Assembly (NCBI GenBank): GCA_965209055.1
Contig: OZ242374.1
Coordinates: 480,001-544,000, forward strand
Direction: 5' to 3'
Length of the DNA stretch: 64,000 nt
DNA from: Acidobacteriota bacterium
Lineage (GTDB): Bacteria > Acidobacteriota > UBA6911 > RPQK01 > JAJDTT01
The notes under the pieces: generated by a model
Told to the model about the DNA's origin: nothing
The model's input: the letters and a program-made list of their open reading frames with translations, nothing else
Databases searched by the model: none
In this document: positions 1 to 64,000 of the stretch, one piece after another
How positions within the stretch are numbered: the stretch's first letter is position 1
Layout: each line of letters starts with the position of its first letter
Made by a program: the position numbers and the translations under genes

Positions 1-24
1 GTGCCACCGGGGTACGCTTGAAGG

Positions 25-262
25 ATGAGGATTTTCCGCGTCCGCTTGGACGACGACCTGGACCGAGCCCTAGAGTGTCTGGACTCGCTATACTACGTGA
101 ACATCAGCGACTGGGGCGCTCGTCACTCAGCACCGGGAAAACTCCCTGCCGGTCTGGAACGGGCCACCATCAAGATCAAGACACGGGGACGTGGGTGCCT
201 TGATCCGCACCGTCGTCGAGGTCCTCCAACGCGACTCGGATTTCGGCCTAGTCCGCGATTAG
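25..262 (+). pseudogene. probable frameshifted small DNA-binding (ribbon-helix-helix-like) gene
   Basis: MRIFRVRLDDDLDRALE has a beta-strand/helix RHH pattern; protein-like sequence continues in another frame (GDVGALIRTVVEVLQRDSDFGLVRD, TAG at 260-262). Confidence 0.25.
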
Positions 263-295
263 GGTATAGGATAGACTGAGAGGGAGGAGATATAG

Positions 296-487
296 ATGCC
301 CCCAGAACTCGAACCCTGGATTTCCCCCGCCGTCATCGTCGGATTTATGCTCTACTTGAACCGCCGCCTCGAATCCCGGCTGGATCGGATGGAATCTCAG
401 ATCGGGGAACTTCGGGAGCGAATGGCGCACCTGGAAGGGCTTCTGGAAGGCCTGCGCGAAGCCATCACCCGCCAGCCCGCCGCCTGA
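296..487 (+). CDS. small membrane-anchored coiled-coil protein (63 aa)
   Basis: Strong RBS GGAGGAG upstream; N-terminal hydrophobic segment (WISPAVIVGFMLYL) then heptads LDRMESQIGELRERMAHLEGLLEGLRE. Confidence 0.75.
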   Translation: MPPELEPWISPAVIVGFMLYLNRRLESRLDRMESQIGELRERMAHLEGLLEGLREAITRQPAA

Positions 488-810
488 GCGGCGCGGGCCT
501 GCTCAACAAGTTCCTGGACTAGATTCGGTAGATGGCGGATTTCATCGGTCATTTCATTAGAGGGCTGATCTGGGAATACCGGAAGCAGAAGCGGCAACAG
601 CGGGCCGTTAAGGCGCGCCGGAAAAAGACTCAGGACCTATCGGAAACACAGAATCGTTGGAGCGTCTTTTTCCGGGAACTGAGTTCCGCTCCTGATAGTG
701 GCAATAGGTCGCGAGTGGTAGGGCTCGGGCTCCCGCCGGGGCCATCGCGAAGGGTCCCGGCACAAGAACAACCACCCGTGGGAATCTCGGATCGCTACGG
801 GGGAGAACAT

Positions 811-1218
811 ATGGCTTATCAAATCCGAGGAACGACTGAACGGGAGCGGGCTGAAGAAACCCTCCAAATCATCAACGGTTTGCTTCCATCAAAGGGGACG
901 ATTACGCCGCCGACTGGGAAATCGGACCAGGTGCGTTATGTGCTGACTCATGATGCTCTCGTTCCGAAGATGCGGGAGATGGGAAAACGGAAGCCGAGAG
1001 TTGCGGCGACCTTCCGGGCCGAGCCCAAGAGTCAACTTTGGGCAAAGAGGAGTTTTCAGGGGAATTCTGTTGAGAGACGGGATGTGACGGTTCTCGTGCC
1101 CTTGTTGGGCAAGGACATTGGCTTGAGTGAGAACCATAGAGGAGAACCTTGCACCTATGTCACTAGCGTCCCGGAGGCCAGAGCTCTCGCTAGGGAGATT
1201 TGTCGCGTCTGGCCTTGA
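811..1218 (+). CDS. hypothetical protein
   Basis: 3' part of ORF 532..1218; RBS GGGGGAG before ATG 811 (MAYQIRGTTERERAEE); no recognisable family. Confidence 0.55.
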   Translation: MAYQIRGTTERERAEETLQIINGLLPSKGTITPPTGKSDQVRYVLTHDALVPKMREMGKRKPRVAATFRAEPKSQLWAKRSFQGNSVERRDVTVLVPLLGKDIGLSENHRGEPCTYVTSVPEARALAREICRVWP

Positions 1219-1423
1219 GTTTTCTCCTGTCACCTGTCGGTGATCCCGCTTCCGGACAGGGATGTAGTATTTGCTTTATCGTTCCCTGAGCCGATCCCAG
1301 AGAGTCGCCCGCTTGTTCCCGCCGACGATCCGACGCTTCCTCCGGACCCGCGAGCCGCGATTGGCGGCACCGCCGGTAGAAGTCCTCGATCGTCACTAGT
1401 TGAGACTCATTCTTTCCCTTCAT
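1190..1423 (-). pseudogene. 5' remnant of a tyrosine recombinase/integrase gene (frameshifted, truncated)
   Basis: RBS GGAGAG + ATG 1423; MKGKNESQLVTIEDF, then LPAVPPIAA (shifted frame) and AGPEEASDR, resembling integrase N-termini that precede NPHTRRAY; homologous to 3576-3620. Confidence 0.4.
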
Positions 1424-1451
1424 ACTCTCCGCCCAGGTTCGCAAGAAGAAA

Positions 1452-1793
1452 AGACACATACCAACTACAGGTCCCTGACAAGAGAGCGCCGAGGCCCTGG
1501 GTTCGAGCCTCCCCACCCTGTGGGAAATCAAAGATTTCCCACAGGGTGTCAGGCTCACCCTGCCTGACCCTTTTTCACGCGCTCCTGTTTGTCGCGTCCC
1601 ATGAGAATGGGTCCCTCGCGCAGTCTCGGACTGCTTCCAGCCGGGAGCAGACTTTCTTCCGTGGGGGGCGCTGATTGTGGGGTCGGCAAAACGACGCACC
1701 CTGTTGGGAAATCTCTGATTTTCCACACGGTGGGGAGGCTCGAACCCAGGGCCTCGGCGCTCTCTGGAAGGGATTTTCAGTTGGTATGTGTCT
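1452..1793. repeat. pair of 97-bp inverted repeats (1452-1548 and 1697-1793) with internal hairpins
   Basis: Perfect 37-bp core 1481-1517 vs 1729-1765; outer 15-mer AGACACATACCAACT also perfect; left arm contains a perfect 16-bp stem CACCCTGTGGGAAATC-AAA-GATTTCCCACAGGGTG at 1514-1548. Confidence 0.9.
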
Positions 1794-1948
1794 CTTCGCA
1801 TCCGGGGGGTTCGGGGGGGCTGGCCCACCCGCGACGAGCGTCAGGTTCACTGGCGGCAATTTGAACCGCCAGGGGTTCTGGCGCAACTGGGGGGACAGGT
1901 CCACCCGGTCCACGGTCTTCCTCCGGGCCTTCCTGCAAGGATAATTGA

Positions 1949-2045
1949 GACGGGAGCGACCCCCCCAGGGGGTGTTGCGCAGATGTGAATCGCGCAACGC
2001 CCCCGCGCCCGCACCGGGCAGCAAAAAGGGGGGGTCGCTCCCGTC
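1949..2045. other. structured three-way-junction DNA/RNA element
   Basis: 18-bp perfect outer stem (1949-1966/2028-2045) enclosing a 13-bp stem (1968-1980/1992-2004, one wobble) and a 5-bp stem (2007-2011/2015-2019). Confidence 0.7.
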
Positions 2046-2790
2046 CACCTCCGTTTTCCCCGTGCGGGCGCCGGCGTCCGGGAATCTGGTCGTAACCACA
2101 AGCCGGAAAGGGAGATCGGGGACCTCACCTGTGTAAGGTGGAAAGCCCTCATGATGTAAGTGACCCCCGTTGTCTCACTGACACTCCCGGATCAGCCACG
2201 TGACCCTTTTTTCAGCGGTTAAAATCAGCCTCCGTCAGCCTTTGCGACTGCCCAGCGCCCTCACCGCCGATCACGATCTGGACGGAGCGATCTTCGACCA
2301 CTTCGACCACTAGTTGCCACAGGAACGGCCGCTTCAGCGGGTTTGGAACGGCATGAAAGGCAACGGATCGGGGAAAGCGTCTTTGTGAATCACAGGGACC
2401 GCTTTTTGTGAATCGACCCCCCTTGTCCCATTCACATCCTGGATCGGGCGCGAAACCCTCTTGACGCACACCCGAAACGAGTCACGAATGACCTTTCGCC
2501 TGTCGAGTGTGCGGCGCTCATGACACCGTTCCCCCGGCAGCGAGAAGTTCACCTCCGCTTCGACCAGCGGCGGGATGGATCGCCTTGGAGAGTTCGGCGT
2601 ATAATCCCCTTTTCAAAAGCCGCAGCTTCGGCATCCAGTTTCTTGAGCCGTTCCATCCGGAATCGGTTGAATGCCAATCCGACGATGACCTAAAGGCTGT
2701 CAGGATCTACCGCAGGAAACGAAGGGAGTGCCCTACCGGCTAGTATGGCTGCCGGGATCCGCTCCTCGGTTGAGCCACCGAAGAGGAACC

Positions 2791-3534
2791 ATGAGCCAAG
2801 AAGAGCGAACGCTGCCCAAGATCACTCAAAAGTGGGGTTTTGGTATGGCCCCTCCCAAGTCGAAGGTGCAAGATTCCCGCGAAAGCGCCTGTACACATTT
2901 GTTGGAGACAATTTCTTCCGAGACACTTCCGCCGCCGGACGAGAATTTGCTGCGGATGGTAAGTGAGGTGAAAGGGATGTTCACGCGCCTCGTTCGTAAG
3001 GATCAATGGGATTGGTTCACCGTTTCTGGCCAACTCGGATACCCTCCGACACGTATAGCCAACTTGATTTCCCAGGAACTTAAGCACCTCCGTATGGCCA
3101 TCAAGACACAGAGTGCAGCGGCATATGACAATGCCCGAGCGAATTTGTGCCGTTTGCCTACCCACCGCTGTCTTTCTGTCTTTCTCGGACGAGTAGAGAT
3201 TGAGAATCCACCCGACGCGGGCTGGATCTACGTACTTTCAACGCGGGAATCCAGAAACCTGCTGAAAATCGGCGTGACAACTCGAACGGTTGAACAGAGG
3301 ACACGTGAGATCAATAGCGCAACAGGCGTGGCAATCCCGTTCGGTGTAATGTGTTGCTGGCGGGTTTCCAAGCCGCAAGAGGTGGAAACGCTGGTTCACA
3401 ACGCACTTCGTGAATTCCGTCTTCGCGGAGACCGGGAGTTTTTTCAGGTTCCGTTCTCAATCGCGGCGCAGCGAATCGAAACAGTAATCCGCGAAAGTTC
3501 CCTTGGATTACGAATGGTGCTAACGAAGATCTGA
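2791..3534 (+). CDS. GIY-YIG superfamily T5orf172/MUG113-domain protein
   Basis: C-terminal GWIYVLS...LLKIGVTTRTVEQRTREINSATGV...E.LVH..L...R...REFF is the T5orf172 motif; RBS GAGG before ATG 2791. Confidence 0.85.
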   Translation: MSQEERTLPKITQKWGFGMAPPKSKVQDSRESACTHLLETISSETLPPPDENLLRMVSEVKGMFTRLVRKDQWDWFTVSGQLGYPPTRIANLISQELKHLRMAIKTQSAAAYDNARANLCRLPTHRCLSVFLGRVEIENPPDAGWIYVLSTRESRNLLKIGVTTRTVEQRTREINSATGVAIPFGVMCCWRVSKPQEVETLVHNALREFRLRGDREFFQVPFSIAAQRIETVIRESSLGLRMVLTKI

Positions 3535-3575
3535 CTAAGTCAGAAGTCTTCACTATCAGGGTGAACTCTGGAAGC

Positions 3576-3656
3576 ATGAAAGGGCAAAAGGAATCCCAGC
3601 TAGTGACGGTCGAGGACTTCTCCGCCCGGATCTCCAACCCCCACACGCTAAATTGA
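3576..3656 (+). pseudogene. second 5' remnant of a tyrosine recombinase gene
   Basis: MKGQKESQLVTVEDFSARISNPHTLN*; FSARISNPHT matches the FFAARIRNPHT(RRAY) motif of SAM-like integrase N-termini. Confidence 0.5.
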
Positions 3657-3662
3657 TCGGAC

Positions 3663-4334
3663 ATGAACTGGACAGATTTTGCCACGAACGCAATTCCGTC
3701 TGGATTGGCGGCTCTCGGCGGCGCTTGGGCGGCTTTTTGGTTTGCAAGCTTGCGGGAGAAGCGCAGGCAGAATGCCAACCAATACGTGGCGATCAGGCTC
3801 GCTCACTTCACCGTAATGAGCCAGTATCAAGAGCTCATTACAGTACGGGACTCCTACTTGGGAAACCTTGAGAGCCAGCCAGATGCCTGGCTGCGCCTTT
3901 ACCCAATGAGCCTTGGTCCTGCAGCGCCGACCGTGAATATTCCGGAGTTGGCTTTTACTTTCGAGAGCTCAGACCCGGATCTTCTGAACAGGTTGGTCGT
4001 AGGCGAGGCGCGATACCAGACGGTCCGTAAGACCATCACCCTCAGAAATGACAAACACTGTGCGCTTCAGCGTCGCGCGGACGCGCTTCAGGCGAAGGGT
4101 ATCGACGATGCCAAGGATGTGGGAACATTCAGTCGGATGCTCGGTCAGGACCTCGTTGTACAGTTGAAAGACATGACAGCAGGGCTGTTCGCGGCGAACC
4201 GCGATGCGATTCTTCTCTTGGAGAAGAACCTAAAGGACATCACGGCACTGTCTACCGAACTCTTTCCCAAGCGCAGGCCTCCCAGGTTCGAAGTCGTTCC
4301 CAAGGACAAGCGTGGTCAGACTTCTGCTCATTGA
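3663..4334 (+). CDS. hypothetical protein with N-terminal transmembrane helix
   Basis: 223 aa; TM segment AIPSGLAALGGAWAAFWF followed by a basic stretch and helical body. Confidence 0.75.
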   Translation: MNWTDFATNAIPSGLAALGGAWAAFWFASLREKRRQNANQYVAIRLAHFTVMSQYQELITVRDSYLGNLESQPDAWLRLYPMSLGPAAPTVNIPELAFTFESSDPDLLNRLVVGEARYQTVRKTITLRNDKHCALQRRADALQAKGIDDAKDVGTFSRMLGQDLVVQLKDMTAGLFAANRDAILLLEKNLKDITALSTELFPKRRPPRFEVVPKDKRGQTSAH

Positions 4335-4589
4335 AACCGAGCCCATCTGCTCGTGTAAACGATTCGGGCCGCGTAAGCGGCTGGATCGGCCCGCCTGAAT
4401 CCAAGAATGGAGCCGCGAAGCGGGGAAGAGCGTGTCGGCTTTCAGGCGCAGGATGATTCTGCTGCCTGTTTGTTGCCTGTTCAGCACGTCAAACATTCGA
4501 AGTCAACCACTTTACCGATTCGGCGAAGAACCCGGTAACATATTGAACACGTTAATGTTCGGTAGTCTTTGACTGAGGGACAGTTGGGA

Positions 4590-5525
4590 CTAACAGTCCC
4601 CCCTCCCGGCCTTCAACCGGTTGAAGGTTTCCATCGCCCGCGCCGCCTTCTCCATCCGATCCTGCTCCTGGTAGATCTGCGCCAGGATGTAGTGCGGGTC
4701 GGCCAATTGGGGATCGAGATCCGCACACTTCAGGGCCGAAGAGACGGCTTCCTCCAGCCGTCCCAATTCCCGGTAGGCCTTGGCCAGGAGCAGGTGCAGA
4801 TGACTCGGCGGGAGGGCGGTCAGCGTGACGTAGAGCCGGCGGCTCTTGGCCACCGCCACCGCCCGGCGGTCGCGGCTGTAGAAGCCTGTCCCGGCAACCT
4901 GCAGGTGCTCCAGGGCTTCCGCTGCCTGTCCCTGCTTGAGCAACATTTCGGCCAGCTCGAGCCGGGCCACGACATTCTTCGGATAGAGCTCGATCTCGTA
5001 CCGGAGCTCTCGAATGGTCTCCTCGGCCGCTCCGTTGTTTCGATGGACCCGGGCCAGGTGGTAGTGGACCGCGGGAAAGCTGTAGTCGCTCTCGACGATC
5101 GTTTTGAATTGCTCCAGCGCCCGTTCGAGGCGGTTGAGTTCGTGATAGGTCCGGCCCAGGTAGAAACGGGTCATCAGGTTCGATCCATCCATCTCCACGG
5201 CGCGTTCCAACAGGGGCAGCGCTTCTTCCTGCCGCTGCTGCCGGAGCAGAATGACGGCCAGGTCGAAGTGATGGCCCGGCTCGCCGGGTCCCAGCTCGAC
5301 GGATCGTCTCAGGCTGGCTTCGGCTTCGGGCAACTGCCGCAACTGGGCGAAGATCAGGCCCTGGAGATGATGGCCGGCAGCGTTGCCGGGATCCTCCGCC
5401 AGGATTTCATAGGTCACGGCCAGGGCTTCAGGGTAGTTCCGCTGCTGAAAGTGGCGGACGGCCTCATCGTAGGTTTGGCTCCAGAGCGGCAGGAATCCGA
5501 GACCCCAGACCAGTGTTGCAAGCAT
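4590..5525 (-). CDS. secreted tetratricopeptide repeat protein
   Basis: Signal-like MLATLVWGLGFLPLWS; repeated TPR motifs (GHHLQGLIF, RFYLGRTY, HYHLARVH, HYILAQIY). Confidence 0.85.
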   Translation of the reverse strand: MLATLVWGLGFLPLWSQTYDEAVRHFQQRNYPEALAVTYEILAEDPGNAAGHHLQGLIFAQLRQLPEAEASLRRSVELGPGEPGHHFDLAVILLRQQRQEEALPLLERAVEMDGSNLMTRFYLGRTYHELNRLERALEQFKTIVESDYSFPAVHYHLARVHRNNGAAEETIRELRYEIELYPKNVVARLELAEMLLKQGQAAEALEHLQVAGTGFYSRDRRAVAVAKSRRLYVTLTALPPSHLHLLLAKAYRELGRLEEAVSSALKCADLDPQLADPHYILAQIYQEQDRMEKAARAMETFNRLKAGRGDC

Positions 5526-5589
5526 TCGTTTCGAGGTTCCGCGAATCTCCCGCGCCGGACGCCTGGGATCTGAAGCTGGCACAAACCGA

Positions 5590-7431
5590 ATGGTACAATC
5601 CGCTCAAACCTGCAACAAGGCCGGCGCGGAGCGGCCGAAGGGCCCGGAACCGCACGTGGGAAAGAAGACGAATCCTCCCGTCAGAAGCCGGCTTGGCGCC
5701 TTCCTCTGGATCGTCTGCAGCTTCTGGCCGTCCGCCTCGGCCCAGGACATCCCCACCTTCAAGACATCGACGGAACTGGTTCTGGTTGACCTTGTGGCAA
5801 CCGACCGGGACGGCAATTTCATCTGGGATCTGCGCCCCGATGAGCTGGAGGTGCTGGAAGACGGCAAACGCCAGACGGTGACGTTCTTCAGCCTGCAAGA
5901 CCGGGGGACGCCGATCCCGGCGAGAGAGCCTGAGGGACCGGGGAAACCAGCCACGAGCATCAGCAGCGTCCCGGTTCAGACGATCGAAGAAGGGTACTAC
6001 GTCTTCCTGATGGACCTGCACAGCATGCCCTTCGACGCTCTGGGCCGCAGCAAAGAGGCCATTCGCAGCTTCGTCGAGTCGCGCCTGGGGCCGAACGACC
6101 AAGTGATGCTGGCCACCATCCGCCACCGGCTTCGGATCAATCAGGCCTTTACCAGGGACACGGAAAGATTCAGCCAGGCACTGGACAAGGTCCCTTTCGA
6201 ACCTCGGTTGGAGGGCAATCTGAGTCGTTTCATGGAGATTATGGACGACATCTTCGCCGACATGGGCGCCCTCGGCGTGGCCAACGATCCGAGCCTGGCT
6301 CAGGGGAACGTGGAAGAACTGGTCCCGCAGATCGAAGGAGCCATCCAGATGGCGGCGGGCGAATCGAGGCAGATCCTCTCCCAGATGGAAATCCAGGTGG
6401 CGTTCAGTTGCGCCGCCATCGGCGCCCTGGCCCGCCATCTGCGTTCCCTCCCGGGACGCAAGCACTTGATGCTGATCTCGGCCGGATACCCGCTGAATGC
6501 CCGCACCGTCATGAAGAACATCATCCGCGAGCGCGCCGCAATGTTCGCCCCCAGCCAGTACGCGCAGGTCCACATGCTGGTGAACAGCAGCATGGCGGGT
6601 TCGGGCCGGCGGACCAGCTTCGAGTCCCGGTTGCGGTCGGTCATCGACCAGGCGAATCGATCGCAGGTCTCCATCTACAGCATCGATCCCCGGGGCCTGA
6701 TGCCTCCGGCCATTTCCAATGCCGCGACCCGGCAGTCGGGAAGCCACATGTATGCTTCCCACTCGAATCAGGACATCACGGCTCCCCAGGATTTTCTCAC
6801 TACCCTGTCGTCGGGCACCGGCGGACTCTCCTTTCTGAACGACAACGACATGGCGCGCGGCATCGGGAAGGCCTTCGACGACGGGCGCAGCTACTACCTG
6901 CTGGGATACGCGCCCCGCGCGAAGCGGAAGCCGGGCAAATTCCACGAGATCCGGGTCAAGCTGGCGCGAAAGGGAGTCAAGCTCCGTTACCGCCAAGGCT
7001 ACGTCGACGCGGACCCGGAGCAGACGGCGCATGCGGATCTTGCCAACGCCTTCAAGTTTCCCGAACTGTTTCGGGACTTTCCCTTCCGGGTCCAGGTCAC
7101 CAACCCGTCGGGCAAGCTGAAGGTCCGCACCTTGATCCCCACGCGTTCGTTCGCTTTTTCGCGCAACGGCCGTAAGAACCGCTGCGTCATGGAGATGTTC
7201 GGCGCGCTGGTCGACGATTCGGGCAAGTGGGTGGGCGAGGACTTCCTTTTCTTCAAACGTCTGGATCTGGACCTGGACAGCGAGGGCCTGGACCATTTTC
7301 AGCGTTACCGGGATTTCAGCTCCAGCTCCGAAAAGGACGCTCCGCCGGGCAAATACGATCTGGTGGTGGTCCTGCGCCAGAGCCTTTCGGGCCGAATGGC
7401 GACCTCCACCCGCAGCGTCGTCGTGCAGTGA
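5590..7431 (+). CDS. VWFA-related Acidobacterial domain protein
   Basis: PTFKTSTELVLVDLVATDRDGNFI, LPGRKHLMLISAG, IYSIDPRGL, TGG, YYLLGYAP and FHEIRVKL motifs; true start may be slightly downstream. Confidence 0.9.
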   Translation: MVQSAQTCNKAGAERPKGPEPHVGKKTNPPVRSRLGAFLWIVCSFWPSASAQDIPTFKTSTELVLVDLVATDRDGNFIWDLRPDELEVLEDGKRQTVTFFSLQDRGTPIPAREPEGPGKPATSISSVPVQTIEEGYYVFLMDLHSMPFDALGRSKEAIRSFVESRLGPNDQVMLATIRHRLRINQAFTRDTERFSQALDKVPFEPRLEGNLSRFMEIMDDIFADMGALGVANDPSLAQGNVEELVPQIEGAIQMAAGESRQILSQMEIQVAFSCAAIGALARHLRSLPGRKHLMLISAGYPLNARTVMKNIIRERAAMFAPSQYAQVHMLVNSSMAGSGRRTSFESRLRSVIDQANRSQVSIYSIDPRGLMPPAISNAATRQSGSHMYASHSNQDITAPQDFLTTLSSGTGGLSFLNDNDMARGIGKAFDDGRSYYLLGYAPRAKRKPGKFHEIRVKLARKGVKLRYRQGYVDADPEQTAHADLANAFKFPELFRDFPFRVQVTNPSGKLKVRTLIPTRSFAFSRNGRKNRCVMEMFGALVDDSGKWVGEDFLFFKRLDLDLDSEGLDHFQRYRDFSSSSEKDAPPGKYDLVVVLRQSLSGRMATSTRSVVVQ

Positions 7432-7561
7432 GCCCCAAAAAGCAGAGAGGCGAACAGGAGAAGAACATGCCTTGTTGACTCATGGGCCCGTTGTGGCTAC
7501 CATGCTTTCAAGCAATTAGTCTGCATTCCCAGGCAGTCCGCACTACTCAAGGAGGTCGCTG

Positions 7562-10500
7562 ATGCATCAGGCACCTCGTCTGCGCCCCGGCATCCTGGCG
7601 CTCACCCTGGCACTCGTCATTTGCCTCTCCCTGCCCCACGCGTACGGTCAGTTGACCACGTACGGACAGATCGTGGGACGCGTCATCGACCAGACGGGAG
7701 CCGTGGTCCCAGGGGTCGAAATCACCGTCACCAACACGGAAACCAACATTCCCCGAGCCGCAGTCAGCAACGACACGGGGAACTACCTGGTGGACAAGCT
7801 CATCGCCGGTGTCTACGAGGCCCGGGCGGAATTGCCCGGATTCAAGACCCACGTGGCCGAGGTTCGCTTGAACACCGGTCAGGTGGCGCGTCTCGATTTT
7901 CTCCTGGCTCCCGGCGAGATCGCCGAACAGGTCACCGTCATGGGACAGACCACGGCGCTGGACACGGACACGGCGGACATCAGCACCACGCTGGACGAGA
8001 CCCAGATCACGGAGTTGCCCATCAACGACCGGAACCTGATCCTGCTGGCGGAACTCTCCACCGGTTCGGTCAGCGTTCGCTACTCGACGGACCCCCGCTT
8101 CGTCCGTGACTCGGGTGGTCTTCCGTCGGTCAACGGCCTGCGGCCCGACTCCAACCAGATCATGCTGGACGGCGCCGGCGCCCAGAGGCTCTACGATCAG
8201 CGGGCTACCGTGAATCCGACGCCGGAGACGGTCAAGCAGTTCAAGGTGATCAGCAACACCTTCTCGGCCGAGTACGGCCGGGTCGGAGGGGCCGTGGTGA
8301 GCATGACCAGCCACAGCGGCAGCAACGAGTTTCACGGCTTCGCCTGGGAGTATCTGCGCAACGAAGCGTTCGACGCCAACGGCTTTTTCGCCAACCGGAC
8401 CGGACTGGGCAAGCTGCCGTTGAGCCGCCACACCTTCGGCGGCGCCGTGGGCGGGCCCATCATCAAGGACAAGACCTTCTTCTACGCCAGCTACGAGCGC
8501 TTCATGGACGAGTCGAACCTGACCGGCTTCATGGACGTTCCTCCCGCCTCGGAGTTGGCGGGGAATTTCGGAGCGGGCGACGGGAAGCACGGCCTGAATC
8601 CCATCTACGACCCCTTCAACGTGGTCGACGGGCAGCGGGTCCAATTTCCCAACAACGTCATCCCCACCAGCAGAATCCATCCCGTCTCCCTGGCGGTTCG
8701 GGACAAGGTGCCCTGGCCATCTCCAAACCAGAACGTCTATCCCAACTACGCCTATCCCCACGTCATCGACCAGGTGAAGAACAAGGTCTCGATTCGAGGG
8801 GATCACCACTTGGGCGATGATTCGACGCTCTTCGGGCGCTGGACCTGGCAGAACGACCCGCAGATCTCCCACGGCTCGGCGTCGGCCGGATCCTTCGGCT
8901 TCTTCGTCGGGCGCGGTCGGCTCGGTGTTCCCGGGATGAGAAGCAACGTCTACGAGGTGTTTACCGAGCTGGAGACCGGGTGGCAGACCAGCGGCGGCTG
9001 GGTCAAGCCGATCGGGACCAACGTGGTGAACGAGTTGAACTTCACCGGTTGGAAGTCGGACTTCGGCAACAACAGCGCCGACACGGTGGACTGGTTCCAG
9101 GAGTTCGGCTACGACCTGGCGGGGCAGGACGGCATCTTCGCCATCGGCGACAACGGCCAGCGCGGTCCCGCCGACCTGCCTTCCATCGGCATCAGCGGGT
9201 ATTCCAACATCCAGGGCCAGGGCGAGTTCGACCAGGGCGACTGGGGATTCAGCATCAAGGAGACGGCCTCCTGGCGAAAGGGCAACCACTACCTGAAAGT
9301 CGGAATCGGGACTATTCGGAACATGAACGTGCGGCTGGGCTGGGTGAGACCCACGGCTCGGGTCAGCTTCAACGGCTACCAGACGGGGCAGATCACCTAC
9401 GGCGCCGACGGCGGCATCACAGGTTCCACCTTCGGCCAGCCCTACGCCGATTTCCTGCTCGGCACCGTGTCGGATGCTCAGGCCAGGATCACGGGAGGGG
9501 CCGGATACGGCCTCGGAAACTTCGGCGGCTACAATCAGTCGGCCTACAACTGGTTCATCAACGACGACTGGAAGGTCACGCCGGACCTCAGCCTGAACAT
9601 TGGATTGAGGCACGAAATCCCCCTTCCGGAGCACTGGCTGGACAACAAGGGGAACTGTTTTATAGACGTGACCGGAGGGCGGGACAACCCCGTCCACATG
9701 GTGCCCAAGGGTTTCCCCTATGACTCTCCCCTGGTGACCAACGGCCAGCGGGAGGTCCTGGTGGTCCCGGTGGTGGAACTGGACAGCCAGCGCTGCCGGG
9801 GGGTTCCTTGGCAGAGCTTCGCCCCCAGAGTGGGAATCGCCTGGCGGATGTTCGGCACCAACCGGACGGTCCTGCGCGCCGGTGGCGGCCTGTCTTTCGA
9901 CCAGGAGTACGGTGGCTGGAAGGTGGGCGTCGGCTGGGTCGGCCCCTATGTGGGCACCGTCCGCGGCATCCAGGCTCGGGGACAGGTTCCCGAGTACATG
10001 CACGGCGGCTTCCTGGACCTGCCCTCCACGTCGGCGGCCAGAGTGCACAGCGACGGCGCCTACTCGTATGACGGCAGCGGCTCCCAGACCGGCCAGGTCT
10101 ACAGCTACAACCTGTCGATTCAGCACGAGCTGTTCGACGACACCAAGGTGGAGATCGCCTACGTGGGCAATCAGGGCCGGCACATGAGAAATCATCGGGC
10201 CTGGAACGTGTCGCAGATCGCCGGACAGCCCATCATCCTGAACACCGGAGAGACGATCCGGGCGGAAGGGAACCGGGATATGAGGCGCCCCTATCCGCTG
10301 ATCGCCACCACCCTGCAGATCCGCTTCGACGGGTCGCAGCACTACAACTCGCTGCAGGCCAAGATCGAGCGGATGCCGAGGGACGGCCTTGGCATCTCGG
10401 CCGGTTGGACCTACGGCCGGGTCTTCGCCACCAACTACGCCGGAACCTATATCGCGGTGGTGCCCAACGAGTTCGACCGCACGCCGCTCAACACCCGGAC

Positions 10501-11050
10501 CAAGTGGGACCGGCTCCACAGCTACTACACGGCTTTCACCTGGAGACTGCCCATCTTTCGGAACGCCACCGGCCTCACCAGGACGTTGTTGGGAGGTTGG
10601 GAGGCCACCTCCGTCATCACCGCAGCCACCGGGTCGCCGTTCGGCGTCCGCGTGGGACGAGACGTGAACGACATCGGTTCCCGGCGCCTGTTGATGCCCG
10701 ACCGGTTGAGTACAGGTCAGCTTCCCGAGAGCCAGAGGACGGTGGATCGCTACTACGACGTCAGCGCCTTCGCGATACCGGCCGTGGGACGATTCGGCAA
10801 CTCACACATGTGGCCGCTGGAGGGGGATGGAATCAGCGTCTTCGACATCGGCCTCCACAAGGCGTTCGCCCTGGGAGAGGAAAAGGAGTTGGATTTCCGC
10901 GTGGAAATGTTCAACGCCTTCAACCATCCCATCTTCGATACGCCCGGTGGCAAGGGCGGACAGGACGCCATCGAGAGCGGCGGTGCCGGAAGGGTCTCTT
11001 CCGCCTCCCAGCCGCGCCGGCTCCAGTTCGCGTTCCGGTTTTCGTTCTGA
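7562..11050 (+). CDS. TonB-dependent receptor (Oar-like, carboxypeptidase-regulatory N-domain)
   Basis: RBS AGGAGG; GQIVGRVIDQTGAVVPG, FSAEYGR, SGSNEFHG, FRVEMFNAFNHP and terminal PRRLQFAFRFSF. Confidence 0.95.
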   Translation: MHQAPRLRPGILALTLALVICLSLPHAYGQLTTYGQIVGRVIDQTGAVVPGVEITVTNTETNIPRAAVSNDTGNYLVDKLIAGVYEARAELPGFKTHVAEVRLNTGQVARLDFLLAPGEIAEQVTVMGQTTALDTDTADISTTLDETQITELPINDRNLILLAELSTGSVSVRYSTDPRFVRDSGGLPSVNGLRPDSNQIMLDGAGAQRLYDQRATVNPTPETVKQFKVISNTFSAEYGRVGGAVVSMTSHSGSNEFHGFAWEYLRNEAFDANGFFANRTGLGKLPLSRHTFGGAVGGPIIKDKTFFYASYERFMDESNLTGFMDVPPASELAGNFGAGDGKHGLNPIYDPFNVVDGQRVQFPNNVIPTSRIHPVSLAVRDKVPWPSPNQNVYPNYAYPHVIDQVKNKVSIRGDHHLGDDSTLFGRWTWQNDPQISHGSASAGSFGFFVGRGRLGVPGMRSNVYEVFTELETGWQTSGGWVKPIGTNVVNELNFTGWKSDFGNNSADTVDWFQEFGYDLAGQDGIFAIGDNGQRGPADLPSIGISGYSNIQGQGEFDQGDWGFSIKETASWRKGNHYLKVGIGTIRNMNVRLGWVRPTARVSFNGYQTGQITYGADGGITGSTFGQPYADFLLGTVSDAQARITGGAGYGLGNFGGYNQSAYNWFINDDWKVTPDLSLNIGLRHEIPLPEHWLDNKGNCFIDVTGGRDNPVHMVPKGFPYDSPLVTNGQREVLVVPVVELDSQRCRGVPWQSFAPRVGIAWRMFGTNRTVLRAGGGLSFDQEYGGWKVGVGWVGPYVGTVRGIQARGQVPEYMHGGFLDLPSTSAARVHSDGAYSYDGSGSQTGQVYSYNLSIQHELFDDTKVEIAYVGNQGRHMRNHRAWNVSQIAGQPIILNTGETIRAEGNRDMRRPYPLIATTLQIRFDGSQHYNSLQAKIERMPRDGLGISAGWTYGRVFATNYAGTYIAVVPNEFDRTPLNTRTKWDRLHSYYTAFTWRLPIFRNATGLTRTLLGGWEATSVITAATGSPFGVRVGRDVNDIGSRRLLMPDRLSTGQLPESQRTVDRYYDVSAFAIPAVGRFGNSHMWPLEGDGISVFDIGLHKAFALGEEKELDFRVEMFNAFNHPIFDTPGGKGGQDAIESGGAGRVSSASQPRRLQFAFRFSF

Positions 11051-11059
11051 GGGAGAGAG

Positions 11060-11161
11060 GAGGGGGGGACGTCCTTGTCCCCCCCTCTACCGTGTTGGAA
11101 TCGTAAAGGGGAGACTAACGTCCCCCCTACCCCCTCGTTGCCGGGGACGGGAGTGTCCCCG
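11060..11161. repeat. cluster of three GGGGAC-N4/6-GTCCCC hairpins (REP-like or bidirectional terminator)
   Basis: Stems at 11060-11087 (11 bp perfect), 11107-11128 (1 mismatch) and 11142-11161 (7 bp), between convergent genes. Confidence 0.6.
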
Positions 11162-11489
11162 CTCCGACGTCTGTCGTCGTCGCTGGGTCTTCCGCGCGCA
11201 GACCGACCTGAATCGTTACTCTTATGTGGTCGTCTAACGCACCAATCATCCTGATCATCCGGTCCAGCGTGAACCGTCCAAGATTTGCGTTTCGGATACG
11301 CGAGAAGTCGGCGGCTGCGAAGCCGGTGATACTCGCCGCCTTTCGCACGCTGAGACCGCGTTCGTCCAGCACGGCGATGATCCGAGCTGCGAGGATGGCC
11401 TTGGCCTGCTTCAGATCGGCCTCAGGGTCCCCGAAATCGCGAAAGATATTGCCGCTTCCCTCGACCAGTTCGAAGTTCTCATCCGTCAT
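11127..11489 (-). CDS. XRE/HTH_37-family antitoxin (HigA-like)
   Basis: GSGNIFRDFG...KAILAARI...GLSVRKAA...DFSRIRNANLGRFTLDRM; TGATG overlap with the upstream toxin fragment. Confidence 0.88.
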   Translation of the reverse strand: MTDENFELVEGSGNIFRDFGDPEADLKQAKAILAARIIAVLDERGLSVRKAASITGFAAADFSRIRNANLGRFTLDRMIRMIGALDDHIRVTIQVGLRAEDPATTTDVGAGTLPSPATRG

Positions 11490-11629
11490 CACATCAGTTC
11501 CTTCCTTAATCGTCTGAGACGCGCCCGGATGAGGTCGATCTCGGATTTTGGCGTCCGGATTCCCGTTTTGGATTTCTTCTGGAAAGCGTGCAGCACCCAC
11601 AGCTTTTTCGCGATCTCGGTGACATACAC
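11489..11629 (-). pseudogene. C-terminal half of a RelE/HigB (Gp49-like) toxin
   Basis: VYVTEIAKKLWVLHAFQKKSKTGIRTPKSEIDLIRARLRRLRKELM*; the N-terminal half is absent and the fragment abuts the TPR gene stop. Confidence 0.8.
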
Positions 11630-12894
11630 TACTCTCCAGGGCTCGATAGAGGCTTCATCTTCTCCTCGTGCTCCCGCGCCTTCACCGTATTGCCCAACCT
11701 GACGTAGACGGCGTGGAGCAACCGGTGATGCTCCGAGCGGGCGACCGAGCCTTCCCTGTCCGTTGGCAGGAGAGCCAGACGCCGCTCCAGGTCCAGCGCC
11801 TTTAAGGCCCAGGATTCGGCCTCATGGAACTGCCGGCGGTGGAAACTGGCGACGGCCATCAGAAAAGGGCCTACCGGCGCCAGGGGGTTGAGGTCGATGA
11901 TCTTGCCCGCGTGGGTTGCGGCCCGCTGAAATTGGCCGGCTTCCAGCTCCAACTCGGCCAGGTCGGCCAGGAGGCCGGCGCCGACAGTGCATCGACGGAC
12001 CGCCTTCCGTAACTCGGAGAGGGCTTCTCCCTTCCTGCCGTCGGCCTTGAGGCTTCTGCCCAGAAAGTTGAGCAGGCGGCAGTCGCCGGGATGGGAACGG
12101 GCGTATTCTCTTAACCGCCGGACGGCTTCGGAATATGAGCCCCGGAGCCAGGCCAGCCCGCCCCGATACAGGTTTATTTCAGCGTGGCCGCTGTCCAGCT
12201 CTTCGGCCTTCTTGATCGCATCTTGAGCCAGACTGGGCCGGCCCAGCTCCAGGTAGACGCCCGCCAGCTCCAGGTGCACGGAGGCGGATGCCTGGGGAGA
12301 GGCAGCCAGATTCAGCAGAGTCCGCAGCTGCTTCTTCAGATGTTCCCGCTTGCCGTGGAAACGAAGAACGCCCCGGCCCTCGTCGCGGCGGCCCTGCCGG
12401 AGGAGCGCCCGTCCCAGATGGAAGAGAGCCGGATCGTACTCGGGGTCGGCATCCAACACTGCGAGAAGGGCCTCCCCCGCCTCCCGAAAACGGCCCTCCT
12501 TCAGCTCGATGCGTCCCCGGTAGTACAGCGCATCGGGGTCTCCCGGCCGGTCGTCGAGTACGCGTTGGAACTCCTCCCGGGCTTCTTGATGCCGGCCTTG
12601 GTGGAAGTAGACGATTCCGGTCCGGGAGCGAATCCTCCAAGCGTCCTTGAACCCGGCCTCCCGGGCTCGCTCAAGGCTCTCCAGCGCCACCGCATAACGC
12701 CCCAGGACCGTCTCGCAGACTCCCTTCTGGTAGTAGAGCCGCGGATCGTTCCCTCCGCTCACCAGCAAGACCTCAATCTCCTCCAGGGCGCCGAGGTAGT
12801 TGTCGTCGCGCATCTTGGCCAGGACGCTCTCCAGCGGGTCCGGTGCGCCCGGGGAGGCCAGAGTCTGGAAGAGCAACAGCAAGACGGTCTTCAC
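11629..12894 (-). CDS. tetratricopeptide repeat protein
   Basis: Multiple TPRs (LYYQKG, ALYYRG, ALFHLG, VHLELA); GTG 12894 overlaps the CRTAC1 stop (GTGA). Confidence 0.85.
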   Translation of the reverse strand: MKTVLLLLFQTLASPGAPDPLESVLAKMRDDNYLGALEEIEVLLVSGGNDPRLYYQKGVCETVLGRYAVALESLERAREAGFKDAWRIRSRTGIVYFHQGRHQEAREEFQRVLDDRPGDPDALYYRGRIELKEGRFREAGEALLAVLDADPEYDPALFHLGRALLRQGRRDEGRGVLRFHGKREHLKKQLRTLLNLAASPQASASVHLELAGVYLELGRPSLAQDAIKKAEELDSGHAEINLYRGGLAWLRGSYSEAVRRLREYARSHPGDCRLLNFLGRSLKADGRKGEALSELRKAVRRCTVGAGLLADLAELELEAGQFQRAATHAGKIIDLNPLAPVGPFLMAVASFHRRQFHEAESWALKALDLERRLALLPTDREGSVARSEHHRLLHAVYVRLGNTVKAREHEEKMKPLSSPGE

Positions 12895-14552
12895 GGTTCC
12901 TGAATGGAAAGAGTCTGGTTCAGAGTTTGGGGCGGCGTCACGTCCTGCGTCCTGCCGCACGGCCAGTCGATGCGGATCGAATCGACCTTCGTTCGTCGCC
13001 CCAGGCCGAAGTGGAGCCGCGGGTCGTTCTGGCTCAGGTAGCTGCTGGCCGAGCGCAGTTCCCGGGCCAGTTTCAGATCGCCGGCGCCAAGCGTCGCCCG
13101 GGCCCCCACGGCGTCCCGGTTGCAGTGGGTTCCCCGCAGCCGGAAGCGGATCCAGTTGCCGCCTCCCCCGCTGCGGTTCTCCAGCAGGTCGGCCTTGCCT
13201 CCGCAGTTGGTCACCAGCAGGTCCAGCTTGCCGTCGTTGTTGAAGTCCCCCACGGCCGAGCCCCGGGAGACGTTCCGGACCGAAAAGTAGGCCCCGGGAT
13301 CGCCGGCCTCGGTGAACCTTCCCTTTCCGTCATTCAGGAACAACTGGTTCGGCTGGCGGTACCGGCTGCCCGGATTGGCGCGGTCGGCCTCCTCCAGGAC
13401 GTGTCCGTTGGCCACGAAGAGGTCCAGGTCTCCGTCGTTGTCGGCATCGAAGAAGTTGGCGCCGAATCCCAGGGGAACGAAGCTGGGCCCCGAGAGCCCC
13501 GAGTCGATGATCCGGTCGCTGAAGAATTCTCCGTCCTCGTTCCAATAGAGGGCGTTGTACTGGAGCGAGTAGTTGGTGACCAGGACATGGACGCGGCCTC
13601 GTCCGTCCAGGTCGCCGGCGGCCACGCCCATGCCGGCCTGGGCCATGCCGGAGCCGCCCAGGGCCGTCCCCGATTCCAGGGAGACGTCCTGAAAGCTGCC
13701 GTCGCCCAAGTTTCGGAACAGGTAGTTTCCGGTGGTGTCGTTGGCCACGTACAGGTCCTGATCCCCGTCCCGGTCCAGATCCAGCCAGAGGACTCCCAGA
13801 CTCTTGCTGTAGCGGGCCTCCTCCCGCAAGCCGGCGCTCCGGGTCACGTCGATGAAGGTGCGTCCTCCCAGGTTCCGGTAGAGGACGTTGCCCACTCCGT
13901 CAAAGCCATGGGGGTAGCAGTAGATGGGGACCTGCCGGAAGTAGCACGGTTCATGGTCCTGAAAGGAGAACTCCAGGTAGTTGGCCAGGTAGAGGTCGAG
14001 GAGACCGTCTCCATCGTAGTCGGCGAAGGCGGCGCTGGTCCCCCATCGGGGATCCGCGACCCCCGATCGCCTGCTCACGTCCCGGAAGGCGCCGTCCCCC
14101 TGGTTCCGGTAGAGCACGTTGGGGCCCACGTTGGTGACGTAGATGTCCACGCGGCCATCGTTGTCGTAGTCGCCGAAGGTGCACCCCATGCCGTAGGACG
14201 AGTCCCCGGCTCCCGCCTCCCCGGTGACGTCGGCGAAGGTCCCGTCCCCGCGGTTCCGGTAGAGGCGGTTCGAACCGCGGCCGTTGACGAGATAGATGTC
14301 CATCCAGCCGTCGTCGTCGAAGTCCAGAAAACCGCCTCCGGACCCCATGGTCTCGATCAGGTATTTGGCCGCCGGATCGGGTTCGGCGACCTGGTTTCGA
14401 TGGACGAATTCCAGCCCCGCCTCCCGGCTGACGTCGACGAACCGGGGCGTGGCCCCGTCTTTCGCCGGAAGGTGGGCGTGGAGGACCAGAAGGAGGACCG
14501 GCAACAATCCCTTCGCCGGAGGCAACGGCACCTGGTCCCGAGGCCGGCTCAT
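12891..14552 (-). CDS. CRTAC1/ASPIC-UnbV FG-GAP repeat protein
   Basis: DFDDDGWMDIY, DYDNDGRVDIY, DADNDGDLDLF repeats; C-terminal SYLSQNDPRLHFGLG; ATGA overlap at 14549-14552. Confidence 0.93.
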   Translation of the reverse strand: MSRPRDQVPLPPAKGLLPVLLLVLHAHLPAKDGATPRFVDVSREAGLEFVHRNQVAEPDPAAKYLIETMGSGGGFLDFDDDGWMDIYLVNGRGSNRLYRNRGDGTFADVTGEAGAGDSSYGMGCTFGDYDNDGRVDIYVTNVGPNVLYRNQGDGAFRDVSRRSGVADPRWGTSAAFADYDGDGLLDLYLANYLEFSFQDHEPCYFRQVPIYCYPHGFDGVGNVLYRNLGGRTFIDVTRSAGLREEARYSKSLGVLWLDLDRDGDQDLYVANDTTGNYLFRNLGDGSFQDVSLESGTALGGSGMAQAGMGVAAGDLDGRGRVHVLVTNYSLQYNALYWNEDGEFFSDRIIDSGLSGPSFVPLGFGANFFDADNDGDLDLFVANGHVLEEADRANPGSRYRQPNQLFLNDGKGRFTEAGDPGAYFSVRNVSRGSAVGDFNNDGKLDLLVTNCGGKADLLENRSGGGGNWIRFRLRGTHCNRDAVGARATLGAGDLKLARELRSASSYLSQNDPRLHFGLGRRTKVDSIRIDWPCGRTQDVTPPQTLNQTLSIQEP

Positions 14553-16198
14553 TCCGTCCAGAGCGCGTAGAGGGAGCCTTTTCGGAGGTGAATCCGCAGA
14601 ACCACGGTCTGCCCGCTCAGGCGGGCCACGGAATCGGATCCATTCCACCGGATGGGGAAGCGGGTCCGGTCGCCGCCGAGCGAGAGGCTGTCGCCACCGG
14701 AGAAACCGGGGATGGGCCGTCCGCCGGCATCCAGGATCTCGACCCGGATCCGGCCCTCCGCGGCGTCCAGATTGACCCAGAGGCGACTGCCGCTCATCAC
14801 CAGGGGACGGGTGGTCAGGGTCCCTTCGCTCCGTCCCGCGTCCAGCGACACGAAGCCGTCCCGGCGCAGAACCGCCACGTGTATGGCGGAATGGGCGTCC
14901 TCCACGTAGTCGGCGCGCTCCTGCGGATTGAGGGTTTCGGGGCTGCGCGGGCTCCCGTCCAGGTACCGGTCATAGGGGCAGACCCGCCACTTGAAGCCCG
15001 AGTAGTAGAACCACAGTTCTTCGTCCTTCTCCACCGGCCGGTTGGTGGGCATCAACTGCATCCGGTCGTAGTTGCCGGCCAGGCCCTGGTCGAGGCGCGA
15101 CGGCCCGATGAAGGGCTCGCGGTTCCCCAGGCGCTCCCAGTGCTGCAGGTCCCGCGTCATGGCCAACTGGATCAGGTGGAAGCCGTCGGCGTTGCGCCGC
15201 TCCGGAAGCCGCCTTCCGGTGGGGTAGAAGATCATGGGCAGACCGATGTAGAGACCTTCGTAAGGGAAGACGCCGATGTTGTAGGACTGGGCATTCCAGA
15301 TCCCCCGGTTTCGGAACTCCACTTCGGGCGGTGTCCATCCCATGGACGGGTCCGGGTCCACGAAGAGAGGCCGCGCCAGACCCGGATCGGCGATCCGTCT
15401 CCGGATCACTTCAAGGGCGTGCTCCTGGTCCCGATCGTCGGTGCTGAAGAAGAATCGGGGCTCCGACCAGTTCACGAAGTCCTTGCTGACGGAGAGATTG
15501 TAGGAACGGCCATACTTGCCGCCGAACTTGAGCAGGCCCAGAAACTGGCGCCGTTCCCGGTCGTAGGTCAGGGTGCCGGCATCGCCGGACGGCAGGACCG
15601 GAACTTCCAGGATCGTCCAGTGGACGGCGTCGGGGCTCACCACGGGCCGGCGGCCGCTGTGGCCCAGGAATCCCTTGTACCGCCGGGCGGGATCGGGATC
15701 TTCGGGATCGTGGACCACGTGCCAGAGCCGCTTGTTCTCCGGAGCGGCGATGAGGTTGTTGGCCCGGGACCCGCGGAAGTCCACCGCGCCCAGGTCGGGC
15801 TTTTCCCAGGCCAGGCCGTCCCGGGAGGTGGCCAGCGCCCAACGGAAGCCCTCTTCGGCGTAACGGAGAGGCCGTCCCTCGTAGACCATCTTGTAGCGCC
15901 CCTCCCCCTCGATCCACATGGGCGCCGAGACGGTGGCGGTGAAGCGGCCGTCCCAGGGCCGGTCCGGCAGCAGCACGGCTCCCCGCTTGGCGGGCCGGTG
16001 CATGACCCGGTCCAGACTCCGGATCTCGCCGACGATGTGGTCGTCCAGGAAGAGCTGTTTGCGGCCCGGCTCCAGGGGGACCGGTTCTTCCGCGGCGGCG
16101 GATCTTCCCTGCCCCGGCAGCAGCAGGAGAGTCAGGGCCGCGAACAGGGTCCAAAGGCGTCGACTCACGGGAGATTCTCCGTTTCGCTTGGCGCTCAT
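14549..16198 (-). CDS. secreted five-bladed beta-propeller glycoside hydrolase-like protein (LRxDGF family) 1
   Basis: Signal peptide, KQLFLDD, SRDGLAW, RRYKG, ELWFYY, LRRDGFVSL, TRPL, LYALW; ATGA overlap. Confidence 0.8.
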   Translation of the reverse strand: MSAKRNGESPVSRRLWTLFAALTLLLLPGQGRSAAAEEPVPLEPGRKQLFLDDHIVGEIRSLDRVMHRPAKRGAVLLPDRPWDGRFTATVSAPMWIEGEGRYKMVYEGRPLRYAEEGFRWALATSRDGLAWEKPDLGAVDFRGSRANNLIAAPENKRLWHVVHDPEDPDPARRYKGFLGHSGRRPVVSPDAVHWTILEVPVLPSGDAGTLTYDRERRQFLGLLKFGGKYGRSYNLSVSKDFVNWSEPRFFFSTDDRDQEHALEVIRRRIADPGLARPLFVDPDPSMGWTPPEVEFRNRGIWNAQSYNIGVFPYEGLYIGLPMIFYPTGRRLPERRNADGFHLIQLAMTRDLQHWERLGNREPFIGPSRLDQGLAGNYDRMQLMPTNRPVEKDEELWFYYSGFKWRVCPYDRYLDGSPRSPETLNPQERADYVEDAHSAIHVAVLRRDGFVSLDAGRSEGTLTTRPLVMSGSRLWVNLDAAEGRIRVEILDAGGRPIPGFSGGDSLSLGGDRTRFPIRWNGSDSVARLSGQTVVLRIHLRKGSLYALWTE

Positions 16199-17835
16199 TC
16201 GGTCCAGAAGGAATACAACGAGGCATCCCGAAGATGGATCTTCAGCCTCACCGTCCGGCCCGCCAGGCCGGACAATCCGTCCTTTCCCTTCCATCCGGCC
16301 GCGACCCGGACCCGGTCCCCTCCGGCCGCCGCCGAATCATCCAGCCCGAAGCCGGGTAGGGCGCGGCCCGTTTCGTCCAGGACCTCCACCCGGGCTTCCC
16401 CTTCCGGAGCCTGGAGATTCAGGAACAGGCGGTCCCCGGCCAGCTTCAGAGGTTTCGTCAGCAGGAATCCCCCGGCCGCTTCCGCATCCAGCGAAATGAA
16501 CCCGTCCCGCCGCAGGACCGAGACGTACACGGCGCTGAGGGTGTCTTCGATCCAGTCCGCCCGCTCCTCGGCCGACAGGGTGGACGGATCGCGGGGCGCG
16601 CCGTTCCGGTACCGGTCATGCTGGGGGACGCGGCGCTTCATGCCGGTGTAGTAGAACCAGAGCTCGTCTCCCCGGTCCACGGGTTGGTTCGTCACGTTGA
16701 GCTGCAGCCGGTCGTAGTTTCCCACCAGGCCCTCATCCAGGCGGGAGGTGGAGATGAACGGCTGGCGGCCGCCCAGCCGCTTCCAGGTCTTGAGATCGCG
16801 GGTCATGGCCAACTGCATCTCGTTGAACCCGTCGGTATTGGTCCCCTCGGGGAGCCGGATCCCGGTGGGATAGAAGAACATGAGCCAGCCCAGGTGCATC
16901 CCTTCGTAGGGAAACACGCCGATGTTGTAGCACTGGACGTTCCAGGTCCCCCGGTTCCGGAATTCCCCCGGCGGCTGCGTCCAACCGGTAGCCGGATCGG
17001 GATCCACCATCAGAGGCTTGGCCAGGCCCGGATCGGCCAGCCGGCGGCGGATCACGTCCAGGGCCATTTTCTGGTCCTCGTCGTCGGTGCCGAAGAGGAA
17101 CCGAGGCTCCGACCAGTTCACGAAGTCCTTGCTGACGGAGAGGTTGTAGGAGCGCCCGTGCTTGCCGAGGAACTTGAGCAATCCCAGGAACCGGCGGTTC
17201 TCCCGGTCGTAGGTGAGGGTGCCCGCGTCGCCCGAAGGGAGCTTCTCCACCTCCAGCAGTTTCCAACGGATGCAGTCGGGACTCACCACCGGACGCCGCC
17301 CGCTGGCGCCCAGGAACCCCTTGTAGCGCCGCCCGGGATCCGGATCGTCCGGATCGTAGACCACCTGCCAGAGGCGCTGCCGCTCAGGAGAGTCGATCAG
17401 GTTGTTCTCCCTGTTGCCGTTGAACTCCAGCACCCCCAGGTTCGGTTTTTCCCAGTTGAGGCCGTCCCGGGAGAGCGCCAGCGCCCAGTAGGTCGTGCCT
17501 TTTCCTCCGGTCGGCCGGTGCCTGGCTTCGTAGACGAATTTGTATATCCCCTCATCGGGAATCCACATGGGAGCGCTGACCGTCTGCACGAGGGTTCCGT
17601 CCGAGGGGATGTCGGCCTTGAGGACGACCCCCCGTTTGCGGGGCCGGTGAAAGCTCCGGGACAGATTGTCAGTCTTTTCCAGGACGTGCTCGTCCAGAAA
17701 CAGCTCTCGCTTCTCCGGCTCCAGCGGGATGACTTCGGTGGCTTTCACCTCCCAGCCGGACGCCAGCAGGAAACACGCCAAAGAGAAAATCAGACGGGGC
17801 TTCAATGCTTTCCTCGAATTGTGGATTGCCTCCAA
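16195..17835 (-). CDS. secreted beta-propeller glycoside hydrolase-like protein (LRxDGF family) 2
   Basis: Tandem paralog of 14549-16198 (shared LPSGDAGTLTYDRE, SYNLSVSKDFVNWSEPRF); LRRDGFISL. Confidence 0.8.
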   Translation of the reverse strand: MEAIHNSRKALKPRLIFSLACFLLASGWEVKATEVIPLEPEKRELFLDEHVLEKTDNLSRSFHRPRKRGVVLKADIPSDGTLVQTVSAPMWIPDEGIYKFVYEARHRPTGGKGTTYWALALSRDGLNWEKPNLGVLEFNGNRENNLIDSPERQRLWQVVYDPDDPDPGRRYKGFLGASGRRPVVSPDCIRWKLLEVEKLPSGDAGTLTYDRENRRFLGLLKFLGKHGRSYNLSVSKDFVNWSEPRFLFGTDDEDQKMALDVIRRRLADPGLAKPLMVDPDPATGWTQPPGEFRNRGTWNVQCYNIGVFPYEGMHLGWLMFFYPTGIRLPEGTNTDGFNEMQLAMTRDLKTWKRLGGRQPFISTSRLDEGLVGNYDRLQLNVTNQPVDRGDELWFYYTGMKRRVPQHDRYRNGAPRDPSTLSAEERADWIEDTLSAVYVSVLRRDGFISLDAEAAGGFLLTKPLKLAGDRLFLNLQAPEGEARVEVLDETGRALPGFGLDDSAAAGGDRVRVAAGWKGKDGLSGLAGRTVRLKIHLRDASLYSFWTE

Positions 17836-17878
17836 TCATGACACCCTGTTCGGAAACATCCAACCGGGAGAATCCCAG

Positions 17879-19303
17879 ATGAATCACTCGAAAGCAGTGG
17901 CCACAAGCCTCTTGGCGTTGCTGGCCATGCCCCTCCTGCAACCGGGCCATTCACCGGCCCGAATTGGTAGTGAGCGCCAACTGTTCGTGGATCGATTTCT
18001 GATCGACCGCATGGACGGGGTCCGATTGAAGATGCACTCTCCCGTGCGACGGGAGGCCGCTCTTCGTATGGAGCACCCGTGGGAAGAGAAGGGTGTTTCC
18101 TACATGGTGGCCTTCAAGGACGGAGACCGGTTTCGGGCCTGGTACCGCGCCGACGCCGCCACTCATCGGACCGCCTACGCCGAGAGCAAGGACGGCATCA
18201 CCTGGGTGAAACCCATGATCGGTCCGATCCCGTTCGGGGACCGCAAGAAGACCAACCTGGTCTGGGAAGCGGAGAACCGGGCCGGCAACCTCTCGGTTCT
18301 CAAGGACCCGAACCCGGATGTGCCTCCCGGGGAACGGTACAAGGGGATCATCCGCGGCCGGAACCAGATCCGGGCATTGGTCTCGGAGGATGGGATTCAC
18401 TGGCGTCCGTTCCGGGAGAAGCCGCTGATCGACAGCTTTCCGGTCGACTCCCACAACATCCTGATCTGGGACCCGCAGCAGGAACGGTATGCCATCTACT
18501 TGCGCGGCATCCGAAAGGTCCCCGGCGTGGCGATCGACAACACCTCCTGGAAGGATCTGGGAGTCCGCTGGGTGCGCCGTTCGTTGTCCCGGGATTTTCG
18601 TAACTGGTCGGAGCCGCGGCTCATCGAATCGGGAAGCTCCCCCATCGAACAGTTCTACACCAACGACACCGTGGTCTACGAACGGGCGCCCAGCTACTTT
18701 CTCATGTTCCCGTCCCGCTTCGTGGTGGAGCGGGTGCCGGTTCCCGATTGGCCCGCCGGCTCCGGCGTCAACGACATTGTCCTGCTCTCCAGCCGGGACG
18801 GCATCAACTGGGACCGAACCTTCCGGGAGGCCTATCTGCGGCCAGGGCCCGATCCCAATACGTGGCACGAGCGGGCGCTGTACATGGAACACGGGATCCT
18901 GCAGACCGGACCCCGGGAACTGTCCATGTACGCCATGCACAACTGGAGAACGGACGACACTCACATCCGCCGGCTCAGTCTCCGAGTGGACGGGTTCGCC
19001 TCCGTCCACGGCGACTATGACGGCGGTATTCTCATCACCCGTCCCCTGGTCTTCGCGGGGAGCGAGCTGGAGATCAACTTCGCCACCTCCGCCGTGGGCA
19101 GCCTCCGCTTCGAGCTTCGGGACGGGAGCAACAATCCGCTTCCGGGCTTCGGACTACAGGACTGCGACGAGATCTACGGGGACGAGATCGACCGGGTGGT
19201 GAAGTGGAAGGGCGGCCCGGACGTCTCCTCCCTGGCGGGTCGTCCCGTCCGCCTCCACATCCGGTTGCAGGACGCCGACCTCTATTCCTTCCGCTTCCGG
19301 TAG
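17879..19303 (+). CDS. secreted beta-propeller glycoside hydrolase-like protein (LRxDGF family) 3
   Basis: MNHSKAVATSLLALLA signal; RQLFVD, ESKDGITW, DSHN, SRDGINW, LRVDGFAS, DADLYSFRFR. Confidence 0.8.
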   Translation: MNHSKAVATSLLALLAMPLLQPGHSPARIGSERQLFVDRFLIDRMDGVRLKMHSPVRREAALRMEHPWEEKGVSYMVAFKDGDRFRAWYRADAATHRTAYAESKDGITWVKPMIGPIPFGDRKKTNLVWEAENRAGNLSVLKDPNPDVPPGERYKGIIRGRNQIRALVSEDGIHWRPFREKPLIDSFPVDSHNILIWDPQQERYAIYLRGIRKVPGVAIDNTSWKDLGVRWVRRSLSRDFRNWSEPRLIESGSSPIEQFYTNDTVVYERAPSYFLMFPSRFVVERVPVPDWPAGSGVNDIVLLSSRDGINWDRTFREAYLRPGPDPNTWHERALYMEHGILQTGPRELSMYAMHNWRTDDTHIRRLSLRVDGFASVHGDYDGGILITRPLVFAGSELEINFATSAVGSLRFELRDGSNNPLPGFGLQDCDEIYGDEIDRVVKWKGGPDVSSLAGRPVRLHIRLQDADLYSFRFR

Positions 19304-19320
19304 AGCGGAATCGGAACCGG

Positions 19321-19818
19321 TCATCGAGGCCTCTCCGGCCAGACCGTGTCGGGGCTCACCGGCTCCGGTTGGTCGGGACCGAGATTGTCCGGATCCACGG
19401 CAGCCATCACGAAATTCTCCGGACGCACCGGAGAGCCGGCCAGGCGGCGAAGCATGGCGAGCTGTCCGGCATGGGTCATGGCGTCGGCGAACGGTCCCTG
19501 CAGGAGCCGTTCCCCGGTCGTTCCCTCCAGTTCGGTGCCGGCCACGAGGTGCTCCGACAAATCCTCCAGCATGTCATGGAATCGATTCACTTCCGCGGCA
19601 AGGTCCGGCAGCGGCTCCGGCCAATACCGGCCTCCCTCGAAAAACGTGCGCGCGTAGCCGAGAACGCTGGTCATGTGCCGGACCAGCTCGACCGGCGTCC
19701 GCACCTGATTGCCGGCCTGAAAGGCGCCGAAGGATTCCGGCGCACCCCGGAGTGCCTTCTGCGTCCGGTAGGCGAGCGCGGAGAGAAAATGCCGAAGCAT
19801 CGCGCGTTTGTCATTCAT
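19321..19818 (-). CDS. DinB/YfiT-like four-helix protein
   Basis: RTPVELVRHM and DAMTHAGQLAMLRRLAG carry the His pattern typical of the DinB superfamily. Confidence 0.75.
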   Translation of the reverse strand: MNDKRAMLRHFLSALAYRTQKALRGAPESFGAFQAGNQVRTPVELVRHMTSVLGYARTFFEGGRYWPEPLPDLAAEVNRFHDMLEDLSEHLVAGTELEGTTGERLLQGPFADAMTHAGQLAMLRRLAGSPVRPENFVMAAVDPDNLGPDQPEPVSPDTVWPERPR

Positions 19819-19896
19819 TGCGGTGGATCTCTTCTTGGTCTGACGGCTCTGCGATGCGCAGCAGAAAACTCACATGGCGCCGGTTGCTTGAATGGT

Positions 19897-20226
19897 TTAT
19901 CGCCTCGTGAACTGGGTTTCAAGGTTGTCGGAAATCCATTGATTCAAGCTCTTGCCGTCCTCTTTAGCCTGAACATAGACTCGGCGGTGGAGTTCAGCCG
20001 GAAGCCGCAGCGTCAGGCGGCCGGTAAATGGTTTGTCCGGATCTTCTCCGCACTGAGTGCAAAAATCCAGGTAGTCATCGATAGATTCACGAAATGCCTC
20101 CTCAAGACCCCTGACCGTGTCGCTCTCGAAAGTGATCACGTCGCGCGTGTCCAGCACCTCGCCATGGAATACGTGGGCTTCGGAGTCGTATTCGGCGTGG
20201 CCAACGTATCCTTTGTATTCCAGCAT
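19897..20226 (-). CDS. hicB: HicB family antitoxin
   Basis: MLEYKGY...FHGEVL..RDVITF...AFRESIDDYL...PDKPFTG.LTLR.P.ELH...SLNQW. Confidence 0.92.
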   Translation of the reverse strand: MLEYKGYVGHAEYDSEAHVFHGEVLDTRDVITFESDTVRGLEEAFRESIDDYLDFCTQCGEDPDKPFTGRLTLRLPAELHRRVYVQAKEDGKSLNQWISDNLETQFTRR

Positions 20227-20495
20227 TATTCCTCCTCCGGCCCGATCCCGGCCGTTTTCAAGAATCTTTGAACGGACCTGAGCGCACCCTTGCCGACTTC
20301 CTTCCGAGGATGCGGACGATGGAACACCGCACGAACTCCATTCAGGTGCACACGGATGCGGGAACCCCGCCCTTCCGATAACCTCGCACCAAGCGCCAAC
20401 AACAACTTCTCGATACGCGACCAGGCCAAGCCGGCGCGCGTCGGCCGCTCAAAAATCTCATTCAGTGTTTTCCGATGTCGACCTGCTGAGGCTAT
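20226..20495 (-). CDS. hicA: HicA family toxin; canonical start codon apparently absent (ATA at 20495, first TTG at 20429)
   Basis: RHRKTLNEIFERPTRAGLAWSRIEKLL..LGA...EGRGSR...FHRPHP.KE; in-frame TAA at 20507-20505 upstream. Confidence 0.8.
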   Translation of the reverse strand: MASAGRHRKTLNEIFERPTRAGLAWSRIEKLLLALGARLSEGRGSRIRVHLNGVRAVFHRPHPRKEVGKGALRSVQRFLKTAGIGPEEE

Positions 20496-20531
20496 GGTGT
20501 CATATTATGACACCATAGCCTCAGTTTGCAA
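20486..20531 (-). promoter_or_regulatory. hicAB promoter overlapped by a perfect 39-bp palindrome (probable HicB operator)
   Basis: Minus strand TTGCAA (20531-20526), 16 bp, TGtCATAAT (-10 at 20509-20504); 19-bp arms 20486-20504 and 20506-20524. Confidence 0.7.
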
Positions 20532-20597
20532 GTGTAAATGTCGGGACATCGAGGAAACGCAGTCCTCGGTGGATCGAAAAGGCTCAGGCGACCGGCT

Positions 20598-21599
20598 TCA
20601 GAGCTTGAGTTCGTTTTCTACCCTTACCCTCCGTCCCTCCGCCCGCCGGGAGATGTCGGCGCCGATCATGATACGGCACACGGCCACCGTGTCTTTCATC
20701 AGCTCCACGGGGCGCTTTCCCGTCCGGACCATGGACGTGAAGTCGCCGAGCAGGCTCCGCATCATGAAGAAGGGGTCGTCGGCCGGCAGCACCAAGTGTC
20801 CCCCGGTTCCGTGGAGCGACATTTCCAACGTCTTGGCCAGGGGATGCAGGACCTGCAGATGGGCGCGGCGCCGGTTCGACCAGGTCACCTCCACCGACCA
20901 GTCTCCCCCTTGGACCTGGTGCCGGTTCCCGGCGCCGTCCCGCCAAAGAACGGTCTTGAGAGGTCCGGATTCTCCCAGAAAGGCGACGCTCACGGGTTCC
21001 CGGCCCCAGAGTTGAACCAGGGTCTCTCCCATGTGCCAGCCGTAGCCGAACCAGTCCATGGCCGACAGGCCTCGGAACAGGCGGGCCGTCCCCACCGGGC
21101 CGGGTTCCGACTTGAATTCCCGGAGCGCCGGATTGTAGCGCAGGTTGGAGCAGCTCATAAGCGGGTAGTCCTCTCCCGCCTCGCTCCACAGTTGCCGCAT
21201 CGTTTCCCAGCGGCTGACCAGGGGCCGGTCGAAGAAGATGGGGATGCCGCGTTCCAGGAAAGGCCGGGCCAGGGGAAGGTGGGTGTCTCCCTCGTTTTCG
21301 GTGATGAGGACGCCGTCCACTCCGTCCAGGAGGTCCTCCGGCCGATCCGCCACGTGGGGAATCCGCCCGATCCAGGCGGCGTGTTCCGCCTTGCGGCGGT
21401 CCTCGGCCCAGATCGACACCACCCTGGCCCCGGAGAGCCGCCGGTTCTCAGGCGGTTGGGCCTCCAGGTAGCGAACGATGTTGGGGTAGGCCTCTTTCAA
21501 TCCCTCCCGGTCGTAGCCGTTGCAGAAGGCGGACATGGAATAGGGATGGCCATGGGAGACCCCCAGGATGCCCAGACGTAGATCCGTACCCGGCGGCAT
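20598..21599 (-). CDS. Gfo/Idh/MocA family oxidoreductase
   Basis: LRLGILGVSHGHP, VDGVLI...HLPLARPFLERGIPIFFDRPL, YGWH motifs. Confidence 0.75.
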   Translation of the reverse strand: MPPGTDLRLGILGVSHGHPYSMSAFCNGYDREGLKEAYPNIVRYLEAQPPENRRLSGARVVSIWAEDRRKAEHAAWIGRIPHVADRPEDLLDGVDGVLITENEGDTHLPLARPFLERGIPIFFDRPLVSRWETMRQLWSEAGEDYPLMSCSNLRYNPALREFKSEPGPVGTARLFRGLSAMDWFGYGWHMGETLVQLWGREPVSVAFLGESGPLKTVLWRDGAGNRHQVQGGDWSVEVTWSNRRRAHLQVLHPLAKTLEMSLHGTGGHLVLPADDPFFMMRSLLGDFTSMVRTGKRPVELMKDTVAVCRIMIGADISRRAEGRRVRVENELKL

Positions 21600-21610
21600 G
21601 CCGTCACCCG

Positions 21611-23269
21611 TTACTGAAATTGAAAGGCGAAGATCTTGGCCCGCCGCAGTTGAAATCGAAGCCGGACCGGTTCCCCGGCCAGATCCTTCAGATTCCGGCG
21701 GTTTCTCCAGGTGACGGTGTGCGCGATCGAGTTTCCCCGGAAGGCGTCGCAATCCTCCCGGCCGAATCCCGCCACCGGTTCCCCCGTCGAGGCATCCAGA
21801 ACCTCGACCGTGACTCGCCCCTCGTCGCCCGCGGTCCGGGCGTTGATCTCCAGTCGTTCCCCATCGAAAACCAGGGGCTTGGTGGTGAACTCCCCGTCCC
21901 CGGCCGTCAGCGAGACGAATCCGTCCAGGCGCAACTTGGCCAGGTTGATGCTGCTCTCCTCGTTCTCCCCTCGCGGAAGCGCCCAGTGACCCTTACGGTA
22001 GCCGATGTAGTAGAGCCAGATCTCTCCCAGGTCTCTCCGCACCACCGGCAACTGGGCCATGTAGACCATCCCCGCATCGTAGGTGTCGGCGGACCCGACC
22101 GGCAGGAACGGACGGCCGTTCCCCAACCGGCGCCACTTCCGGCCGTCCCGGCTGGCGACCAATTGGATGTCCACGGTATCCAGCCACGGCGTCCGGGCGG
22201 TTCCCCGGACCGGGGGGATCCCCGGCTCCATCCCGCTGCAGATGTGGTAGCGGGTCAGAAAGGCCACGTACTGGTTCTCGTACGGCAGGCACTCCAAGGT
22301 GTAGAAGCCTCCGGTGCAGGGAGCGTCCCTCTCGTCGGGCGGGATCAGGAGGTAGGGCCGGTTGACCTCCACCGGGTCCTTCATCCCCCGGGGCGCGTCC
22401 CACTTCAGGAAATCGGGACTGGTGGCGATGCCGGGAGCCCGTACGCGGCCCTCTCGCGCCAGGAATCGGGAATCGCCTTCGAAGAGGGGAGGCCAGAGCC
22501 GAATGTGGGCCACGTACCGGCTTCGGGCCTGGTCCCAGAACACCACCTGGTGGGTGTCGTTGTTCATGTAGACGGGATTGACTTGGGGACTGGGATAGTT
22601 GGTCCAGCGGATCCCGTCGGGCGAATGGGCCGCCCAGACACCCCCCTTGACGGTCTCGGCGTGGAATCCCTCCTGCCCCGGCTTGAGCGAGGGACGCCGG
22701 TAGAGCATCTTGTAGCGCTTCTCCGGGTCCTTTTCGTGGGGATCCTTGAACACTCCCGGCGCCCGGACTCCTCCCGGCTTGCCGAAGACGAAATTGTGCT
22801 CCCGGGAGGACCGCCCTCTGCAGAATGGCGAACGGAAGTCGAACTGCCCCACCGCCGGCGCCTCCCAGTCGATGCCGTTGACGGAGGTGTAATACCCCAG
22901 AAGGTTCTCCTTCCAGAGATAGTCCACCACCTGGTTCCACATCTTGTAGATCTTCTCTTCCCGGTCGTAGATCAGGTTGCTGTGTCCGAAATCCATGTCG
23001 GCGCCCCAGCAGCGGTCCATCTGCAGGACGGGGTTTCCGGCGTATTTCAGCGGTTGATTGACCAGCGAATAGACGCCTCGCCGGGACGCCACGATCCGGT
23101 CGTCCAGGAAGAGCTGCTTCTGCTTACCGATCTGAACCGGTTCCGGCCCGGCCGCCATGGCGATCCCGCCGCCAGTCCAGAGAAAACAGGCCAAAAGACA
23201 CGCCGGAAGGCGCACAGGTCCCGATCGCGGGAGTGCGACCGGGGTTGAATCCGACTTGGAAACGTTCAT
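21611..23269 (-). CDS. secreted beta-propeller glycoside hydrolase-like protein (LRxDGF family) 4
   Basis: KQLFLDD, SPDGIRW, NDTHQ, SRDGRKW, EIWLYY, LRLDGFVSL, IFAFQF; start uncertain. Confidence 0.8.
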   Translation of the reverse strand: MNVSKSDSTPVALPRSGPVRLPACLLACFLWTGGGIAMAAGPEPVQIGKQKQLFLDDRIVASRRGVYSLVNQPLKYAGNPVLQMDRCWGADMDFGHSNLIYDREEKIYKMWNQVVDYLWKENLLGYYTSVNGIDWEAPAVGQFDFRSPFCRGRSSREHNFVFGKPGGVRAPGVFKDPHEKDPEKRYKMLYRRPSLKPGQEGFHAETVKGGVWAAHSPDGIRWTNYPSPQVNPVYMNNDTHQVVFWDQARSRYVAHIRLWPPLFEGDSRFLAREGRVRAPGIATSPDFLKWDAPRGMKDPVEVNRPYLLIPPDERDAPCTGGFYTLECLPYENQYVAFLTRYHICSGMEPGIPPVRGTARTPWLDTVDIQLVASRDGRKWRRLGNGRPFLPVGSADTYDAGMVYMAQLPVVRRDLGEIWLYYIGYRKGHWALPRGENEESSINLAKLRLDGFVSLTAGDGEFTTKPLVFDGERLEINARTAGDEGRVTVEVLDASTGEPVAGFGREDCDAFRGNSIAHTVTWRNRRNLKDLAGEPVRLRFQLRRAKIFAFQFQ

Positions 23270-23355
23270 GGCGAACCTCTCGAGACAAGTCTGCGGAGGG
23301 ACCGATCCGGATCGACGCACGGCACGGGCGCCCTCCGGCACCGACTCTGCATCGG

Positions 23356-24138
23356 CTACATGGCCGTATACCCTCCGTCGACGACCAGGTTGGCTCCGGT
23401 CACGTAGCTGGACGCATCCGACGCCAGGTACAGGATGGCGGCGGCGACGTCCCGCGCTTCGGCCATCCGGTTCAGCATGGTGCGGGCGCTGTAGCGCCGG
23501 ACGAACTCATCCGTGGCCGGCAGGATCCGGATACCCCCCGGACTGACGCAGTTGCATCGCACCTGGGCCGGTCCGTAGTAGCTGGCCACGAACCGGGTGA
23601 AATTGATCATGCCCCCTTTGTGAAAAAAGTAGTCGGGAACGAAGGGACTGCGGTCCAGGCCCTGGTACAGGCTCCGGTCGGGTCCGATCCGGCCGTGAAT
23701 CGAGGCCACGTTGACGATGGAGCCTCCGCCGCGCTCCGCCATCACATCGCCGAACGTCCGCGTCACGGAGAAGAGGCCGGTCGCGTTGACCTGCATGCTC
23801 CGGGAGAAGCGCATGGGATCGTCGGTCCAATCCCCCATGCTCCGGCCCACCGCGGCATTGACCAGAACATCCAGCCCGCCTTCCCGATCCAGAACGGCGG
23901 TCTTCAGATCCCGGATCGACTGCTCGTCCCCCTGGTCCAACGGGACCGGAATCACCGGCAGGCCCCGTTCGGCCAGCCCGTCGGCCACGGTCCGCATCCG
24001 GTCCGCCCGGAGGTCGCCCCCGTAGACCGTCGCCCCGGCTTCGGCCAGTCCCTGGATGAAGGCCGGCGCGTGCCGCCCCGCCCCGCCGGTCACGAGCGCC
24101 ACTTTGCCCTTCAGGGAGAAGCTGTCGAGTATTCCCAT
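23356..24138 (-). CDS. short-chain dehydrogenase/reductase
   Basis: LKGKVALVTGGAGRH, DVLVNAA, IVNVAS, YxxxK (YFFHK), VRCNCVSPGG, VDGGY. Confidence 0.92.
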   Translation of the reverse strand: MGILDSFSLKGKVALVTGGAGRHAPAFIQGLAEAGATVYGGDLRADRMRTVADGLAERGLPVIPVPLDQGDEQSIRDLKTAVLDREGGLDVLVNAAVGRSMGDWTDDPMRFSRSMQVNATGLFSVTRTFGDVMAERGGGSIVNVASIHGRIGPDRSLYQGLDRSPFVPDYFFHKGGMINFTRFVASYYGPAQVRCNCVSPGGIRILPATDEFVRRYSARTMLNRMAEARDVAAAILYLASDASSYVTGANLVVDGGYTAM

Positions 24139-24152
24139 GTTCAGACGCGGAG

Positions 24153-25673
24153 TCAGCGAAAGCGAAGGGCGAAGAGGTCGGCGTCCCGGAGCGCAAAACG
24201 CAGCCGCAACGGACGGCCCGCCAGGGAGGAGACGTCGGGCCCTCCCTTCCAACGGACTTCCCTTTCCAGCTCGTCGCCGAAGACCACGGAGCAGTCGTCG
24301 AGGCCGAAACCTTCCAGGGGAGTTCCCGCCGCGTCCTGCAGTTCCACCCGGATGCTCCCGGCGGCCGAAGTCGAGAAGTTGAGGGTGAGTCGCCCGCCCT
24401 CGAAGACGAGAGGCCGGGTGACGATCTCGCCCCCCGCCATGGGAGCCGTCACCGCCACGAAGCCGTCGATTCGAAGGGTATAGCGGCGGATATTGGTGCT
24501 GTTCCCCCTCCAGTAGCCCTCGTTCACATAGACGGAGAGCTCATTGGGCGCTCCCTCCATATGGCTTCGGGTCTCCACCAGACCCCAGTTCTGATAGTTG
24601 TCCCCGTAGACCCAGTTGTCCACCGGCCTCAGTCCGGGACGAACGAAGGCCTCCTGCCAGCGCCGGAAACTGGTCCGGTCCCGTCCGGCCATGAAGATGC
24701 CCTCCGTCAGTGCCGTGCCGAACCGGACATGGACCCCCGCTCTCAGTCGCCGGTGCTCCTGCTCGGAAAGGGCCTTCATCGAATCGGTCCATCCCCACTC
24801 GACGTAGCGGGTGGGAAAGCCCAAAAGGATGTGGGGAGCCCGGTAGTAGGGCAGGATCTGGTTGGTGTAGAGCTCCTCGTCAGGCGCACCCGGGTAGCTG
24901 AGCGTGACGGGATCGGTCCAGTCCAGAAAGTCCCGGGAAGTACCGGTCAGGATGTCGCGGATGCCGCGCCTTCCGCCGGGGTCGCCGTCAAGCTTCCTGA
25001 AGTACCGGTGGTACTCGCGGTACTCGCGGCGCACCGGATCCCAGAAGGCCAGGTTCTGGGAATCGAAGGCGCCCTTGGTGATGACCGGCCGGTCGGCCAT
25101 GAGATCCCAGTGGATGCCGTCGGGAGACTTCCAGGCGTAGAGTCCCCGTGACTCGCTCCCGCTGGACAGCGCCTTGTAGCGGGCGGCCGGAGCGGCCGCC
25201 GGATTCGCATCCTTGAACGGCACGAAATTGTGAATCGTGCCGCCCACGGGAATCCGGTCCAGAATGATGTTGTTGGATTTCGACCCTTCGAACTCCACCA
25301 GACCCAGATTGGGACGGTACCAGCGGATCCCGTCCAGGCTCTCCACGTAGCAGACCACCTCGCGATGCCCGAGTTTCAGGGTTTCGCCCGTGATGAATTG
25401 GGATCCGCGGTAGTACATGCGATAGCGGCCGTCGTCCTGAAAGACGGTGAAGTAACCGCACGCGTTGCCCTCCCAACTCCGATCGGTCACCAGGACCACC
25501 TCCCTGGGTTCGGGCCGCCGAAGTTCGAGCCGGGCGGCTCCCCGGGTCTTCTCGATCAGCCGGTCGTCCACGAACAGCTCGAGGCGCGACCCGATCTCCA
25601 GTCCCGCATCTTGGCCCCGGACGGAAACACCGTTCCAGAACAGGAGGACGAACAGGATCACTCGCAATGGCAT
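24153..25673 (-). CDS. secreted beta-propeller glycoside hydrolase-like protein (LRxDGF family) 5
   Basis: Signal peptide; LELFVDD, YRMYYRG, FDSQNLAFWD, LYTNQI, LRIDGFVAV. Confidence 0.82.
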   Translation of the reverse strand: MPLRVILFVLLFWNGVSVRGQDAGLEIGSRLELFVDDRLIEKTRGAARLELRRPEPREVVLVTDRSWEGNACGYFTVFQDDGRYRMYYRGSQFITGETLKLGHREVVCYVESLDGIRWYRPNLGLVEFEGSKSNNIILDRIPVGGTIHNFVPFKDANPAAAPAARYKALSSGSESRGLYAWKSPDGIHWDLMADRPVITKGAFDSQNLAFWDPVRREYREYHRYFRKLDGDPGGRRGIRDILTGTSRDFLDWTDPVTLSYPGAPDEELYTNQILPYYRAPHILLGFPTRYVEWGWTDSMKALSEQEHRRLRAGVHVRFGTALTEGIFMAGRDRTSFRRWQEAFVRPGLRPVDNWVYGDNYQNWGLVETRSHMEGAPNELSVYVNEGYWRGNSTNIRRYTLRIDGFVAVTAPMAGGEIVTRPLVFEGGRLTLNFSTSAAGSIRVELQDAAGTPLEGFGLDDCSVVFGDELEREVRWKGGPDVSSLAGRPLRLRFALRDADLFALRFR

Positions 25674-25708
25674 GATGAGTCTCCTTGTGCCGATGGTTCA
25701 GGTCGACG

Positions 25709-27229
25709 TCACCGGAATCGGAGGGCGAACAGGTCCGCGTCCCGGAGCGCGAAGCGCAGCCGCACCGGACGGCCCGCCAGGGAGGAGACGTCGGGCCCTC
25801 CCTTCCACCGGACCTCCCTTTCCAGCTCGTCGCCGAAGACCACGGAGCAGTCGTCGAGGCCGAAACCTTCCAGTGGGGTACCCGACGCATCCTGCAGCTC
25901 CACCCGGATGCTTCCGGCGGCCGACGTCGAGAAGTTGAGGGTGAGTCGCCCGCCCTCGAAGACGAGAGGCCGGGTGACGATCTCGCCCCCCGCCATGGGA
26001 GCCGTCACCGCCACGAAACCGTCGATTCGAAGGGTATGGCGTCGGAGTTTGGTTCCGTCCCCCCTCCAGTAACTCTCGTTGACATAGACCGAGAGTTCAT
26101 TGGGAGCTCCTTCGATGTGGCTTCGGGTCTCCACGATGCCCCAGTTCTGAAAGTTGTCCCCATAGACCCAATTGTCCACCGGCCTCAGCCCCGGACGGAT
26201 GTAGGCCTCCTCCCAGCGGTGAAAGCGGATCCGGTCCCGGCCGGCCATGAAGAGGCCCTCGGTCAGAGCCGTGCCGTAACGAATATGGACTCCGGCTCGC
26301 AGGCGCCGGTGCTCCAACTCGGGAAGGGCTCTCATGGAATCGGACCATCCCAGCTCGATGTAGCGGCTGGGAAAGCCCAACAGGATGTGTGGAGCCCGGT
26401 GGTAGGGCCGGATCTGGTTGGTGTAGAGCTCCTCGTCAGGCGCGCCGGGATAGCGGAGCCAGACCGGCTCGGTCCAGTTCAGAAAGTCCTGGGACGTGCC
26501 GGTCAAAACGTCGCGGAGCCCGCGATGTCCCTCCGGCAACCCGGGGGCCTTTCTGAATTCCCGGTGGTACTCGCGATACTCGCCGCGCACCGAATCCCAG
26601 AAGGCCAGGTTCTGAGAATCGAAATAACCCTTGGTGATGACGGGCCGGTCGGACATGAGCTCCCAGTGGATGCCGTCGGGAGACTTCCAGGCGTAGAGCC
26701 CCCGTTCCGGACTCCCTCTCGACACGGCCTTGTAGCGGACGTCCGGCGCCGCCGCGGGGTTGGCGTCCTTGAAGGGGACGAAATTGTGAACCGATCCGCC
26801 CACGGGAAGCCGGTCCAGAATGATGTTGTTGGCTTTGGACCCTTCGAACTCCACCATGCCCAGGTTGGGTCGGTACCAGCGAATCCCGTCCAGGCTCTCG
26901 GCGTAGCAGATCACCTCTCGATGCGGACGCGCCAGCCTCTTGCCGGTCTCGAAGTGGGACCCCCGGTAATACATGCGGTAGCGGCCGTCGTCCTGGAATA
27001 CGGTGAAGTGGCCGCACGCATTCCCTTCCCAGCTCCGGTCGGTCACCAGGACGACCTCCCTGGGAACGGGCCGGCGGAGCTCCACCCGGGCGTCCCCGCG
27101 GGTCTCCTCGATCAGGGCGTCATCCACGAACAGCTCCAGCCGGGAGCCGATTTCCAGTCCTGAATCCTGGGCCCAAACGGAAGCGCTGCTCCAGGCCAGG
27201 AATGCGAACATAGTTACTGGTACCCGCAT
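25709..27229 (-). CDS. secreted beta-propeller glycoside hydrolase-like protein (LRxDGF family) 6
   Basis: Close tandem paralog of 24153-25673; RBS GAAGGAG before ATG 27229. Confidence 0.82.
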   Translation of the reverse strand: MRVPVTMFAFLAWSSASVWAQDSGLEIGSRLELFVDDALIEETRGDARVELRRPVPREVVLVTDRSWEGNACGHFTVFQDDGRYRMYYRGSHFETGKRLARPHREVICYAESLDGIRWYRPNLGMVEFEGSKANNIILDRLPVGGSVHNFVPFKDANPAAAPDVRYKAVSRGSPERGLYAWKSPDGIHWELMSDRPVITKGYFDSQNLAFWDSVRGEYREYHREFRKAPGLPEGHRGLRDVLTGTSQDFLNWTEPVWLRYPGAPDEELYTNQIRPYHRAPHILLGFPSRYIELGWSDSMRALPELEHRRLRAGVHIRYGTALTEGLFMAGRDRIRFHRWEEAYIRPGLRPVDNWVYGDNFQNWGIVETRSHIEGAPNELSVYVNESYWRGDGTKLRRHTLRIDGFVAVTAPMAGGEIVTRPLVFEGGRLTLNFSTSAAGSIRVELQDASGTPLEGFGLDDCSVVFGDELEREVRWKGGPDVSSLAGRPVRLRFALRDADLFALRFR

Positions 27230-27382
27230 GATGGCTCCTTCGGTTCCGGTGGAAGGGTGGGATCTTTCCGGAAAACCTATCACAGCCCGGTTTCCGGGAC
27301 CAACGAGAAGGAGGAATGGCGGGGAGACTTCAAGGCCGATTATTGGGCGCCCGTCACTGTCCCGACTATGATGGAGAGCCGG

Positions 27383-29764
27383 ATGTCCTATCTATTGCTG
27401 CGTTTTCCCCGGCTCTTGGTTGCCGCCGGACTGGCAGCCCTTGGATTGCCTGCGCTGGGTATGGCGCAGGTCATGGAAGGGCGCCTGGCGGTCCAGGTGT
27501 CCGATCCCAGCGGCGGCGCGATCCCGGCCCTGGTCCGACTCGCCGGCCGGAGCCCGGAATTCGTCGCGACTGTGACGGCCGACGAGACAGGCCATGCCGT
27601 CCTCAAGCGTTTGCGCCCCGGCCAGTACCGGCTCACGGTCTCCCATGCCGGTTTCGAAGACCTGTCCCGGCGAGTGGAGATCCGCTCGGCAGTCCCGCAG
27701 TCCGTTCAAGTCGTCCTGGAGGTCGGCACGCCCCACGAGGAATTGACGGTCGAAGATTCGGCGCCTCTCCTGGATCCCCTGCAACCCTCCAATGCCATGC
27801 AAGTGGGGCGGATGAACTTGAATCGCACTCCCGGAACGACTCTGGGCCGCAGCACCATCGACGTCGTGACCACCCTGCCCGGCTGGCTGCTGGAGGCCAA
27901 CGCCGTCCTGCATCCGCGAGGTTCGGAATACGACACCCAATACGTCATCGACGGGATGCCCCTCTACGACAACCGATCCATCGCGTTCGCCCCCGCGTTC
28001 GAAAACGACGAGTTCGAAGCGGTGAACGTTCTCACGGCCGGGATCCCGGCCGAGTACGGCCGCCGGTTGGGGGGAGTGATCGCGCTGGACACACGCCGGG
28101 CCGAGCGGCGGGGACACCACACGGCTCTGGATCTGCAGGCCGGGGGATACGGAACCTGGTTCGGTTCCATGTCCCACCAGTTCGCCGCGGACCGCAGTTC
28201 CTTCTCGATAGGACTGCAATCCGGAATTACGGATCGATACTTGGACCCGCCCTCCATCGAGAACTTTACCAACCGGGCAAGTGCGGGAGGCGTCAACGCC
28301 CGGCTGGCCCATGACCTTTCCCCTCGCGACCAGTTGACCGCCTACCTCCGGTACAACCGTACCGGATTTCTGGTGCCCAACGACCTGGAACAGCAGGCGG
28401 CGGGACAGCGCCAGGATCGCCGCATGGGCGAGATGGCCGGGCAGATCCACTACCAGCGGACCATCTCGCCGAGCACATTGGGCTCCATACGTGGAATGAT
28501 CCGAGACCTTTCCAGCGAGCTGTGGAGCAACCCGCTGGCGACCCCGGTCCATGTCGGGCAGGATCGCGGATTTCGCGAAGCCGCGTTGGTCGGCGACGTC
28601 ACCGTCGACCATCATCGGCACACCTTGAAGTTCGGGGGCGACGTCCGGATCAACGACATCCACGAGGTCTTTCTCCTGTCGGCACCGGGAGAATCGAGCC
28701 GCCCGGACCTGGCTTTCCAAGACGAGCGGCGCAGCACGGAGATGGGCCTGTTCGTTCAGGACCAGATCCGTCTCGGAAACTTCGCCACGACTCTGGGAGT
28801 CCGCTTCGATGCCTACAGCCTGCTGGTGGAGGACACGGCCGTCAGCCCCAGGGCCGCCGTCAGCTACTACGTCCCCAAGGCCGAAATACAATTGTTCGCC
28901 TCCTACGACCGCATCTTCCAACCGCCTCCCATGGAGAATCTGCTGCTGTCCAGCGGGGCCCCGGCATTGGAGATCGACGCCGTCGAGGGAACGATCCCGG
29001 TGCCCGCGAGCCGGGCCAACTTCTTCGAGATCGGGTTGCGCAAGACCATGGCCAACGTTTTGCGCCTCGACCTGAGCCACTACTGGCGGACCTTTCGGAA
29101 CTACATCGACGACGACGTCTTTCTGAACACGGGCGTCTCGTTCCCCATCACCTTCGACACGGCCCGCATCGAGGGGACCGAAGTCCGGCTCGAGCTGCCG
29201 CGCTGGAGACGGGTCTCCTCTTTCGTCAGCTATTCGAACCTGCTGGGCCGGGCCACCTCGCCCGTAACGGGAGGGCTGTTCATCGAGGGAGGCGAGGCGG
29301 AGGAATTGCGGGATGTGGTCGAGCGGTTTCCCATCAGTCAGGATCAGCGCAACACGGTCGCAGCCCGGTTCTTGTTCGATCTCCACCGGCGGGTCTGGCT
29401 CGGGATCGGGGCCCGGTACGGCAGCGGGTTGCCGGTGGAGTTGGCCGACGACGATGACGACGATGAGGGTGAGGACGAGGAAGAAGGAGAGGCGCCGGAA
29501 TCCGGCGCCGATGAAGAGCGCTTCATTGCTCCGGAGATTCTGGCGCGGGTGAATTTCGAGCGGGCCAGAGTCCGGCCCAATTTCAGCCTTGATCTTTCCG
29601 TCGGGGCCCGGCTCTGGGAGGCCGACGCGCAATCGGTCTCGATACAGTTCGACGTGCGCAACCTGACCGACCGGCTCAACGTGATCAACTTCAACGGCCT
29701 GTTCTCGGGCACCGCCCTGGCGCCCGGCCGGCTGGCCACGGTGCGGTTGAAGATGCGGTTCTGA
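27383..29764 (+). CDS. TonB-dependent receptor
   Basis: Signal peptide, VQVSDPSGGAIP carboxypeptidase-like domain, plug YVIDGMP...IPAEYGRRLGGVI, terminal RLKMRF. Confidence 0.9.
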   Translation: MSYLLLRFPRLLVAAGLAALGLPALGMAQVMEGRLAVQVSDPSGGAIPALVRLAGRSPEFVATVTADETGHAVLKRLRPGQYRLTVSHAGFEDLSRRVEIRSAVPQSVQVVLEVGTPHEELTVEDSAPLLDPLQPSNAMQVGRMNLNRTPGTTLGRSTIDVVTTLPGWLLEANAVLHPRGSEYDTQYVIDGMPLYDNRSIAFAPAFENDEFEAVNVLTAGIPAEYGRRLGGVIALDTRRAERRGHHTALDLQAGGYGTWFGSMSHQFAADRSSFSIGLQSGITDRYLDPPSIENFTNRASAGGVNARLAHDLSPRDQLTAYLRYNRTGFLVPNDLEQQAAGQRQDRRMGEMAGQIHYQRTISPSTLGSIRGMIRDLSSELWSNPLATPVHVGQDRGFREAALVGDVTVDHHRHTLKFGGDVRINDIHEVFLLSAPGESSRPDLAFQDERRSTEMGLFVQDQIRLGNFATTLGVRFDAYSLLVEDTAVSPRAAVSYYVPKAEIQLFASYDRIFQPPPMENLLLSSGAPALEIDAVEGTIPVPASRANFFEIGLRKTMANVLRLDLSHYWRTFRNYIDDDVFLNTGVSFPITFDTARIEGTEVRLELPRWRRVSSFVSYSNLLGRATSPVTGGLFIEGGEAEELRDVVERFPISQDQRNTVAARFLFDLHRRVWLGIGARYGSGLPVELADDDDDDEGEDEEEGEAPESGADEERFIAPEILARVNFERARVRPNFSLDLSVGARLWEADAQSVSIQFDVRNLTDRLNVINFNGLFSGTALAPGRLATVRLKMRF

Positions 29765-29904
29765 CCTGGCGCGACGTGGGCGGCGGCGCCACGGTTTGTT
29801 GCCCGGTGTATCTCCGGAAGATCGGCGCTTGGCAAGGCGCCGCTGCGCCGCCGTTCCTCCGCTGCTCCTCCGCCGCCGCTCCGGAAATTTCGGACAATGG
29901 ATAC

Positions 29905-31416
29905 ATGAAGCCGAGAATATCGGCAGTGGCCGGCGACCGGGAAAAAATTCTGCTGACCGGGTCCACCGGGTATATCGGCGGCCGTTTGCTCCGCCGGCTC
30001 GAAGCCGATGCCTGCGCGGTTCGGTGCCTGGTCCGGCGGCCGGAGGTCCTAAGGCCACAGGCCGATGACACCACCGAGGTGGTGCAAGGGGACCTGCTCA
30101 AGCCGGAGACGCTCCCGGACGCCATGCGCGGGATCTCCACGGCGGTCTACCTGGTGCACTCCATGGCGTCGGCCGGGGACTACGCCGACCAGGATCGAAG
30201 GGCCGCGAAGGCGTTCTCTACCGCAGCCCGGCAGGCGGGCGTCGGGCGCATCGTCTACCTGGGGGGACTGGGGAGCGGCGCAAGGCTGTCGGGCCATCTT
30301 CGGAGCCGTCAGGAGGTGGGCCGGATTCTCCGCGGCTCCGGGATTCCCACCATCGAATTCAGGTCCTCCATCATCATCGGGTCGGGAAGCCTTTCCTTCG
30401 AGATGATCCGGTCCCTGGTGGAGAAGCTGCCCGTCATGCTGACTCCCCGCTGGGTTCACACGATGTCGCAGCCCATCGCCGTGGAAGACGTCATCGAATA
30501 CCTGATCGCCGGGTTGGAGACTCCTCTTGAAGGGAGCCGGATCATCGAGATTGGAGGGTCCGAACGAGCGTCCTATGCCGACATCATGGAAGAATACGCC
30601 CGCCAGCGGGGGCTGCGCCGAAGGATGATCTCCGTTCCCGTCCTCTCTCCCCGGCTGTCCGGCTTGTGGCTGGGGCTGATCACTCCCATCTACGCCAGGG
30701 TGGGCCGCAAGCTCGTGGAGAGCCTCCGCAACGAAACCGTCGTCGACGGCGCGCGAGCCCTCGAGACGTTCGGCATCCGTCCTCGCGGGCTGGTCCAGGC
30801 GATCCAGCGGGCGCTCGCCAATGAAGACCGTGAGTTCGCGGAGACACGCTGGTCCGACGCCATCTCTTCCCTGGGCGGCGTCACGACCCGGGCCGGAGCC
30901 CGGTACGGGACCCGGATCGTCGATTCTCGAGTTCGCTACGTCCCGGTTCCGGCCCCGCAGGCCTTCCTGCCGATCCGGCGAATCGGAGGAGAGTCGGGAT
31001 GGTACGGGTCGGACTGGCTCTGGAAAGTTCGGGGCGCGCTGGACCTGCTGGCCGGCGGTCCCGGCATGCGGCGCGGACGAAAGAGCCCCGACCAACCGGC
31101 GGTTGGAGAGACCATCGATTTCTGGCGAGTGGAGGCGTACGAAGAGGACCGGCTGCTCCGGCTCGTCGCCGAGATGCGCCTTCCCGGCCGCGCTTGGCTC
31201 CAGTTCGAGGTGGAACCCGACGGATCGGGGTCAAGGGTCCGGCAGACCGCGGAATTCGACCCCCGGGGATTTCTGGGCCTCGCCTACTGGTACGCCCTCT
31301 ACCCGTTGCATCACTTTGTTTTCGAGCGGTTGCTCCAGGGAATCGCCTTCCTGGCGATCCGAGCGACTTGGGAGACGGCGGAAGCCGAGGACGGAAGGGA
31401 AGGCACCGAAGAATGA
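29905..31416 (+). CDS. NAD(P)-binding atypical SDR with C-terminal DUF2867 (YbjT-like)
   Basis: ILLTGSTGYIG, YLVHSM, SGHLRSR.EV, IGG..GW, DFWRVE, AEMRLPG.AWL. Confidence 0.9.
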   Translation: MKPRISAVAGDREKILLTGSTGYIGGRLLRRLEADACAVRCLVRRPEVLRPQADDTTEVVQGDLLKPETLPDAMRGISTAVYLVHSMASAGDYADQDRRAAKAFSTAARQAGVGRIVYLGGLGSGARLSGHLRSRQEVGRILRGSGIPTIEFRSSIIIGSGSLSFEMIRSLVEKLPVMLTPRWVHTMSQPIAVEDVIEYLIAGLETPLEGSRIIEIGGSERASYADIMEEYARQRGLRRRMISVPVLSPRLSGLWLGLITPIYARVGRKLVESLRNETVVDGARALETFGIRPRGLVQAIQRALANEDREFAETRWSDAISSLGGVTTRAGARYGTRIVDSRVRYVPVPAPQAFLPIRRIGGESGWYGSDWLWKVRGALDLLAGGPGMRRGRKSPDQPAVGETIDFWRVEAYEEDRLLRLVAEMRLPGRAWLQFEVEPDGSGSRVRQTAEFDPRGFLGLAYWYALYPLHHFVFERLLQGIAFLAIRATWETAEAEDGREGTEE

Positions 31417-31491
31417 ATCGTCCTGCCTGACGCTCACCCGAGGGACGCTCCGCCGGTCGCGTGTTAGAATCCGCGCGAAAGGGGGCAGGAC

Positions 31492-33381
31492 ATGTTGACG
31501 CGACGACGTGAGTGCCCGCCGCCAGAGTCCAGGTTACGAGCGTCGCGAGCCACTTCACATTATTTTCGCCCCACCCGGTTCTTCCCGAATCGCACCAGGG
31601 TCATGGGCGGGCTCGTGGCGGGAGCCTGTTTCTGGTTCATGGCCTGCACGGAAGCGCCGGAACGCCCCGGCCCGGGCAATGCGCCCACGGTGACGACGGG
31701 ATCGGGCAGCGCCCTGGGGACCCGGGCGTTGACCGTCAACGGTTCCATTCATCCTCACGGAGAACCCACCACCTACTACTTCGAGTACGGCCCATCGAAG
31801 GACTACGGGTTCCGGACCGCCGAACGGCCCCTCCCGCCCCGTTTGGCCGCCTACTACCACGAGAGCTGGGACGAGGGAATGGGGGGCTGGGACACTTGGC
31901 TGAACCAGTCCCTGTTCACCTCCGGCGGGCCGTCGGGAGGATACGTGAGGCTGGCCGAGCCCAGCCGGAACGACCACAACCACGACGACGGGATCGGCAC
32001 GCTGCACCTGACCAAATACCTGTGGTGCGGCCGCTGCCTCGACCCCGACCGGGATCCCGGCCCCTGCCTCGCCGCCGGGGACCCGGACCTGAGGGACGCC
32101 AAGGTCACGGTCTGGGTGCGGGGAAACGACTGGAAACCCAATGGCTCGGAGTTGCTCTGGTGGAGCCAGGCTTACGTCAACGTGGAGATGGTGGACGATC
32201 CCGGCTGGAGGGCGTCCAACTGGGCCTACACCGGGTTCCTGTTGACCGATTTCCTGATGGACGGCGAGTGGCACAGGGTGGACTACCGCCTCTGGAACGA
32301 TACTTCGTACTGGAGCTACGGAGGAAACAATCCTACCCGGCAAGGGGGCGTCGCCCGGCGCTATGACTACGGCTCCATCGACCAGGTCCAGGGTCACCTC
32401 AACGACGACTTCTTCCACCTGGCGGCGTTCATCGACGTGGAGAACCCGCCCTCGGGATCCATCGATTTCGACGAATTCCAATTGGTCTACCGCAACGAGT
32501 CGCTGCTCTTCCCCGACAACGGAGGCCGGCTGGTCTCCTGGCCCCAGGACTCGCCGGACGATCCGGCGACGCTCACCGACGGCTGGCGCCACGGCTCCGG
32601 CCGCATGTGGAAGAGCTCTCCCGACCCGGAAGCGCCCCAGGAGTTCGTTTACACCTTTGAACGGCACGTGACCATCGACGCGATCCAGCTCCACCAGAAC
32701 CCGGAAGCGCCCGGCAAGGAGGTGGAGATCCTGGCCTCGGAGGACGGAGAAACCTATACGCCGATTCTCAGCCGGACCCTTCCCCGCAAGGGGGACCCGA
32801 ATGCCAACTTCGCCTTCACCCTGGACCAGGGCCTGGCGACCCGGGCCGGGCACCTGAAGGTACGCCTCCTTTCGGGATATGAGGCCCGTCACTGGGGGCT
32901 GGGCGAGATCGAGGTCTTCGGATCGGGGGCCGTCATGAGGACCGACGACGAACTCTACAACGTCAACACGGACATCGGCCGCCTGACGCCGGGGACCACC
33001 TATCACTACCGGCTGGCGGCAACGAACGCAGCAGGCACGGCCCATGGCGAGGACCGAACCTACACCCTGCCGGCCGGCCATCGTCCCCTGGTGAGGACCG
33101 GCGCGGCAAGCCGGGTCCAGGCACAGTCGGTCAAGGTGGAAGGACGGCTCAATCCCATGGGCGTGCGGACCCGGTTCCATTTCCAGTATGGGACCGATAC
33201 CGGTTACGGCCGGGAATCTTCCGCCGGCTATGCCGGGTTGCAGGTCACCCCCAGGTTGGTCTTTTCCGACCTCACGGATCTGGCGCCCGGGACCACCTAC
33301 CACTATCGCCTGGTGGGCGAAAACGAGCAGGGCGTCAGCTACGGAACCGACGCCACCTTCACCACCGCGCCGGCGAGATGA
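31492..33381 (+). CDS. exported protein with Fn3-like repeats and discoidin/F5-8-like domain
   Basis: Two PGTTYHYRL Fn3 motifs; ATLTDG...W...EILASEDGETY...WGLGEIEVFG discoidin pattern; possible lipoprotein Cys (FMAC). Confidence 0.75.
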   Translation: MLTRRRECPPPESRLRASRATSHYFRPTRFFPNRTRVMGGLVAGACFWFMACTEAPERPGPGNAPTVTTGSGSALGTRALTVNGSIHPHGEPTTYYFEYGPSKDYGFRTAERPLPPRLAAYYHESWDEGMGGWDTWLNQSLFTSGGPSGGYVRLAEPSRNDHNHDDGIGTLHLTKYLWCGRCLDPDRDPGPCLAAGDPDLRDAKVTVWVRGNDWKPNGSELLWWSQAYVNVEMVDDPGWRASNWAYTGFLLTDFLMDGEWHRVDYRLWNDTSYWSYGGNNPTRQGGVARRYDYGSIDQVQGHLNDDFFHLAAFIDVENPPSGSIDFDEFQLVYRNESLLFPDNGGRLVSWPQDSPDDPATLTDGWRHGSGRMWKSSPDPEAPQEFVYTFERHVTIDAIQLHQNPEAPGKEVEILASEDGETYTPILSRTLPRKGDPNANFAFTLDQGLATRAGHLKVRLLSGYEARHWGLGEIEVFGSGAVMRTDDELYNVNTDIGRLTPGTTYHYRLAATNAAGTAHGEDRTYTLPAGHRPLVRTGAASRVQAQSVKVEGRLNPMGVRTRFHFQYGTDTGYGRESSAGYAGLQVTPRLVFSDLTDLAPGTTYHYRLVGENEQGVSYGTDATFTTAPAR

Positions 33382-34544
33382 CGCGCCGCACGAACAACGC
33401 CAGGAGGACCTTCATGAACGGACCCCTCGATTCCACCCGGAGAACCTTCCTGGGCCAGGCCGGGCTGGCGGCCACGCTCGGCGCCTGCTCGCAGCCCGCC
33501 CCGGTAAGGAAAGCAACCCCGTCGAACCGGCCTCGAATCCGCATCGGCACCCGCGTCAACGCCAATTGGATGAAGAGCGAGGACGACGTCGACCTTCGTT
33601 TCCTGAAACAGATCGGCGTCGACTACGTGGACATCGTCCTGAGCATGGTCGAGGGTTACAACGAGACCGGCAGCTTTACCCGGGACGCTTTCCGGCGGCT
33701 GACCGACCGGCTCCGGAGAATCGGACTTCGCATCGAACGGGCCAACTCCCTGGGCCCCCACTACCTGGACGCCCACCTGGGGCGGCCCGGCGGCCAGAAA
33801 CAAATCGACAACCTGAAGCGGATCGGAGAGATCCTGGCCGAGTTCGAGATTCCGGTTTACGGCATCCAGGCCTGCCAGGCGGCCCTGCACCTGGACTACC
33901 GGCGGACCGGCTGGACTCGCCCGCGCGGCCGGGGAGGCTACGAGTACTATTCCTTCGACCTGGAGAAGTCCAAGGCGGCGCCCGCTCCCAAGTATCGCGT
34001 CAGCTCGCAGCAACTCTGGGACGGCCTGCTGAACATTTACCGACAGGTCATCCCCGTCGTCGACGGGAGCCGCACCCGGGTCGCCATGCACGGCAACGAC
34101 CCCCCGCTTTACGAATACCTGGGAAACCCTCAGATTCTGTGCCGGTTCAAGGACTTCGACCGGCTGTTTTCGGAAGTCCCCAGTCCCAACAACGGGATCA
34201 CCTTCTGCGTCGGGACACGGTACGAATCCGGAGAGGACGTGCTCGAGGGCATCCGGCATTTCGGGAGCCAGGGAAAGCTGTTTCACGTCCATTTCCGGAA
34301 CGTTCGCGGGACCCTTCCGGCGAACGGCGGATACTCCGAGGTCGCCGTGGACGAAGGCGACATGGAAATGGAGATGGTGCTGAGCGCCCTGGCGGAGGTG
34401 GGCTACGACGGGGTCATCGACTACGACCACGCCATGGGAATCACGGGCGACGAGCCCCTGCCGAAGCAGTACGTCGCCTTCGCCGTGGGTTACATGAGGG
34501 GCCTGCTGCACAGCATTCCCGGACAACGGCGAGCCCGCTCCTGA
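33378..34544 (+). CDS. mannonate dehydratase (UxuA)-like protein with Tat lipoprotein signal
   Basis: RRTFLGQAGLAATLGAC; VAMHGNDPP, SPNNGITFCVGT, VHFRNVRG, DEGDM, DYDH, FAVGYMRGL. Confidence 0.82.
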   Translation: MTRRTNNARRTFMNGPLDSTRRTFLGQAGLAATLGACSQPAPVRKATPSNRPRIRIGTRVNANWMKSEDDVDLRFLKQIGVDYVDIVLSMVEGYNETGSFTRDAFRRLTDRLRRIGLRIERANSLGPHYLDAHLGRPGGQKQIDNLKRIGEILAEFEIPVYGIQACQAALHLDYRRTGWTRPRGRGGYEYYSFDLEKSKAAPAPKYRVSSQQLWDGLLNIYRQVIPVVDGSRTRVAMHGNDPPLYEYLGNPQILCRFKDFDRLFSEVPSPNNGITFCVGTRYESGEDVLEGIRHFGSQGKLFHVHFRNVRGTLPANGGYSEVAVDEGDMEMEMVLSALAEVGYDGVIDYDHAMGITGDEPLPKQYVAFAVGYMRGLLHSIPGQRRARS

Positions 34545-34569
34545 CCCGGAGGCGGTCTCATGCTCTGCC

Positions 34570-36006
34570 TCAGACCTCCTCCAGGATGGAGGCCGCCAGG
34601 TAGACGTGCCTCCCCTCTTCCCGCTGCCGGTTGAAGTAATAGGTCAGGAGGACCCGCCCGTCCTGCATCAGGGCGCCTTGGGGATAACCCAGATCGCGCA
34701 TGAATCCGTCATCCCGCACCACCAGTTCCTCGGCCTCGTCGATATGCCTGCACTCCGGGTCCAGCAGGCGCGCCCGGACGCCGAAGGGCTCTTGGCGGTA
34801 TCCGTAGGCCAGGAGGATCCGTCCGCTGGGCAGCGCCGTGGCCCAATAGGGATAACCCCAGAGCCGATGGCGCACCGGCGCGCTCCAGGTCCTCCCGCCG
34901 TCGTCGGAGGACGCCGTCACCAGACGGCCGGCCGGATTCACGTCCCCGCCCCAATTCTCACGCTGGCGCTCGGTGGCGCCGGCGTGAATCCGGATGAAAG
35001 CCACCAACCTGCCCGAGGCCGTCTCCTGGACGAAGGTCTCGTTGTAGGCGACGGCGCCGTCGACCAAGCCGCCGGAAGGCAACTGCAACGGGTCCGAGGG
35101 TCCCGCGATTTCTCCAACGAACGACCAGCTCTTGCCCATGTCCGGCGATTCCATCAGGGCCGCACGCCATGGATTGGGATAGGAATACACGGGAAGAACG
35201 AGCCGTCCACTGTGGAGCTGGATCACGGGACTCCTGAGGTTCGCGGGTGAAGGAGCCCCCGGCAGCAGGGAGGGAACGCCGTCGATGGGAGAGACCCAGT
35301 AGCGGGGACTCCAGGTTCGACCTCGATCCAGGGATCGCCTCACGCTGACGCCCGAGATCACGGCGTAGATTCCCAGTTCCTCGGCGCTGTAGGACAGGCG
35401 ATAGCGTCCGGCGCCGCCTGGAACCCTTTCCTGGGGCAAGGCTCGAACCCGCTCATAGGAGGCCCTGGTGACGGTCTCCATGACCGCGGTGCAGTAGAGG
35501 ACCGAACCGTCCGCGAGCAGGGTCAGATTGACGTTGTGGACGCCCCCGTAGTCGACGGGGACGGGAGTTCCCCAGGTTTGTCCGCCGTCACGGGAACTGA
35601 CGACGAAATTCTCCGTTTCGATGTGAGTGTGCTTGCGGGCGGCGGCGGGATGCCGGCGGAAAGCCAGAAGGATCTCGCCGTCCGGAAAGATGACCGGAGA
35701 GGGTCCCGGACCATAGTAATAGCGGGGATCCTTCCGAATATCGAAATCCCGCACCTTCTCCAGTCGGCCGGAGCCGGTTGGAGCACTTCCCAGCGCAGTC
35801 TGGGGAAACGCAGAGCCCGGTGCCCAAACGAGGGCGGCGGCCAGCCGCCACGTGTCTCTGAAGAAAGTTCGCCTGTTCCCTAATGACGACTCCGGCGCCG
35901 GCTGGCTTGCCGAGGGCCTCGCAGGGGTGGAACGGCTCGAAAGCTCGATCGATTGACCCGACGGGACGGAGGCTTCAAGCGGTAGCGAAGCAGTAGTACA
36001 GCGCAT
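34570..36006 (-). CDS. Asp-box (BNR) sialidase-like protein, probable Tat substrate
   Basis: RRTFF; SRDGGQTW, SLDRGRTW, SPDMGKSW, SDDGGRTW; DLGYP; start codon uncertain. Confidence 0.82.
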   Translation of the reverse strand: MRCTTASLPLEASVPSGQSIELSSRSTPARPSASQPAPESSLGNRRTFFRDTWRLAAALVWAPGSAFPQTALGSAPTGSGRLEKVRDFDIRKDPRYYYGPGPSPVIFPDGEILLAFRRHPAAARKHTHIETENFVVSSRDGGQTWGTPVPVDYGGVHNVNLTLLADGSVLYCTAVMETVTRASYERVRALPQERVPGGAGRYRLSYSAEELGIYAVISGVSVRRSLDRGRTWSPRYWVSPIDGVPSLLPGAPSPANLRSPVIQLHSGRLVLPVYSYPNPWRAALMESPDMGKSWSFVGEIAGPSDPLQLPSGGLVDGAVAYNETFVQETASGRLVAFIRIHAGATERQRENWGGDVNPAGRLVTASSDDGGRTWSAPVRHRLWGYPYWATALPSGRILLAYGYRQEPFGVRARLLDPECRHIDEAEELVVRDDGFMRDLGYPQGALMQDGRVLLTYYFNRQREEGRHVYLAASILEEV

Positions 36007-36634
36007 CGCCTCCGGTACCCTGCAGGTTCTCCTGGCTGCAGCCCCGGGAACCGTGTGCCGAGTTCCAGGAGGAGGGATTCTGGCCCCCGCCGGTGCCGTC
36101 GTGATGGCCGACCTGGGCGCTTCCTTCGCCGTGGCTGGTCCAGTTCCCGCAGGTGGTGTCCTTGCCGGCCGGGAAGGCCGTGCCGTCCAACTGGGAACCG
36201 GTCAGGATATCGTGCCGGTTGGGACTGTCCCCACGTCCGTTGACCATCAACCCCAACTCGTTCAGTTGCGTTTCCTTGGTGAGGTTGTTGTTGTCCGAGT
36301 GCAGATCGTCGACGTCCCGGGCGACCTGGACGCCCTTGGCGTTGTGCCAGGGCCCGCTGCCGATCCGGTCCCGGGCGTTGACGGCCGCCTCGCCATCCGA
36401 CGCCGTCGCGCTCAGGTACGCACGCCAGGTCTTGTCGCCGACGCCGACGGCCCGTGCCAGCATCCGGCAGCGCTGGTCGGCTCCGGCAAGTCCGCCCAGA
36501 TCGGCACCGTTCCCGGCGCCGGAGCTGACGATGAAGAAACTCATCTTGGGATCCGCATTCTGAGCCGATACCGGGAACGAGGCGAGAGCGCCCACCAGGA
36601 ATGCGGCAAGGAACAGGGGGCCTGTCTTGTTCAT
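35975..36634 (-). CDS. secreted lectin-like protein (endostatin/collagen NC10-like fold)
   Basis: Signal peptide; DLGGLAGADQRC, WRAYLS, ARDRIGSGPW, HDILTGS, TCGNWTS, LYYCFA. Confidence 0.85.
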   Translation of the reverse strand: MNKTGPLFLAAFLVGALASFPVSAQNADPKMSFFIVSSGAGNGADLGGLAGADQRCRMLARAVGVGDKTWRAYLSATASDGEAAVNARDRIGSGPWHNAKGVQVARDVDDLHSDNNNLTKETQLNELGLMVNGRGDSPNRHDILTGSQLDGTAFPAGKDTTCGNWTSHGEGSAQVGHHDGTGGGQNPSSWNSAHGSRGCSQENLQGTGGDALYYCFATA

Positions 36635-36924
36635 CACTGTTCTCCTGCGATTGGGGACCGGAAGCGTTGGGGAATGGTACCACTTTGCCGTTCGCACCGG
36701 CGCCCACGATCACGATCCGGTCAACACCGGAGAGGACTCCTGAGATCTTCTTTCTGGTGGCACTCGAAAAACTGGCACACTATGGGGTCCTTCTTGCGGC
36801 AGTCGTTGAAGCGGGTCCGGAACACGAGCGATTTTGGGTCGCGGCTACGCAGGATCAAGTCATGTGCAGGCTCCTCATCCAAGGAGCGTATAATGGAACG
36901 AAGATAGAAAAAGGCGGTGCGGCC

Positions 36925-37149
36925 ATGACCCTCAAAGAACTCGAAACCGAAGCGCTCCGGCTGAATCCGGCCTCCCGCGCCAGACTGGCCAAGAAACTGT
37001 TGAACAGCCTCGACGCTCTCTCTGAGGCTGAGGTCGAACGCCTGTGGGTGGAAGAAGCGGAACGAAGGAACGACCAGATAGAACGAGGAGTTGTTGAGGC
37101 GAGACGCGCGGAAGATGTGATCCTGGACGCCAGGGCGCGGCTGGGGTGA
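36925..37149 (+). CDS. addiction module component (TIGR02574-type antitoxin)
   Basis: EALRL....RARLA..LL.SL...E..W.EEAERR motif; GTGA overlap with the toxin. Confidence 0.88.
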   Translation: MTLKELETEALRLNPASRARLAKKLLNSLDALSEAEVERLWVEEAERRNDQIERGVVEARRAEDVILDARARLG

Positions 37150-37481
37150 ACCGCCGGGTTGTTTTCCACCCCGAAGCTGAGGAAGAGTTGCATCGTGCCA
37201 CAAGCTACTACGAGGCCGAGAGCCCAGGTATAGGACAAGCTCTCCTTGAAGATATCGAGCTGGCAATCGCTCAAATCAGTCAAAATCGAGAGCGTTTCCG
37301 TGGACAGGCCATGCCAAGAGTCGTCACGGCATTCGGCCGGTTCTGTAATCCGGCTGACTCGGTCGCTCCTCGTTCACAAAGGGTCGAACAGGTCTACTCG
37401 TCACGCCTTGTCCGGCCGACGTACGTAGCCCCGCCTCAGTTCTACATGGGACTTTTTCCCCAGATTGTTGAAGTGAGGTGA
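37146..37481 (+). pseudogene. ParE/RelE toxin, 3'-truncated
   Basis: VVFHPEAEEEL..A.SYYE.ESPGIGQ.L..DIE.AIAQI is a ParE N-terminus; after ~37286 the RFPY/IVAV C-terminal motifs are absent. Confidence 0.7.
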
Positions 37482-37533
37482 CTAGAGAGGATAATGTCCC
37501 TCGCAACGTTTCCGAACCAGAGGAGGAAAGACG

Positions 37534-38691
37534 ATGACAAGTCGGCGAGTGGATCTGGTTGCAGTCCTGGTATTGGCCCTTGGGTGGATGTTCGCTCCAT
37601 TGCCCCGGCATCTGCTGGCGCAGGATTCCGGACAGTACCATCCCATTGACGGCGCGGTGATCTACGATCACGACCCGTCCACCAAGGTGGGCGATGACAT
37701 CTTCGGCAACGTCATCGCGGATTTCGAGAACGATGCGCCCGGGCGATGCTCCCACGGAGGTCCGGTGTGCATGGAATACCCCAACGGCGACATCGTTGCC
37801 TTCTACGCCAACACCAGCGACCACAACCTGGACGGTTGGAGCGAGTACGCCGTCAGCCGGAACCGGGGCAAGACCTGGGACCGGTACAACAAGCTCCCAT
37901 ACTCCTTCGAGGCCTACGCCCGGGATCAGAAGCATCCGGTCTGGGTCGAGGAGGGTCTGGTCACGGAGCAAGGCACCATTGTCCTGTTTCTGACCCAATT
38001 CCGGGTCCGCTCCGAAGAAACCCGGATCAAGCTGGGGACGATCCGAAGCTACGACAATGGGGGCACGTGGTCCGATTACGAAACCCTGGACGGCAAATTC
38101 GTCGGCTATCCCTGCTCCACGGCGGTGGTGGGAGAGACCAACTACGTCATGGTCGACAGCCATGGGGGTCCCCACGTCCTCTACGTCAGCCAGAACGATG
38201 GGCGCACATGGAGCAGGAGAAGCGCCATGTCGTTGGACGATGAGGCATGGTACGGAACCATGACCATTATGGAGGATGGCCGGTTGCTGGCTGGGGCCTA
38301 TAAGTCAGCCGACGAGGATCACTTCTACTACTGCATCAGCAAGGACCAGGGGCATACCTGGAGTCCCCAGAAGAAAGCCTTCCTGGACAAGATGATTCGC
38401 GATCCCGAGCTCGCCTACCTCGGCGGCAAGTACTATCTGCACGGCAGATCGGGACACTACAGCGAGGGGAGCCGCCGCTATGTCCTCTACCAGTCGGACG
38501 ACGGTGTCAATTGGGGGGAAGGGATCATCGTCAGCGGCGACGAGGGGCATCCCGACGGTTACGGGCAGAACTGCGTCATCAACACCTACGACGATTCGGT
38601 CCCGGATGAGCTGATGGTGATCTACAGCATCATCTACCGGGGACGCGACACCAACGAATACGTATTCTTCATCCGGCCGGACGAGAACTGA
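37534..38691 (+). CDS. secreted Asp-box (BNR) sialidase-like protein
   Basis: RBS GAGGAGG; signal peptide; five Asp-boxes SRNRGKTW, SYDNGGTW, SQNDGRTW, SKDQGHTW, SDDGVNW. Confidence 0.85.
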   Translation: MTSRRVDLVAVLVLALGWMFAPLPRHLLAQDSGQYHPIDGAVIYDHDPSTKVGDDIFGNVIADFENDAPGRCSHGGPVCMEYPNGDIVAFYANTSDHNLDGWSEYAVSRNRGKTWDRYNKLPYSFEAYARDQKHPVWVEEGLVTEQGTIVLFLTQFRVRSEETRIKLGTIRSYDNGGTWSDYETLDGKFVGYPCSTAVVGETNYVMVDSHGGPHVLYVSQNDGRTWSRRSAMSLDDEAWYGTMTIMEDGRLLAGAYKSADEDHFYYCISKDQGHTWSPQKKAFLDKMIRDPELAYLGGKYYLHGRSGHYSEGSRRYVLYQSDDGVNWGEGIIVSGDEGHPDGYGQNCVINTYDDSVPDELMVIYSIIYRGRDTNEYVFFIRPDEN

Positions 38692-38799
38692 CGGAGAGCC
38701 GGGTCCCCCCCGGTGTGGGGTCGAGGAGAGGCGCGGCGGCGGCAAGCGGGTGGGAGCCGCTGATCCCGGCGGCTCTTCAAGACGCGCGTGAAACTGGCG

Positions 38800-39681
38800 T
38801 CAGGCCAGGTACTCCTTGGCGATCTTGGCCGCCACCGTCCCGATGGCGTAGTAACCGACCGAGATCCGGCCCACGTGGGTCAGCAGATCGTAAGCCTTCC
38901 AGCGGTTCCAGCCATATTCCTCCTCCATCCAGAGGATGAGCCAGGCGTAGGCCTGAGCCGTGGCCCGTTCCATGGGACAGCCGGTGGCCACGGTCATGAT
39001 CTCTTCCGCCGACTCGATCCGGGGTCCGGGAATGGTCTTTTCGCGGATCAGGTCCACGGTGATGATCGTCTCCGAAGGCATTTCGAGCCCGCTGGCCGAG
39101 AGCTCGCCATGGCCCATGGCGGCGTGGGCATCTCCCAGATAGAGGTAGGCGCCCGGAACGTAGACCGGGAGATAGACGGTGCTGCCGGGACCGGTCTCGA
39201 TGATGTCCATGTTGCCCCCGTGGGGTCCTGCGGGACCCGTGGTGGGCACTCCCATGTCCGGAGCCGTCCCGATGCAACCCAGCATGGGCCGATACGGAAT
39301 CGTGATCTCGTCGCTCCAATAGATCTTTCCGTCCCGGATGGGGCAGACGTGGGTGCCGTGGGGACAGTCCGTGCCGATCCACTCGGCAAGCTGCTTGGGA
39401 TCGCTGGTCCGGGTGGCGCATTGGCCGATACTGGGGCGAATCTCGTGGATATGGACGGCCAGCGCATCTCCGGGTCGCGCCCCGTTCACGTAGATGGGAC
39501 CGGTCTGCGGGTTGCCGAAAGGCATCGCCTTCCGGTCGCGGCGATCCTCGTTGGTCCGCACCTGCCCCGAGAAGGCGTCTTCAGCCTCGACCAGCACCTT
39601 CTCTCCAGGCTCGATCCGCAGACGCACTTCATTGTGCCGGCTGTATTCGTAGTAGAGAGGACCCTGGGAAAGTCTGTGCAT
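38800..39681 (-). CDS. acetamidase/formamidase family protein
   Basis: NPQTGPIYV.GA.PGD.L, PMLGCIGTAP, HGGNMD, GDAHAAMGHGEL..GLE. Confidence 0.92.
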   Translation of the reverse strand: MHRLSQGPLYYEYSRHNEVRLRIEPGEKVLVEAEDAFSGQVRTNEDRRDRKAMPFGNPQTGPIYVNGARPGDALAVHIHEIRPSIGQCATRTSDPKQLAEWIGTDCPHGTHVCPIRDGKIYWSDEITIPYRPMLGCIGTAPDMGVPTTGPAGPHGGNMDIIETGPGSTVYLPVYVPGAYLYLGDAHAAMGHGELSASGLEMPSETIITVDLIREKTIPGPRIESAEEIMTVATGCPMERATAQAYAWLILWMEEEYGWNRWKAYDLLTHVGRISVGYYAIGTVAAKIAKEYLA

Positions 39682-39817
39682 GGCTCACCTCACACTCCTG
39701 TGATGGAATCGATCGCCGAGAGTCTATCAGCCCGAATCCGTGCCCGCCGGGACGTTCCCCGGACTTCGACGCGGTGTATAATCTGCCCTCTGATTCACCA
39801 ACCGTCCCGACAGGAGA

Positions 39818-40561
39818 ATGACCATGACCTCCATCAGCGCCCGCGCGGCAGCTCTGAAAAAACGCATCCACGCAGGCGAAATCATTATCGGCGCGTACGC
39901 TCCACCCACGGCCGGGGACGAGATGCTCCGTCCCATCGCCGAGACCGGCTCCTACGATTTCCTGTGGGTCGACAGCCAGCATGACGCCTACAACGAGTCG
40001 AATCTGATCCGGGTTTGCGCCGTCGCGGCCGAGCTGGACATGCCGGTGCAGTTCCGAATCAAGCACACACGGCATACCTACCTGATCGGTAACGTCCTGG
40101 ACCTGGGTCCGGCCGGCATCGAGGTGCCGCAGGTCGAGACCGTGGAGACTGTTCGCGAAGCCGTGGACAACTTCTATTACGCCCCGGACGGTGTCCGCAG
40201 TTGGGGCGGCGTTCACCGGCTGAACTTCAATCCCGAGGACGATCACCGGGAGTACCGGCGCTGGTGGGGAGAGACGGGTGTCCTCTGGATGCAGCTCGAG
40301 TCGGTGGCGGCCGTGACTGCCTCCCGGCAATTGGCTCAACCGGGCGTGGATTGCCTCTCCTTCGGGCCCATGGACCTGACCTTCAGCCTGGAGAGCCACC
40401 CCCACCACCCGTTCAAGAGCGTCGACGACTGTGTCCGGCACACCTGCGAGCAGCTTCGCGGAACCGGCACCAAGGTCCTCTTCCGCAACTACACGCCCGA
40501 AACCCGCCAGAAATACCTGGACATGGGGGTCACCGTCCTTCTGGAGAGGGCTCAGGTATAG
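39818..40561 (+). CDS. HpcH/HpaI aldolase/citrate lyase family protein
   Basis: YDFLWVDSQH, LDLGPAGIEVPQVET, G.RSWG, QLES, FGPMDL. Confidence 0.88.
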   Translation: MTMTSISARAAALKKRIHAGEIIIGAYAPPTAGDEMLRPIAETGSYDFLWVDSQHDAYNESNLIRVCAVAAELDMPVQFRIKHTRHTYLIGNVLDLGPAGIEVPQVETVETVREAVDNFYYAPDGVRSWGGVHRLNFNPEDDHREYRRWWGETGVLWMQLESVAAVTASRQLAQPGVDCLSFGPMDLTFSLESHPHHPFKSVDDCVRHTCEQLRGTGTKVLFRNYTPETRQKYLDMGVTVLLERAQV

Positions 40562-40642
40562 GAGCCGGAGGCCGCCCGGTCCGGAGCGTCATGTCCGGAC
40601 GGGTGTCCCGGCGAAGACCAGGGCCGCCGGTCCATTCCGCCG

Positions 40643-42184
40643 TCAGAACCTGTACGACGCGACCAGGTAGGTGAAGGTGTTCCCGTCCCCTGGCGTATTG
40701 GCCTTGAGAAAGGGACCGGGGAACAGGTAGCCGATGCCGCCGCCCAGGTTCACGGCCTTGGACACCGGCATCGTGAACATGGCGTCCAGCTCGTTTCCGA
40801 CCTTCAGGTCGGTGGCCCCGCCGGCCGGCGGCGCAACGGACAATCCCCCCGAAACGTTGTAGAGGGCGTCATTGCCCGTGGCCAGCCAGAAGGAATGGAA
40901 ATCGACAGTCAGGCCAAACTTCGGATGGGGCTTGAACTCGGCTCCGAGCCGGATGTCCTTCAGATTGCGCCAGCCCACCAGGTCGTTGTAGCCATAGTGG
41001 AAGTGGGCGGTGGGATACAGGTTGTCAAAGGCGCCCGCCCGGCCGTCGCTGGCATCCTCGTCACCCGAGCCGAAGTTGTAGTGAACATAGAGCCTGGGGC
41101 TCGATTCGGCGGCGATGGAATAGCCCAACTCCACGTAATAGCCCCAGGCGTCGATCACCGCGCCGGCCATGTCGCCCCACTGCCGGACCATAGCCAGGTT
41201 GTAGTCCCAGGGCCCCAGCCCCTTCGCCCAAGCTCTCAAGCCCATGGTGTAGCGGTTGAGCTTGCCTCTCTGGTTCAACTCGTTGACGACGGAAGCAGCC
41301 GACCGCAACAGGAGGTAAGGTTCCAGGGTGGAGCCGGGGATCACGTTTTCGATGGCGCCGTACACGCCATGCAGGTTGTTCCCTTCCATCGAGCGGTTGA
41401 TTCGAACCGCAGGGTCGTTCTGCACCACTTGCGCTGAGAAGACGTCGACCCGGGCCCCGTCTCCGCGGAATTGGAGCTTTACGGCGTCAAAGGCCCGGGA
41501 GGTGTTGGTCCAGTTCAACGCGCCGACGAGGCGCTGATCTCCATAGGCCAGGACCTGGCGGCCCACAGTCAACGTGACCGGTGAGTTCTCGCTCCCGACC
41601 TGGGCGTATGCCTGCCGCAAGTCGAACCCGTCGCGGAAGACTCCGATGTTCGGCAACCCTTCACGGATGCCCGGTGCACTGGCGTCCTGTCCCTGAAACC
41701 CGAACTTCAGCCAGGAGGCCGGTGTGAGCCCCAGGTCCAGACGGGTCCGGATCAGACCGTATCCGTCGTCGTTCCCCTTCCGGTAACCCAGGCTACGGCG
41801 ACCTTCGAAGCGGCCGCGGAACTCGCCGGAGAGAGAAACCCAACTGGGAAGCTCGTTCCCCACGCCGCGTTCAGTCGCGGCCGGAGCCTTCTTCTCATCT
41901 TTTTCCTGGTCGTCGCCGCCAGCGGGAGCAGCCGTCAACGACAGCGTCCAGACGACGCCGGCCAACACGATCCGCTTGAGGAAAAAGGAAGAATTGGAAA
42001 TGTTCCGCAGACCGGGGACAGCCGTGTCTCCGTCTGTGTCATCTCCGCGATACGACTGCGAGCCGGATCGGCATGCGCCCGGGGGTACGCCACGCTGCGA
42101 CCGCGGTGTTTCCGTCAGCGCACCAGAACGTCGGAGAATTCCATCATCGCGAATCTTCATGCGTACTCGTGCGCCCTTCAGCAT
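40643..42184 (-). CDS. alginate export (AlgE-like) outer-membrane porin
   Basis: SGEFRGRFE, DLRQAY, GRQVLAYGDQRLVG..NW.N..R.FD, SGD, FDNLYPT.H, G.ELD, terminal YRF; true start probably downstream of 42184. Confidence 0.85.
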   Translation of the reverse strand: MLKGARVRMKIRDDGILRRSGALTETPRSQRGVPPGACRSGSQSYRGDDTDGDTAVPGLRNISNSSFFLKRIVLAGVVWTLSLTAAPAGGDDQEKDEKKAPAATERGVGNELPSWVSLSGEFRGRFEGRRSLGYRKGNDDGYGLIRTRLDLGLTPASWLKFGFQGQDASAPGIREGLPNIGVFRDGFDLRQAYAQVGSENSPVTLTVGRQVLAYGDQRLVGALNWTNTSRAFDAVKLQFRGDGARVDVFSAQVVQNDPAVRINRSMEGNNLHGVYGAIENVIPGSTLEPYLLLRSAASVVNELNQRGKLNRYTMGLRAWAKGLGPWDYNLAMVRQWGDMAGAVIDAWGYYVELGYSIAAESSPRLYVHYNFGSGDEDASDGRAGAFDNLYPTAHFHYGYNDLVGWRNLKDIRLGAEFKPHPKFGLTVDFHSFWLATGNDALYNVSGGLSVAPPAGGATDLKVGNELDAMFTMPVSKAVNLGGGIGYLFPGPFLKANTPGDGNTFTYLVASYRF

Positions 42185-42336
42185 TTGGCACCCGCGCAGT
42201 GAAAAACTACCGGACCTGCGCCCGGTTTAGGACCGCCGTGTAACAATACCGGAACCGGTCCTTCTATTCCTCCCCCTTCAGCGACATTCACCCGGTTGGA
42301 CAAGTCCCTCCACCCCCCGGATCGACTTCTCCTGTT

Positions 42337-44064
42337 TCACTCCATTCGGCGCTGCGATTTTCGACCCGGAGCCCTCTCGCCGATCCGGCAATCCTCCGAA
42401 TCCAAGCTGACGGCGTAGTCTTCCCGGGCCGACCGAAGCGAAACCTTCTGGTTCTTCACGTCCCGCCTTACGGACTCGGGAGACCGCTCCAACGGGTCTC
42501 CCCACCCGCCGCCCCCAGGTTGCCGATGATAAAGAACTTCACCCGCTCTCATCGTCGTCGAGATCATGACGGGCAGCACCTCTCGGCTGCCGTCCTTTCT
42601 GTGCAGGACGTTTATCGAACCTTTTCCCGGTTTCCCGGAAACCAAGCCGTAGGGCATATGATCGCGGCGGTCGGAGCGTATGGCGAGATGGGTTTCGCCC
42701 TCCAGCAGTTCCCATTCCCGTTCCACGGCCAACCCTCCCCTGTACTTTCCCGGTCCTCCGGTATCGCCCACCAAGCCGTACCGACGAATCCGCACCGGGT
42801 ATTCGGCTTCCGCCTGCTCCACCGGGATGTTGCTGGCCACGACGATGGGATTGCAGAGACCATCGTTGCCATCCATCCCCGGCCGGCCTCCCCAGGTGCC
42901 GGTGAGCGACTCGTAGTAGATATAGGCAGACCGGTCCTGGTGCCGGCCACCGAAAACGACCAGGGTGTTTCCACCCTCTCCGGCGGCCGGGATACGATCG
43001 GGAAGCAGACCGGCCATGGCTCCGAAGATGGTGTCGACCATGCGAAATCCGGTGACGCCCCGCATTGAAGAGGCTCCCGGCATTACGACGTCCGCAACGG
43101 TTCCAGGTTCGGTGATGACATTCAGAGGACGGAACATCCCCGCCGTGTTGGGCACATCCCCGCTCATGGCGCAGCGCACACACACGGCCACTGCCCCGCA
43201 GGTGAAGGAGCGAGTCGAATTGAGCGCTCCCCGGACCTGAGGATCGGTTCCTCTGAAATCAGCGGTGAAGGTGTCGTCCTCTATGGTGGCGGTGACCTGG
43301 AAACGGACCCGGGGCCCGCCGACTCCGTCGCTGTCCATGTAGTCCACGAAGGTGCTGGTTCCGTCGGGCCACGACGCGATCTCGGCGCGCATGAGTTTTT
43401 CCGTGTAGTCGATGAGATCGTCGCCACAGGCCGAAAGAGTCTCGGCGCCATAGCGAGCGATGAGCCGCTCCACCGCCTGCTCCCCGATATTGCAGGCGGC
43501 GACCTGCGCCCGGATGTCCCCCACGGTTTTCTCAGGCACCCGGACGTTGGTGCGCAGCAGGGCGAAGATCGCTTCGTCCGGATCCCCCCGGTGATGGAGC
43601 TTGAGCCATGGGATGCGCAGCCCCTCCTGGAATATCTCCGTGTTGTCGCAGGCCGAGCTCCCCGGCAGTCTCCCCCCCAGGTCCAGATGGTGGGCCGTCG
43701 TCACGGCGAAACAGACGATTTCACCTTCCCAGAAAACCGGTTTCACCACGTAGATGTCGGGAATGTGCATTCCCCCGCCGAAGGGATCGTTCATGATGAA
43801 AACATCCCCCGGCTCCATCTTCCGGCCGTACTTCTCCAGCAGGGTCTCCATGGCGTGCGGCACCGAACCCAGGTGCAGCGGTATGGTGACGCCCTGGGCG
43901 ATCATCTCCCCGCGCGCGTTGCACAGGGAGGTGGAGTAATCCAGGCAGTCCCTTACGATGGTGGAGTACGCGGTGCGGTAGAGGGCCAGCGCCATCTCGT
44001 CCGCACCCGAGGAGAGCGCATTCTGAACGATTTCACGAGTGATGGGGTCGACCTTAGAACGCAT
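42337..44064 (-). CDS. hydantoinase B / 5-oxoprolinase beta-subunit family protein
   Basis: DPITREI, RTAYSTIVRD.LDYS, PGDVFIMNDPFGGGMHIPD, HHLDLGG, EIFQEGL, GGGGWGDP. Confidence 0.92.
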   Translation of the reverse strand: MRSKVDPITREIVQNALSSGADEMALALYRTAYSTIVRDCLDYSTSLCNARGEMIAQGVTIPLHLGSVPHAMETLLEKYGRKMEPGDVFIMNDPFGGGMHIPDIYVVKPVFWEGEIVCFAVTTAHHLDLGGRLPGSSACDNTEIFQEGLRIPWLKLHHRGDPDEAIFALLRTNVRVPEKTVGDIRAQVAACNIGEQAVERLIARYGAETLSACGDDLIDYTEKLMRAEIASWPDGTSTFVDYMDSDGVGGPRVRFQVTATIEDDTFTADFRGTDPQVRGALNSTRSFTCGAVAVCVRCAMSGDVPNTAGMFRPLNVITEPGTVADVVMPGASSMRGVTGFRMVDTIFGAMAGLLPDRIPAAGEGGNTLVVFGGRHQDRSAYIYYESLTGTWGGRPGMDGNDGLCNPIVVASNIPVEQAEAEYPVRIRRYGLVGDTGGPGKYRGGLAVEREWELLEGETHLAIRSDRRDHMPYGLVSGKPGKGSINVLHRKDGSREVLPVMISTTMRAGEVLYHRQPGGGGWGDPLERSPESVRRDVKNQKVSLRSAREDYAVSLDSEDCRIGERAPGRKSQRRME

Positions 44065-44926
44065 CTTTCTGGATGACCTGTACATCCACCTCGAGATTGG
44101 TCTCTCCGCCTCCCTGGCGGACACCTTGGGTCGGCGAGACGTCCTTATAGTCGCGGCCCACGGCGATTCGCACGTGCCGCTGGTCGACCAGACTCACGTT
44201 GGTGGGGTCGAAGCCGATCCAACCCAGTTCCGGCAGCCGGCATTCGACCCAGGCATGGGTGGCATTTCCGACAGCCTGCTCGCCGGGCTGGCCGGTTTCG
44301 CTCAGGTACCCGGAGACGTACCGCGAGGGAATGCCCCAGGACCGGGCGACGGCGATCATGACATGCGCGTAGTCCTGGCAGACCCCCCGGCCCGATTGAA
44401 GGATGTCGTCGATGGGAGATGCCGCCGACGTACTGCCCGGCACGTAGCTGAAGCTGCGGTGAAGCCGGCGGGAGAGGCGAAGCAGCCCCTCGAGAGGATC
44501 GTCCCCGCGCTCGATACCTTTCCTGGACACGAACTCGTCCAGCAGCATTGACGGCCGCGCCAGAGCGCTGGGGCGAGTGAAGTCCCAATAGTCCGCAGAT
44601 TCGCTCCAGGAGAGGATCTCCCGCCAGGCCTGGGTGCCGAGACTCCCGGGAAGAGGATCCGGAACCGCCGGTTCGACCGTCGACCGTGCGGAAATTTCCA
44701 GGCCATCGTGCTCGCGGTGCATATAGAGAACGTGACGGACGTTTCCGAAGCAGTCCGTTTCACTGGTCAGGGAAGCCGGTGGACTGGTCTCGATTTTGAA
44801 ATCCCGGAGCCGCTGGCCGCCGTCGCCGCGCGGCTTCAGACAGAGCAACATGACGCACTCCCGGGCCGGGAATGCGTACCGGTACCGGGAAACGTGCTCG
44901 ATCTCATATCGGACCGTCCCGGTCAT
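44054..44926 (-). CDS. transglutaminase-like protein (bacterial N-terminal domain)
   Basis: YEIEHVSRY.Y, GVCQDYAH, RYVSGYL, THAWVE, W.GFDPTN, GRDY.DV.P..G (Cys-His-Asp triad). Confidence 0.93.
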   Translation of the reverse strand: MTGTVRYEIEHVSRYRYAFPARECVMLLCLKPRGDGGQRLRDFKIETSPPASLTSETDCFGNVRHVLYMHREHDGLEISARSTVEPAVPDPLPGSLGTQAWREILSWSESADYWDFTRPSALARPSMLLDEFVSRKGIERGDDPLEGLLRLSRRLHRSFSYVPGSTSAASPIDDILQSGRGVCQDYAHVMIAVARSWGIPSRYVSGYLSETGQPGEQAVGNATHAWVECRLPELGWIGFDPTNVSLVDQRHVRIAVGRDYKDVSPTQGVRQGGGETNLEVDVQVIQKDAF

Positions 44927-44930
44927 GGGA

Positions 44931-45920
44931 TCAGCGCAGAGGGGAGTCCTCGATGGGGTAGTCGACATAGGCGGCCATGACCAAACCATGGAGTTTCCGG
45001 CAGTGCTCCCCGATCCACTGGAGGAGACTCTCGTGGTCCTCCCGGTCCGGCCAGGCATAGTGGATCAGAGCTCGCAAGCGCCCTGCCAAACGCCGGGCCG
45101 GCGCCCCCGAGTGAGCGCTGGGGCCGGGGCCGATGGCGTCCAGCTCCGCGACCGCCGCATCAAGGGACCGAAAGAGGGAGCCGGGCAGTTGCGGATCGGT
45201 CACAAGCAAGTCCAGGACCCGATCCGGTTTGACGTCGACGCTGTGTTTTCGATTGTAGGCATCGAACGCCTGGCAGAAACGCAGGAGGCTGGTCCAGTCC
45301 TCGCCCAAGGACTCGTCGATCCGCCGTCCGGCTTCAATTTGAGCCAGAAACAACGAGGCCGAGGATTGGACCCGCTCGATGGCTCGCCCCAACCGCCAGA
45401 AACGCCAGCCTTCGTCCCGATACATGGTCACTTCGGCGACACCGACGAAGGTGTCGATGTCATGCGCCGTGGCGACGTAGAAATCCTCCGGGGAGACCTC
45501 CCAGATTTTCTGGATGGTCATCTCCTGGAGCCTCAAATAGGACAGGTTCAGGCAACTCCACATTTCGCCGCTGATCCGGTTGCGCATCTGGCGGGCGTTC
45601 TCTCGGCCCAAGGAGAAGCAGCTGTATATCGAATCGGAATTCGACCTCTCAAAGGTGAGATCGTCGGCCAAGGTGTAGGAATCAGCCAGCGTATACGAGT
45701 CGACCAGCGGGTCTTCTTCGTCGCCCCACAGAAGCTCCAGGCTACCCCCCGGCGGATTCCGGTTCAGACTGATGTAAATGCGGCTCCAGCCAAAGTGGAT
45801 CTCCCGAATCGGGCGATCCACCAACGCCTCGACCTGCAAACGCATCAGGCGGCAGAGATGCTCCGCCCTCTCGAGGTAACGGCCCATCCAATACAGGCCT
45901 TGGGCGCTACGTGAAAGCAA
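44931..45920 (-). CDS. alpha-E domain protein (DUF403)
   Basis: MLSRSA..LYWMGRYLERAE, RENAR..R..IS.EMW, W.F..LGRAIER. Confidence 0.93.
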   Translation of the reverse strand: MLSRSAQGLYWMGRYLERAEHLCRLMRLQVEALVDRPIREIHFGWSRIYISLNRNPPGGSLELLWGDEEDPLVDSYTLADSYTLADDLTFERSNSDSIYSCFSLGRENARQMRNRISGEMWSCLNLSYLRLQEMTIQKIWEVSPEDFYVATAHDIDTFVGVAEVTMYRDEGWRFWRLGRAIERVQSSASLFLAQIEAGRRIDESLGEDWTSLLRFCQAFDAYNRKHSVDVKPDRVLDLLVTDPQLPGSLFRSLDAAVAELDAIGPGPSAHSGAPARRLAGRLRALIHYAWPDREDHESLLQWIGEHCRKLHGLVMAAYVDYPIEDSPLR

Positions 45921-45950
45921 CTTGGACCCCCAGTCGATGAGAACCGGCCG

Positions 45951-47342
45951 TTATTCCTCGTCCAGTTCTTCCGGCATGAGCACGAACTCGGGATAGGCTT
46001 CCATGCCCAACTCGCCCACGTCCTGTCCCAGCCGTTCCACTTGCTCCGACACCCGAACGCTCATCGTCATCGCCAGCACCTTCCACAGAATCAGGGACGT
46101 CGTGAACACGAACGCTCCCACCGCCACGATGCCCAACAACTGCACCCCGAGGTTGCCGCCCGCCGCGATACAGACCGCGATCGTGCCCCAGATCCCCGCA
46201 AACAGGTGCGCCGGCACCGCCCCCACCACGTCGTCGATCTTCGCCCGCTCCAGGAACTTGATCCCCGCCGTGCACAGGATCGCTCCGATCGCCCCGATGA
46301 CGATCGACCAGTGGTGCGAGACGATGTCCGGTCCCGCAGTGATCGCCACCAGTCCCGCGATCGCACCGTTCAACGTCGCGAACAGGTCGTTGCGCCCCAG
46401 GATCGGCCGCGACACGATCAGCGCCGTCACCACTCCGGCCGCCGCCGCCAGGTTCGTGTTCACCAACACGTGGCTCATGGCCAGCGCGTCCGCCGCGCTC
46501 CCCAGCGCCAACTGCGACCCGCCGTTGAATCCGAACCACCCGAACCACAGGATGAACACCCCCAGCGTCACCACGATCACGTTCGACGGCGGCGTCGGCT
46601 TCGCCGTCCCGTCCTTGCGGAACTTGCCCAGACGCGGCCCCACGATCAGGATCCCCGCCAATGCCGCCCAGCCCCCCGTGCCGTGCACGATCGTCGATCC
46701 CGCGAAGTCCTGGAAGCCCATCTCACCCAGCCAGCCGCCGCCCCACGTCCAGGCGCCCACCACCGGGTAGATCACCGCCGTCAGCACCGCCACGAACACG
46801 AAAAACGACCACATCTTCACCCGCTCGGCCAGCGCCCCCGAGACGATCGACGCCGCCGTCGCCACGAACACCATCTGGAAAAACCAGTCCGACATGGTCG
46901 AGTACTTGCTGTCGGCCCCCGTCACCGCCGCCGCCGCTCCGTCCTCGCCCGCCACCAGCGCCAGATCCTGCGCCGACGGTCCGTACAGCAGCTTGAACGA
47001 CCCGATCACGCTCCCCACGTCCGCGTACATCAGGTTGTAGCCGATCACGTAGTAGGCCAACCCCGCAATCGAGTACAGACCGATGTTCTTCATGCAGATC
47101 ATGGAGGCGTTCTTGGTCCGCACCGATCCGGACTCCAGCATCGTGAATCCGGCGCACATCCACATCACCATGGCGCCCCAGATCATGAACGAGAAGGTGT
47201 TGAACACGTACAGCACCTCGTCGTCCACCGCCGCCTGCGCCGCCGTCGTCCCGCACAACAGGCAGATCGCCACCAACAGCAATTTCCCCACCGCTCCCCG
47301 CACCAGCCGCTTGTGCAACGGCATCTTCGTTCTCTCTCTCAT
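45951..47342 (-). CDS. amtB: ammonium transporter
   Basis: MCAGFTMLESG.VR.KN, FFQMVF, SGALAER, DFAGSTIVH, LWFGWFGFNGGS, IDDVVGAVPAH (twin His). Confidence 0.96.
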   Translation of the reverse strand: MRERTKMPLHKRLVRGAVGKLLLVAICLLCGTTAAQAAVDDEVLYVFNTFSFMIWGAMVMWMCAGFTMLESGSVRTKNASMICMKNIGLYSIAGLAYYVIGYNLMYADVGSVIGSFKLLYGPSAQDLALVAGEDGAAAAVTGADSKYSTMSDWFFQMVFVATAASIVSGALAERVKMWSFFVFVAVLTAVIYPVVGAWTWGGGWLGEMGFQDFAGSTIVHGTGGWAALAGILIVGPRLGKFRKDGTAKPTPPSNVIVVTLGVFILWFGWFGFNGGSQLALGSAADALAMSHVLVNTNLAAAAGVVTALIVSRPILGRNDLFATLNGAIAGLVAITAGPDIVSHHWSIVIGAIGAILCTAGIKFLERAKIDDVVGAVPAHLFAGIWGTIAVCIAAGGNLGVQLLGIVAVGAFVFTTSLILWKVLAMTMSVRVSEQVERLGQDVGELGMEAYPEFVLMPEELDEE

Positions 47343-47422
47343 TGCTCCCTCCCCAAATGCAGTCGAGTCACTCCACCAGGATCCGTCGCCGGGCGCCGCG
47401 TGGAACTCGCGCCCCCATCAAC

Positions 47423-48856
47423 TCAATCTTCCAATACCCACAGGTCCTTGCCGCCTCCACCCTGACTCGAGTTCACCACCAGGCTGCCCCGGCGCAACGC
47501 CACGCGGCAGAACGCTCCGGGGACGATGCGGATCCGGCGGCCATTGAGAACAAACGGGCGAAGATCGACGTGGCGCGGCTCTGTCCGTCCGTCGATCACA
47601 CAAGGCGCACGCGAGAGCGAAAGGACAGGCTGAGATATGAAATCGGCCGGGTTGGCCCGCACCTGCTTGGCGTAGGCGTCGCGTTCTTCCGCAGTCGAGT
47701 GCGGTCCCACCAACATGCCGTATCCTCCGGACTCTCCCACCCGCTTCACGACGAGGTCCTCCAGGTTGTCGAGGGTATATTCCAGCTCCTCGGGTCGACG
47801 GCAAAGCCAAGTCTTCACGTTCTTCAGCAGCGGCTCTTCTCCCAAGTAGTACCGGATCATATCCGGGACGAATGCGTAGACGCTCTTGTCATCGGCGACG
47901 CCGGTGCCGGGAGCGTTCACCAGGGCCACGTTGCCCTGCTTGAAGGCATGAATCAATCCGGGGACGCCGAGCAGCGAGTCGGGACGAAAGACCAGGGGAT
48001 CGAGAAAATCGTCGTCCACGCGCCGGTAGATCACGTCGACGCGCTTCAGGCCCACCGTCGTGCGCATGTAGACGAAACCGTCATTGACCAACAGGTCCCG
48101 GCCTTCCACCAGCTCCGCGCCGATCTCGTTGGCCAGAAATATGTGCTCGTAGAAGGCGGAATTGTAGACACCGGGTGTCAGCAACACGATGCAGGGTCCG
48201 GACCGGTCCCTGGGCGCCAGCTCCCGCAGGGTCTGGAGCAGGACCCTTCCATAGTGCTCGACTTCTCTGACCCGGGAGTTTCGATAAAGGAGGCGGAAAT
48301 TGGCTTTCACCGCCTTTCGGTTGGCGATCATGTAGGAAACTCCCGAGGGGACCCTCAGGTTGTCCTCCAACACGTAGAAACCGTCGTTGGTACGCACCAG
48401 GTCGGTGCCGCAAACGCCCACCCAGACGCCATGGGGCACCGAAACTCCCCGCATTTCATTGCGGTACTGGGGACAGCCCTTCACCACGTCCACCGGGATC
48501 ACGCCATCCGCGATGATGCTTGCCTCGTTGTAGATGTCGCCCAGAAACAGGTTCAGCGCCCGGAGGCGCTGCTTCAGGCCGGTGACGAGCCAGCGCCATT
48601 CCTCGGCGGACAGGATTCGGGGAACGCAGTCGATGGGAATGATGCGCTCCTCGGCTTCCTCGTCGCCGTAGACGGTAAAGGTGATCCCTTCGTTGGAGAA
48701 CGAACGCGTGACCCGTTCCTGAATGCTGCCGACGTCCTCGACCGACAGACGGCTCAGGGTTTCATGCAGCGACTGGAAATGTTCGCGAGGAGTGCCGTCC
48801 CCCTGGAACATCTCGTCGTAGTACCGGGCATCGAGATCGTAGGAGCGAAAATCCAT
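47423..48856 (-). CDS. circularly permuted type 2 ATP-grasp protein
   Basis: GITF.VY, VLEDNLRVPSGVSY, LTPG.YNSA.YEH, VDVIYRRVDDDFLDP, ESGGYG, RHVDLRPF, VVNSSQGGG.KD. Confidence 0.95.
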   Translation of the reverse strand: MDFRSYDLDARYYDEMFQGDGTPREHFQSLHETLSRLSVEDVGSIQERVTRSFSNEGITFTVYGDEEAEERIIPIDCVPRILSAEEWRWLVTGLKQRLRALNLFLGDIYNEASIIADGVIPVDVVKGCPQYRNEMRGVSVPHGVWVGVCGTDLVRTNDGFYVLEDNLRVPSGVSYMIANRKAVKANFRLLYRNSRVREVEHYGRVLLQTLRELAPRDRSGPCIVLLTPGVYNSAFYEHIFLANEIGAELVEGRDLLVNDGFVYMRTTVGLKRVDVIYRRVDDDFLDPLVFRPDSLLGVPGLIHAFKQGNVALVNAPGTGVADDKSVYAFVPDMIRYYLGEEPLLKNVKTWLCRRPEELEYTLDNLEDLVVKRVGESGGYGMLVGPHSTAEERDAYAKQVRANPADFISQPVLSLSRAPCVIDGRTEPRHVDLRPFVLNGRRIRIVPGAFCRVALRRGSLVVNSSQGGGGKDLWVLED

Positions 48857-48967
48857 ACGTTGACTCGCAGTGCGGAATTCCGCCCGATATTAGAACATCT
48901 CGTTCCTCGAAACCACACTCGCTCGGGGAACCGGCCGGTAAGAATTCGGGACGGGATCCTACAGTTG

Positions 48968-51145
48968 CTACCCCGAAGCCCCTTCCATGGCAACGGGGCG
49001 CATCACGGGGACTTCGACAATCATTTCGGTGAACTCGCCGGGTTCGGTTTCCACTCGAATGGATCCTCCATGCTCCCGCACGATGTCGTTGGAGAGAGCA
49101 AGGCCCAGACCCGTTCCCTGGTCGGTGGGTTTCGTGGTAAAGAACGGATTGAAGATCTTTTCTACGATCTCAGGCGGAATTCCGTTCCCATTGTCCTTGA
49201 TTCGGACCTCGATCCGGTCTTCGAGACGCCGGGTGGCGACCCACAGAGTCGGCATGTAGTCGAAAAAGCCTTTCCCCGCCTCGATCGCCGCGCGCCGTTT
49301 CTGATCGGTGGCGTAGCAGGCGTTGCCCACCATGTTCAGAAAAACCCGGCCCATGTCCTGCGGAACGACTTCGAACTGACCGGCCTCCGGGTCCAGACTC
49401 ATCTCCATATGGAGCTGGAAATCGGGATCGGTCGCCCTCGCGCTGTGGTAGGCAAGACGGGTGTGCTCGTCGAGCAGGTTGTTGACGTCCGTCACCTGCC
49501 ATTCGCCCGAGCCACGGCCCATCATAAGCATGTCGTGAACGATCCGGTTGGCCCGTTCGCCGTGCTGGTGGATGCGGCGTAGATTGTCGGTGATGTCCTG
49601 AATCAGCTCCGCGACCAGCTCGCGGTCGTCCTTACTCAGTTTCTCGCCTTCTTCTTCCAGGACTTCCTGGAGTTCCTCCAGGAGTTCCTGCGACGCCTCC
49701 GCGAAGTTCTTAACGAAGTTCAAAGGATTCTTGATCTCATGGGCAACGCCCGCGGTGAGCTCACCGAGCGCCGCCAGCTTTTCACGCATGACGATCTGGT
49801 CCTGAGCTTTCCGCAAGTCGGCGAGGACGCTCTCCAACTGTTCGTTCTTACCCCGCAATTCCTCTGCCAGCTTCTCCACCAGGTTCAGACGCTGGACCTC
49901 CAGCGCGTGGCGCCGAAACACCTCCAGGGCGGCGGCCATGTCGGCCACCTCGTCCCTTCCTTCGATCTCGACCTTGCCCTCCAGTTCTCCCCCGGCCATT
50001 CGCCGCATGCGCTGCGACAACAGCGCCAGGCGGCGCAGCAGTATCCGTCCCACGATCAGCCAGGCGATGAGCACGGCGCCGACGATGCTGAGCCCGTTGA
50101 TGGCGACGAGGAGGACTCGGCCCGCCAGAATGGCTTGTGTGGATTCTTGAGTGTCGGCTGCCGCTCTCGCCTGAGACGCTTTCACCAACTCGTCGACGGC
50201 CGCCACCAGGTCAATGGCGATTCCGCGGTTCTCCGCCAAGAGGTCTCTCTGCCGCGCGGTCAGTCTCAATTGGCGGACCAGCAGATTGAGGCAGCCCTCC
50301 TCTCCGGCGCCCAACTCGAAAAGAAGTTGGAAGTCGGCGGAGATCTGCCCAAGCAATTCGGACTCTCCCAGCGACGACAGGCTCCTTTCGATGCGATTGC
50401 GAGACGCCTCGAACTTGTCTCGCAAAGGCTCGATCAGGAAGGCGTCCGAAACCGTGAAAGCACTGTCCAGAAGTTGCGTGGCGGTATTGGCGTCCGCCAG
50501 CAGATCGGTCAAGTGACGAAAGCGATCGAACTGATCTTCCGAGAAATGTTTCCAACGAGGAGCCGGAGGCTCCCCCAAGGTTCGGTGTCCCGTGATGGTG
50601 TAAAAGAATTGGTCATCCACGGTCGGGAAGATGACCCGCTGCAGGCGTCCTTGCAGATCCGCGAGTTCGGTGCGCAGAGCCGAACTCCGCTCGGCCAATT
50701 CGTAAATCGCCGACATGTCGGTTTCGATGGCCTCGATGTTCGATCTCAAGGTATCGGCGTGAGCGCGAATGCGCCGGAAACGTTCGTCGGCCGCATCCTG
50801 GCGCTCCAAAACGGCCAACTGCTCCTCGAGCGCCGTTTTCGACTCGTTGATGCTTGCCGCAACCTGGGCGAAGTCGTCGGTCGTTTCGGCGGTGGTCAGC
50901 CGAGGCGCAGCCGCGACCAGGGCGGCGCTGTACTGCGCCACACCGAACGCGGCCTCCAATTCCGGGAACCGAAGTTCATTGACCCGCCGCTGCAGATCGC
51001 CCACGCGGTCAAAGGAAAACCAGCCCACGAGACTCGCGGCGATCGTCAGGGCGACGGCGCCTCCGATGGTGACGTAGAGCTGCGTCGAGATCCGAAAGCG
51101 ACTCTGCAGCAGACTACCGAGCAAGCGGTTCAGTCGTTCGATCAC
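48968..51145 (-). CDS. membrane sensor histidine kinase (TorS-like periplasmic domain, HAMP, HisKA, HATPase)
   Basis: Two TM helices, GRDEVADMA HAMP, AGVAHEIKNPL H-box, DNGNGI, FFTTKP..GTGLGL. Confidence 0.93.
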   Translation of the reverse strand: MIERLNRLLGSLLQSRFRISTQLYVTIGGAVALTIAASLVGWFSFDRVGDLQRRVNELRFPELEAAFGVAQYSAALVAAAPRLTTAETTDDFAQVAASINESKTALEEQLAVLERQDAADERFRRIRAHADTLRSNIEAIETDMSAIYELAERSSALRTELADLQGRLQRVIFPTVDDQFFYTITGHRTLGEPPAPRWKHFSEDQFDRFRHLTDLLADANTATQLLDSAFTVSDAFLIEPLRDKFEASRNRIERSLSSLGESELLGQISADFQLLFELGAGEEGCLNLLVRQLRLTARQRDLLAENRGIAIDLVAAVDELVKASQARAAADTQESTQAILAGRVLLVAINGLSIVGAVLIAWLIVGRILLRRLALLSQRMRRMAGGELEGKVEIEGRDEVADMAAALEVFRRHALEVQRLNLVEKLAEELRGKNEQLESVLADLRKAQDQIVMREKLAALGELTAGVAHEIKNPLNFVKNFAEASQELLEELQEVLEEEGEKLSKDDRELVAELIQDITDNLRRIHQHGERANRIVHDMLMMGRGSGEWQVTDVNNLLDEHTRLAYHSARATDPDFQLHMEMSLDPEAGQFEVVPQDMGRVFLNMVGNACYATDQKRRAAIEAGKGFFDYMPTLWVATRRLEDRIEVRIKDNGNGIPPEIVEKIFNPFFTTKPTDQGTGLGLALSNDIVREHGGSIRVETEPGEFTEMIVEVPVMRPVAMEGASG

Positions 51146-52326
51146 GGCGCCGCTTCCAGCATTGAGCTGATGGGACGATATTGACCGTCACGACCGATTA
51201 CGGTCAGATAAACGGCATCCGATCCCTGGTTGTCCTGGTCGCCGAAACGAAGCCGGAACCCACCGAGGTCCATCATTCCGGCTTGGCGAAAACCGTCCAG
51301 AAAACCGGCTCGACTAATCTCACCCCCGGACTGCTTCAGGCCGGCAATGGCCAGGCGCCCGGCCAGATAGCCTTCGAAGGAGATGAACCCGGGAACCACG
51401 CCGGATGCGTAGGCAGCAAGGGCGCGATTGTAGTCGCGGACGATGGAACGCGATTTGTCGGTCGGGAAGGGCACGACCTGAGTGACGTAAACACCGGCGC
51501 CGGCGGAGCCGAGCTCCTTCGCCAACGCGTTGCTGCCGACGAAGGAGATGTTCATGAATACGGCTTGGAGGCCCGAAAACCGGGCCCAGGAAATGAATGT
51601 GGCGAGAGGTTTGTACGCGCCGATGAGAATCACGGCTTTGGGGTCCCCGTCGTTGATGTCCAGGAGAGCCATCTTTACCGCCAGGGTATTGCGAGGGTAA
51701 AGGCCGATGGCCACCGGCGTCATATTCCGTCGATCGAGCGCGGCCCGAACCCCACGGTATCCGGCCCGGCCGAAGGAATCGTCCTGGAACAATACGGCGA
51801 TCCGCTTGATTCCCATGTCCTCGGTCAACCTGGCTACCATTTCTTCGGTCTCCTGGTTGTAGGAGGCCCGAAGGTTGATGACGTTGCTCCACTCGGCGGC
51901 GCGCAGGAACTCGGCACCCGTGAAGGGGGCGATATACGGCACGCTGGCGTCCGCGGCAACCGGTACGGCCGCGCGTGAGGTGGGTGTGCCGACTGCGCCG
52001 ATGAGAGCGAAGACCTCTTGTTCCCTGATCAGAGTGACGGTATTGGCAACGGCGGCCTCCGGTTCGTAGGCATCGTCCAGCGACGTCAACTCCAGCCGAC
52101 GGCCATCGATGCCGCCCGCCCGGTTGACCTCGTGGAAGGCGGCCTGGATGCCGAGACGCATGCTGATACCCAACTCCTGGGCAGGACCGCTGAAAGCGGC
52201 GGACTGTCCGAAGAGAATGCGGTCGTCGGAAACGCCGGGTTCCTGCGCCGGAACCGGCAATGCTGTCAGCAACCATGCGGCCACCAAAATGAGGACGCCG
52301 GCCGGCCGGCCGGACCATCGCTTCAC
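51142..52326 (-). CDS. periplasmic binding protein (LivJ/branched-chain type), probable ligand receptor for the kinase
   Basis: Signal peptide; GQSAAFSGPA, GGIDGR, LDDAYEP, GTPT, RASY..E; GTGA overlaps on both sides; no permease or ATPase nearby. Confidence 0.88.
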   Translation of the reverse strand: MKRWSGRPAGVLILVAAWLLTALPVPAQEPGVSDDRILFGQSAAFSGPAQELGISMRLGIQAAFHEVNRAGGIDGRRLELTSLDDAYEPEAAVANTVTLIREQEVFALIGAVGTPTSRAAVPVAADASVPYIAPFTGAEFLRAAEWSNVINLRASYNQETEEMVARLTEDMGIKRIAVLFQDDSFGRAGYRGVRAALDRRNMTPVAIGLYPRNTLAVKMALLDINDGDPKAVILIGAYKPLATFISWARFSGLQAVFMNISFVGSNALAKELGSAGAGVYVTQVVPFPTDKSRSIVRDYNRALAAYASGVVPGFISFEGYLAGRLAIAGLKQSGGEISRAGFLDGFRQAGMMDLGGFRLRFGDQDNQGSDAVYLTVIGRDGQYRPISSMLEAAP

Positions 52327-52742
52327 CGGACCCGCTCCTTGACCAGAGTCACGTGGTTTCTCCCCCCCTGACGCCGATAGCGCAAGTTGTCCACCAGGCT
52401 GCGTACGATATGGATCCCGAGGCCGCCGATGGTGCGTTCCCCTAATTCCACATCCAGATCGGGCTCGGGAGCCTCGCTGGTCGGATCGAACGGATGGCCG
52501 TTGTCCACGATTTCGACGGTGAGGGACTCACCTTCCGCGGTCAGCGTGATCTCGATCTTCTCGAGGTTCTTGGTCTTCCCGTGGGTCATGATGTTGAGTC
52601 CCAGCTCTTCGATCACCAGGTTGATTTGAAAGATCATGTCGGACGGCCATTTTTCCGCGTCGCCGAACTGCTCCACAGCGGCCGTAATCACACTCAGTTC
52701 CTCAACTCTGGGGTCGATTTCCAGGGACAGCTTTCGGCTCAA
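52323..52742 (-). CDS. anti-sigma factor / Ser kinase, RsbW-like (copy 2)
   Basis: LVIEELGLNI..HG, IVDNG.PFDP, GGLGIHIVRSLVD...Y.R.GGRN. Confidence 0.9.
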   Translation of the reverse strand: MSRKLSLEIDPRVEELSVITAAVEQFGDAEKWPSDMIFQINLVIEELGLNIMTHGKTKNLEKIEITLTAEGESLTVEIVDNGHPFDPTSEAPEPDLDVELGERTIGGLGIHIVRSLVDNLRYRRQGGRNHVTLVKERVR

Positions 52743-52909
52743 CGACGCCTCTCGCTCAGACTGGACCTCATAAGGGAGACGACGGGCGACTGCGCCTTGT
52801 CACCGGCGTTATTCCCGTCCGCTCCGAATTTGGCTGGTCATCGGGCATGCCCCGACAGCGCGGCACAGCAGACTCGACCGGCATCCACTCCGGTCTCCAC
52901 GCCGGGATC

Positions 52910-53248
52910 CTATCCGCCATGCTTGGCGACGGCTTCGGACCGGGAGGCATGAGTGGGGATGATTCTGCTGAAACCACTGATCTCAAACACCTCGTTGATG
53001 GTATCGGTGAGCGAGCACACAACGAGCTTTCCACCTCGTCCCTGCAGCTTCTTGGCAATCATCAGAAAAGCTCGAAGGCCGGCACTGCTGATGTAGGAAA
53101 GATCTTGTAAGTCCATGATCAGGAGACGATCGTCCTCCCCGATTGCCTCGTGGAGCGCCTCCTCGAATTCGCGGGCATTGGTGCCGTCGACACGGCCCTC
53201 CGCTCGGGTGATCAAGATCCCTCCTTCCCGCTCGGCGTGAACCTCCAT
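52910..53248 (-). CDS. anti-sigma factor antagonist (STAS), RsbV-like
   Basis: GRVDGTNAREF, DLQDLSYISSAGLR (phospho-Ser motif), VFEISGF. Confidence 0.92.
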   Translation of the reverse strand: MEVHAEREGGILITRAEGRVDGTNAREFEEALHEAIGEDDRLLIMDLQDLSYISSAGLRAFLMIAKKLQGRGGKLVVCSLTDTINEVFEISGFSRIIPTHASRSEAVAKHGG

Positions 53249-53484
53249 TGCTCTGACTCCCGGATATTGTGACCTAATCCTTCCGACAATTTGCCGCGAT
53301 ATTACCACCGGTGGACCTTCAAGCGAAACCACCACGCCACGGTCGGCAGATGGTTTTCGTTGCCGGGAAATGGTACGGAAGGCTGAATGCCACTGATGAG
53401 GCCGACTCCTTTTCCCGCTTGAGGACGCCCGAGCCGGCGATTTGAGCGGCGCGGCTGCCTGATGCCGAGGGAACCCGGCGACCC

Positions 53485-54735
53485 TCAAAAATTGTAAATC
53501 AAGGCCAATTCGACGAAGCTGTCGCGCCGAGTCAAATAGGTGAGATCCACTTCCTGGATACCCCGAAAGGCGATCGACTCCAGACGCAGAGACCACTGAT
53601 CCGAGATGCGCCGGTTCAATTCCAGAGTCAGCACCTGTCCTGAACTGTCGGCGTCTCGCAGAATGCTGGCGAGAAGCTCGGTGCTCTGAACGTCGTTGAA
53701 GGCTATCCTCGCGGCCAGGAAAAAATCATTCTGGAAGATGTTGGTGGCATATTGGCGCCGGTCGTCGTAGTTCCATTCGCTGAGCAGCGTAAGATCCAAC
53801 GCCGAGCCGGATACGGAATAGAACGTGTACTCGCCGCCAAACGTGGAAGCCGAGTAGTCTTCTTCCACGCCGAGAAGGTTTTGGGCGCCGGTTCGCCGAA
53901 TCGCCTCGAGCTTGAACAGCCAGGACCCGGCCGTCACCTGGGCGTCCAGCCCGAACTGCCGGATCTGCTCGTAGTATGGGACCAAGGCCGGTTCTCCGGA
54001 GAGGCCCGGATCCAGAGTCAGAAAGGGATCTCGACTGGTGCCGTCGAAAACGCTCATGCCCAGGTCGAGAGGCCCGAAACTGCGACTGTAGCGGCCGGCT
54101 AAATCCAGATGCCACTGCTTGGCGTCGCTCTCATAGGAAATCATGTCGTTGTCCACAACAAACGGAAGTCGCAGACGGCCGAAGCGGCCTGGAAAGGTGC
54201 GGCCACGGTGATACGTCAGGCCGAAGACTTCCGCCGTTCCCCAATCGCCGGAAAAAGTAAGGTGGGCCATGGGTTGGCCCAGCTTGGGTTCCTTGTAGGG
54301 ATGTTCCACCAGGTCGATCTGGTTGACGATGTTGACCAGGTGGCGGGATTCGGTGACTCCCCAGAACACCCGGTCCACCCCTAGACGGAGCTCCCATTCG
54401 CTATTCGCGACGTCGCCGAACAGCAGAAGGTAGGCTTCACGCAGATCGACATGGGTTCGGCTCGGGTCCCCGGCGTCGTAACGAAAAAACGGCGCCAGAT
54501 TGAAGCTCCGGCCTCCATGGTCTTCGAGATAGAATTCGGGCTCGATGGCCAGACCGCTTGCGTGTGAACGCTGGCCGGGGTACGCCGCACTTTGGGGATG
54601 CCACCGGCTTTCAAGGCTCACGCGCCCCGAAGTCTCGTGCCTGACGATCTCGGCCCGGAGTCCGCCAATACAGACTGGGATGAGAAGCCCCGCAGTGCAG
54701 AATCGCGCGCACCGAATGACGAGACGGCGGGGCAT
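53485..54735 (-). CDS. putative outer-membrane beta-barrel protein
   Basis: Signal peptide; DLREAY, VFWGVTES..L...NQ.D, terminal LIYNF; TAATG coupling to the LolA-like gene. Confidence 0.8.
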   Translation of the reverse strand: MPRRLVIRCARFCTAGLLIPVCIGGLRAEIVRHETSGRVSLESRWHPQSAAYPGQRSHASGLAIEPEFYLEDHGGRSFNLAPFFRYDAGDPSRTHVDLREAYLLLFGDVANSEWELRLGVDRVFWGVTESRHLVNIVNQIDLVEHPYKEPKLGQPMAHLTFSGDWGTAEVFGLTYHRGRTFPGRFGRLRLPFVVDNDMISYESDAKQWHLDLAGRYSRSFGPLDLGMSVFDGTSRDPFLTLDPGLSGEPALVPYYEQIRQFGLDAQVTAGSWLFKLEAIRRTGAQNLLGVEEDYSASTFGGEYTFYSVSGSALDLTLLSEWNYDDRRQYATNIFQNDFFLAARIAFNDVQSTELLASILRDADSSGQVLTLELNRRISDQWSLRLESIAFRGIQEVDLTYLTRRDSFVELALIYNF

Positions 54736-55559
54736 TAACGAATCCGTTGCAGCCCGGTGCGGGTGAAGTCGCGATCGTTGAGCTTGGTCCGGAATTCATA
54801 TTCCGTCCATGTCAGAACGGTGCTTTTCCCGGTGAGATGATTCACCATCGTCATCTCGCCCGCCTGCCAGTAGCGATCCAGGTACTGCCGGTAGTTCCTC
54901 AAGGTGAGGGTCTTCAGGTGCGAATCCTTGCGATCGTAGTATTCCACCTTCCAAACGCGAAACGCGTCTTTGTCCTGCCAGACCAACTGCCTGCGGTAAC
55001 CCGATTTCTTGTCCACAGGGACGCGCTCGGAGACGGTGCACGTCAACTCGCCGCAAGGCTCGTCCCGCAGGTATCGGTAGCTGAATCTCTCCACTTCCTG
55101 CGCGCTCATGTCCTCATAGGCGAACTCGCTGCCCATGAAGGAGCCGGAGCGGTTCGACGAACTGATCCGTTTCACCCGCTTCAGCGCCGGGAGATAGAGC
55201 CACTGGTCGTCCGCCTTGTCGCGATGGGCGTGGATCAGGAAAGCCGTTCCCTTGACGTCCCGCGGCTCATCGAAGACGAACATGCTCTTGTCTCCGTCTC
55301 CGGGCACTTCGAGCACCCTGACCCGGAGTTGGCGCCGACTCTCCTTCCCCTGCTTGTTCCGCAACACCATGGTCTGTTGAGCCGTAAAATTGCCGAATCC
55401 GTCTCCCTGCTCCCGCGCTTCGAGCGCAATCTTCAGGCCGATTTCTTCGGGGGAAGCGTCGTCGGAACGGGCGAACGCCGGCGAAGCCAGACAGGCCATG
55501 ACGACGACGGCAGGAACCACATGCGCGAGGGGAGACCGGACGGAACAAGAGTAAATCAT
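54735..55559 (-). CDS. outer-membrane lipoprotein-sorting (LolA-like) periplasmic protein
   Basis: F.EPRDVKGTAFL, DDQWLYLPALKRVKRI, SFMGSEFAYED, EYYDRK...LKTL, M.NH.TGKST; ATGA overlap with the MMPL gene. Confidence 0.9.
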   Translation of the reverse strand: MIYSCSVRSPLAHVVPAVVVMACLASPAFARSDDASPEEIGLKIALEAREQGDGFGNFTAQQTMVLRNKQGKESRRQLRVRVLEVPGDGDKSMFVFDEPRDVKGTAFLIHAHRDKADDQWLYLPALKRVKRISSSNRSGSFMGSEFAYEDMSAQEVERFSYRYLRDEPCGELTCTVSERVPVDKKSGYRRQLVWQDKDAFRVWKVEYYDRKDSHLKTLTLRNYRQYLDRYWQAGEMTMVNHLTGKSTVLTWTEYEFRTKLNDRDFTRTGLQRIR

Positions 55560-57859
55560 GATTTTCTCCGATCGAGGGCCATCAACAGAGGCGGCAGCAG
55601 AAAGAAATCGGCGAGAAGCGCGAACACTATGGTGATCGTGACCATGAGTCCGAGCGACCGGCTGACCTCGAATCCCGATGAAGCGAACACCAGGAAGCCG
55701 GCCGACAAGACCGCAGTCGTGGTCCACAGAGCCTTTCCGACAGTGTTGAATGTGGAACGCACGGCCGCGGCCGCATCCAGGCCCTGGCGGCGCCCCTTCA
55801 GATACTTGGTCAGGAAATGAATCGTGTCGTCTACGACGATACCGAACGCAATCGCGGTCATCACGGAACCGGCCAGACCCAGATTGCCCACCAGATAGCC
55901 CCAGAATCCGAAGCTCATTGCCGCAGGAATGAAGTTGGGAATCAGACTGATGAGTCCGTGGCGCACGCTCCGGAATATCAGGACCAGGATGAACGAGACG
56001 ATGGCCATGGCAATGATCGTCCCCCGCAGCATGCTTTCGATGTTTCGAAGAGAAAGGTGGGCAAAGACCACACTGAGGCCCGTGGCCGGCACGACTCGAT
56101 GGGGCAGGTTGGCGCGGAGCCAATCTTGAGCGCGAGCGTCCAACTCGCGCAGGCCCCGCGACGAAGAGTCACGGACCGTCACCGTCATGCGGGTCTCGGA
56201 CTTGGCGATGTCGATCCGGTTGTTCAGGTCATTGCCGAAGGGAAGCGACAGCTCGTAGACCAACAGGTATTGGGCCGCGAGTTCGGGGTCGTCCGGCAAC
56301 CGATAGTAACCGGGGTCGTCGCCGTGCATGTTCTTGTTCAGGCGTTTCATGATGTCCGGGAACGCCTGGACATGGGTCACTTCGGGTTGCGTGCGGTACC
56401 ATTCGGCGAATTTCTCGACGGCGCCCAGATATTCGGGATCGGTGATGCCGCCTTCCCGTCCCGCTTTCAGCGAATACTCCAGCGTATCCAAGCCGGTCAG
56501 GTTTTCGATGACGAAATCCGTATCGCGCCGGAACTGGTAGCGCTCGTCGAAATACTTGGGCCAATTGTCGCTCAACTGGTTGCGGGGGATGCCCATGACG
56601 AGGCCTATGGCGATGAGGGGAACGAACCAGAGCAGAAATCTGCGCTTGGCCACGACAAAGGCGCCGAAGCGTTCGAAGAAGAGAGTCTTTTCAGGGAGCA
56701 GCCGGCGCGCGCGCAGCGGCAGGATCGAAAGCACCGCCGGCAGAAGCAACATGGAATAAACGAAAGCACAAGAAACACCGAACGCCACCAGATTGCCCAG
56801 GACGCGAAACGGAGGCGAGTCCGAAGCGTTCAGGCTGAGAAAGCCGATCACCGTTGTGAGAGTCGTCAGAAATACGGGATAAGCATTGGTCCGCACGGAT
56901 GCCGCGATCGCGGCGTTCCTGCTCAAACCGCGGCTCATGCCCAGCAAGGTGCTGGTGACGATGTGAATTGAATCCGCAACGGCGACCGCCATCACGATAA
57001 TGGGTACCCCGGCATTGGTCGGACTCATCACGGTTCCGAGCCAGCCCGCCAACCCCATTGTCGTGTTGACGATGAATACGAGCAGGACCGAGATGGACAG
57101 GGTGGCAAGAAACGAGCGCAGAAGAATCGCGGCGGAGGCCGCGATCACCAGAAAAACGATGGGAACCAGGATCTGAAGATCGTCCTGTGTGGCTTCGGCG
57201 AAGGCGCGGTGCATGACGACATCGCCGGTCAGGAAATAGGCGATTTCAGGATGCCGTCCGCGAGCCTCTTCCAGAGCGGCGTTGAGATAGTCGGTGATCT
57301 CCGCCACCGCGGCGTCCGGATCTTCGGGCAGGACGAAATTGATGGTCAAGCCGCCGACGCGGCCGTCGGTGGAGACCAGGCGCCCGGCGATCTCGGAAGC
57401 ATTCAGCGCAATCGTCCGGATTCGGGCCAGGTCGGCATCGTTCAGAGACTGTGCGTCATCGACCAGCGGCTCGACCACCAGATCGTCCTCGACCGCTTCG
57501 CTATGGGAATAGTTGGTGAGGGAATCGACCCGTGTGGAATAGGGGGCGCCCCAGGCAGCTTCGGTCAGTTCCTCGATCGCCCCAAGCGCCTCGAGCGTGA
57601 ATACGGAACCCGCCCCGGGCGCAATGGCGATCAATGCCCTGTTGGATGCGGCATACGTGTTCTCCAGGGCATCGAATGCGGCGAGTTGAGGATTGTCTTC
57701 GTCGAACAGAATTCGGTAGTCGTTCGTGGTGGTGATGTACCGGGCACCTGCCGTCATGACCAGCATGACCACTGTCGCAACCACCAACACCGTCCAGCGG
57801 TGGTTCAGGACAACAGCAATGTAGCGGTCCAAGAAGGGCGACGTCATACCTTCGTTCAC
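55556..57859 (-). CDS. MMPL/RND family lipid exporter
   Basis: Twofold symmetric TM protein; AVADSIH...TTLTTVIGFLS and GIVVDDTIHF...TTAVL..GF motifs. Confidence 0.93.
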   Translation of the reverse strand: MNEGMTSPFLDRYIAVVLNHRWTVLVVATVVMLVMTAGARYITTTNDYRILFDEDNPQLAAFDALENTYAASNRALIAIAPGAGSVFTLEALGAIEELTEAAWGAPYSTRVDSLTNYSHSEAVEDDLVVEPLVDDAQSLNDADLARIRTIALNASEIAGRLVSTDGRVGGLTINFVLPEDPDAAVAEITDYLNAALEEARGRHPEIAYFLTGDVVMHRAFAEATQDDLQILVPIVFLVIAASAAILLRSFLATLSISVLLVFIVNTTMGLAGWLGTVMSPTNAGVPIIVMAVAVADSIHIVTSTLLGMSRGLSRNAAIAASVRTNAYPVFLTTLTTVIGFLSLNASDSPPFRVLGNLVAFGVSCAFVYSMLLLPAVLSILPLRARRLLPEKTLFFERFGAFVVAKRRFLLWFVPLIAIGLVMGIPRNQLSDNWPKYFDERYQFRRDTDFVIENLTGLDTLEYSLKAGREGGITDPEYLGAVEKFAEWYRTQPEVTHVQAFPDIMKRLNKNMHGDDPGYYRLPDDPELAAQYLLVYELSLPFGNDLNNRIDIAKSETRMTVTVRDSSSRGLRELDARAQDWLRANLPHRVVPATGLSVVFAHLSLRNIESMLRGTIIAMAIVSFILVLIFRSVRHGLISLIPNFIPAAMSFGFWGYLVGNLGLAGSVMTAIAFGIVVDDTIHFLTKYLKGRRQGLDAAAAVRSTFNTVGKALWTTTAVLSAGFLVFASSGFEVSRSLGLMVTITIVFALLADFFLLPPLLMALDRRKS

Positions 57860-59028
57860 CAGGGACTCGATTTCGACGCCCGAACGTGGTCAGGCATCTT
57901 GTAACTCATCGCGCCCAACACGGCCTCGTCGTAGACCGAGATTTCGAGCATCTGGCAAAAATTCTCCGACCTGATCAACTGCTGGCTCTTGAGCAGATGC
58001 TGAAAACGTTGTTTCAACCGGTAAGCGAACAGCACACCCAAGGTATTCGACTTTGGAAACTGCAACTGGTCGGCAAGCCTGTTTCCGATCAGGGAGCGTG
58101 ACAGCCGGTAGGCCAGGTCCTTCACGGCGACCTGTTCCTCCGGGTCTTCGATTCCCGCCGTCAGGGGAATCGCCTCTACCAGCGCGTTGGCCATGGTGGC
58201 CGAATCACTGTCCGGGGTCGGCTCGCACATGTGGGCTACATCGAATATTTCGCGCGCGTGGCTTTCACTGGAAAAGAGGATGGACTCGGGCACCCCCATG
58301 ACGTACCCGGCGTATCGCCAGACTTGCAGCACACTCTCTCGCTCCTCCCCGGAATACCTGGCCCCCACGGAAATCGAATGCTGGAGCAGGCGCATGGAAA
58401 AGACGGTGGTGGCGAAACCCAGGTGCGCCGCGCTGATCGGCGTACCCCAAGCATCGGCATCCCAAGCGTCGGAATTCGCCAACAGGTGCCTCACTCGGGC
58501 GTGAACGAAGCGAAGGCGCATGGAGAGCTTCCAACCATCTCCATCCCTCCGCAGACCTCCGGGGAAAAACACCTCCAGCAGATGGCGGTTGTTCTGCATC
58601 AGGCGCCTTCTCGCGGTCAAGGGGCTCAAGACGCGTCCCGTCGTGGCGAAAGACTTGGCGATCAGCGTCGCAAATCCCTCGATCAGCACGCCCGTGACAA
58701 AGGCGACGAGGATTTTCGTCGTGTTCAGGTGAAAGGCCCGGACGCCGGGACGAAAAGCTTCGTAGTCGAACCAGGGGGGATCTTCCAGATTCTCGAAAAA
58801 ACCGCGCAGTGACTGCGGCGCGGCGCGAAGACCCTCTTCGTCCTGGTCGATCCCGGCTCGGATGAATCGATGCAATACGTGGGGCGGCAACGAGGAGACC
58901 TCGTCCATCACCGGATCGAGCGCGGGGTCGCCGACGGTCGTGTGCCGGATATAGCTGTCGGCAAGCGTCTGGTCGTAGCGCCGGGCCTCCCGGTAGCCCT
59001 CGACATACGCCGAGGGGGATTGCAGCAT
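57856..59028 (-). CDS. MpaB/Lcp (latex-clearing protein, DUF2236)-like heme oxygenase
   Basis: GDPAL, PPW.D, TGR.....ARRRL, GWK.SMRLRFVHARVR (family R..H motif with heme His), WGTPI, WRYAGYVMGV. Confidence 0.85.
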   Translation of the reverse strand: MLQSPSAYVEGYREARRYDQTLADSYIRHTTVGDPALDPVMDEVSSLPPHVLHRFIRAGIDQDEEGLRAAPQSLRGFFENLEDPPWFDYEAFRPGVRAFHLNTTKILVAFVTGVLIEGFATLIAKSFATTGRVLSPLTARRRLMQNNRHLLEVFFPGGLRRDGDGWKLSMRLRFVHARVRHLLANSDAWDADAWGTPISAAHLGFATTVFSMRLLQHSISVGARYSGEERESVLQVWRYAGYVMGVPESILFSSESHAREIFDVAHMCEPTPDSDSATMANALVEAIPLTAGIEDPEEQVAVKDLAYRLSRSLIGNRLADQLQFPKSNTLGVLFAYRLKQRFQHLLKSQQLIRSENFCQMLEISVYDEAVLGAMSYKMPDHVRASKSSPW

Positions 59029-59152
59029 TCGTCGATCTCCTGACAGTCTGCCTGACTGATGGACAGCAGCGGATCTTCAGGACGCTCCGTCCGGAGAACT
59101 GTCCCGGTCGAAGGCCATTCCAGATTCGACGGTGAATCTCCAGGCCCGATCA

Positions 59153-59170
59153 ATGCGCCGCGCGTGCCAG
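59153..59170 (-). promoter_or_regulatory. candidate sigma54 promoter for the oxygenase-export operon
   Basis: Minus strand CTGGCACGCGCGGCGCAT = TGGCACG -24 element with GG-N10-GC spacing, ~125 bp upstream of the start at 59028. Confidence 0.4.
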
Positions 59171-59419
59171 CCAATCACATGCGGATGCGCCGAAAGTGCC
59201 CGCCGTAAAGGGTTTTATGCTCGATCCAATTCCCTGGACCGAGTCAGCAACAAATCATAGCACACAGTAACGACCCCCCTCCCATTTTCAGGAAGGCCGC
59301 TGCCGGATCAAATATCCCGGCCGCAGGATTGATCAACCGGCGGTTTCCGGCCCCATGCACGTTGTCGCATTCCGGTCATTGATCCAGAGTCCGGGAGTCT
59401 GATCGAACCCGTCAACCGG

Positions 59420-60697
59420 CTACGGGCGCTCCGCACCAGGCGTCCCGGATCCCGCTATGACGCGAGCCGCCATCTGACCGGAACGAACTGCGCTCTCGAT
59501 GGTTGCGGGCAGACCCGTGTCGATCCAATCCCCGGCCAGAAACAGGTTGGCGAACTCGCTTCCGGTCGAGGGACGGCGCCTCACCTGGCCGGGCGTCTGC
59601 GCGAACGTGGCGCGCTTTTCCTTGACGACGCGGCAGCGGGGTATCCTTTCGCGCTCCTGGCCCAACGCCGCCGCAACGTCGTTCCAACTCCTGCGGGCAA
59701 TGACTTCTGCCGGCTCGCCTGCCAGTGCGTCCGCTGCGCTGACGGTGACGGAAGCCACGTCGCCGCGAATGAAGAGCCACTGCGCGGTTCCCCCGATCAG
59801 TCCGAGGAGAGGAAGCTCCGGCGGCATTCCGGCCGGTTTGGACAACCGGAAATGAGCGTTGACGATGGCGTGGGTTTCGCCGGGGACGGACAACCCCGGC
59901 ACCAGCTCCGCCGCAGCCAGAGGAGGAACAGCCAGTACCACGGACCCGCCTTCCCGCAATCGTATTCTTTCGGAGCCGAAGTCCAGACCGTTCGCGCGGC
60001 GGCCCCGGTAGCTGATCCTGCGTAATCGGCGGCCGAACCGAACCGTCGCGCCCCTTTGGTGAAGGAACTTCAGGGCCGGGTCCACGAAGGCGGCGGAGAG
60101 TCCTGTCTTGGCGATCCGCGGCCGGCAGGCCGCCTCCCCTCGGGCGAATGTCTCACGCAAAACGGACCACAGGAGCCTCGCCGCCCCGGATCGAGCCGGC
60201 GTATTCAATGCACCGACCGCCAGCGGTTTCCAGAATCTCTCGAAGAGAACGCCGGTTCCTCCGACGCAGTCGGTCACGGTCGCGTCGGCACCCGCCGTGA
60301 CGAACCGCAGCGCCGAAAAGTAATTCCAGACCCTTGTGTCCGGCACCCGCCGCCCGGACTTCAGGATCCACCACGGGAGTCGTCCGGCATTCGGCCGCAG
60401 CAGCCACCTTTGACCCGTGCGCAAATCCAGGAACGGAAAGCAGGCGGAAGCCGGGCCGATCAGAAAGTCGGCGGCCTCGATGTCAGCCAGGTAGCGCATC
60501 GCGGCGCGGTTGCCGCTCAGCAGCAGATGGTTGCCGTTGTCTATCGTGCGCTCAAGCTTGGCATCGGCGTAGGAGCGGCAGCGGCCTCCCGCATGGCCGC
60601 CCGCTTCGTAGAGCGTCACGTCCCGGCCTCGCCGCACCAGCGACACCGCGGTGGCGAGACCCGCCAAACCGGCGCCGATGACGTGGGTTCGGGGCAC
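59420..60697 (-). CDS. hpnE: hydroxysqualene dehydroxylase (FAD-dependent)
   Basis: VIGAGLAGL, GGRCRSY, IDNGNHLLLSGN, EKRATF, LAGDW..TGLPATIE.A; follows hpnC-hpnD. Confidence 0.92.
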   Translation of the reverse strand: MPRTHVIGAGLAGLATAVSLVRRGRDVTLYEAGGHAGGRCRSYADAKLERTIDNGNHLLLSGNRAAMRYLADIEAADFLIGPASACFPFLDLRTGQRWLLRPNAGRLPWWILKSGRRVPDTRVWNYFSALRFVTAGADATVTDCVGGTGVLFERFWKPLAVGALNTPARSGAARLLWSVLRETFARGEAACRPRIAKTGLSAAFVDPALKFLHQRGATVRFGRRLRRISYRGRRANGLDFGSERIRLREGGSVVLAVPPLAAAELVPGLSVPGETHAIVNAHFRLSKPAGMPPELPLLGLIGGTAQWLFIRGDVASVTVSAADALAGEPAEVIARRSWNDVAAALGQERERIPRCRVVKEKRATFAQTPGQVRRRPSTGSEFANLFLAGDWIDTGLPATIESAVRSGQMAARVIAGSGTPGAERP

Positions 60698-60709
60698 GGT
60701 GAAACTCCG

Positions 60710-61642
60710 TCAGCACAGACCGTAACGCAGAGCGAGCAGCAGCTTCCGGAACCGCGTCAGCCGGATGCCGACGTCGAGCCGCGTCCATCCCCGCTCTTCC
60801 AGGCGATCGAGCAATTCCCGGTACACCGCCATCATGAGAACGGCAGGGCGAATCCTCCGCCATCCGAATTCGGCGATGAGTCTTTCGGTTTCGGCGTAGT
60901 AACCTCGAGCGAGACCGGCCAGTTCGGCGCAGGCTGCGCTAAAGCCTGGATGACTCAGGGTTGCGTTCAACGACGTGGCGGCGACGCCGTGCTTGCTCAG
61001 CAACTCCTGTGGCACGTAGAGCCGATGCAACGCCGCATCCGCCTTCAGGTCACGAAGGATATTCGTCAGTTGCAAAGCGTTCCCCAGCGTCTCGGCGATT
61101 TGAAATCCGGGGTTGCGCGGCACGCCGAAAGCATGGATGGACAGCCTGCCGACAGCTCCCGCGACCTTGCGGCAATAGTGCAACAAATCATCCAGGTCCT
61201 GCATCCGCACGGTGGGCCCGGCATCGATTTCCATACCCTCGATCACCGCCAGGAATTCCTCTTGCGGCAAGTTGTAACGGCGCACCGGTTTCAACAGTGC
61301 CCTCGTGGTCGGCCAATTCGGCTCCCCCGCATAGAGCCGGTCAATCTCTTGCCTCCATGCCGCCAGCGCTCGCCTCTTGTCGGCGTCTTCGCCCGGTTCG
61401 TCGGCAATGTCGTCGACTTCCCGGCAGAACGCATAGATGGCGTAGATTGCACGGCGCCGCTCCGCCGAAAGCGCTCTCATGCCCCACAGGAACGACGTGC
61501 CCGAACGCGCTACGACACGATTCACGTGATCCGCGGGATTGATCCGACCGCCGGGCCGGCTTCCCGGTCCGGCTTGCGATCGAGATACCGTCCTCACGTT
61601 GTCAGCCTTCCCGCGGCGGAAACCTTCATGTCGCACAACCAC
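60710..61642 (-). CDS. hpnD: presqualene diphosphate synthase
   Basis: SGTSF..GM, YAFCREVDDIAD, YC..VAGAVG, LG.ALQLTNILRD, RLYVP; start uncertain. Confidence 0.9.
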   Translation of the reverse strand: MVVRHEGFRRGKADNVRTVSRSQAGPGSRPGGRINPADHVNRVVARSGTSFLWGMRALSAERRRAIYAIYAFCREVDDIADEPGEDADKRRALAAWRQEIDRLYAGEPNWPTTRALLKPVRRYNLPQEEFLAVIEGMEIDAGPTVRMQDLDDLLHYCRKVAGAVGRLSIHAFGVPRNPGFQIAETLGNALQLTNILRDLKADAALHRLYVPQELLSKHGVAATSLNATLSHPGFSAACAELAGLARGYYAETERLIAEFGWRRIRPAVLMMAVYRELLDRLEERGWTRLDVGIRLTRFRKLLLALRYGLC

Positions 61643-61690
61643 TGCGACGTCGGCCCTCCAGCCCGCGTTTCTTCATCGGAAACACGACGA

Positions 61691-62578
61691 TCATGTTACT
61701 TGTTCGGCTTCGGTGCGCCGACGCCGGACCCTCACGAGCAAGGTCCGGCCGATTCCACGCCAAAAGCAGGCCGCGTACTGAACCTTGGTCAGCACGACCC
61801 GTTCGGCCAAAGGGTCCCGCCGGCGCAACTCCCTGCTGAGCTTCCGGGCGATGGCTACGATCACGGCCGTTTCCATGGCGAAACGAAGGTTGCGAAACCG
61901 GTCCGGCAGGCGATCCGCCGACTCCAACAACGTCTCGGTTGCATCGAGGCACCGATTCAATACTCGCCTGAGCGCCGGAGTCGAACGCCTGCGTCCCAGC
62001 ACCTCGACACCGGCCCCGGCCGCCGCCATCCAGTTCTGAGGAAGATAGACCCGGTTCAACGAACGGTAGTCAGGTCCGCAGTCCTGCAGGTGGTTGAGCA
62101 CCTGGAGCGCGTTGCAAAGGGCGTCGCAGGCGGGATACGCGGCCTTCGATTCGCCATGAAGGTCGACCAGGTAGCGCCCCACGGGCGCCGCCGAAAGATC
62201 ACAGTAACCGATGAGATCGTTCCAGTCGGCATACCGCAGTTTGGTCGCGTCCTGAATGAAGGCGCGCGTCAGATCGACACAATGCCGATGGGTGACCTGC
62301 GTGATCTCCAGACTGCGGCGGACGGCGTGAGCTTTGCCAAAAGCCGGATCACCTGTTTCGGCGCCCCTCACCGCTCTGGCGAAGCCGTCCAGTCGTTCGA
62401 TCTTGTCTCCCGGATCCAGGTCGGGGTTGTCGGCAATATCGTCGATCGCCCGGGCATAGGCATAGAAGGTTGCAATATGAGGTCTCAGGTGCGCCGGCAG
62501 CAACCAGGAGCCGACGGGGAAGTTCTCATCCGCCGCAGCTTTGCCGGACGGCGTCTCCATGGCAGCGGCCCTGTCCAT
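61691..62578 (-). CDS. hpnC: hydroxysqualene synthase
   Basis: ENFPVGS, Y..ARAIDDIAD, AF.QD..K.RY..W..L..YC..SA.PVGR, ALQVLNHLQD, RVYLP. Confidence 0.92.
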   Translation of the reverse strand: MDRAAAMETPSGKAAADENFPVGSWLLPAHLRPHIATFYAYARAIDDIADNPDLDPGDKIERLDGFARAVRGAETGDPAFGKAHAVRRSLEITQVTHRHCVDLTRAFIQDATKLRYADWNDLIGYCDLSAAPVGRYLVDLHGESKAAYPACDALCNALQVLNHLQDCGPDYRSLNRVYLPQNWMAAAGAGVEVLGRRRSTPALRRVLNRCLDATETLLESADRLPDRFRNLRFAMETAVIVAIARKLSRELRRRDPLAERVVLTKVQYAACFWRGIGRTLLVRVRRRRTEAEQVT

Positions 62579-62757
62579 CGCGAACCCATAGGCGACCGAT
62601 CAGATCGCTCGCGTGTTTGACAGCACCGGGGGTTGGGAGCCTGGAACTGCCAACGTCAGGCTATGGCGAAAGTTGCCGTCCCTACCAACCGCCGCGCCGG
62701 CGTGGCGCGCTTGGAGCCGGGAGGAGTTGGAGCGCGCCGCCATGGCGGATCCCGGCG

Positions 62758-63177
62758 TCACTCGGCCAACTCTTTGACCAGGGTCAGGTAGTTTCTACCT
62801 CCGTCGCGGCGATAGTGCATCTCGTCCATCATGGTGCGCACCAGGTAGACACCCAGACCGCCCACGGCACGGTCTGCGACTCCGGAGTCCAGATCGGGCG
62901 AGGGCGCATCCTCCAACGGATCGAAGGGAAGGCCATTGTCCACGATCTCGATGGTGAGCGTTCCCGGTTCCGAGGTCAAAGTGATCTCGATCTCATGGAG
63001 ATCGTCGGTCCTGCCATGGTTGATGATGTTGAGTCCCAACTCCTCGAGCACCAGATTGACTCGAAAGACGAGTTGCGGGGGCCATTTCTCGGCGTCGCCG
63101 AATTCTTCCACGGCGGCTGTGATCGTATCCAATTCTTCGGCCCTGGGTTCAACCTTCAGGGCCAGCTTCCGGCTCAA
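62758..63177 (-). CDS. anti-sigma factor / Ser kinase, RsbW-like (copy 1)
   Basis: LVLEELGLNI..HG, IVDNG.PFDP, GGLGVYLVR; TTGA overlap with the PP2C stop. Confidence 0.9.
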   Translation of the reverse strand: MSRKLALKVEPRAEELDTITAAVEEFGDAEKWPPQLVFRVNLVLEELGLNIINHGRTDDLHEIEITLTSEPGTLTIEIVDNGLPFDPLEDAPSPDLDSGVADRAVGGLGVYLVRTMMDEMHYRRDGGRNYLTLVKELAE

Positions 63178-64000
63178 CGATCGCTCTCCCTTCGATAGAG
63201 CACCATGCAGGTGATGTCGTCCGATTGAGGAGTATCCCCGACGAAGTCCCTGACCGCCTCGAAGACCGCGTTGTTGGCCTCCTCGGAATCTTTCGGGGGC
63301 CCATCCGCAAAGATCTCGAACAGACGTTCCGTACCGAACTCTTCGCCGTCGTCGTCCATGGCCTCGGTGACGCCGTCGGTGTAGAAAATCACGGTGTCTC
63401 CGGGTGAAAGGACCACGGTGTTTTCGTGGAAATCGAGGTCGGGAATCACGCCCAGGGCGATCCCATGAGTGAGAGGAAGCAGAGAGGAGCGTCCGTCGGC
63501 ATGGACGACCAGCGGGGAGTTGTGTCCGCCGTTGGCGTAGGTCAGTTCTCCGCTGGCCGGATTGTACACCGCGTACAGGAGGGTGACGAACATGGCGGCG
63601 TCGTTGTCCTCGTCAAGCAGGTTATTGACCTCCCCCAGGACCCGGCCCGGATCCAGAGTTCCGATGGCGGCGCCCTTGAGCAGAGTCCGGCTGGACATCA
63701 TGAAGAGCGCGGCAGGCACTCCCTTGTCCGAAACGTCCGCAATGGCCAGGCCGACCCGGCCTTCGTGGAGGTAGATGACATCGTAAAAATCTCCGCCCAC
63801 ATTGCGAGCCGCCTCCATGCTGGCGGACACTTCGTAGTCGGTGCCCTTGGGGAACTGACTGGGAAGGATGGATTGCTGCATCTGGTTGGCGACATTGAGT
63901 TCGTTCTGCAACGCGACCAGCTTGTCCCGCGAAGCCAGGGCCTCGCGCCACTCCATCATGTGCTGGACCGTCCGGTCGATGGTGATTCGAAGGTCTTTGA
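63174..64000 (-). CDS. PP2C/SpoIIE (RsbU-like) phosphatase, probably with N-terminal receiver domain; 5' end outside window
   Basis: VGGDFYD, IADVSDKGVPAALFM, MFVT, NGGH, YTDGVTEA, DDIT; frame stays open to the window end (KDLRITIDRT resembles the last receiver helix). Confidence 0.92.
   Translation of the reverse strand, partial: KDLRITIDRTVQHMMEWREALASRDKLVALQNELNVANQMQQSILPSQFPKGTDYEVSASMEAARNVGGDFYDVIYLHEGRVGLAIADVSDKGVPAALFMMSSRTLLKGAAIGTLDPGRVLGEVNNLLDEDNDAAMFVTLLYAVYNPASGELTYANGGHNSPLVVHADGRSSLLPLTHGIALGVIPDLDFHENTVVLSPGDTVIFYTDGVTEAMDDDGEEFGTERLFEIFADGPPKDSEEANNAVFEAVRDFVGDTPQSDDITCMVLYRRESDR

Follow-up and report, generated by a model that had tools for sequence, protein, structure and literature searches.

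A mobile oxygenase-pump cassette recurrently located beside partner-switch signalling genes and isoprenoid genes in Acidobacteriota and other bacteria

A cassette of four genes, which encode an MpaB/Lcp-type oxygenase, an RND pump, a LolA-like protein and an outer-membrane barrel, is paired with a set of partner-switch signalling genes in several bacterial phyla, and each part is also found alone. In the window (the whole stretch of 64,000 nucleotides analysed) both are accompanied by hpnCDE, and the gene set probably makes, oxidises and exports a squalene-derived lipid. The neighbours recur in different arrangements, though they are not obligatory, and therefore a functional coupling is supported, while a closed loop of making, exporting and sensing one compound is not. 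The whole reading, in which three modules (hpnCDE, an oxidation-export operon and a resident signalling operon) are joined and the last controls the rest, is held tentatively, at a little short of an even chance.

Organisation of the locus

The genes were identified by a Pfam search of the window and of the contig extended past position 64000, with the NCBIfam curated cut-offs for the Hpn genes. Every gene of the original prediction was recovered, all on the minus strand and in the following order.

64537-64968 (window-equivalent, outside the window), minus strand: further STAS gene, copy 1; STAS 69.3 bits
63174..64000, continuing to window-equivalent 64364, minus strand: REC-PP2C phosphatase, 396 aa; Response_reg 87 bits, SpoIIE 185.9 bits
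62758..63177, minus strand: RsbW-like serine kinase / anti-sigma-type protein, copy 1; HATPase_c_2 92.4 bits
61691..62578, minus strand: HpnC, squalene synthase of the three-step bacterial pathway; TIGR03464 270.8 bits against a cut-off of 250.45; SQS_PSY
60710..61642 (start codon approximate), minus strand: HpnD, presqualene diphosphate synthase; TIGR03465 312.6 bits against 278.6; SQS_PSY
59420..60697, minus strand: HpnE, hydroxysqualene dehydroxylase; TIGR03467 389.3 bits against 283.05; Pfam amine-oxidase family
59029..59419, minus strand: hpnE-oxygenase gap of 391 nt with a -10-like box and leader
57856..59028, minus strand: MpaB/Lcp (DUF2236) haem oxygenase; MPAB_Lcp_cat PF09995 68.6 bits
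55556..57859, minus strand: HAE3/MMPL-type RND transporter with a sterol-sensing-domain-like region; MMPL 97.3 bits, Sterol-sensing 27 bits
54735..55559, minus strand: LolA-like periplasmic protein; LolA_like PF17131 206.8 bits
53485..54735, minus strand: outer-membrane beta-barrel, DUF1302-like; DUF1302 26.7 bits against a cut-off of 23.2
52910..53248, minus strand: STAS anti-anti-sigma-type protein, copy 2; STAS 75.1 bits
52323..52742, minus strand: RsbW-like protein, copy 2; HATPase_c_2
51142..52326, minus strand: LivJ-type periplasmic binding protein (PBP) with a Sec signal peptide; Peripla_BP_6 187.8 bits
48968..51145, minus strand: membrane histidine kinase (HK); HAMP-HisKA-HATPase_c

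Five further members of the genus keep this order, as does, with variation, another family, and it is therefore not due to chance. Both of the predicted GTGA overlaps, between the second rsbW and the PBP gene and between the PBP and HK genes, are present in the sequence. Other overlaps are seen between RsbW copy 1 and the PP2C stop codon (4 nt), the oxygenase and the MMPL pump (4 nt), the pump and the LolA-like gene (ATGA) and the latter and the barrel (1 nt). The extension past 64000 confirmed the suspected receiver domain of the PP2C and added the extra STAS gene. As had been claimed, the binding protein has no ABC transporter nearby, with neither ABC_tran nor a permease family among the 33 ORFs scanned from window position 42337 to about 79400.

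In the hpnE-oxygenase gap, TGCTATGAT is a conserved -10-like box at about 59253-59262, with a leader of about 225 nt after it. All five aligned genus members have the box, the genome G023 lacks it, and it is probably the cassette's own promoter. Covariation in the fold of the leader is weak, and a structured RNA is therefore not proposed; there was no Rfam match, and promoter and terminator scans gave results at chance level.

Synthesis, oxidation and export genes

HpnC, HpnD and HpnE would convert farnesyl diphosphate to squalene. The window's genome encodes no SQS_PSY proteins besides this HpnC and HpnD, and no real squalene-hopene cyclase was found in it (only a partial match of 26.8 bits); therefore squalene has no other evident fate there. 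The oxygenase matches Lcp (5o1l, E 5e-8), and its proximal-His motif R-x-x-H-x-x-x-R aligns to R195/H198/R202 of Lcp. Its residues R142, Q145, N146, R173, H176 and R180 do not vary among the 68 orthologues compared, and the N-terminal P5 and Y8 are likewise invariant. With this conserved N-terminus and no signal peptide, the enzyme should act in the cytoplasm, where it may oxidise squalene or a related polyprenoid, probably by cutting a C=C bond in the manner of its Lcp and MpaB' relatives. However, T168 and K167 of Lcp are replaced by N146 and Q145, and E148 has no aligned counterpart, so this cleavage chemistry is an analogy only. In all five genomes of the Acidobacteriota genus g149 that were searched, an oxygenase homologue is found no more than 10 kb from a SQS_PSY gene, and in three of them no more than 0.5 kb from it; these five genomes are without the pump.

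The best NCBIfam match of the pump is HAE3 TIGR00921 (164.7 bits, below cut-off), and the HpnN profile reaches only 74 bits on it. The LolA-like protein, whose ATG overlaps the pump stop codon, has a signal peptide and matches PDB 3bk5 (E 1.5e-82). The barrel has about 18-20 strands and a consensus C-terminal end of YNF, and its model (pLDDT 73) matches the folds of porins and of the AlgE exporter with TM up to 0.57. AmeABCD of Castellaniella consists of a HAE3 pump with DUF1302 and DUF1329 partners and exports terpenes (PMC6394551), and the window cassette likewise has a HAE3-type pump with a DUF1302 partner. The four cassette genes are presumed to be translationally coupled, and their product would pass from the inner membrane through the periplasm to the outer membrane and out of the cell.

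The signalling genes

The HK is composed of TM1, a helical periplasmic sensor of the TorS type (about residues 44-335), TM2, HAMP, HisKA and HATPase, and its H-, N- and G-box residues are invariant. The sensor profile matches the TorS sensor 3o1h (E 1.8e-5), and the best six fold matches of the sensor model (pLDDT 88.9) are all TorS sensors, with TM of 0.74-0.82. The description of the kinase as TorS-like is right for this periplasmic sensor but does not extend further, as the domain search found no REC or HPt domain in it. The sensor of TorS docks the binding protein TorT and was crystallised with it, and the shared fold lends support to the suggested co-receptor analogy, by which the PBP is proposed as the co-receptor of the HK. 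In all 21 loci examined, the PBP gene is directly adjacent to the HK gene or overlaps it. The PBP is 56-92% identical across 21 orthologues, and its best PDB match is 4kv7.

The RsbW-like copies are 63% identical to each other and the STAS copies 73%, and the STAS motif YISS[AS]G[LM]R, with its Ser, is invariant in 28 of 28 proteins. In the proposed cascade, the PBP would load a small ligand and dock on the HK sensor, and the HK would set the phosphorylation state of the REC-PP2C. The phosphatase would then dephosphorylate the STAS proteins, which could sequester the RsbW-like kinases and free a putative target. The cascade had been predicted to be complete, which did not hold, since neither a sigma factor nor another target is present at the locus. 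No SigB/F/G-type sigma factor was found above cut-off in the genome either, and therefore no output can be assigned to the switch.

Occurrence of the modules together and apart

The core oxygenase-pump-LolA-barrel set occurs in at least eight named phyla with pumps that are 62-75% identical, and its tree mixes phyla (13 label changes against a minimum of 7). Apart from the four core genes, the neighbours found most often in 82 cassette loci are signalling genes (PBP 21, HK 19, REC-PP2C 16, STAS 16, RsbW 16) and isoprenoid genes (SQS_PSY 19, IspH 17). Under stricter tblastn criteria, signalling genes are beside the cassette in 15 of 78 loci, and 63 have none within 10 kb, though two further lineages have them just outside the fetched loci; isoprenoid genes (SQS_PSY, IspH, HpnE) are beside it in 22, with none nearby in 56. 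A polyprenyl synthase adjoins the cassette in the Chromatiales/Porisulfidus loci L075 and L057. The pairing is found in Acidobacteriota, Nitrospirales, Chromatiales/Porisulfidus, another Gammaproteobacterium, Latescibacterota and Opitutales. Depending on the lineage, the signalling set flanks the cassette, lies upstream of it, lies downstream of it on the other strand or is separated from it by about 9-20 kb, and in locus L031 a different triad, HAMP-PP2C-RsbW-STAS, adjoins the cassette. The co-location across lineages, in varied arrangements, supports the predicted link of signalling genes and lipid cassette. A second Peripla_BP_6 context beside the cassette is seen in pbp-abc-abc-pump loci, and variant cassette loci carry P450, Rieske and molybdopterin oxidoreductase genes.

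Neither module requires the other. In g149, STAS-REC-PP2C-RsbW-PBP-HK form one unbroken operon with no cassette adjoining in each of the four loci fetched, which come from four of the nine genomes of this genus that hold a PBP. The PBPs are 63-66% identical, and no pump homologue was found in five g149 genomes searched at E 1e-20. The original prediction had named relatives with signalling genes, no cassette and no co-regulation as evidence against it, and g149 is in part such a case. In one Acidobacteriota sample of 401 genomes (PBP orthologue threshold E 1e-70), a cassette-type pump occurs without a PBP orthologue in 4 genomes of 4 genera, a PBP orthologue without such a pump in 9 genomes, all g149 (whole signalling operon confirmed in 4), and the two together in 6. 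Among five cassette-bearing genomes of other lineages, three have no PBP orthologue and two have one more than 500 kb away.

Within the window's genus, the oxygenase is lost in 3 of 6 genomes: G002 and G003 retain only remnants of it, and G005 has lost it along with about 550 aa from the N-terminal side of the pump (most of the pump), while hpnCDE and all signalling genes are intact in the three. The PBP+HK tree places G023 as sister to the window's genus with 100% support, and an AU test, chosen post hoc, rejects a shared pump clade of the two (p 0.0075), which implies that one signalling locus has received cassettes of two lineages. In G023 the triads are direct repeats, 98% identical, and the neighbours of the signalling operon (ATP-grasp/Alpha-E or Amt) are constant with or without the cassette. 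Sequence comparison thus indicates that the cassette is mobile. It has landed repeatedly beside this signalling set, and its position here, between two STAS-(PP2C)-RsbW triad copies, fits integration or exchange by recombination in the repeats.

Such mobility could also produce juxtaposition without regulation, where an island recombines at STAS-PP2C-RsbW repeats or is merely co-transferred and the switch acts on other processes, such as nitrogen or stress physiology. The separate occurrence of each module, the decay of the cassette with signalling retained, the flanking direct repeats, the mixed cassette tree, the constant operon neighbours and the promoter-like box of the cassette are all in its favour. 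However, for a genome of about 5 Mb, the probability that one such operon lies by chance no more than 20 kb from the cassette is put at <1% (an estimate, uncomputed), and the proximity is seen in at least six lineages with differing orders and orientations. An unrelated triad adjoins the cassette in L031, and the same signalling locus holds two different pump lineages in sister families. Juxtaposition alone is regarded as rather unlikely, and control of the cassette by the switch is preferred.

The closed autoinducer loop, in which the exported squalene-derived product is itself the PBP ligand as in quorum sensing, would suit the interleaving of production, export and sensing genes on one strand and the recurrence of the pairing in several phyla. 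A precedent is BstB of Methylococcus, a periplasmic binding protein that binds a terpenoid lipid (PMC10942540). The depositor names of solved PBP relatives include amino acid/amide binding protein and extracellular ligand-binding receptor; some of these relatives bind aromatic acids. The pbp-abc-abc-pump loci also place Peripla_BP_6 beside the cassette. The loop was nevertheless not borne out, as g149 retains the sensor set, with no pump in the five genomes searched, and the PBP and HK outlast the oxygenase in 3 of the 6 genomes of the window's genus, and most of the pump in one of these. Moreover, the PBP is far more conserved across phyla than the HK sensor (56-70% against 25-40% identity), the solved structures nearest to it carry Leu/Ile/Val-binding annotations, and the ammonium and nucleobase-type transporters that adjoin the signalling set in several lineages hint at a nitrogen compound. 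The loop has a slim likelihood, and the exported lipid is judged a less likely ligand than some external or host-derived solute. It is also improbable that the oxygenase and the three envelope proteins serve detoxification or uptake of host or environmental isoprenoids, with hpnCDE as an incidental neighbour. This would agree with the monoterpene tolerance given by AmeABCD (PMC6394551) and the fitness effects of DUF1302 and DUF1329 genes on fatty esters in Pseudomonas putida (10.1101/2020.07.04.188060), with the 56 loci that have no isoprenoid biosynthesis gene nearby, and with the oxidoreductase genes of the variant loci. However, no terpene catabolic genes are among those found in the window locus, the oxygenase is predicted to be cytoplasmic, and the recurrent neighbours (SQS_PSY, IspH, HpnE and polyprenyl synthase) are biosynthetic.

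Gene order and local sequence

Within window positions 48968-64000, every long ORF with a protein-family match lies on the minus strand (ORF scan and Pfam), and Pfam returns the same gene families, order and strand that the original prediction had read from the sequence alone.

Features of the locus in the window (coordinates, strand, Pfam assignment)
63174-64000, minus, SpoIIE/PP2C, open at the window's end
62758-63177, minus, HATPase_c_2 (RsbW1)
61691-62578, minus, SQS_PSY (HpnC)
60710-61642, minus, SQS_PSY (HpnD)
59420-60697, minus, amine-oxidase family flavoprotein (HpnE)
57856-59028, minus, MPAB_Lcp_cat (oxygenase)
55556-57859, minus, MMPL (pump)
54735-55559, minus, LolA_like
53485-54735, minus, DUF1302-like, weak (barrel)
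52910-53248, minus, STAS (STAS2)
52323-52742, minus, HATPase_c_2 (RsbW2)
51142-52326, minus, Peripla_BP_6 (periplasmic binding protein, PBP)
48968-51145, minus, HAMP-HisKA-HATPase_c kinase (histidine kinase, HK)

The window corresponds to G000:C1:480001-544000, G000 being its genome, and the contig was followed beyond 64000 for REC-PP2C and STAS1. The receiver domain suspected on the PP2C is borne out by this extension, as the complete gene encodes a 396-aa REC-PP2C (Pfam on the extended contig). An extra STAS gene, STAS1, lies 172 nt upstream of the REC-PP2C gene and outside the window. The full order is STAS1, REC-PP2C, RsbW1, the squalene genes hpnCDE, the cassette of oxygenase, pump, LolA-like protein and barrel, and then STAS2, RsbW2, PBP and HK. 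The two STAS copies share 73% identity and the two RsbW copies 63%; between STAS2 and rsbW2, a gap of 167 nt, tblastn detected no trace of a second PP2C remnant. The four cassette genes are joined by overlaps of 4, 4 and 1 nt, and the GTGA overlaps reported for rsbW2/PBP and PBP/HK are both present in the sequence. The PBP had also been described as lacking ABC partners nearby, and the 33 ORFs scanned in and near the locus include no ABC transporter family.

The gap between hpnE and the oxygenase gene (59029-59419, 391 nt) has conserved both a TGCTATGAT box and some 225 nt of leader in five members of the genus, among them two that have lost the oxygenase. A structured leader RNA upstream of the oxygenase is not claimed, the covariation being weak (term +3.14) with compensatory change in 4/59 pairs among five close relatives. 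Promoter and terminator scans stood at the shuffled level (2 observed vs 2.6 shuffled and 12 vs 13.2, respectively), and Rfam gave no match at E 0.1. Conserved blocks are present in both the rsbW1-hpnC and the hpnE-oxygenase gap, with no shared box seen between the two. In the genus member G004, the rsbW1-hpnC gap is lengthened by an insert of about 170 nt with a higher AT content than the adjacent sequence (locus L017, 4617-4965), and the hpnE-oxygenase gap contains a motif of about 20 nt in a short tandem array.

Upstream of STAS1, on the continuation of the contig past the window (L006 2047-5482, window-equivalent 65047-68482), lie two long minus-strand ORFs of 508 and 655 aa. They match no Pfam family and keep 65-79% identity in the genus member G005; one G005 reference has a stop codon, and they are putative genes. 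The whole locus is part of a segment of about 158 kb that is duplicated in inverted orientation at about 99% identity (genome 484586-642277 vs 172945-1, that is window 4586-64000 and beyond), and one copy reaches the contig start. Over the 16-kb locus, 97 substitutions and 1 gap separate the two copies, with all ORFs intact in both. The contig word depth roughly doubles at the duplication boundary (10 to about 20, and 26 to about 46), and an element of about 140 bp at window 4461-4600 has a very high depth. The repeat may reflect genuine duplication or the joining of two strains by the assembler, and may explain the genome's 7.4% contamination figure.

Squalene genes and the putative oxidise-and-export cassette

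The three squalene genes exceed the curated cut-offs of their NCBIfam equivalog models, namely HpnC with 270.8 bits (cut-off 250.45), HpnD with 312.6 (278.6) and HpnE with 389.3 (283.05). In this respect, and in having an RND pump that probably falls within the broad HAE3 group as HpnN does, the locus resembles hopanoid loci with HpnN. It differs from them in that the pump is not HpnN-type (74 bits against TIGR03480, cut-off 751.85) and the window's genome has no convincing squalene-hopene cyclase; the sole match is a partial one of 26.8-29.6 bits over profile positions 211-315 in a 403-aa ORF. A hopanoid biosynthesis locus was rejected on these two grounds. The genome contains no SQS_PSY genes beyond those of the locus.

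The oxygenase belongs to PF09995 (MPAB_Lcp_cat, DUF2236; 68.6 bits vs a Pfam cut-off of 23) and aligns with the rubber oxygenase Lcp at E 5e-8, the identity to Lcp being low. One Lcp study describes His198 as the proximal haem ligand, flanked by Arg195 and Arg202 (PMC5522427), and R164 and T168 are near-invariant residues of Lcp (PMC6311187). The oxygenase residues H176, R173 and R180 align to Lcp His198, Arg195 and Arg202 and are invariant in 68/68 orthologues, while R142 aligns to R164. The likeness to Lcp and fungal MpaB' covers the PF09995 domain, the proximal haem histidine with its flanking arginines, and the R164 equivalent. In contrast to Lcp, the cassette oxygenases have an invariant Q-N pair at K167-T168 (N146 standing at T168), the residue aligned to E148 is S, and the N-terminus, where P5 and Y8 are invariant, shows no signal peptide on inspection. 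On this evidence the cassette oxygenase forms a branch of its own in PF09995, probably a cytoplasmic one.

Among NCBIfam models, the pump matches HAE3 TIGR00921 best (164.7 bits, below the cut-off of 351.9), and its Pfam MMPL domain is above cut-off. Pfam also gives DUF1302 for the barrel (26.7 vs cut-off 23.2), LolA_like (206.8) for the LolA-like protein, which matches PDB 3bk5 at E 1.5e-82, and a DUF1329 match (33.1). The barrel profile found no meaningful match among PDB sequences; the structural model (pLDDT 73) is a beta-barrel of about 18-20 strands with the AlgE exporter and Occ porins as nearest folds.

Similar sets of envelope proteins are known. For example, AmeABCD of Castellaniella defragrans includes an HAE3 pump linked to terpene metabolism, and an export role has been proposed for it (PMC6394551). 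AmeABCD and the Pseudomonas DUF1302/DUF1329/BNR/RND sets share with the window locus an RND pump, HAE3-type in those sets and probably so in the window, a DUF1302-type outer-membrane protein, a LolA-superfamily periplasmic protein and an association with terpene metabolism. However, the barrel (416 aa vs 605 aa for AmeA) and the LolA-like protein (274 aa vs 451 aa for AmeB) are far shorter, the gene order is another, the window operon adds the Lcp/MpaB-type oxygenase, and the neighbours of the cassette are biosynthetic rather than catabolic. No ORF of the locus encodes an AmeC (COG4447/BNR-like) protein, and none was seen in a scan of representatives of 29 neighbour families from 82 loci. Likewise, work on BstABC of Methylococcus capsulatus describes inner-membrane RND, periplasmic binding and outer-membrane proteins that carry a triterpenoid lipid outward (PMC10942540). 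Here the likeness is in concept only, i.e. the same three-compartment route; the difference is that the binding protein of the window is probably wired to a kinase and the candidate periplasmic carrier is the LolA-like protein. By analogy, the export part may work as AmeABCD does, and the Bst sterol transporters are a conceptual parallel.

Binding protein, kinase and partner switch

The kinase has two membrane segments around a periplasmic domain of about 290 aa. A profile of this sensor domain built from 23 orthologues matches the PDB TorS sensor at E 1.8e-5 over 267/292 profile positions, and each of the six best fold matches of its AlphaFold model (pLDDT 88.9) is a TorS sensor. For the top five, TorS-TorT complexes among them, TMq is 0.67-0.76 and TMt 0.79-0.84. 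The cytoplasmic part is plain, as Pfam gives HAMP, HisKA and HATPase_c only, with no receiver or HPt domain, and the full TorS model of NCBIfam scores 145.5 bits (cut-off 676.5). Therefore, the label of TorS-like kinase holds for the periplasmic sensor fold but not for the cytoplasmic half, which is non-hybrid.

The PBP carries a Sec signal peptide and belongs to the LivJ family (Peripla_BP_6), which we take not to be the family of TorT; its nearest solved structure is 4kv7, an uncharacterised 'probable Leu/Ile/Val-binding protein'. The PBP and HK genes are adjacent in 21/21 loci examined. As in TorT/TorS, a binding-protein gene stands directly upstream of, and coupled to, the gene of a kinase with a TorS sensor fold; unlike TorS, the kinase is non-hybrid and the proposed output is REC-PP2C instead of a DNA-binding regulator. 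The input may hence work in the manner of TorT/TorS, and the docking of PBP on the sensor is proposed on this analogy.

Of a partner-switch system the locus has PP2C, STAS and an RsbW-type kinase, and the SS motif of STAS, presumably the equivalent of the phosphorylatable serine of SpoIIAA/RsbV, is invariant in 28/28. In Bacillus cereus, RsbK-RsbY-RsbV-RsbW is reportedly a chain in which a histidine kinase feeds a REC-PP2C acting on STAS and an RsbW-type kinase, and HptB-HsbR-HsbA of Pseudomonas aeruginosa is also said to be a kinase-fed partner switch. The window relay has the same domain content as RsbK/RsbY and HsbR/HsbA (Pfam) and could work like either. It differs from them in its input through a periplasmic binding protein, in its two STAS and two RsbW copies (two full triads of STAS, PP2C and RsbW in G023, a genome of another family of the order), and in the lack of a SigB/F-type sigma factor. 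The sigma factor that the original prediction expected on an extended contig is not found in the locus, and 0/3 genome hits to the SigB/F/G-type profile TIGR02980 reach the cut-off; nor does the locus reveal a cognate target of the RsbW-like proteins.

Directly downstream of HK (window 44054-48856) are genes for a circularly permuted ATP-grasp protein, an ammonium transporter, an Alpha-E domain protein and a transglutaminase-like protein. The ATP-grasp/Alpha-E pair also adjoins the signalling operon of g149, another Acidobacteriota genus, on its other side. An NCS2-family permease, extended at its C-terminus by about 140 aa, stands beside the signalling genes in three phyla, and the ammonium transporter in two (loci L048, L056, L086, L090 and L093; L156 14802-16187; window 45951-47342); the ammonium transporters of an Opitutales locus and the window are 72% identical. 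Because ammonium and NCS2-type transporters adjoin the signalling set in several phyla, a nitrogen compound is a reasonable guess for the ligand of the PBP.

Distribution and relation of cassette and signalling genes

Relatives of the pump were collected by a pattern scan (one genome per species) and pump alignment, which confirmed 615, and the best 80 were kept, giving 78 loci. These best 80 are 62-87% identical to the window pump (62-75% outside its genus), and their records are labelled Acidobacteriota, Latescibacterota, Nitrospirota, Nitrospinota, Alpha- and Gammaproteobacteria, Verrucomicrobiota, Gemmatimonadota and Binatota. Among the named ones, many have record titles that point to symbiont metagenomes.

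The pump tree mixes these phylum labels, with 13 changes against a minimum of 7, and bin contamination could inflate this mixing. The pump of G023 groups with a Latescibacterota pump, apart from the window's genus, and the AU test rejects a clade of G023 and the genus (p 0.0075, the group having been named after the first tree was seen). In the PBP+HK tree, G023 stands beside the window's genus with 100% support, the lineages being on long separate branches. The trees place two different cassette lineages at one signalling locus in sister families, and the disagreement between them argues therefore that the cassette moves between lineages and is young compared with the signalling genes.

The neighbours of the pump were counted by tblastn (at least 70% coverage) in the 78 loci of the best 80 of 615 relatives; related genomes are included, so that the counts are not independent trials.

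Genes near the pump in 78 loci (tblastn)
Oxygenase: 64/78
LolA-like: 56/78
Barrel: 53/78
Isoprenoid gene (SQS_PSY, IspH, HpnE): 22/78
Any signalling gene: 15/78
Three or more signalling genes: 13/78
Signalling and isoprenoid genes both: 7/78

An ORF-cluster census over 82 loci gave PBP (21), SQS_PSY (19), HK (19), IspH (17) and REC-PP2C, STAS and RsbW (16 each) as the top non-core neighbours. The arrangement varies among lineages. The signalling genes lie downstream of the cassette on the opposite strand in Nitrospirales, and upstream of it in Latescibacterota, in the gammaproteobacterial locus L157 and in Chromatiales/Porisulfidus, where there are three STAS genes. In an Opitutales genome they begin to appear only some 9 kb outside the fetched locus; there the PBP is 70% and the HK 60% identical to those of the window, and the Amt neighbour is the same. 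A different triad, of the HAMP-PP2C type, is next to the cassette in locus L031. In five cassette-bearing genomes of other lineages, a PBP orthologue is missing from three (E 1e-60) and lies far from the cassette in the other two.

Closer relatives show the cassette decaying. The five other genomes of the genus (G001-G005) share the gene order of the window, and the cassette is eroding among them: only end fragments of the oxygenase are left in G002 and G003, the LolA gene of G003 has an insertion, and in G005 the oxygenase is gone together with about 550 aa from the start of the pump, what is left of the pump containing a stop codon. The hpnCDE genes and all signalling genes are full-length across the five. 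In G023, the cassette is flanked on both sides by a complete STAS-REC-PP2C-RsbW triad, with PP2C copies 98% identical. In g149, STAS, REC-PP2C, RsbW, PBP and HK form an unbroken operon beside the ATP-grasp/Alpha-E genes (4/4 loci fetched). No pump homologue was found in five g149 genomes at E 1e-20, an absence that is meaningful because the same query matched elsewhere; oxygenase homologues lie at most 10 kb from an SQS_PSY gene in 5/5 genomes.

The direct repeats of the triad are consistent with insertion or exchange of the cassette by homologous recombination. Recombination between them would also regenerate a five-gene operon like that of g149, and hence the latter may be either ancestral or derived. 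On the favoured reading, the locus is a composite in which a mobile oxidise-and-export cassette for a squalene-type isoprenoid became linked to hpnCDE and came to lie next to, and perhaps under the control of, a resident operon of PBP, TorS-like kinase, REC-PP2C and partner switch. A functional tie between the two is favoured, since their co-location recurs, rearranged, in six or more lineages. A sensor dedicated to the cassette product is disfavoured, since the modules are independent and the cassette erodes while the signalling genes stay. A quorum-sensing type of loop, as in the original prediction, would have the sensor occur with the producer genes, which does not agree with a sample of 401 Acidobacteriota genomes, in which a cassette-type pump and a PBP orthologue occur together in six genomes (2 genera), the pump alone in four (4 genera) and the PBP alone in nine (1 genus; full sensor operon confirmed in 4 of the 9). 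It is improbable, though conceivable, that the product is an oxidatively cleaved squalene derivative ('apo-squalenoid') exported as a signal shared by unrelated members of one host-associated community; the PBP, TorS-like kinase and partner switch would then be its receptor, signalling-only genomes the listeners and cassette-only genomes the producers. Such a reading, if true, would mean terpenoid signalling between phyla, through a system that gene transfer has disseminated.

Each part of the locus is of a known kind, i.e. HpnCDE, Lcp/MpaB oxygenases, Ame-like HAE3 exporters, TorS-type sensing and REC-PP2C partner switches. Their joint occurrence seems to be undescribed; the open-access literature yielded no prior account of the oxygenase-pump-LolA-barrel unit (62-75% pump identity, at least 8 named phyla) and no published tie of the cassette to this signalling set. 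A survey of sponge-associated genomes reports terpene clusters as the commonest class and two widespread terpene cluster families, with function unassigned, conserved in Nitrospirota and Latescibacterota (PMC11832590). The role of such clusters may be that of the present cassette, which has SQS and IspH genes as neighbours. If the coupling is real, the locus would offer a tractable case both of binding-protein/kinase input to a partner switch in Gram-negative bacteria and of regulated export of a triterpenoid-derived lipid, and a new reaction for DUF2236 haem oxygenases.

Two further gene contexts were also seen. Loci L034, L035, L039, L085, L088 and L096 (Nitrospinota and unlabelled bins) have the order of a 693-aa Peripla_BP_6 protein, two ABC ATPases, pump, oxygenase and pump, often beside a molybdopterin oxidoreductase gene; the binding-protein family therefore recurs with the cassette inside a transporter. 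In the Nitrospirales loci L074, L080, L082, L091, L098 and L100, a diverged pump clade occurs alone, without oxygenase, LolA or barrel, and adjoins genes for cytochrome P450 and Rieske/VanA-type oxygenases.

Follow-up and report, generated by a model that had tools for sequence, protein, structure and literature searches.

Squalene is formed from farnesyl diphosphate, via presqualene diphosphate and hydroxysqualene, by enzymes of the HpnCDE family. In the hopanoid pathway (HpnCDE, Shc, HpnN), an HAE3-type pump acts downstream of the lipid, and a second route leads from squalene to C30 carotenoids, as described in PMC9907078. Enzymes that cut isoprenoid double bonds are known from elsewhere. 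Latex clearing protein (Lcp) is described as a catabolic enzyme cleaving the C=C bonds of polyisoprene, with R164, T168 and H198 (LcpK30 numbering) as near-invariant residues of DUF2236 (PMC6311187), and Lcps are described as extracellular (PMC5522427). Fungal MpaB' (PgMpaB), a tailoring enzyme of mycophenolic acid biosynthesis, is described as cutting a farnesyl chain at its terminal C19=C20 bond (bioRxiv 10.1101/524025; PMC6900556).

Two described export systems are also relevant. AmeABCD of Castellaniella defragrans is reported to export monoterpenes, is linked to monoterpene catabolism, and comprises an HAE3 pump, a DUF1302 outer-membrane protein, a DUF1329/LolA-superfamily protein and the COG4447 periplasmic protein AmeC; HAE3 pumps such as AmeD are described there as handling unfunctionalised terpene hydrocarbons (PMC6394551). 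ApeL/ApeM/ApeN serve aryl polyene lipid export to the outer membrane, a transport role that the source presents as proposed (PMC8253772). A literature search found no paper on a link between squalene synthesis, an oxygenase and export.

Such a combination occurs in the genome of an Acidobacteriota bacterium (GCA_965209055.1), a single contig that is 98.4% complete. We refer to the whole 64,000-nt stretch of DNA analysed (contig OZ242374.1, 480,001-544,000) as the window, and all positions are counted within it (Table 1). The preliminary description reported seven co-oriented genes at 53485-62578, the last four overlapping, with neither a squalene-hopene cyclase nor another hpn gene beside them, and this layout was recovered in full: all seven ORFs lie at these coordinates on the minus strand, in the order hpnC, hpnD, hpnE, oxygenase, pump, carrier and barrel. 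The junctions read GTGA (oxygenase/pump), ATGA (pump/carrier) and TAATG (carrier/barrel, an overlap of 1 nt), and a scan of flanking gene families found only SpoIIE, RsbW-like, STAS, periplasmic binding protein and histidine kinase genes next to the seven.

Table 1. Features of the squalene-oxygenase-export locus and its flanks (positions within the window)
Feature	Position	Strand	Size and families
hpnC, hydroxysqualene/squalene synthase HpnC	61691..62578	-	295 aa; TIGR03464, PF00494
hpnD, presqualene diphosphate synthase	60710..61642	-	310 aa at longest GTG start; TIGR03465, PF00494
hpnE, FAD-dependent hydroxysqualene dehydroxylase	59420..60697	-	425 aa; TIGR03467, PF01593
hpnE-oxygenase intergenic spacer	59029..59419	-	391 nt
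MpaB/Lcp-family haem oxygenase (predicted)	57856..59028	-	390 aa; PF09995, formerly DUF2236
HAE3/MMPL-type RND inner-membrane transporter	55556..57859	-	767 aa; PF03176, PF12349
LolA-like periplasmic lipid carrier	54735..55559	-	274 aa, N-terminal signal peptide; PF17131
Outer-membrane beta-barrel, distantly DUF1302-like	53485..54735	-	416 aa, signal peptide; PF06980
Upstream flank, SpoIIE/PP2C phosphatase	63174-63959	-	PF07228, 187.4 bits
Upstream flank, RsbW-like anti-sigma kinase	62758-63177	-	PF13581, 92.4 bits
Downstream flank, STAS anti-sigma antagonist, RsbW-like kinase, periplasmic binding protein, HAMP histidine kinase	48968..53596	-	

The distance between hpnE and the oxygenase gene (391 nt) far exceeds those within the hpn genes (hpnC-hpnD 48 nt, hpnD-hpnE 12 nt), so the seven genes resemble a pair of adjacent units more than a single tight operon. 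The spacer ends in AGGAG, 8 nt ahead of the oxygenase ATG, and its sequence is kept in two close relatives (L005, L006). An Rfam scan of the spacer gave zero matches and no promoter-like consensus was seen in it; the promoter of the second unit probably sits there. The SpoIIE and RsbW-like flank (62758..63959) is common to eight relatives (L005, L006, L048-L052, L055), and the STAS/kinase flank trails hpnCDE or the export cassette in the same eight, some of whose loci stop short of the kinase or binding-protein gene. Both flanks are conserved context and at most candidate members of the pathway.

Assignment of hpnCDE to the squalene-forming HpnC/HpnD/HpnE family is secure at the level of family models, each protein exceeding the NCBI equivalog cut-off of its own model: HpnC scored 270.8 bits on TIGR03464 (cut-off 250.45), HpnD 312.6 bits on TIGR03465 (cut-off 278.6) and HpnE 389.3 bits on TIGR03467 (cut-off 283.05), with Pfam scores of 182.4 and 238.1 bits on PF00494 for HpnC and HpnD and 121 bits on PF01593 for HpnE. 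HpnC reached 109.3 bits on the sister HpnD model, below the cut-off of that model. The HpnD family match begins at residue 44 of the 310-aa ORF, and the true start of hpnD may lie downstream of the longest GTG. Beyond these genes, the genome offers little to receive squalene. The preliminary description had asked whether shc lies elsewhere: the best whole-genome score on TIGR01507 was 21.9 bits (cut-off 431.1), and no cyclase exceeded that value in any of the 76 genomes of the order, nor in 35 of the 38 genomes across phyla that hold an oxygenase relative. PF13243 gave one match in the genome (26.8 bits; 29.6 bits for the 403-aa ORF alone), PF08491 (squalene epoxidase) none, and the only PF00494 (SQS_PSY) genes were hpnC and hpnD. 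A hopanoid biosynthesis locus, though sharing the three squalene enzymes, is ruled out by the lack of a squalene-hopene cyclase in the genome and order. For a C30 carotenoid route, no CrtN/CrtI-family desaturase scored above cut-off in the whole genome; the top crtI_fam score (119.7 bits, cut-off 238.1) belonged to a 569-aa amine oxidase that adjoins a sulfatase gene and is distant from hpnCDE. A diverged carotenoid desaturase might still be present in the genome. Unlike in both described routes, the next enzyme encoded at the locus is a predicted haem oxygenase.

Membership of the oxygenase in the MpaB/Lcp family, proposed in the preliminary description from the motif RLRFVHARVR, was borne out by its PF09995 (MPAB_Lcp_cat) score of 68.6 bits (cut-off 23). 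The motif is present in the protein, and its His176 (RFVHARVR) is the putative proximal haem ligand. Lcp of Streptomyces sp. K30 (5o1l, 5o1m) was its top match by both sequence (E 4e-8 with the protein alone, 3e-15 with a profile) and structure: the AF2 model (pLDDT 89.1) shares the globin-like all-helical fold and matched 5o1l_B in Foldseek at E 8.6e-8, TM 0.72/0.74 and probability 1.0, followed by t-anethole oxygenase (8s1j). R164 and H198 of Lcp correspond to R142 and H176, both invariant among 28 homologues, and T168 corresponds to N146, near-invariant among homologues. The two proteins nevertheless differ, with identity of only ~18-20%. K167 aligns with Q145, and the proposed base E148 falls opposite S126 in a stretch where the alignment is unreliable; with other residues at the positions of K167 and T168, and no reliable counterpart for E148, the mechanism may differ from that of Lcp. 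The N-terminus of the oxygenase (MLQSPSAYVEGYREARRYDQ) contains no hydrophobic signal segment, and in the model the helices start at residue 6; Lcps, by contrast, are extracellular by description (PMC5522427). Lacking an export signal, with Q145 at the distal K167 position and S126 unreliably aligned with E148, the protein is not a latex clearing protein in the strict sense; its features predict a cytoplasmic enzyme with b-type haem. Lcp is also catabolic and acts on a polymer, in contrast to the window oxygenase, whose gene sits among biosynthetic genes and whose precursor would be a C30 compound, although both would share a polyisoprenoid C=C bond as substrate. MpaB', from which the Pfam family takes part of its name and which we compare by description, is described as cutting a farnesyl double bond made by its own pathway, the logic proposed here, though it is a eukaryotic enzyme bound to the ER membrane and its substrate is the side chain of a meroterpenoid. 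At E <= 1e-30, the branch of DUF2236 to which the window oxygenase belongs accounts for 169 of 1.84 billion representative clusters.

The three genes after the oxygenase putatively encode a lipid export chain. The pump scored 97.3 bits on PF03176 (MMPL; cut-off 20.5) and 27 bits on PF12349, and TIGR00921 (HAE3) was its best NCBIfam match at 164.7 bits, under the cut-off of 351.9; on these two grounds we name it HAE3/MMPL-like. Its score on the hopanoid transporter model TIGR03480 (HpnN) was 74 bits, far below the cut-off of 751.85, and its closest solved structure was HpnN (5khn, E 8.9e-6). The carrier matched PF17131 (LolA_like) at 208.7 bits and DUF1329 at 35.6 bits, and its very close PDB homologue (3bk5, E 1.4e-82) marks the export parts as a generic cassette rather than a pathway-specific one. 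The barrel gave a marginal match to PF06980 (DUF1302; 26.7 bits, cut-off 23.2) and a moderate-quality AF2 model (pLDDT 64.1, pTM 0.59), all-beta and with about 20 strands, whose top Foldseek matches (probability 1.0, TM 0.4-0.55) were porins of 16-18 strands and channels of the OccK/OprD type.

By description, the cassette shares with AmeABCD an HAE3 pump, a LolA-superfamily protein and a DUF1302-type protein, and would share terpenes as its substrate class, but differs in the smaller PF17131-type carrier (274 aa versus 451 aa), in the marginal DUF1302 match of the barrel and in lacking AmeC (COG4447); Ame is, moreover, tied to monoterpene catabolism and not to squalene synthesis. Three of the four kinds of Ame part are present, so the cassette is not a four-part system of that type, and since its genes overlap without gaps there is no fourth gene inside it. 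By analogy, it may work like a three-part variant of AmeABCD. The ApeLMN genes, as described, likewise place an RND pump and a LolA-like carrier in a biosynthetic cluster, but there the product is a polyketide-type lipid, and a LolB-like DUF3261 protein takes the place of the barrel.

Association of the oxygenase with squalene synthesis and export recurs well beyond this genome. In a comparison set of 41 loci with an oxygenase relative (38 genomes, many phyla), an SQS_PSY-family gene (HpnC/D or a one-enzyme SQS-like gene) lies within about 10 kb in 23 loci, RND pump parts (an HAE3-LolA-barrel or an AcrB/HlyD/OEP set) occur in 27, and both occur together in 19. The preliminary description had staked its reading partly on linkage to hpnCDE elsewhere, and the oxygenase-export block indeed adjoins hpnCDE in close relatives (L005, L006, L055) and also, differently oriented, in MAGs of unrelated Pseudomonadales (L010, L014, L027, L030). 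At other loci it lies beside an SQS-like gene in place of HpnCDE; among eight such genes scanned, the best NCBIfam match was TIGR01559 (82.5-131.5 bits), and the best PDB match was human squalene synthase (E 1.4e-16). At some loci the HAE3-LolA-barrel set is swapped for AcrB/HlyD/OEP. Both sides of the oxygenase, synthase type and pump type, show non-orthologous replacement. At least eight different gene arrangements are scattered over the oxygenase tree, which does not follow the phyla and shows transfer between them. Coordinates from our own gene calling place the oxygenase in tight coupling with several partners: it overlaps an IPP isomerase gene by 4 nt in L010 (the two are also coupled in L012 and L036) and HlyD by 4 nt in L023, and it lies 32 nt from an SQS-like gene in L019 and 30 nt from an MmpL-type pump gene in L032, a Dehalococcoidia MAG. 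In L028, IspH stands beside the SQS-like gene. At the genome level, 35 of the 38 oxygenase-holding genomes encode either HpnD, scoring above its cut-off or narrowly below it, or an SQS-like protein with at least 82 bits, and shc exceeds its cut-off in only three (G018, G019, G034). Ten loci have neither synthase nor pump link (L013, L022, L026, L029, L031, L035, L038, L039, L044, L045), three of them being short or cut contigs. This recurrence, in uncultured bacteria of many phyla and in several different gene orders, indicates that the arrangement in the window is more than chance.

Within the order and genus, the coupling is one-sided. Six of the 76 genomes of the order carry the oxygenase and all six carry the hpnC/D pair, versus only 3 of the 70 oxygenase-free genomes. 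In the genus, hpnCDE is fixed (kept in 8 of 9 genomes) and the oxygenase and exporter have been lost by successive deletions: an intact adjacent oxygenase remains in only three of these eight genomes (the genome of the window, G080 and G084); in G083 and G086 it is internally deleted, leaving remnants, and the pump genes remain; G087 retains only the LolA-like and barrel genes; and G082 and G085 have lost the whole cassette. The pump can thus persist without an adjacent oxygenase. G083 and G086 each carry a diverged oxygenase elsewhere (L053, L054; 48-53% identity to the window protein) and may therefore retain the function. Retention of hpnCDE after loss of the oxygenase or cassette suggests that squalene has another role in these organisms.

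The locus may best be explained as a two-unit terpenoid gene cluster, in which HpnC, HpnD and HpnE would turn farnesyl diphosphate into squalene and a cytoplasmic, b-type-haem MpaB/Lcp-family oxygenase would use O2 to attack a C=C bond of it. Since the three relatives found described (Lcp, MpaB' and t-anethole oxygenase) all cleave C=C bonds, oxidative cleavage followed by export is the best reading, and the likeliest reaction would be an Lcp/MpaB'-like cleavage yielding an aldehyde and a ketone. Cutting the terminal bond, as MpaB' does on the farnesyl chain, would give C27 trisnor-squalene aldehyde and acetone; cutting an inner bond would give geranylacetone-type fragments. The lipophilic product would then pass from the inner membrane through the HAE3/MMPL pump to the LolA-like carrier and on to or through the barrel, by analogy with AmeABCD and ApeLMN. 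That the synthase-oxygenase-exporter trio makes and secretes some oxidised squalene product is probable on these analogies; that the oxidation is specifically a cleavage of squalene is a narrower proposal, which we put at slightly below even chances. The wider proposal is more tentative still: a module in which an RND exporter and a cytoplasmic Lcp/MpaB-type haem dioxygenase accompany a squalene synthase (HpnCDE or a one-enzyme SQS) would have passed among at least seven phyla and would make and secrete apo-triterpenoids. Such apo-triterpenoids would be squalene cleavage products, analogous to the apocarotenoids of carotenoid cleavage enzymes. The oxygenase/export cassette would be accessory to squalene synthesis, needing a synthase in the genome but not needed by it, and since the module is accessory and easily lost, its product would more likely serve an ecological role or signalling than membrane structure. 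The preliminary description's sequence of squalene synthesis, oxidation and export is therefore supported in outline, given the linkage elsewhere and the absence of shc; the product sizes it suggested, and a part in signalling or host interaction, are candidates only, and the coupling is weaker than it implied, given the 391-nt gap and the survival of hpnCDE beyond the oxygenase.

Alternatively, the oxygenase could hydroxylate or epoxidise squalene without cutting it, or act on a hydroxysqualene- or presqualene-derived intermediate, giving a polar C30 lipid inserted in the outer membrane in place of hopanoids. The synthase-oxygenase-pump linkage applies equally to this reading, which would suit a genome and an entire order missing the hopanoid cyclase, as well as the weak structural match of the pump to HpnN, and the replaced K167 and T168 and unaligned E148 leave room for another reaction. 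We nonetheless consider it unlikely: no simple hydroxylase is among the relatives found described, all of which cleave C=C bonds, and a structural lipid should be retained, yet the cassette decays within the genus. A somewhat smaller chance attaches to the RND chain carrying squalene itself to the outer membrane, with the oxygenase as a turnover or safety enzyme for excess or damaged squalene. HAE3 pumps like AmeD are described as handling unfunctionalised terpene hydrocarbons (PMC6394551), and G083 and G086 keep hpnCDE and the pump after deletion of the adjacent oxygenase; those two genomes, however, hold diverged oxygenase copies elsewhere, and a peripheral role fits poorly with an oxygenase that is constant across phyla while pump and synthase types are swapped around it, and that overlaps the pump gene in the window and HlyD in L023.

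It is improbable that the oxygenase and pump form an AmeABCD-like detoxification or catabolic cassette for foreign terpenoids, brought next to the squalene genes by shared regulation or common horizontal transfer. The oxygenase gene is operon-coupled to biosynthetic genes, namely IPP isomerase (L010, L012, L036) and an SQS-like gene (L019), and in L028 IspH lies nearby; no downstream catabolic genes recur in the scanned neighbourhoods; the missing signal peptide also sets it apart from Lcps, described as extracellular (PMC5522427). Against these points stand the resemblance of the export parts to AmeA, AmeB and AmeD as described, the catabolic role described for Lcp (PMC6311187) and the cross-phylum transfer indicated by the oxygenase tree. 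An adjacency that is merely a lineage accident, with no functional link, would account for the 391-nt gap and for the genomes that lost the cassette but kept hpnCDE, but is very unlikely: in a ~5 Mb genome with one to three SQS_PSY genes, we roughly estimate a chance of ~1% per locus, compared with the 23 of 41 loci that have one within about 10 kb, in at least eight arrangements and several phyla, and the differing gene orders contradict a single recently transferred island with identical flanks.

Many cyclase-free bacteria make squalene and, to our knowledge, its use there is largely obscure. The cluster is a concrete candidate for the step after squalene in such bacteria: a candidate enzyme tied to squalene genes by independent arrangements in several phyla, with exporter genes following. 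If squalene is cleaved and its product exported as proposed, bacterial squalene would have a fourth fate besides hopanoids, sterols and C30 carotenoids, and the finding would define a new class of bacterial terpenoid product as well as a function for a rare DUF2236 branch; the widespread HAE3-LolA-like-barrel cassettes would gain their first natural biosynthetic substrate. Should this reading fail, the role of squalene in cyclase-free bacteria would still be a question, and the hpnCDE-keeping genus described here would be a good place to ask it.

Gene coordinates and scans against Pfam and NCBIfam bear out the preliminary description of seven co-oriented genes of the named families on the minus strand of the window: hpnC, hpnD and hpnE, then an oxygenase, an RND pump, a LolA-like carrier and a putative barrel. 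The translational overlaps claimed for the last four genes are likewise present, as GTGA, ATGA and TAATG junctions running from oxygenase to barrel. Gaps of 48 nt (hpnC/hpnD), 12 nt (hpnD/hpnE) and 391 nt (hpnE/oxygenase) separate the others, and the last of these suggests that the cluster consists of two adjoining units. The 391-nt spacer is kept in close relatives and has an AGGAG ribosome-binding site at its end; Rfam gave no match at E ≤ 0.1 over window positions 52000-64000, spacer included, and a promoter and terminator scan returned counts not above those of shuffled sequence, with no consensus promoter within the spacer. As also claimed, no other hpn gene adjoins the cluster: the flanks are regulatory genes on both sides. 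Partner-switching regulators bracket hpnCDE in the window and in related loci L005, L006, L048-L052 and L055, with an upstream STAS gene that lies past the window's end and is visible in the relatives' loci. This frame is present in every relative examined, with varying contents between, and stress or signals may control squalene synthesis.

Features of the cluster, its flanks and associated loci (plain positions are window coordinates; C1 is the window genome's single contig, G000:C1; L-numbers are related loci)
Feature	Position	Strand	Assignment
Seven-gene cluster	53485-62578	minus	
HpnC		minus	TIGR03464 equivalog, 270.8 bits (cut-off 250.45)
HpnD		minus	TIGR03465 equivalog, 312.6 bits (cut-off 278.6)
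HpnE		minus	TIGR03467 equivalog, 389.3 bits (cut-off 283.05)
Oxygenase (P0001)	57856-59028	minus	390 aa; Pfam MPAB_Lcp_cat PF09995, 68.6 bits; motif RLRFVHARVR
MMPL/HAE3-type RND transporter (fifth gene)		minus	PF03176, 97.3 bits; TIGR00921, 164.7 bits, below cut-off 351.9
LolA_like protein (sixth gene)		minus	PF17131, 208.7 bits
Putative barrel (seventh gene)		minus	DUF1302, marginal, 26.7 bits vs 23.2
Upstream flank of hpnCDE	62758-63959		SpoIIE-type phosphatase, RsbW-like kinase
Downstream flank	48968-53596		STAS, second RsbW-like kinase, periplasmic binding protein, histidine kinase
Second LolA_like gene	G000:C1:5594145-5594690	minus	158.1 bits
Second oxygenase copy	C1:116481-117644		
Repeat	45946-47355		1.41 kb, 99.4% identical to C1:2383305-2384714
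Two pairs of neighbouring segments	24152-27244; 14836-17487		1.0-1.5 kb each, 75-85% identical within pair
SAM methyltransferase	L027:17048-18136	plus	Sterol_MT_C, 57.7 bits; CMAS domain
HpnE-related amine oxidase	L030:13632-15002		TIGR03467, 85.6 bits, below cut-off 283.05
HpnE-related amine oxidase	L037:11124-12629		TIGR03467, 108.5 bits, below cut-off 283.05

Known users of squalene are absent from the window genome, a single contig of 6.08 Mb that is 98.4% complete and was scanned for each of them. The preliminary description had left room for a squalene-hopene cyclase gene (shc) elsewhere, and none is there: the top match to the shc model across the whole genome reached 21.9 bits, where the cut-off is 431.1. 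The squalene epoxidase domain had no match in the genome, which contains no SQS_PSY genes other than hpnC and hpnD, and no enzyme for a known bacterial fate of squalene was found over its cut-off. PF13243 matched once in the genome scan (26.8 bits); this protein, a 403-aa repeat protein scoring 29.6 bits, was rejected as a candidate cryptic cyclase. A C30 carotenoid route was set aside as well, the top crtI-family match (119.7 bits, cut-off 238.1) being an amine oxidase of 569 aa whose gene neighbours that of a sulfatase.

The assembly itself contains the whole cluster twice. Positions 1-204,967 of C1 are near-copies of 484,586-642,277 and 789,046-835,550, with window positions 4586-64000 inside the first of these; the first ~173 kb of the contig repeat the region holding the window in inverted orientation, at 97-99.5% identity, and the following ~32 kb form a direct near-copy of 789-835 kb. 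Since the reported contamination of the genome is 7.4%, the repeated region seems more likely to be an assembly artefact, or sequence from a second strain, fused to the contig than a real duplication. Elsewhere in the window, a 1.41-kb repeat could represent a mobile element or else the repeated end of a gene that overlaps the ATP-grasp gene region, and the similarity within two pairs of neighbouring segments suggests tandem paralogous genes.

The oxygenase has a haem-oxygenase fold. A profile search matched it to PF09995 (formerly DUF2236), as the preliminary description had anticipated, and a search of the ESM Atlas returned MpaB-family clusters only. Its subfamily is rare: out of 1.84 billion representative clusters, 169 match at E ≤ 1e-30 and 2521 at E ≤ 1e-3. 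By sequence, its only PDB relatives were two Lcp K30 entries (E 4e-8 with the single protein, 3e-15 with a profile of 28 homologues), and a confident AlphaFold model built from the 28-homologue alignment (pLDDT 89.1, pTM 0.89) matched Lcp 5o1l_B best (TM 0.72/0.74, probability 1.0) and the t-anethole oxygenase 8s1j second (E 2e-3). His176 aligns with the proximal haem ligand H198 of Lcp and Arg142 with R164, both invariant among the 28 homologues. Because Gln145 and Asn146 replace Lcp K167 and T168, the alignment is unreliable around the proposed Lcp base E148, and the N-terminus carries no signal peptide, we assign the protein to the PF09995 superfamily and not to Lcp in the strict sense.

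Linkage of the oxygenase to a synthase and a pump is conserved well beyond the window. A search for related loci gave 41 in 38 genomes, all uncultured MAGs, labelled by record title as Acidobacteriota, Latescibacterota, Gemmatimonadota, Pseudomonadota (gamma and alpha), Rhodothermota, Chloroflexota and Myxococcota; we take some of the bin names to resemble those of marine sponge microbiome studies. Window and locus proteins were mapped on all 41 loci by tblastn, and neighbours were scanned with Pfam and NCBIfam. Longest-ORF calling was unsuitable in the G+C-rich loci, where it chose antisense ORFs, and gene coordinates there come from a crude third-position-GC caller and tblastn instead of a proper gene finder. 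An HAE3-LolA module follows the oxygenase in 18 of the 41 loci (16 of these with the barrel), and in 27 it has RND pump parts of one type or the other as neighbours; the pumps of the other nine are AcrB, HlyD or OEP genes in eight and MmpL-type in L032. An SQS_PSY-family gene is present in 23 loci (21 genomes). Synthase and pump occur together in 19 of the 41, and oxygenase-pump blocks are linked to HpnC/HpnD or SQS-like genes in other genomes; the case that the preliminary description named as refuting, a block never linked to hpnCDE elsewhere, is not borne out. Neither partner was found in ten loci (L013, L022, L026, L029, L031, L035, L038, L039, L044 and L045); of these, three (L026, L031, L044) sit on short or truncated contigs, and two (L044, L045) are only remotely related, at 33% identity.

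Six of the synthase-bearing loci (L005, L006, L010, L014, L027 and L030) use HpnC and/or HpnD, and the others an SQS-like gene of 320-410 aa. Among the eight SQS-like genes scanned, the top NCBIfam match was TIGR01559, eukaryote-type squalene synthase, at 82.5-131.5 bits; none reached its cut-off of 286.75, here or across the genomes. The one tested against the PDB, from L018, matched human and trypanosomal squalene synthase best (E about 1e-16), and we read the SQS-like gene as a putative diverged one-enzyme squalene synthase. Other isoprenoid genes are also neighbours: IPP isomerase (NF002995, 169-170 bits vs 127) immediately precedes the oxygenase in L010, L012 and L036 and lies a few kb before it in L020 and L021, and IspH adjoins the SQS-like gene in L028. 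With the crude caller, the oxygenase has 4-nt overlaps with IPP isomerase in L010 and with HlyD in L023; 32 nt separate it from the SQS-like gene that follows in L019, and 30 nt from the pump that precedes it in L032. In L030, a gammaproteobacterial MAG, HpnD pairs with an SQS-like gene and not with HpnC; this locus and the alphaproteobacterial L037 have HpnE-related amine oxidases within the oxygenase-pump cluster. L027, a Pseudomonadales MAG that also has the oxygenase-HAE3-LolA block, encodes a SAM methyltransferase ~2 kb beyond hpnD, which may methylate a triterpenoid.

A maximum-likelihood tree of 28 oxygenases does not follow phyla, grouping Palauibacter, Rhodothermales and Longimicrobiales at 100/99 support, and at least eight synthase/pump arrangements are scattered over it. 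The oxygenase is thus the constant element, with synthase and pump each swapped for non-orthologous equivalents. Together with this tree, oxygenases at 57-79% identity in MAGs labelled as seven phyla point to repeated horizontal transfer. Some homologues are broken, with an internal stop in L024 and a split into two frames in L031, L040, L041, L042 and L043; either decay of the kind seen in genomes G083 and G086 or indel errors from long-read MAG assembly may account for these.

At the level of whole genomes, HpnD scored over cut-off in 11 of the 38 oxygenase holders and just under in two, and an SQS-like match of 82-132 bits was found in 26. One or other gene was present in 35; of the remaining three, G037 and G038 carry an HpnD-like gene scoring 191 bits, and G003 lacks any. 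Only three of the 38 (G018, G019 and G034) have shc over cut-off, and G006 has a cyclase-like match of 291.8 bits, under it. The window's order comprises 76 genomes including the window's, with G108 flagged as unpublished. Six of them have the oxygenase subfamily (profile E ≤ 1e-40), nine the hpnC/D pair and none shc: all six oxygenase holders have the pair versus 3 of the 70 others, a descriptive contrast given that the holders are close kin from two genera.

Within the window's genus the coupling is one-sided. A single chromosomal site between two regulatory flanks contains all seven genes in the window genome, G080 and G084, and in G056 from another genus; hpnCDE with pump, carrier and barrel and no oxygenase in G083 and G086; hpnCDE with carrier and barrel only in G087; and hpnCDE alone in G082 and G085. 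Oxygenase remnants persist in G086 (the opening ~250 nt and the final 78 nt) and G083 (the opening ~175 nt), so the gene was deleted there from an ancestral full cluster; both genomes have a diverged copy elsewhere (L053 and L054, 48-53% identity to the window protein). No copy was found anywhere in G082, G085 or G087, all of which have hpnCDE. Since hpnCDE is kept, in eight of nine genus genomes, while the site's contents vary, it is a stable core with its own role in these cyclase-free bacteria, and the oxygenase-export cassette is an accessory that decays piece by piece.

The export proteins have recognizable relatives. For the LolA-like protein, which carries a signal peptide, a very close relative is in the PDB (3bk5, E 1.4e-82), and the pump's nearest solved relative, a weak match, is the hopanoid transporter HpnN (E 8.9e-6). 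Because the seventh protein has a signal peptide and its moderate model (pLDDT 64.1) is all-beta with ~20 strands, matching 16-18-strand porins and OccK/OprD channels, the label of outer-membrane barrel is reasonable. A second LolA_like gene lies elsewhere in the window genome.

A functional link between synthase, oxygenase and exporter is likely; chance adjacency is scarcely credible. Squalene would be the substrate of the oxygenase, and the reaction would be C=C cleavage, because Lcp, MpaB' and the 8s1j enzyme cut such bonds: Lcp is described as cutting polyisoprene (PMC6311187) and MpaB' a farnesyl chain at its terminal C19=C20 bond (bioRxiv 10.1101/524025; PMC6900556), and 8s1j is an alkene-cleaving anethole oxygenase according to its entry title. 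Candidate products, a speculation from the structure of squalene, would be a C27 aldehyde and acetone, or C8/C22 or C13/C17 pairs. The pump chain would export the product by analogy with AmeABCD, which is described as protecting against monoterpenes and combines an HAE3 pump, a DUF1302 outer-membrane protein and a LolA-superfamily partner (PMC6394551), and with a second export analogue, ApeLMN (PMC8253772).

Cleavage of squalene specifically, argued from the described relatives of the oxygenase, is a tentative reading on which we are almost evenly divided. Alternatively, the enzyme may oxygenate its substrate without cleaving it, which is unlikely when set beside relatives that cut, even with the Lcp residues that it has exchanged. 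That squalene itself is exported and the oxygenase is a turnover enzyme is quite unlikely, to be weighed with the two genus members that keep the pump and have lost the oxygenase from the site. Detoxification of foreign terpenes by the cassette, for which AmeABCD would be the precedent and beside which the linked synthases must be placed, is very unlikely. No RNA data were found among sequencing runs: the five entries, from two studies, were of DNA type.

On the reading of cleavage followed by export, this would be a terpenoid cluster with a tailoring oxygenase and an exporter of its own, and its logic would be comparable to that of apocarotenoid formation. In the main texts of the open-access and bioRxiv literature searched, no paper ties squalene synthesis in bacteria to an enzyme of the MpaB/Lcp/DUF2236 kind; HpnCDE/Sqs neighbourhoods are listed in supplementary tables of PMC7306690, which may be relevant to the novelty of the link. 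Within that literature, we propose that the enzyme-substrate pairing, and the fate that it would give bacterial squalene, are unreported.
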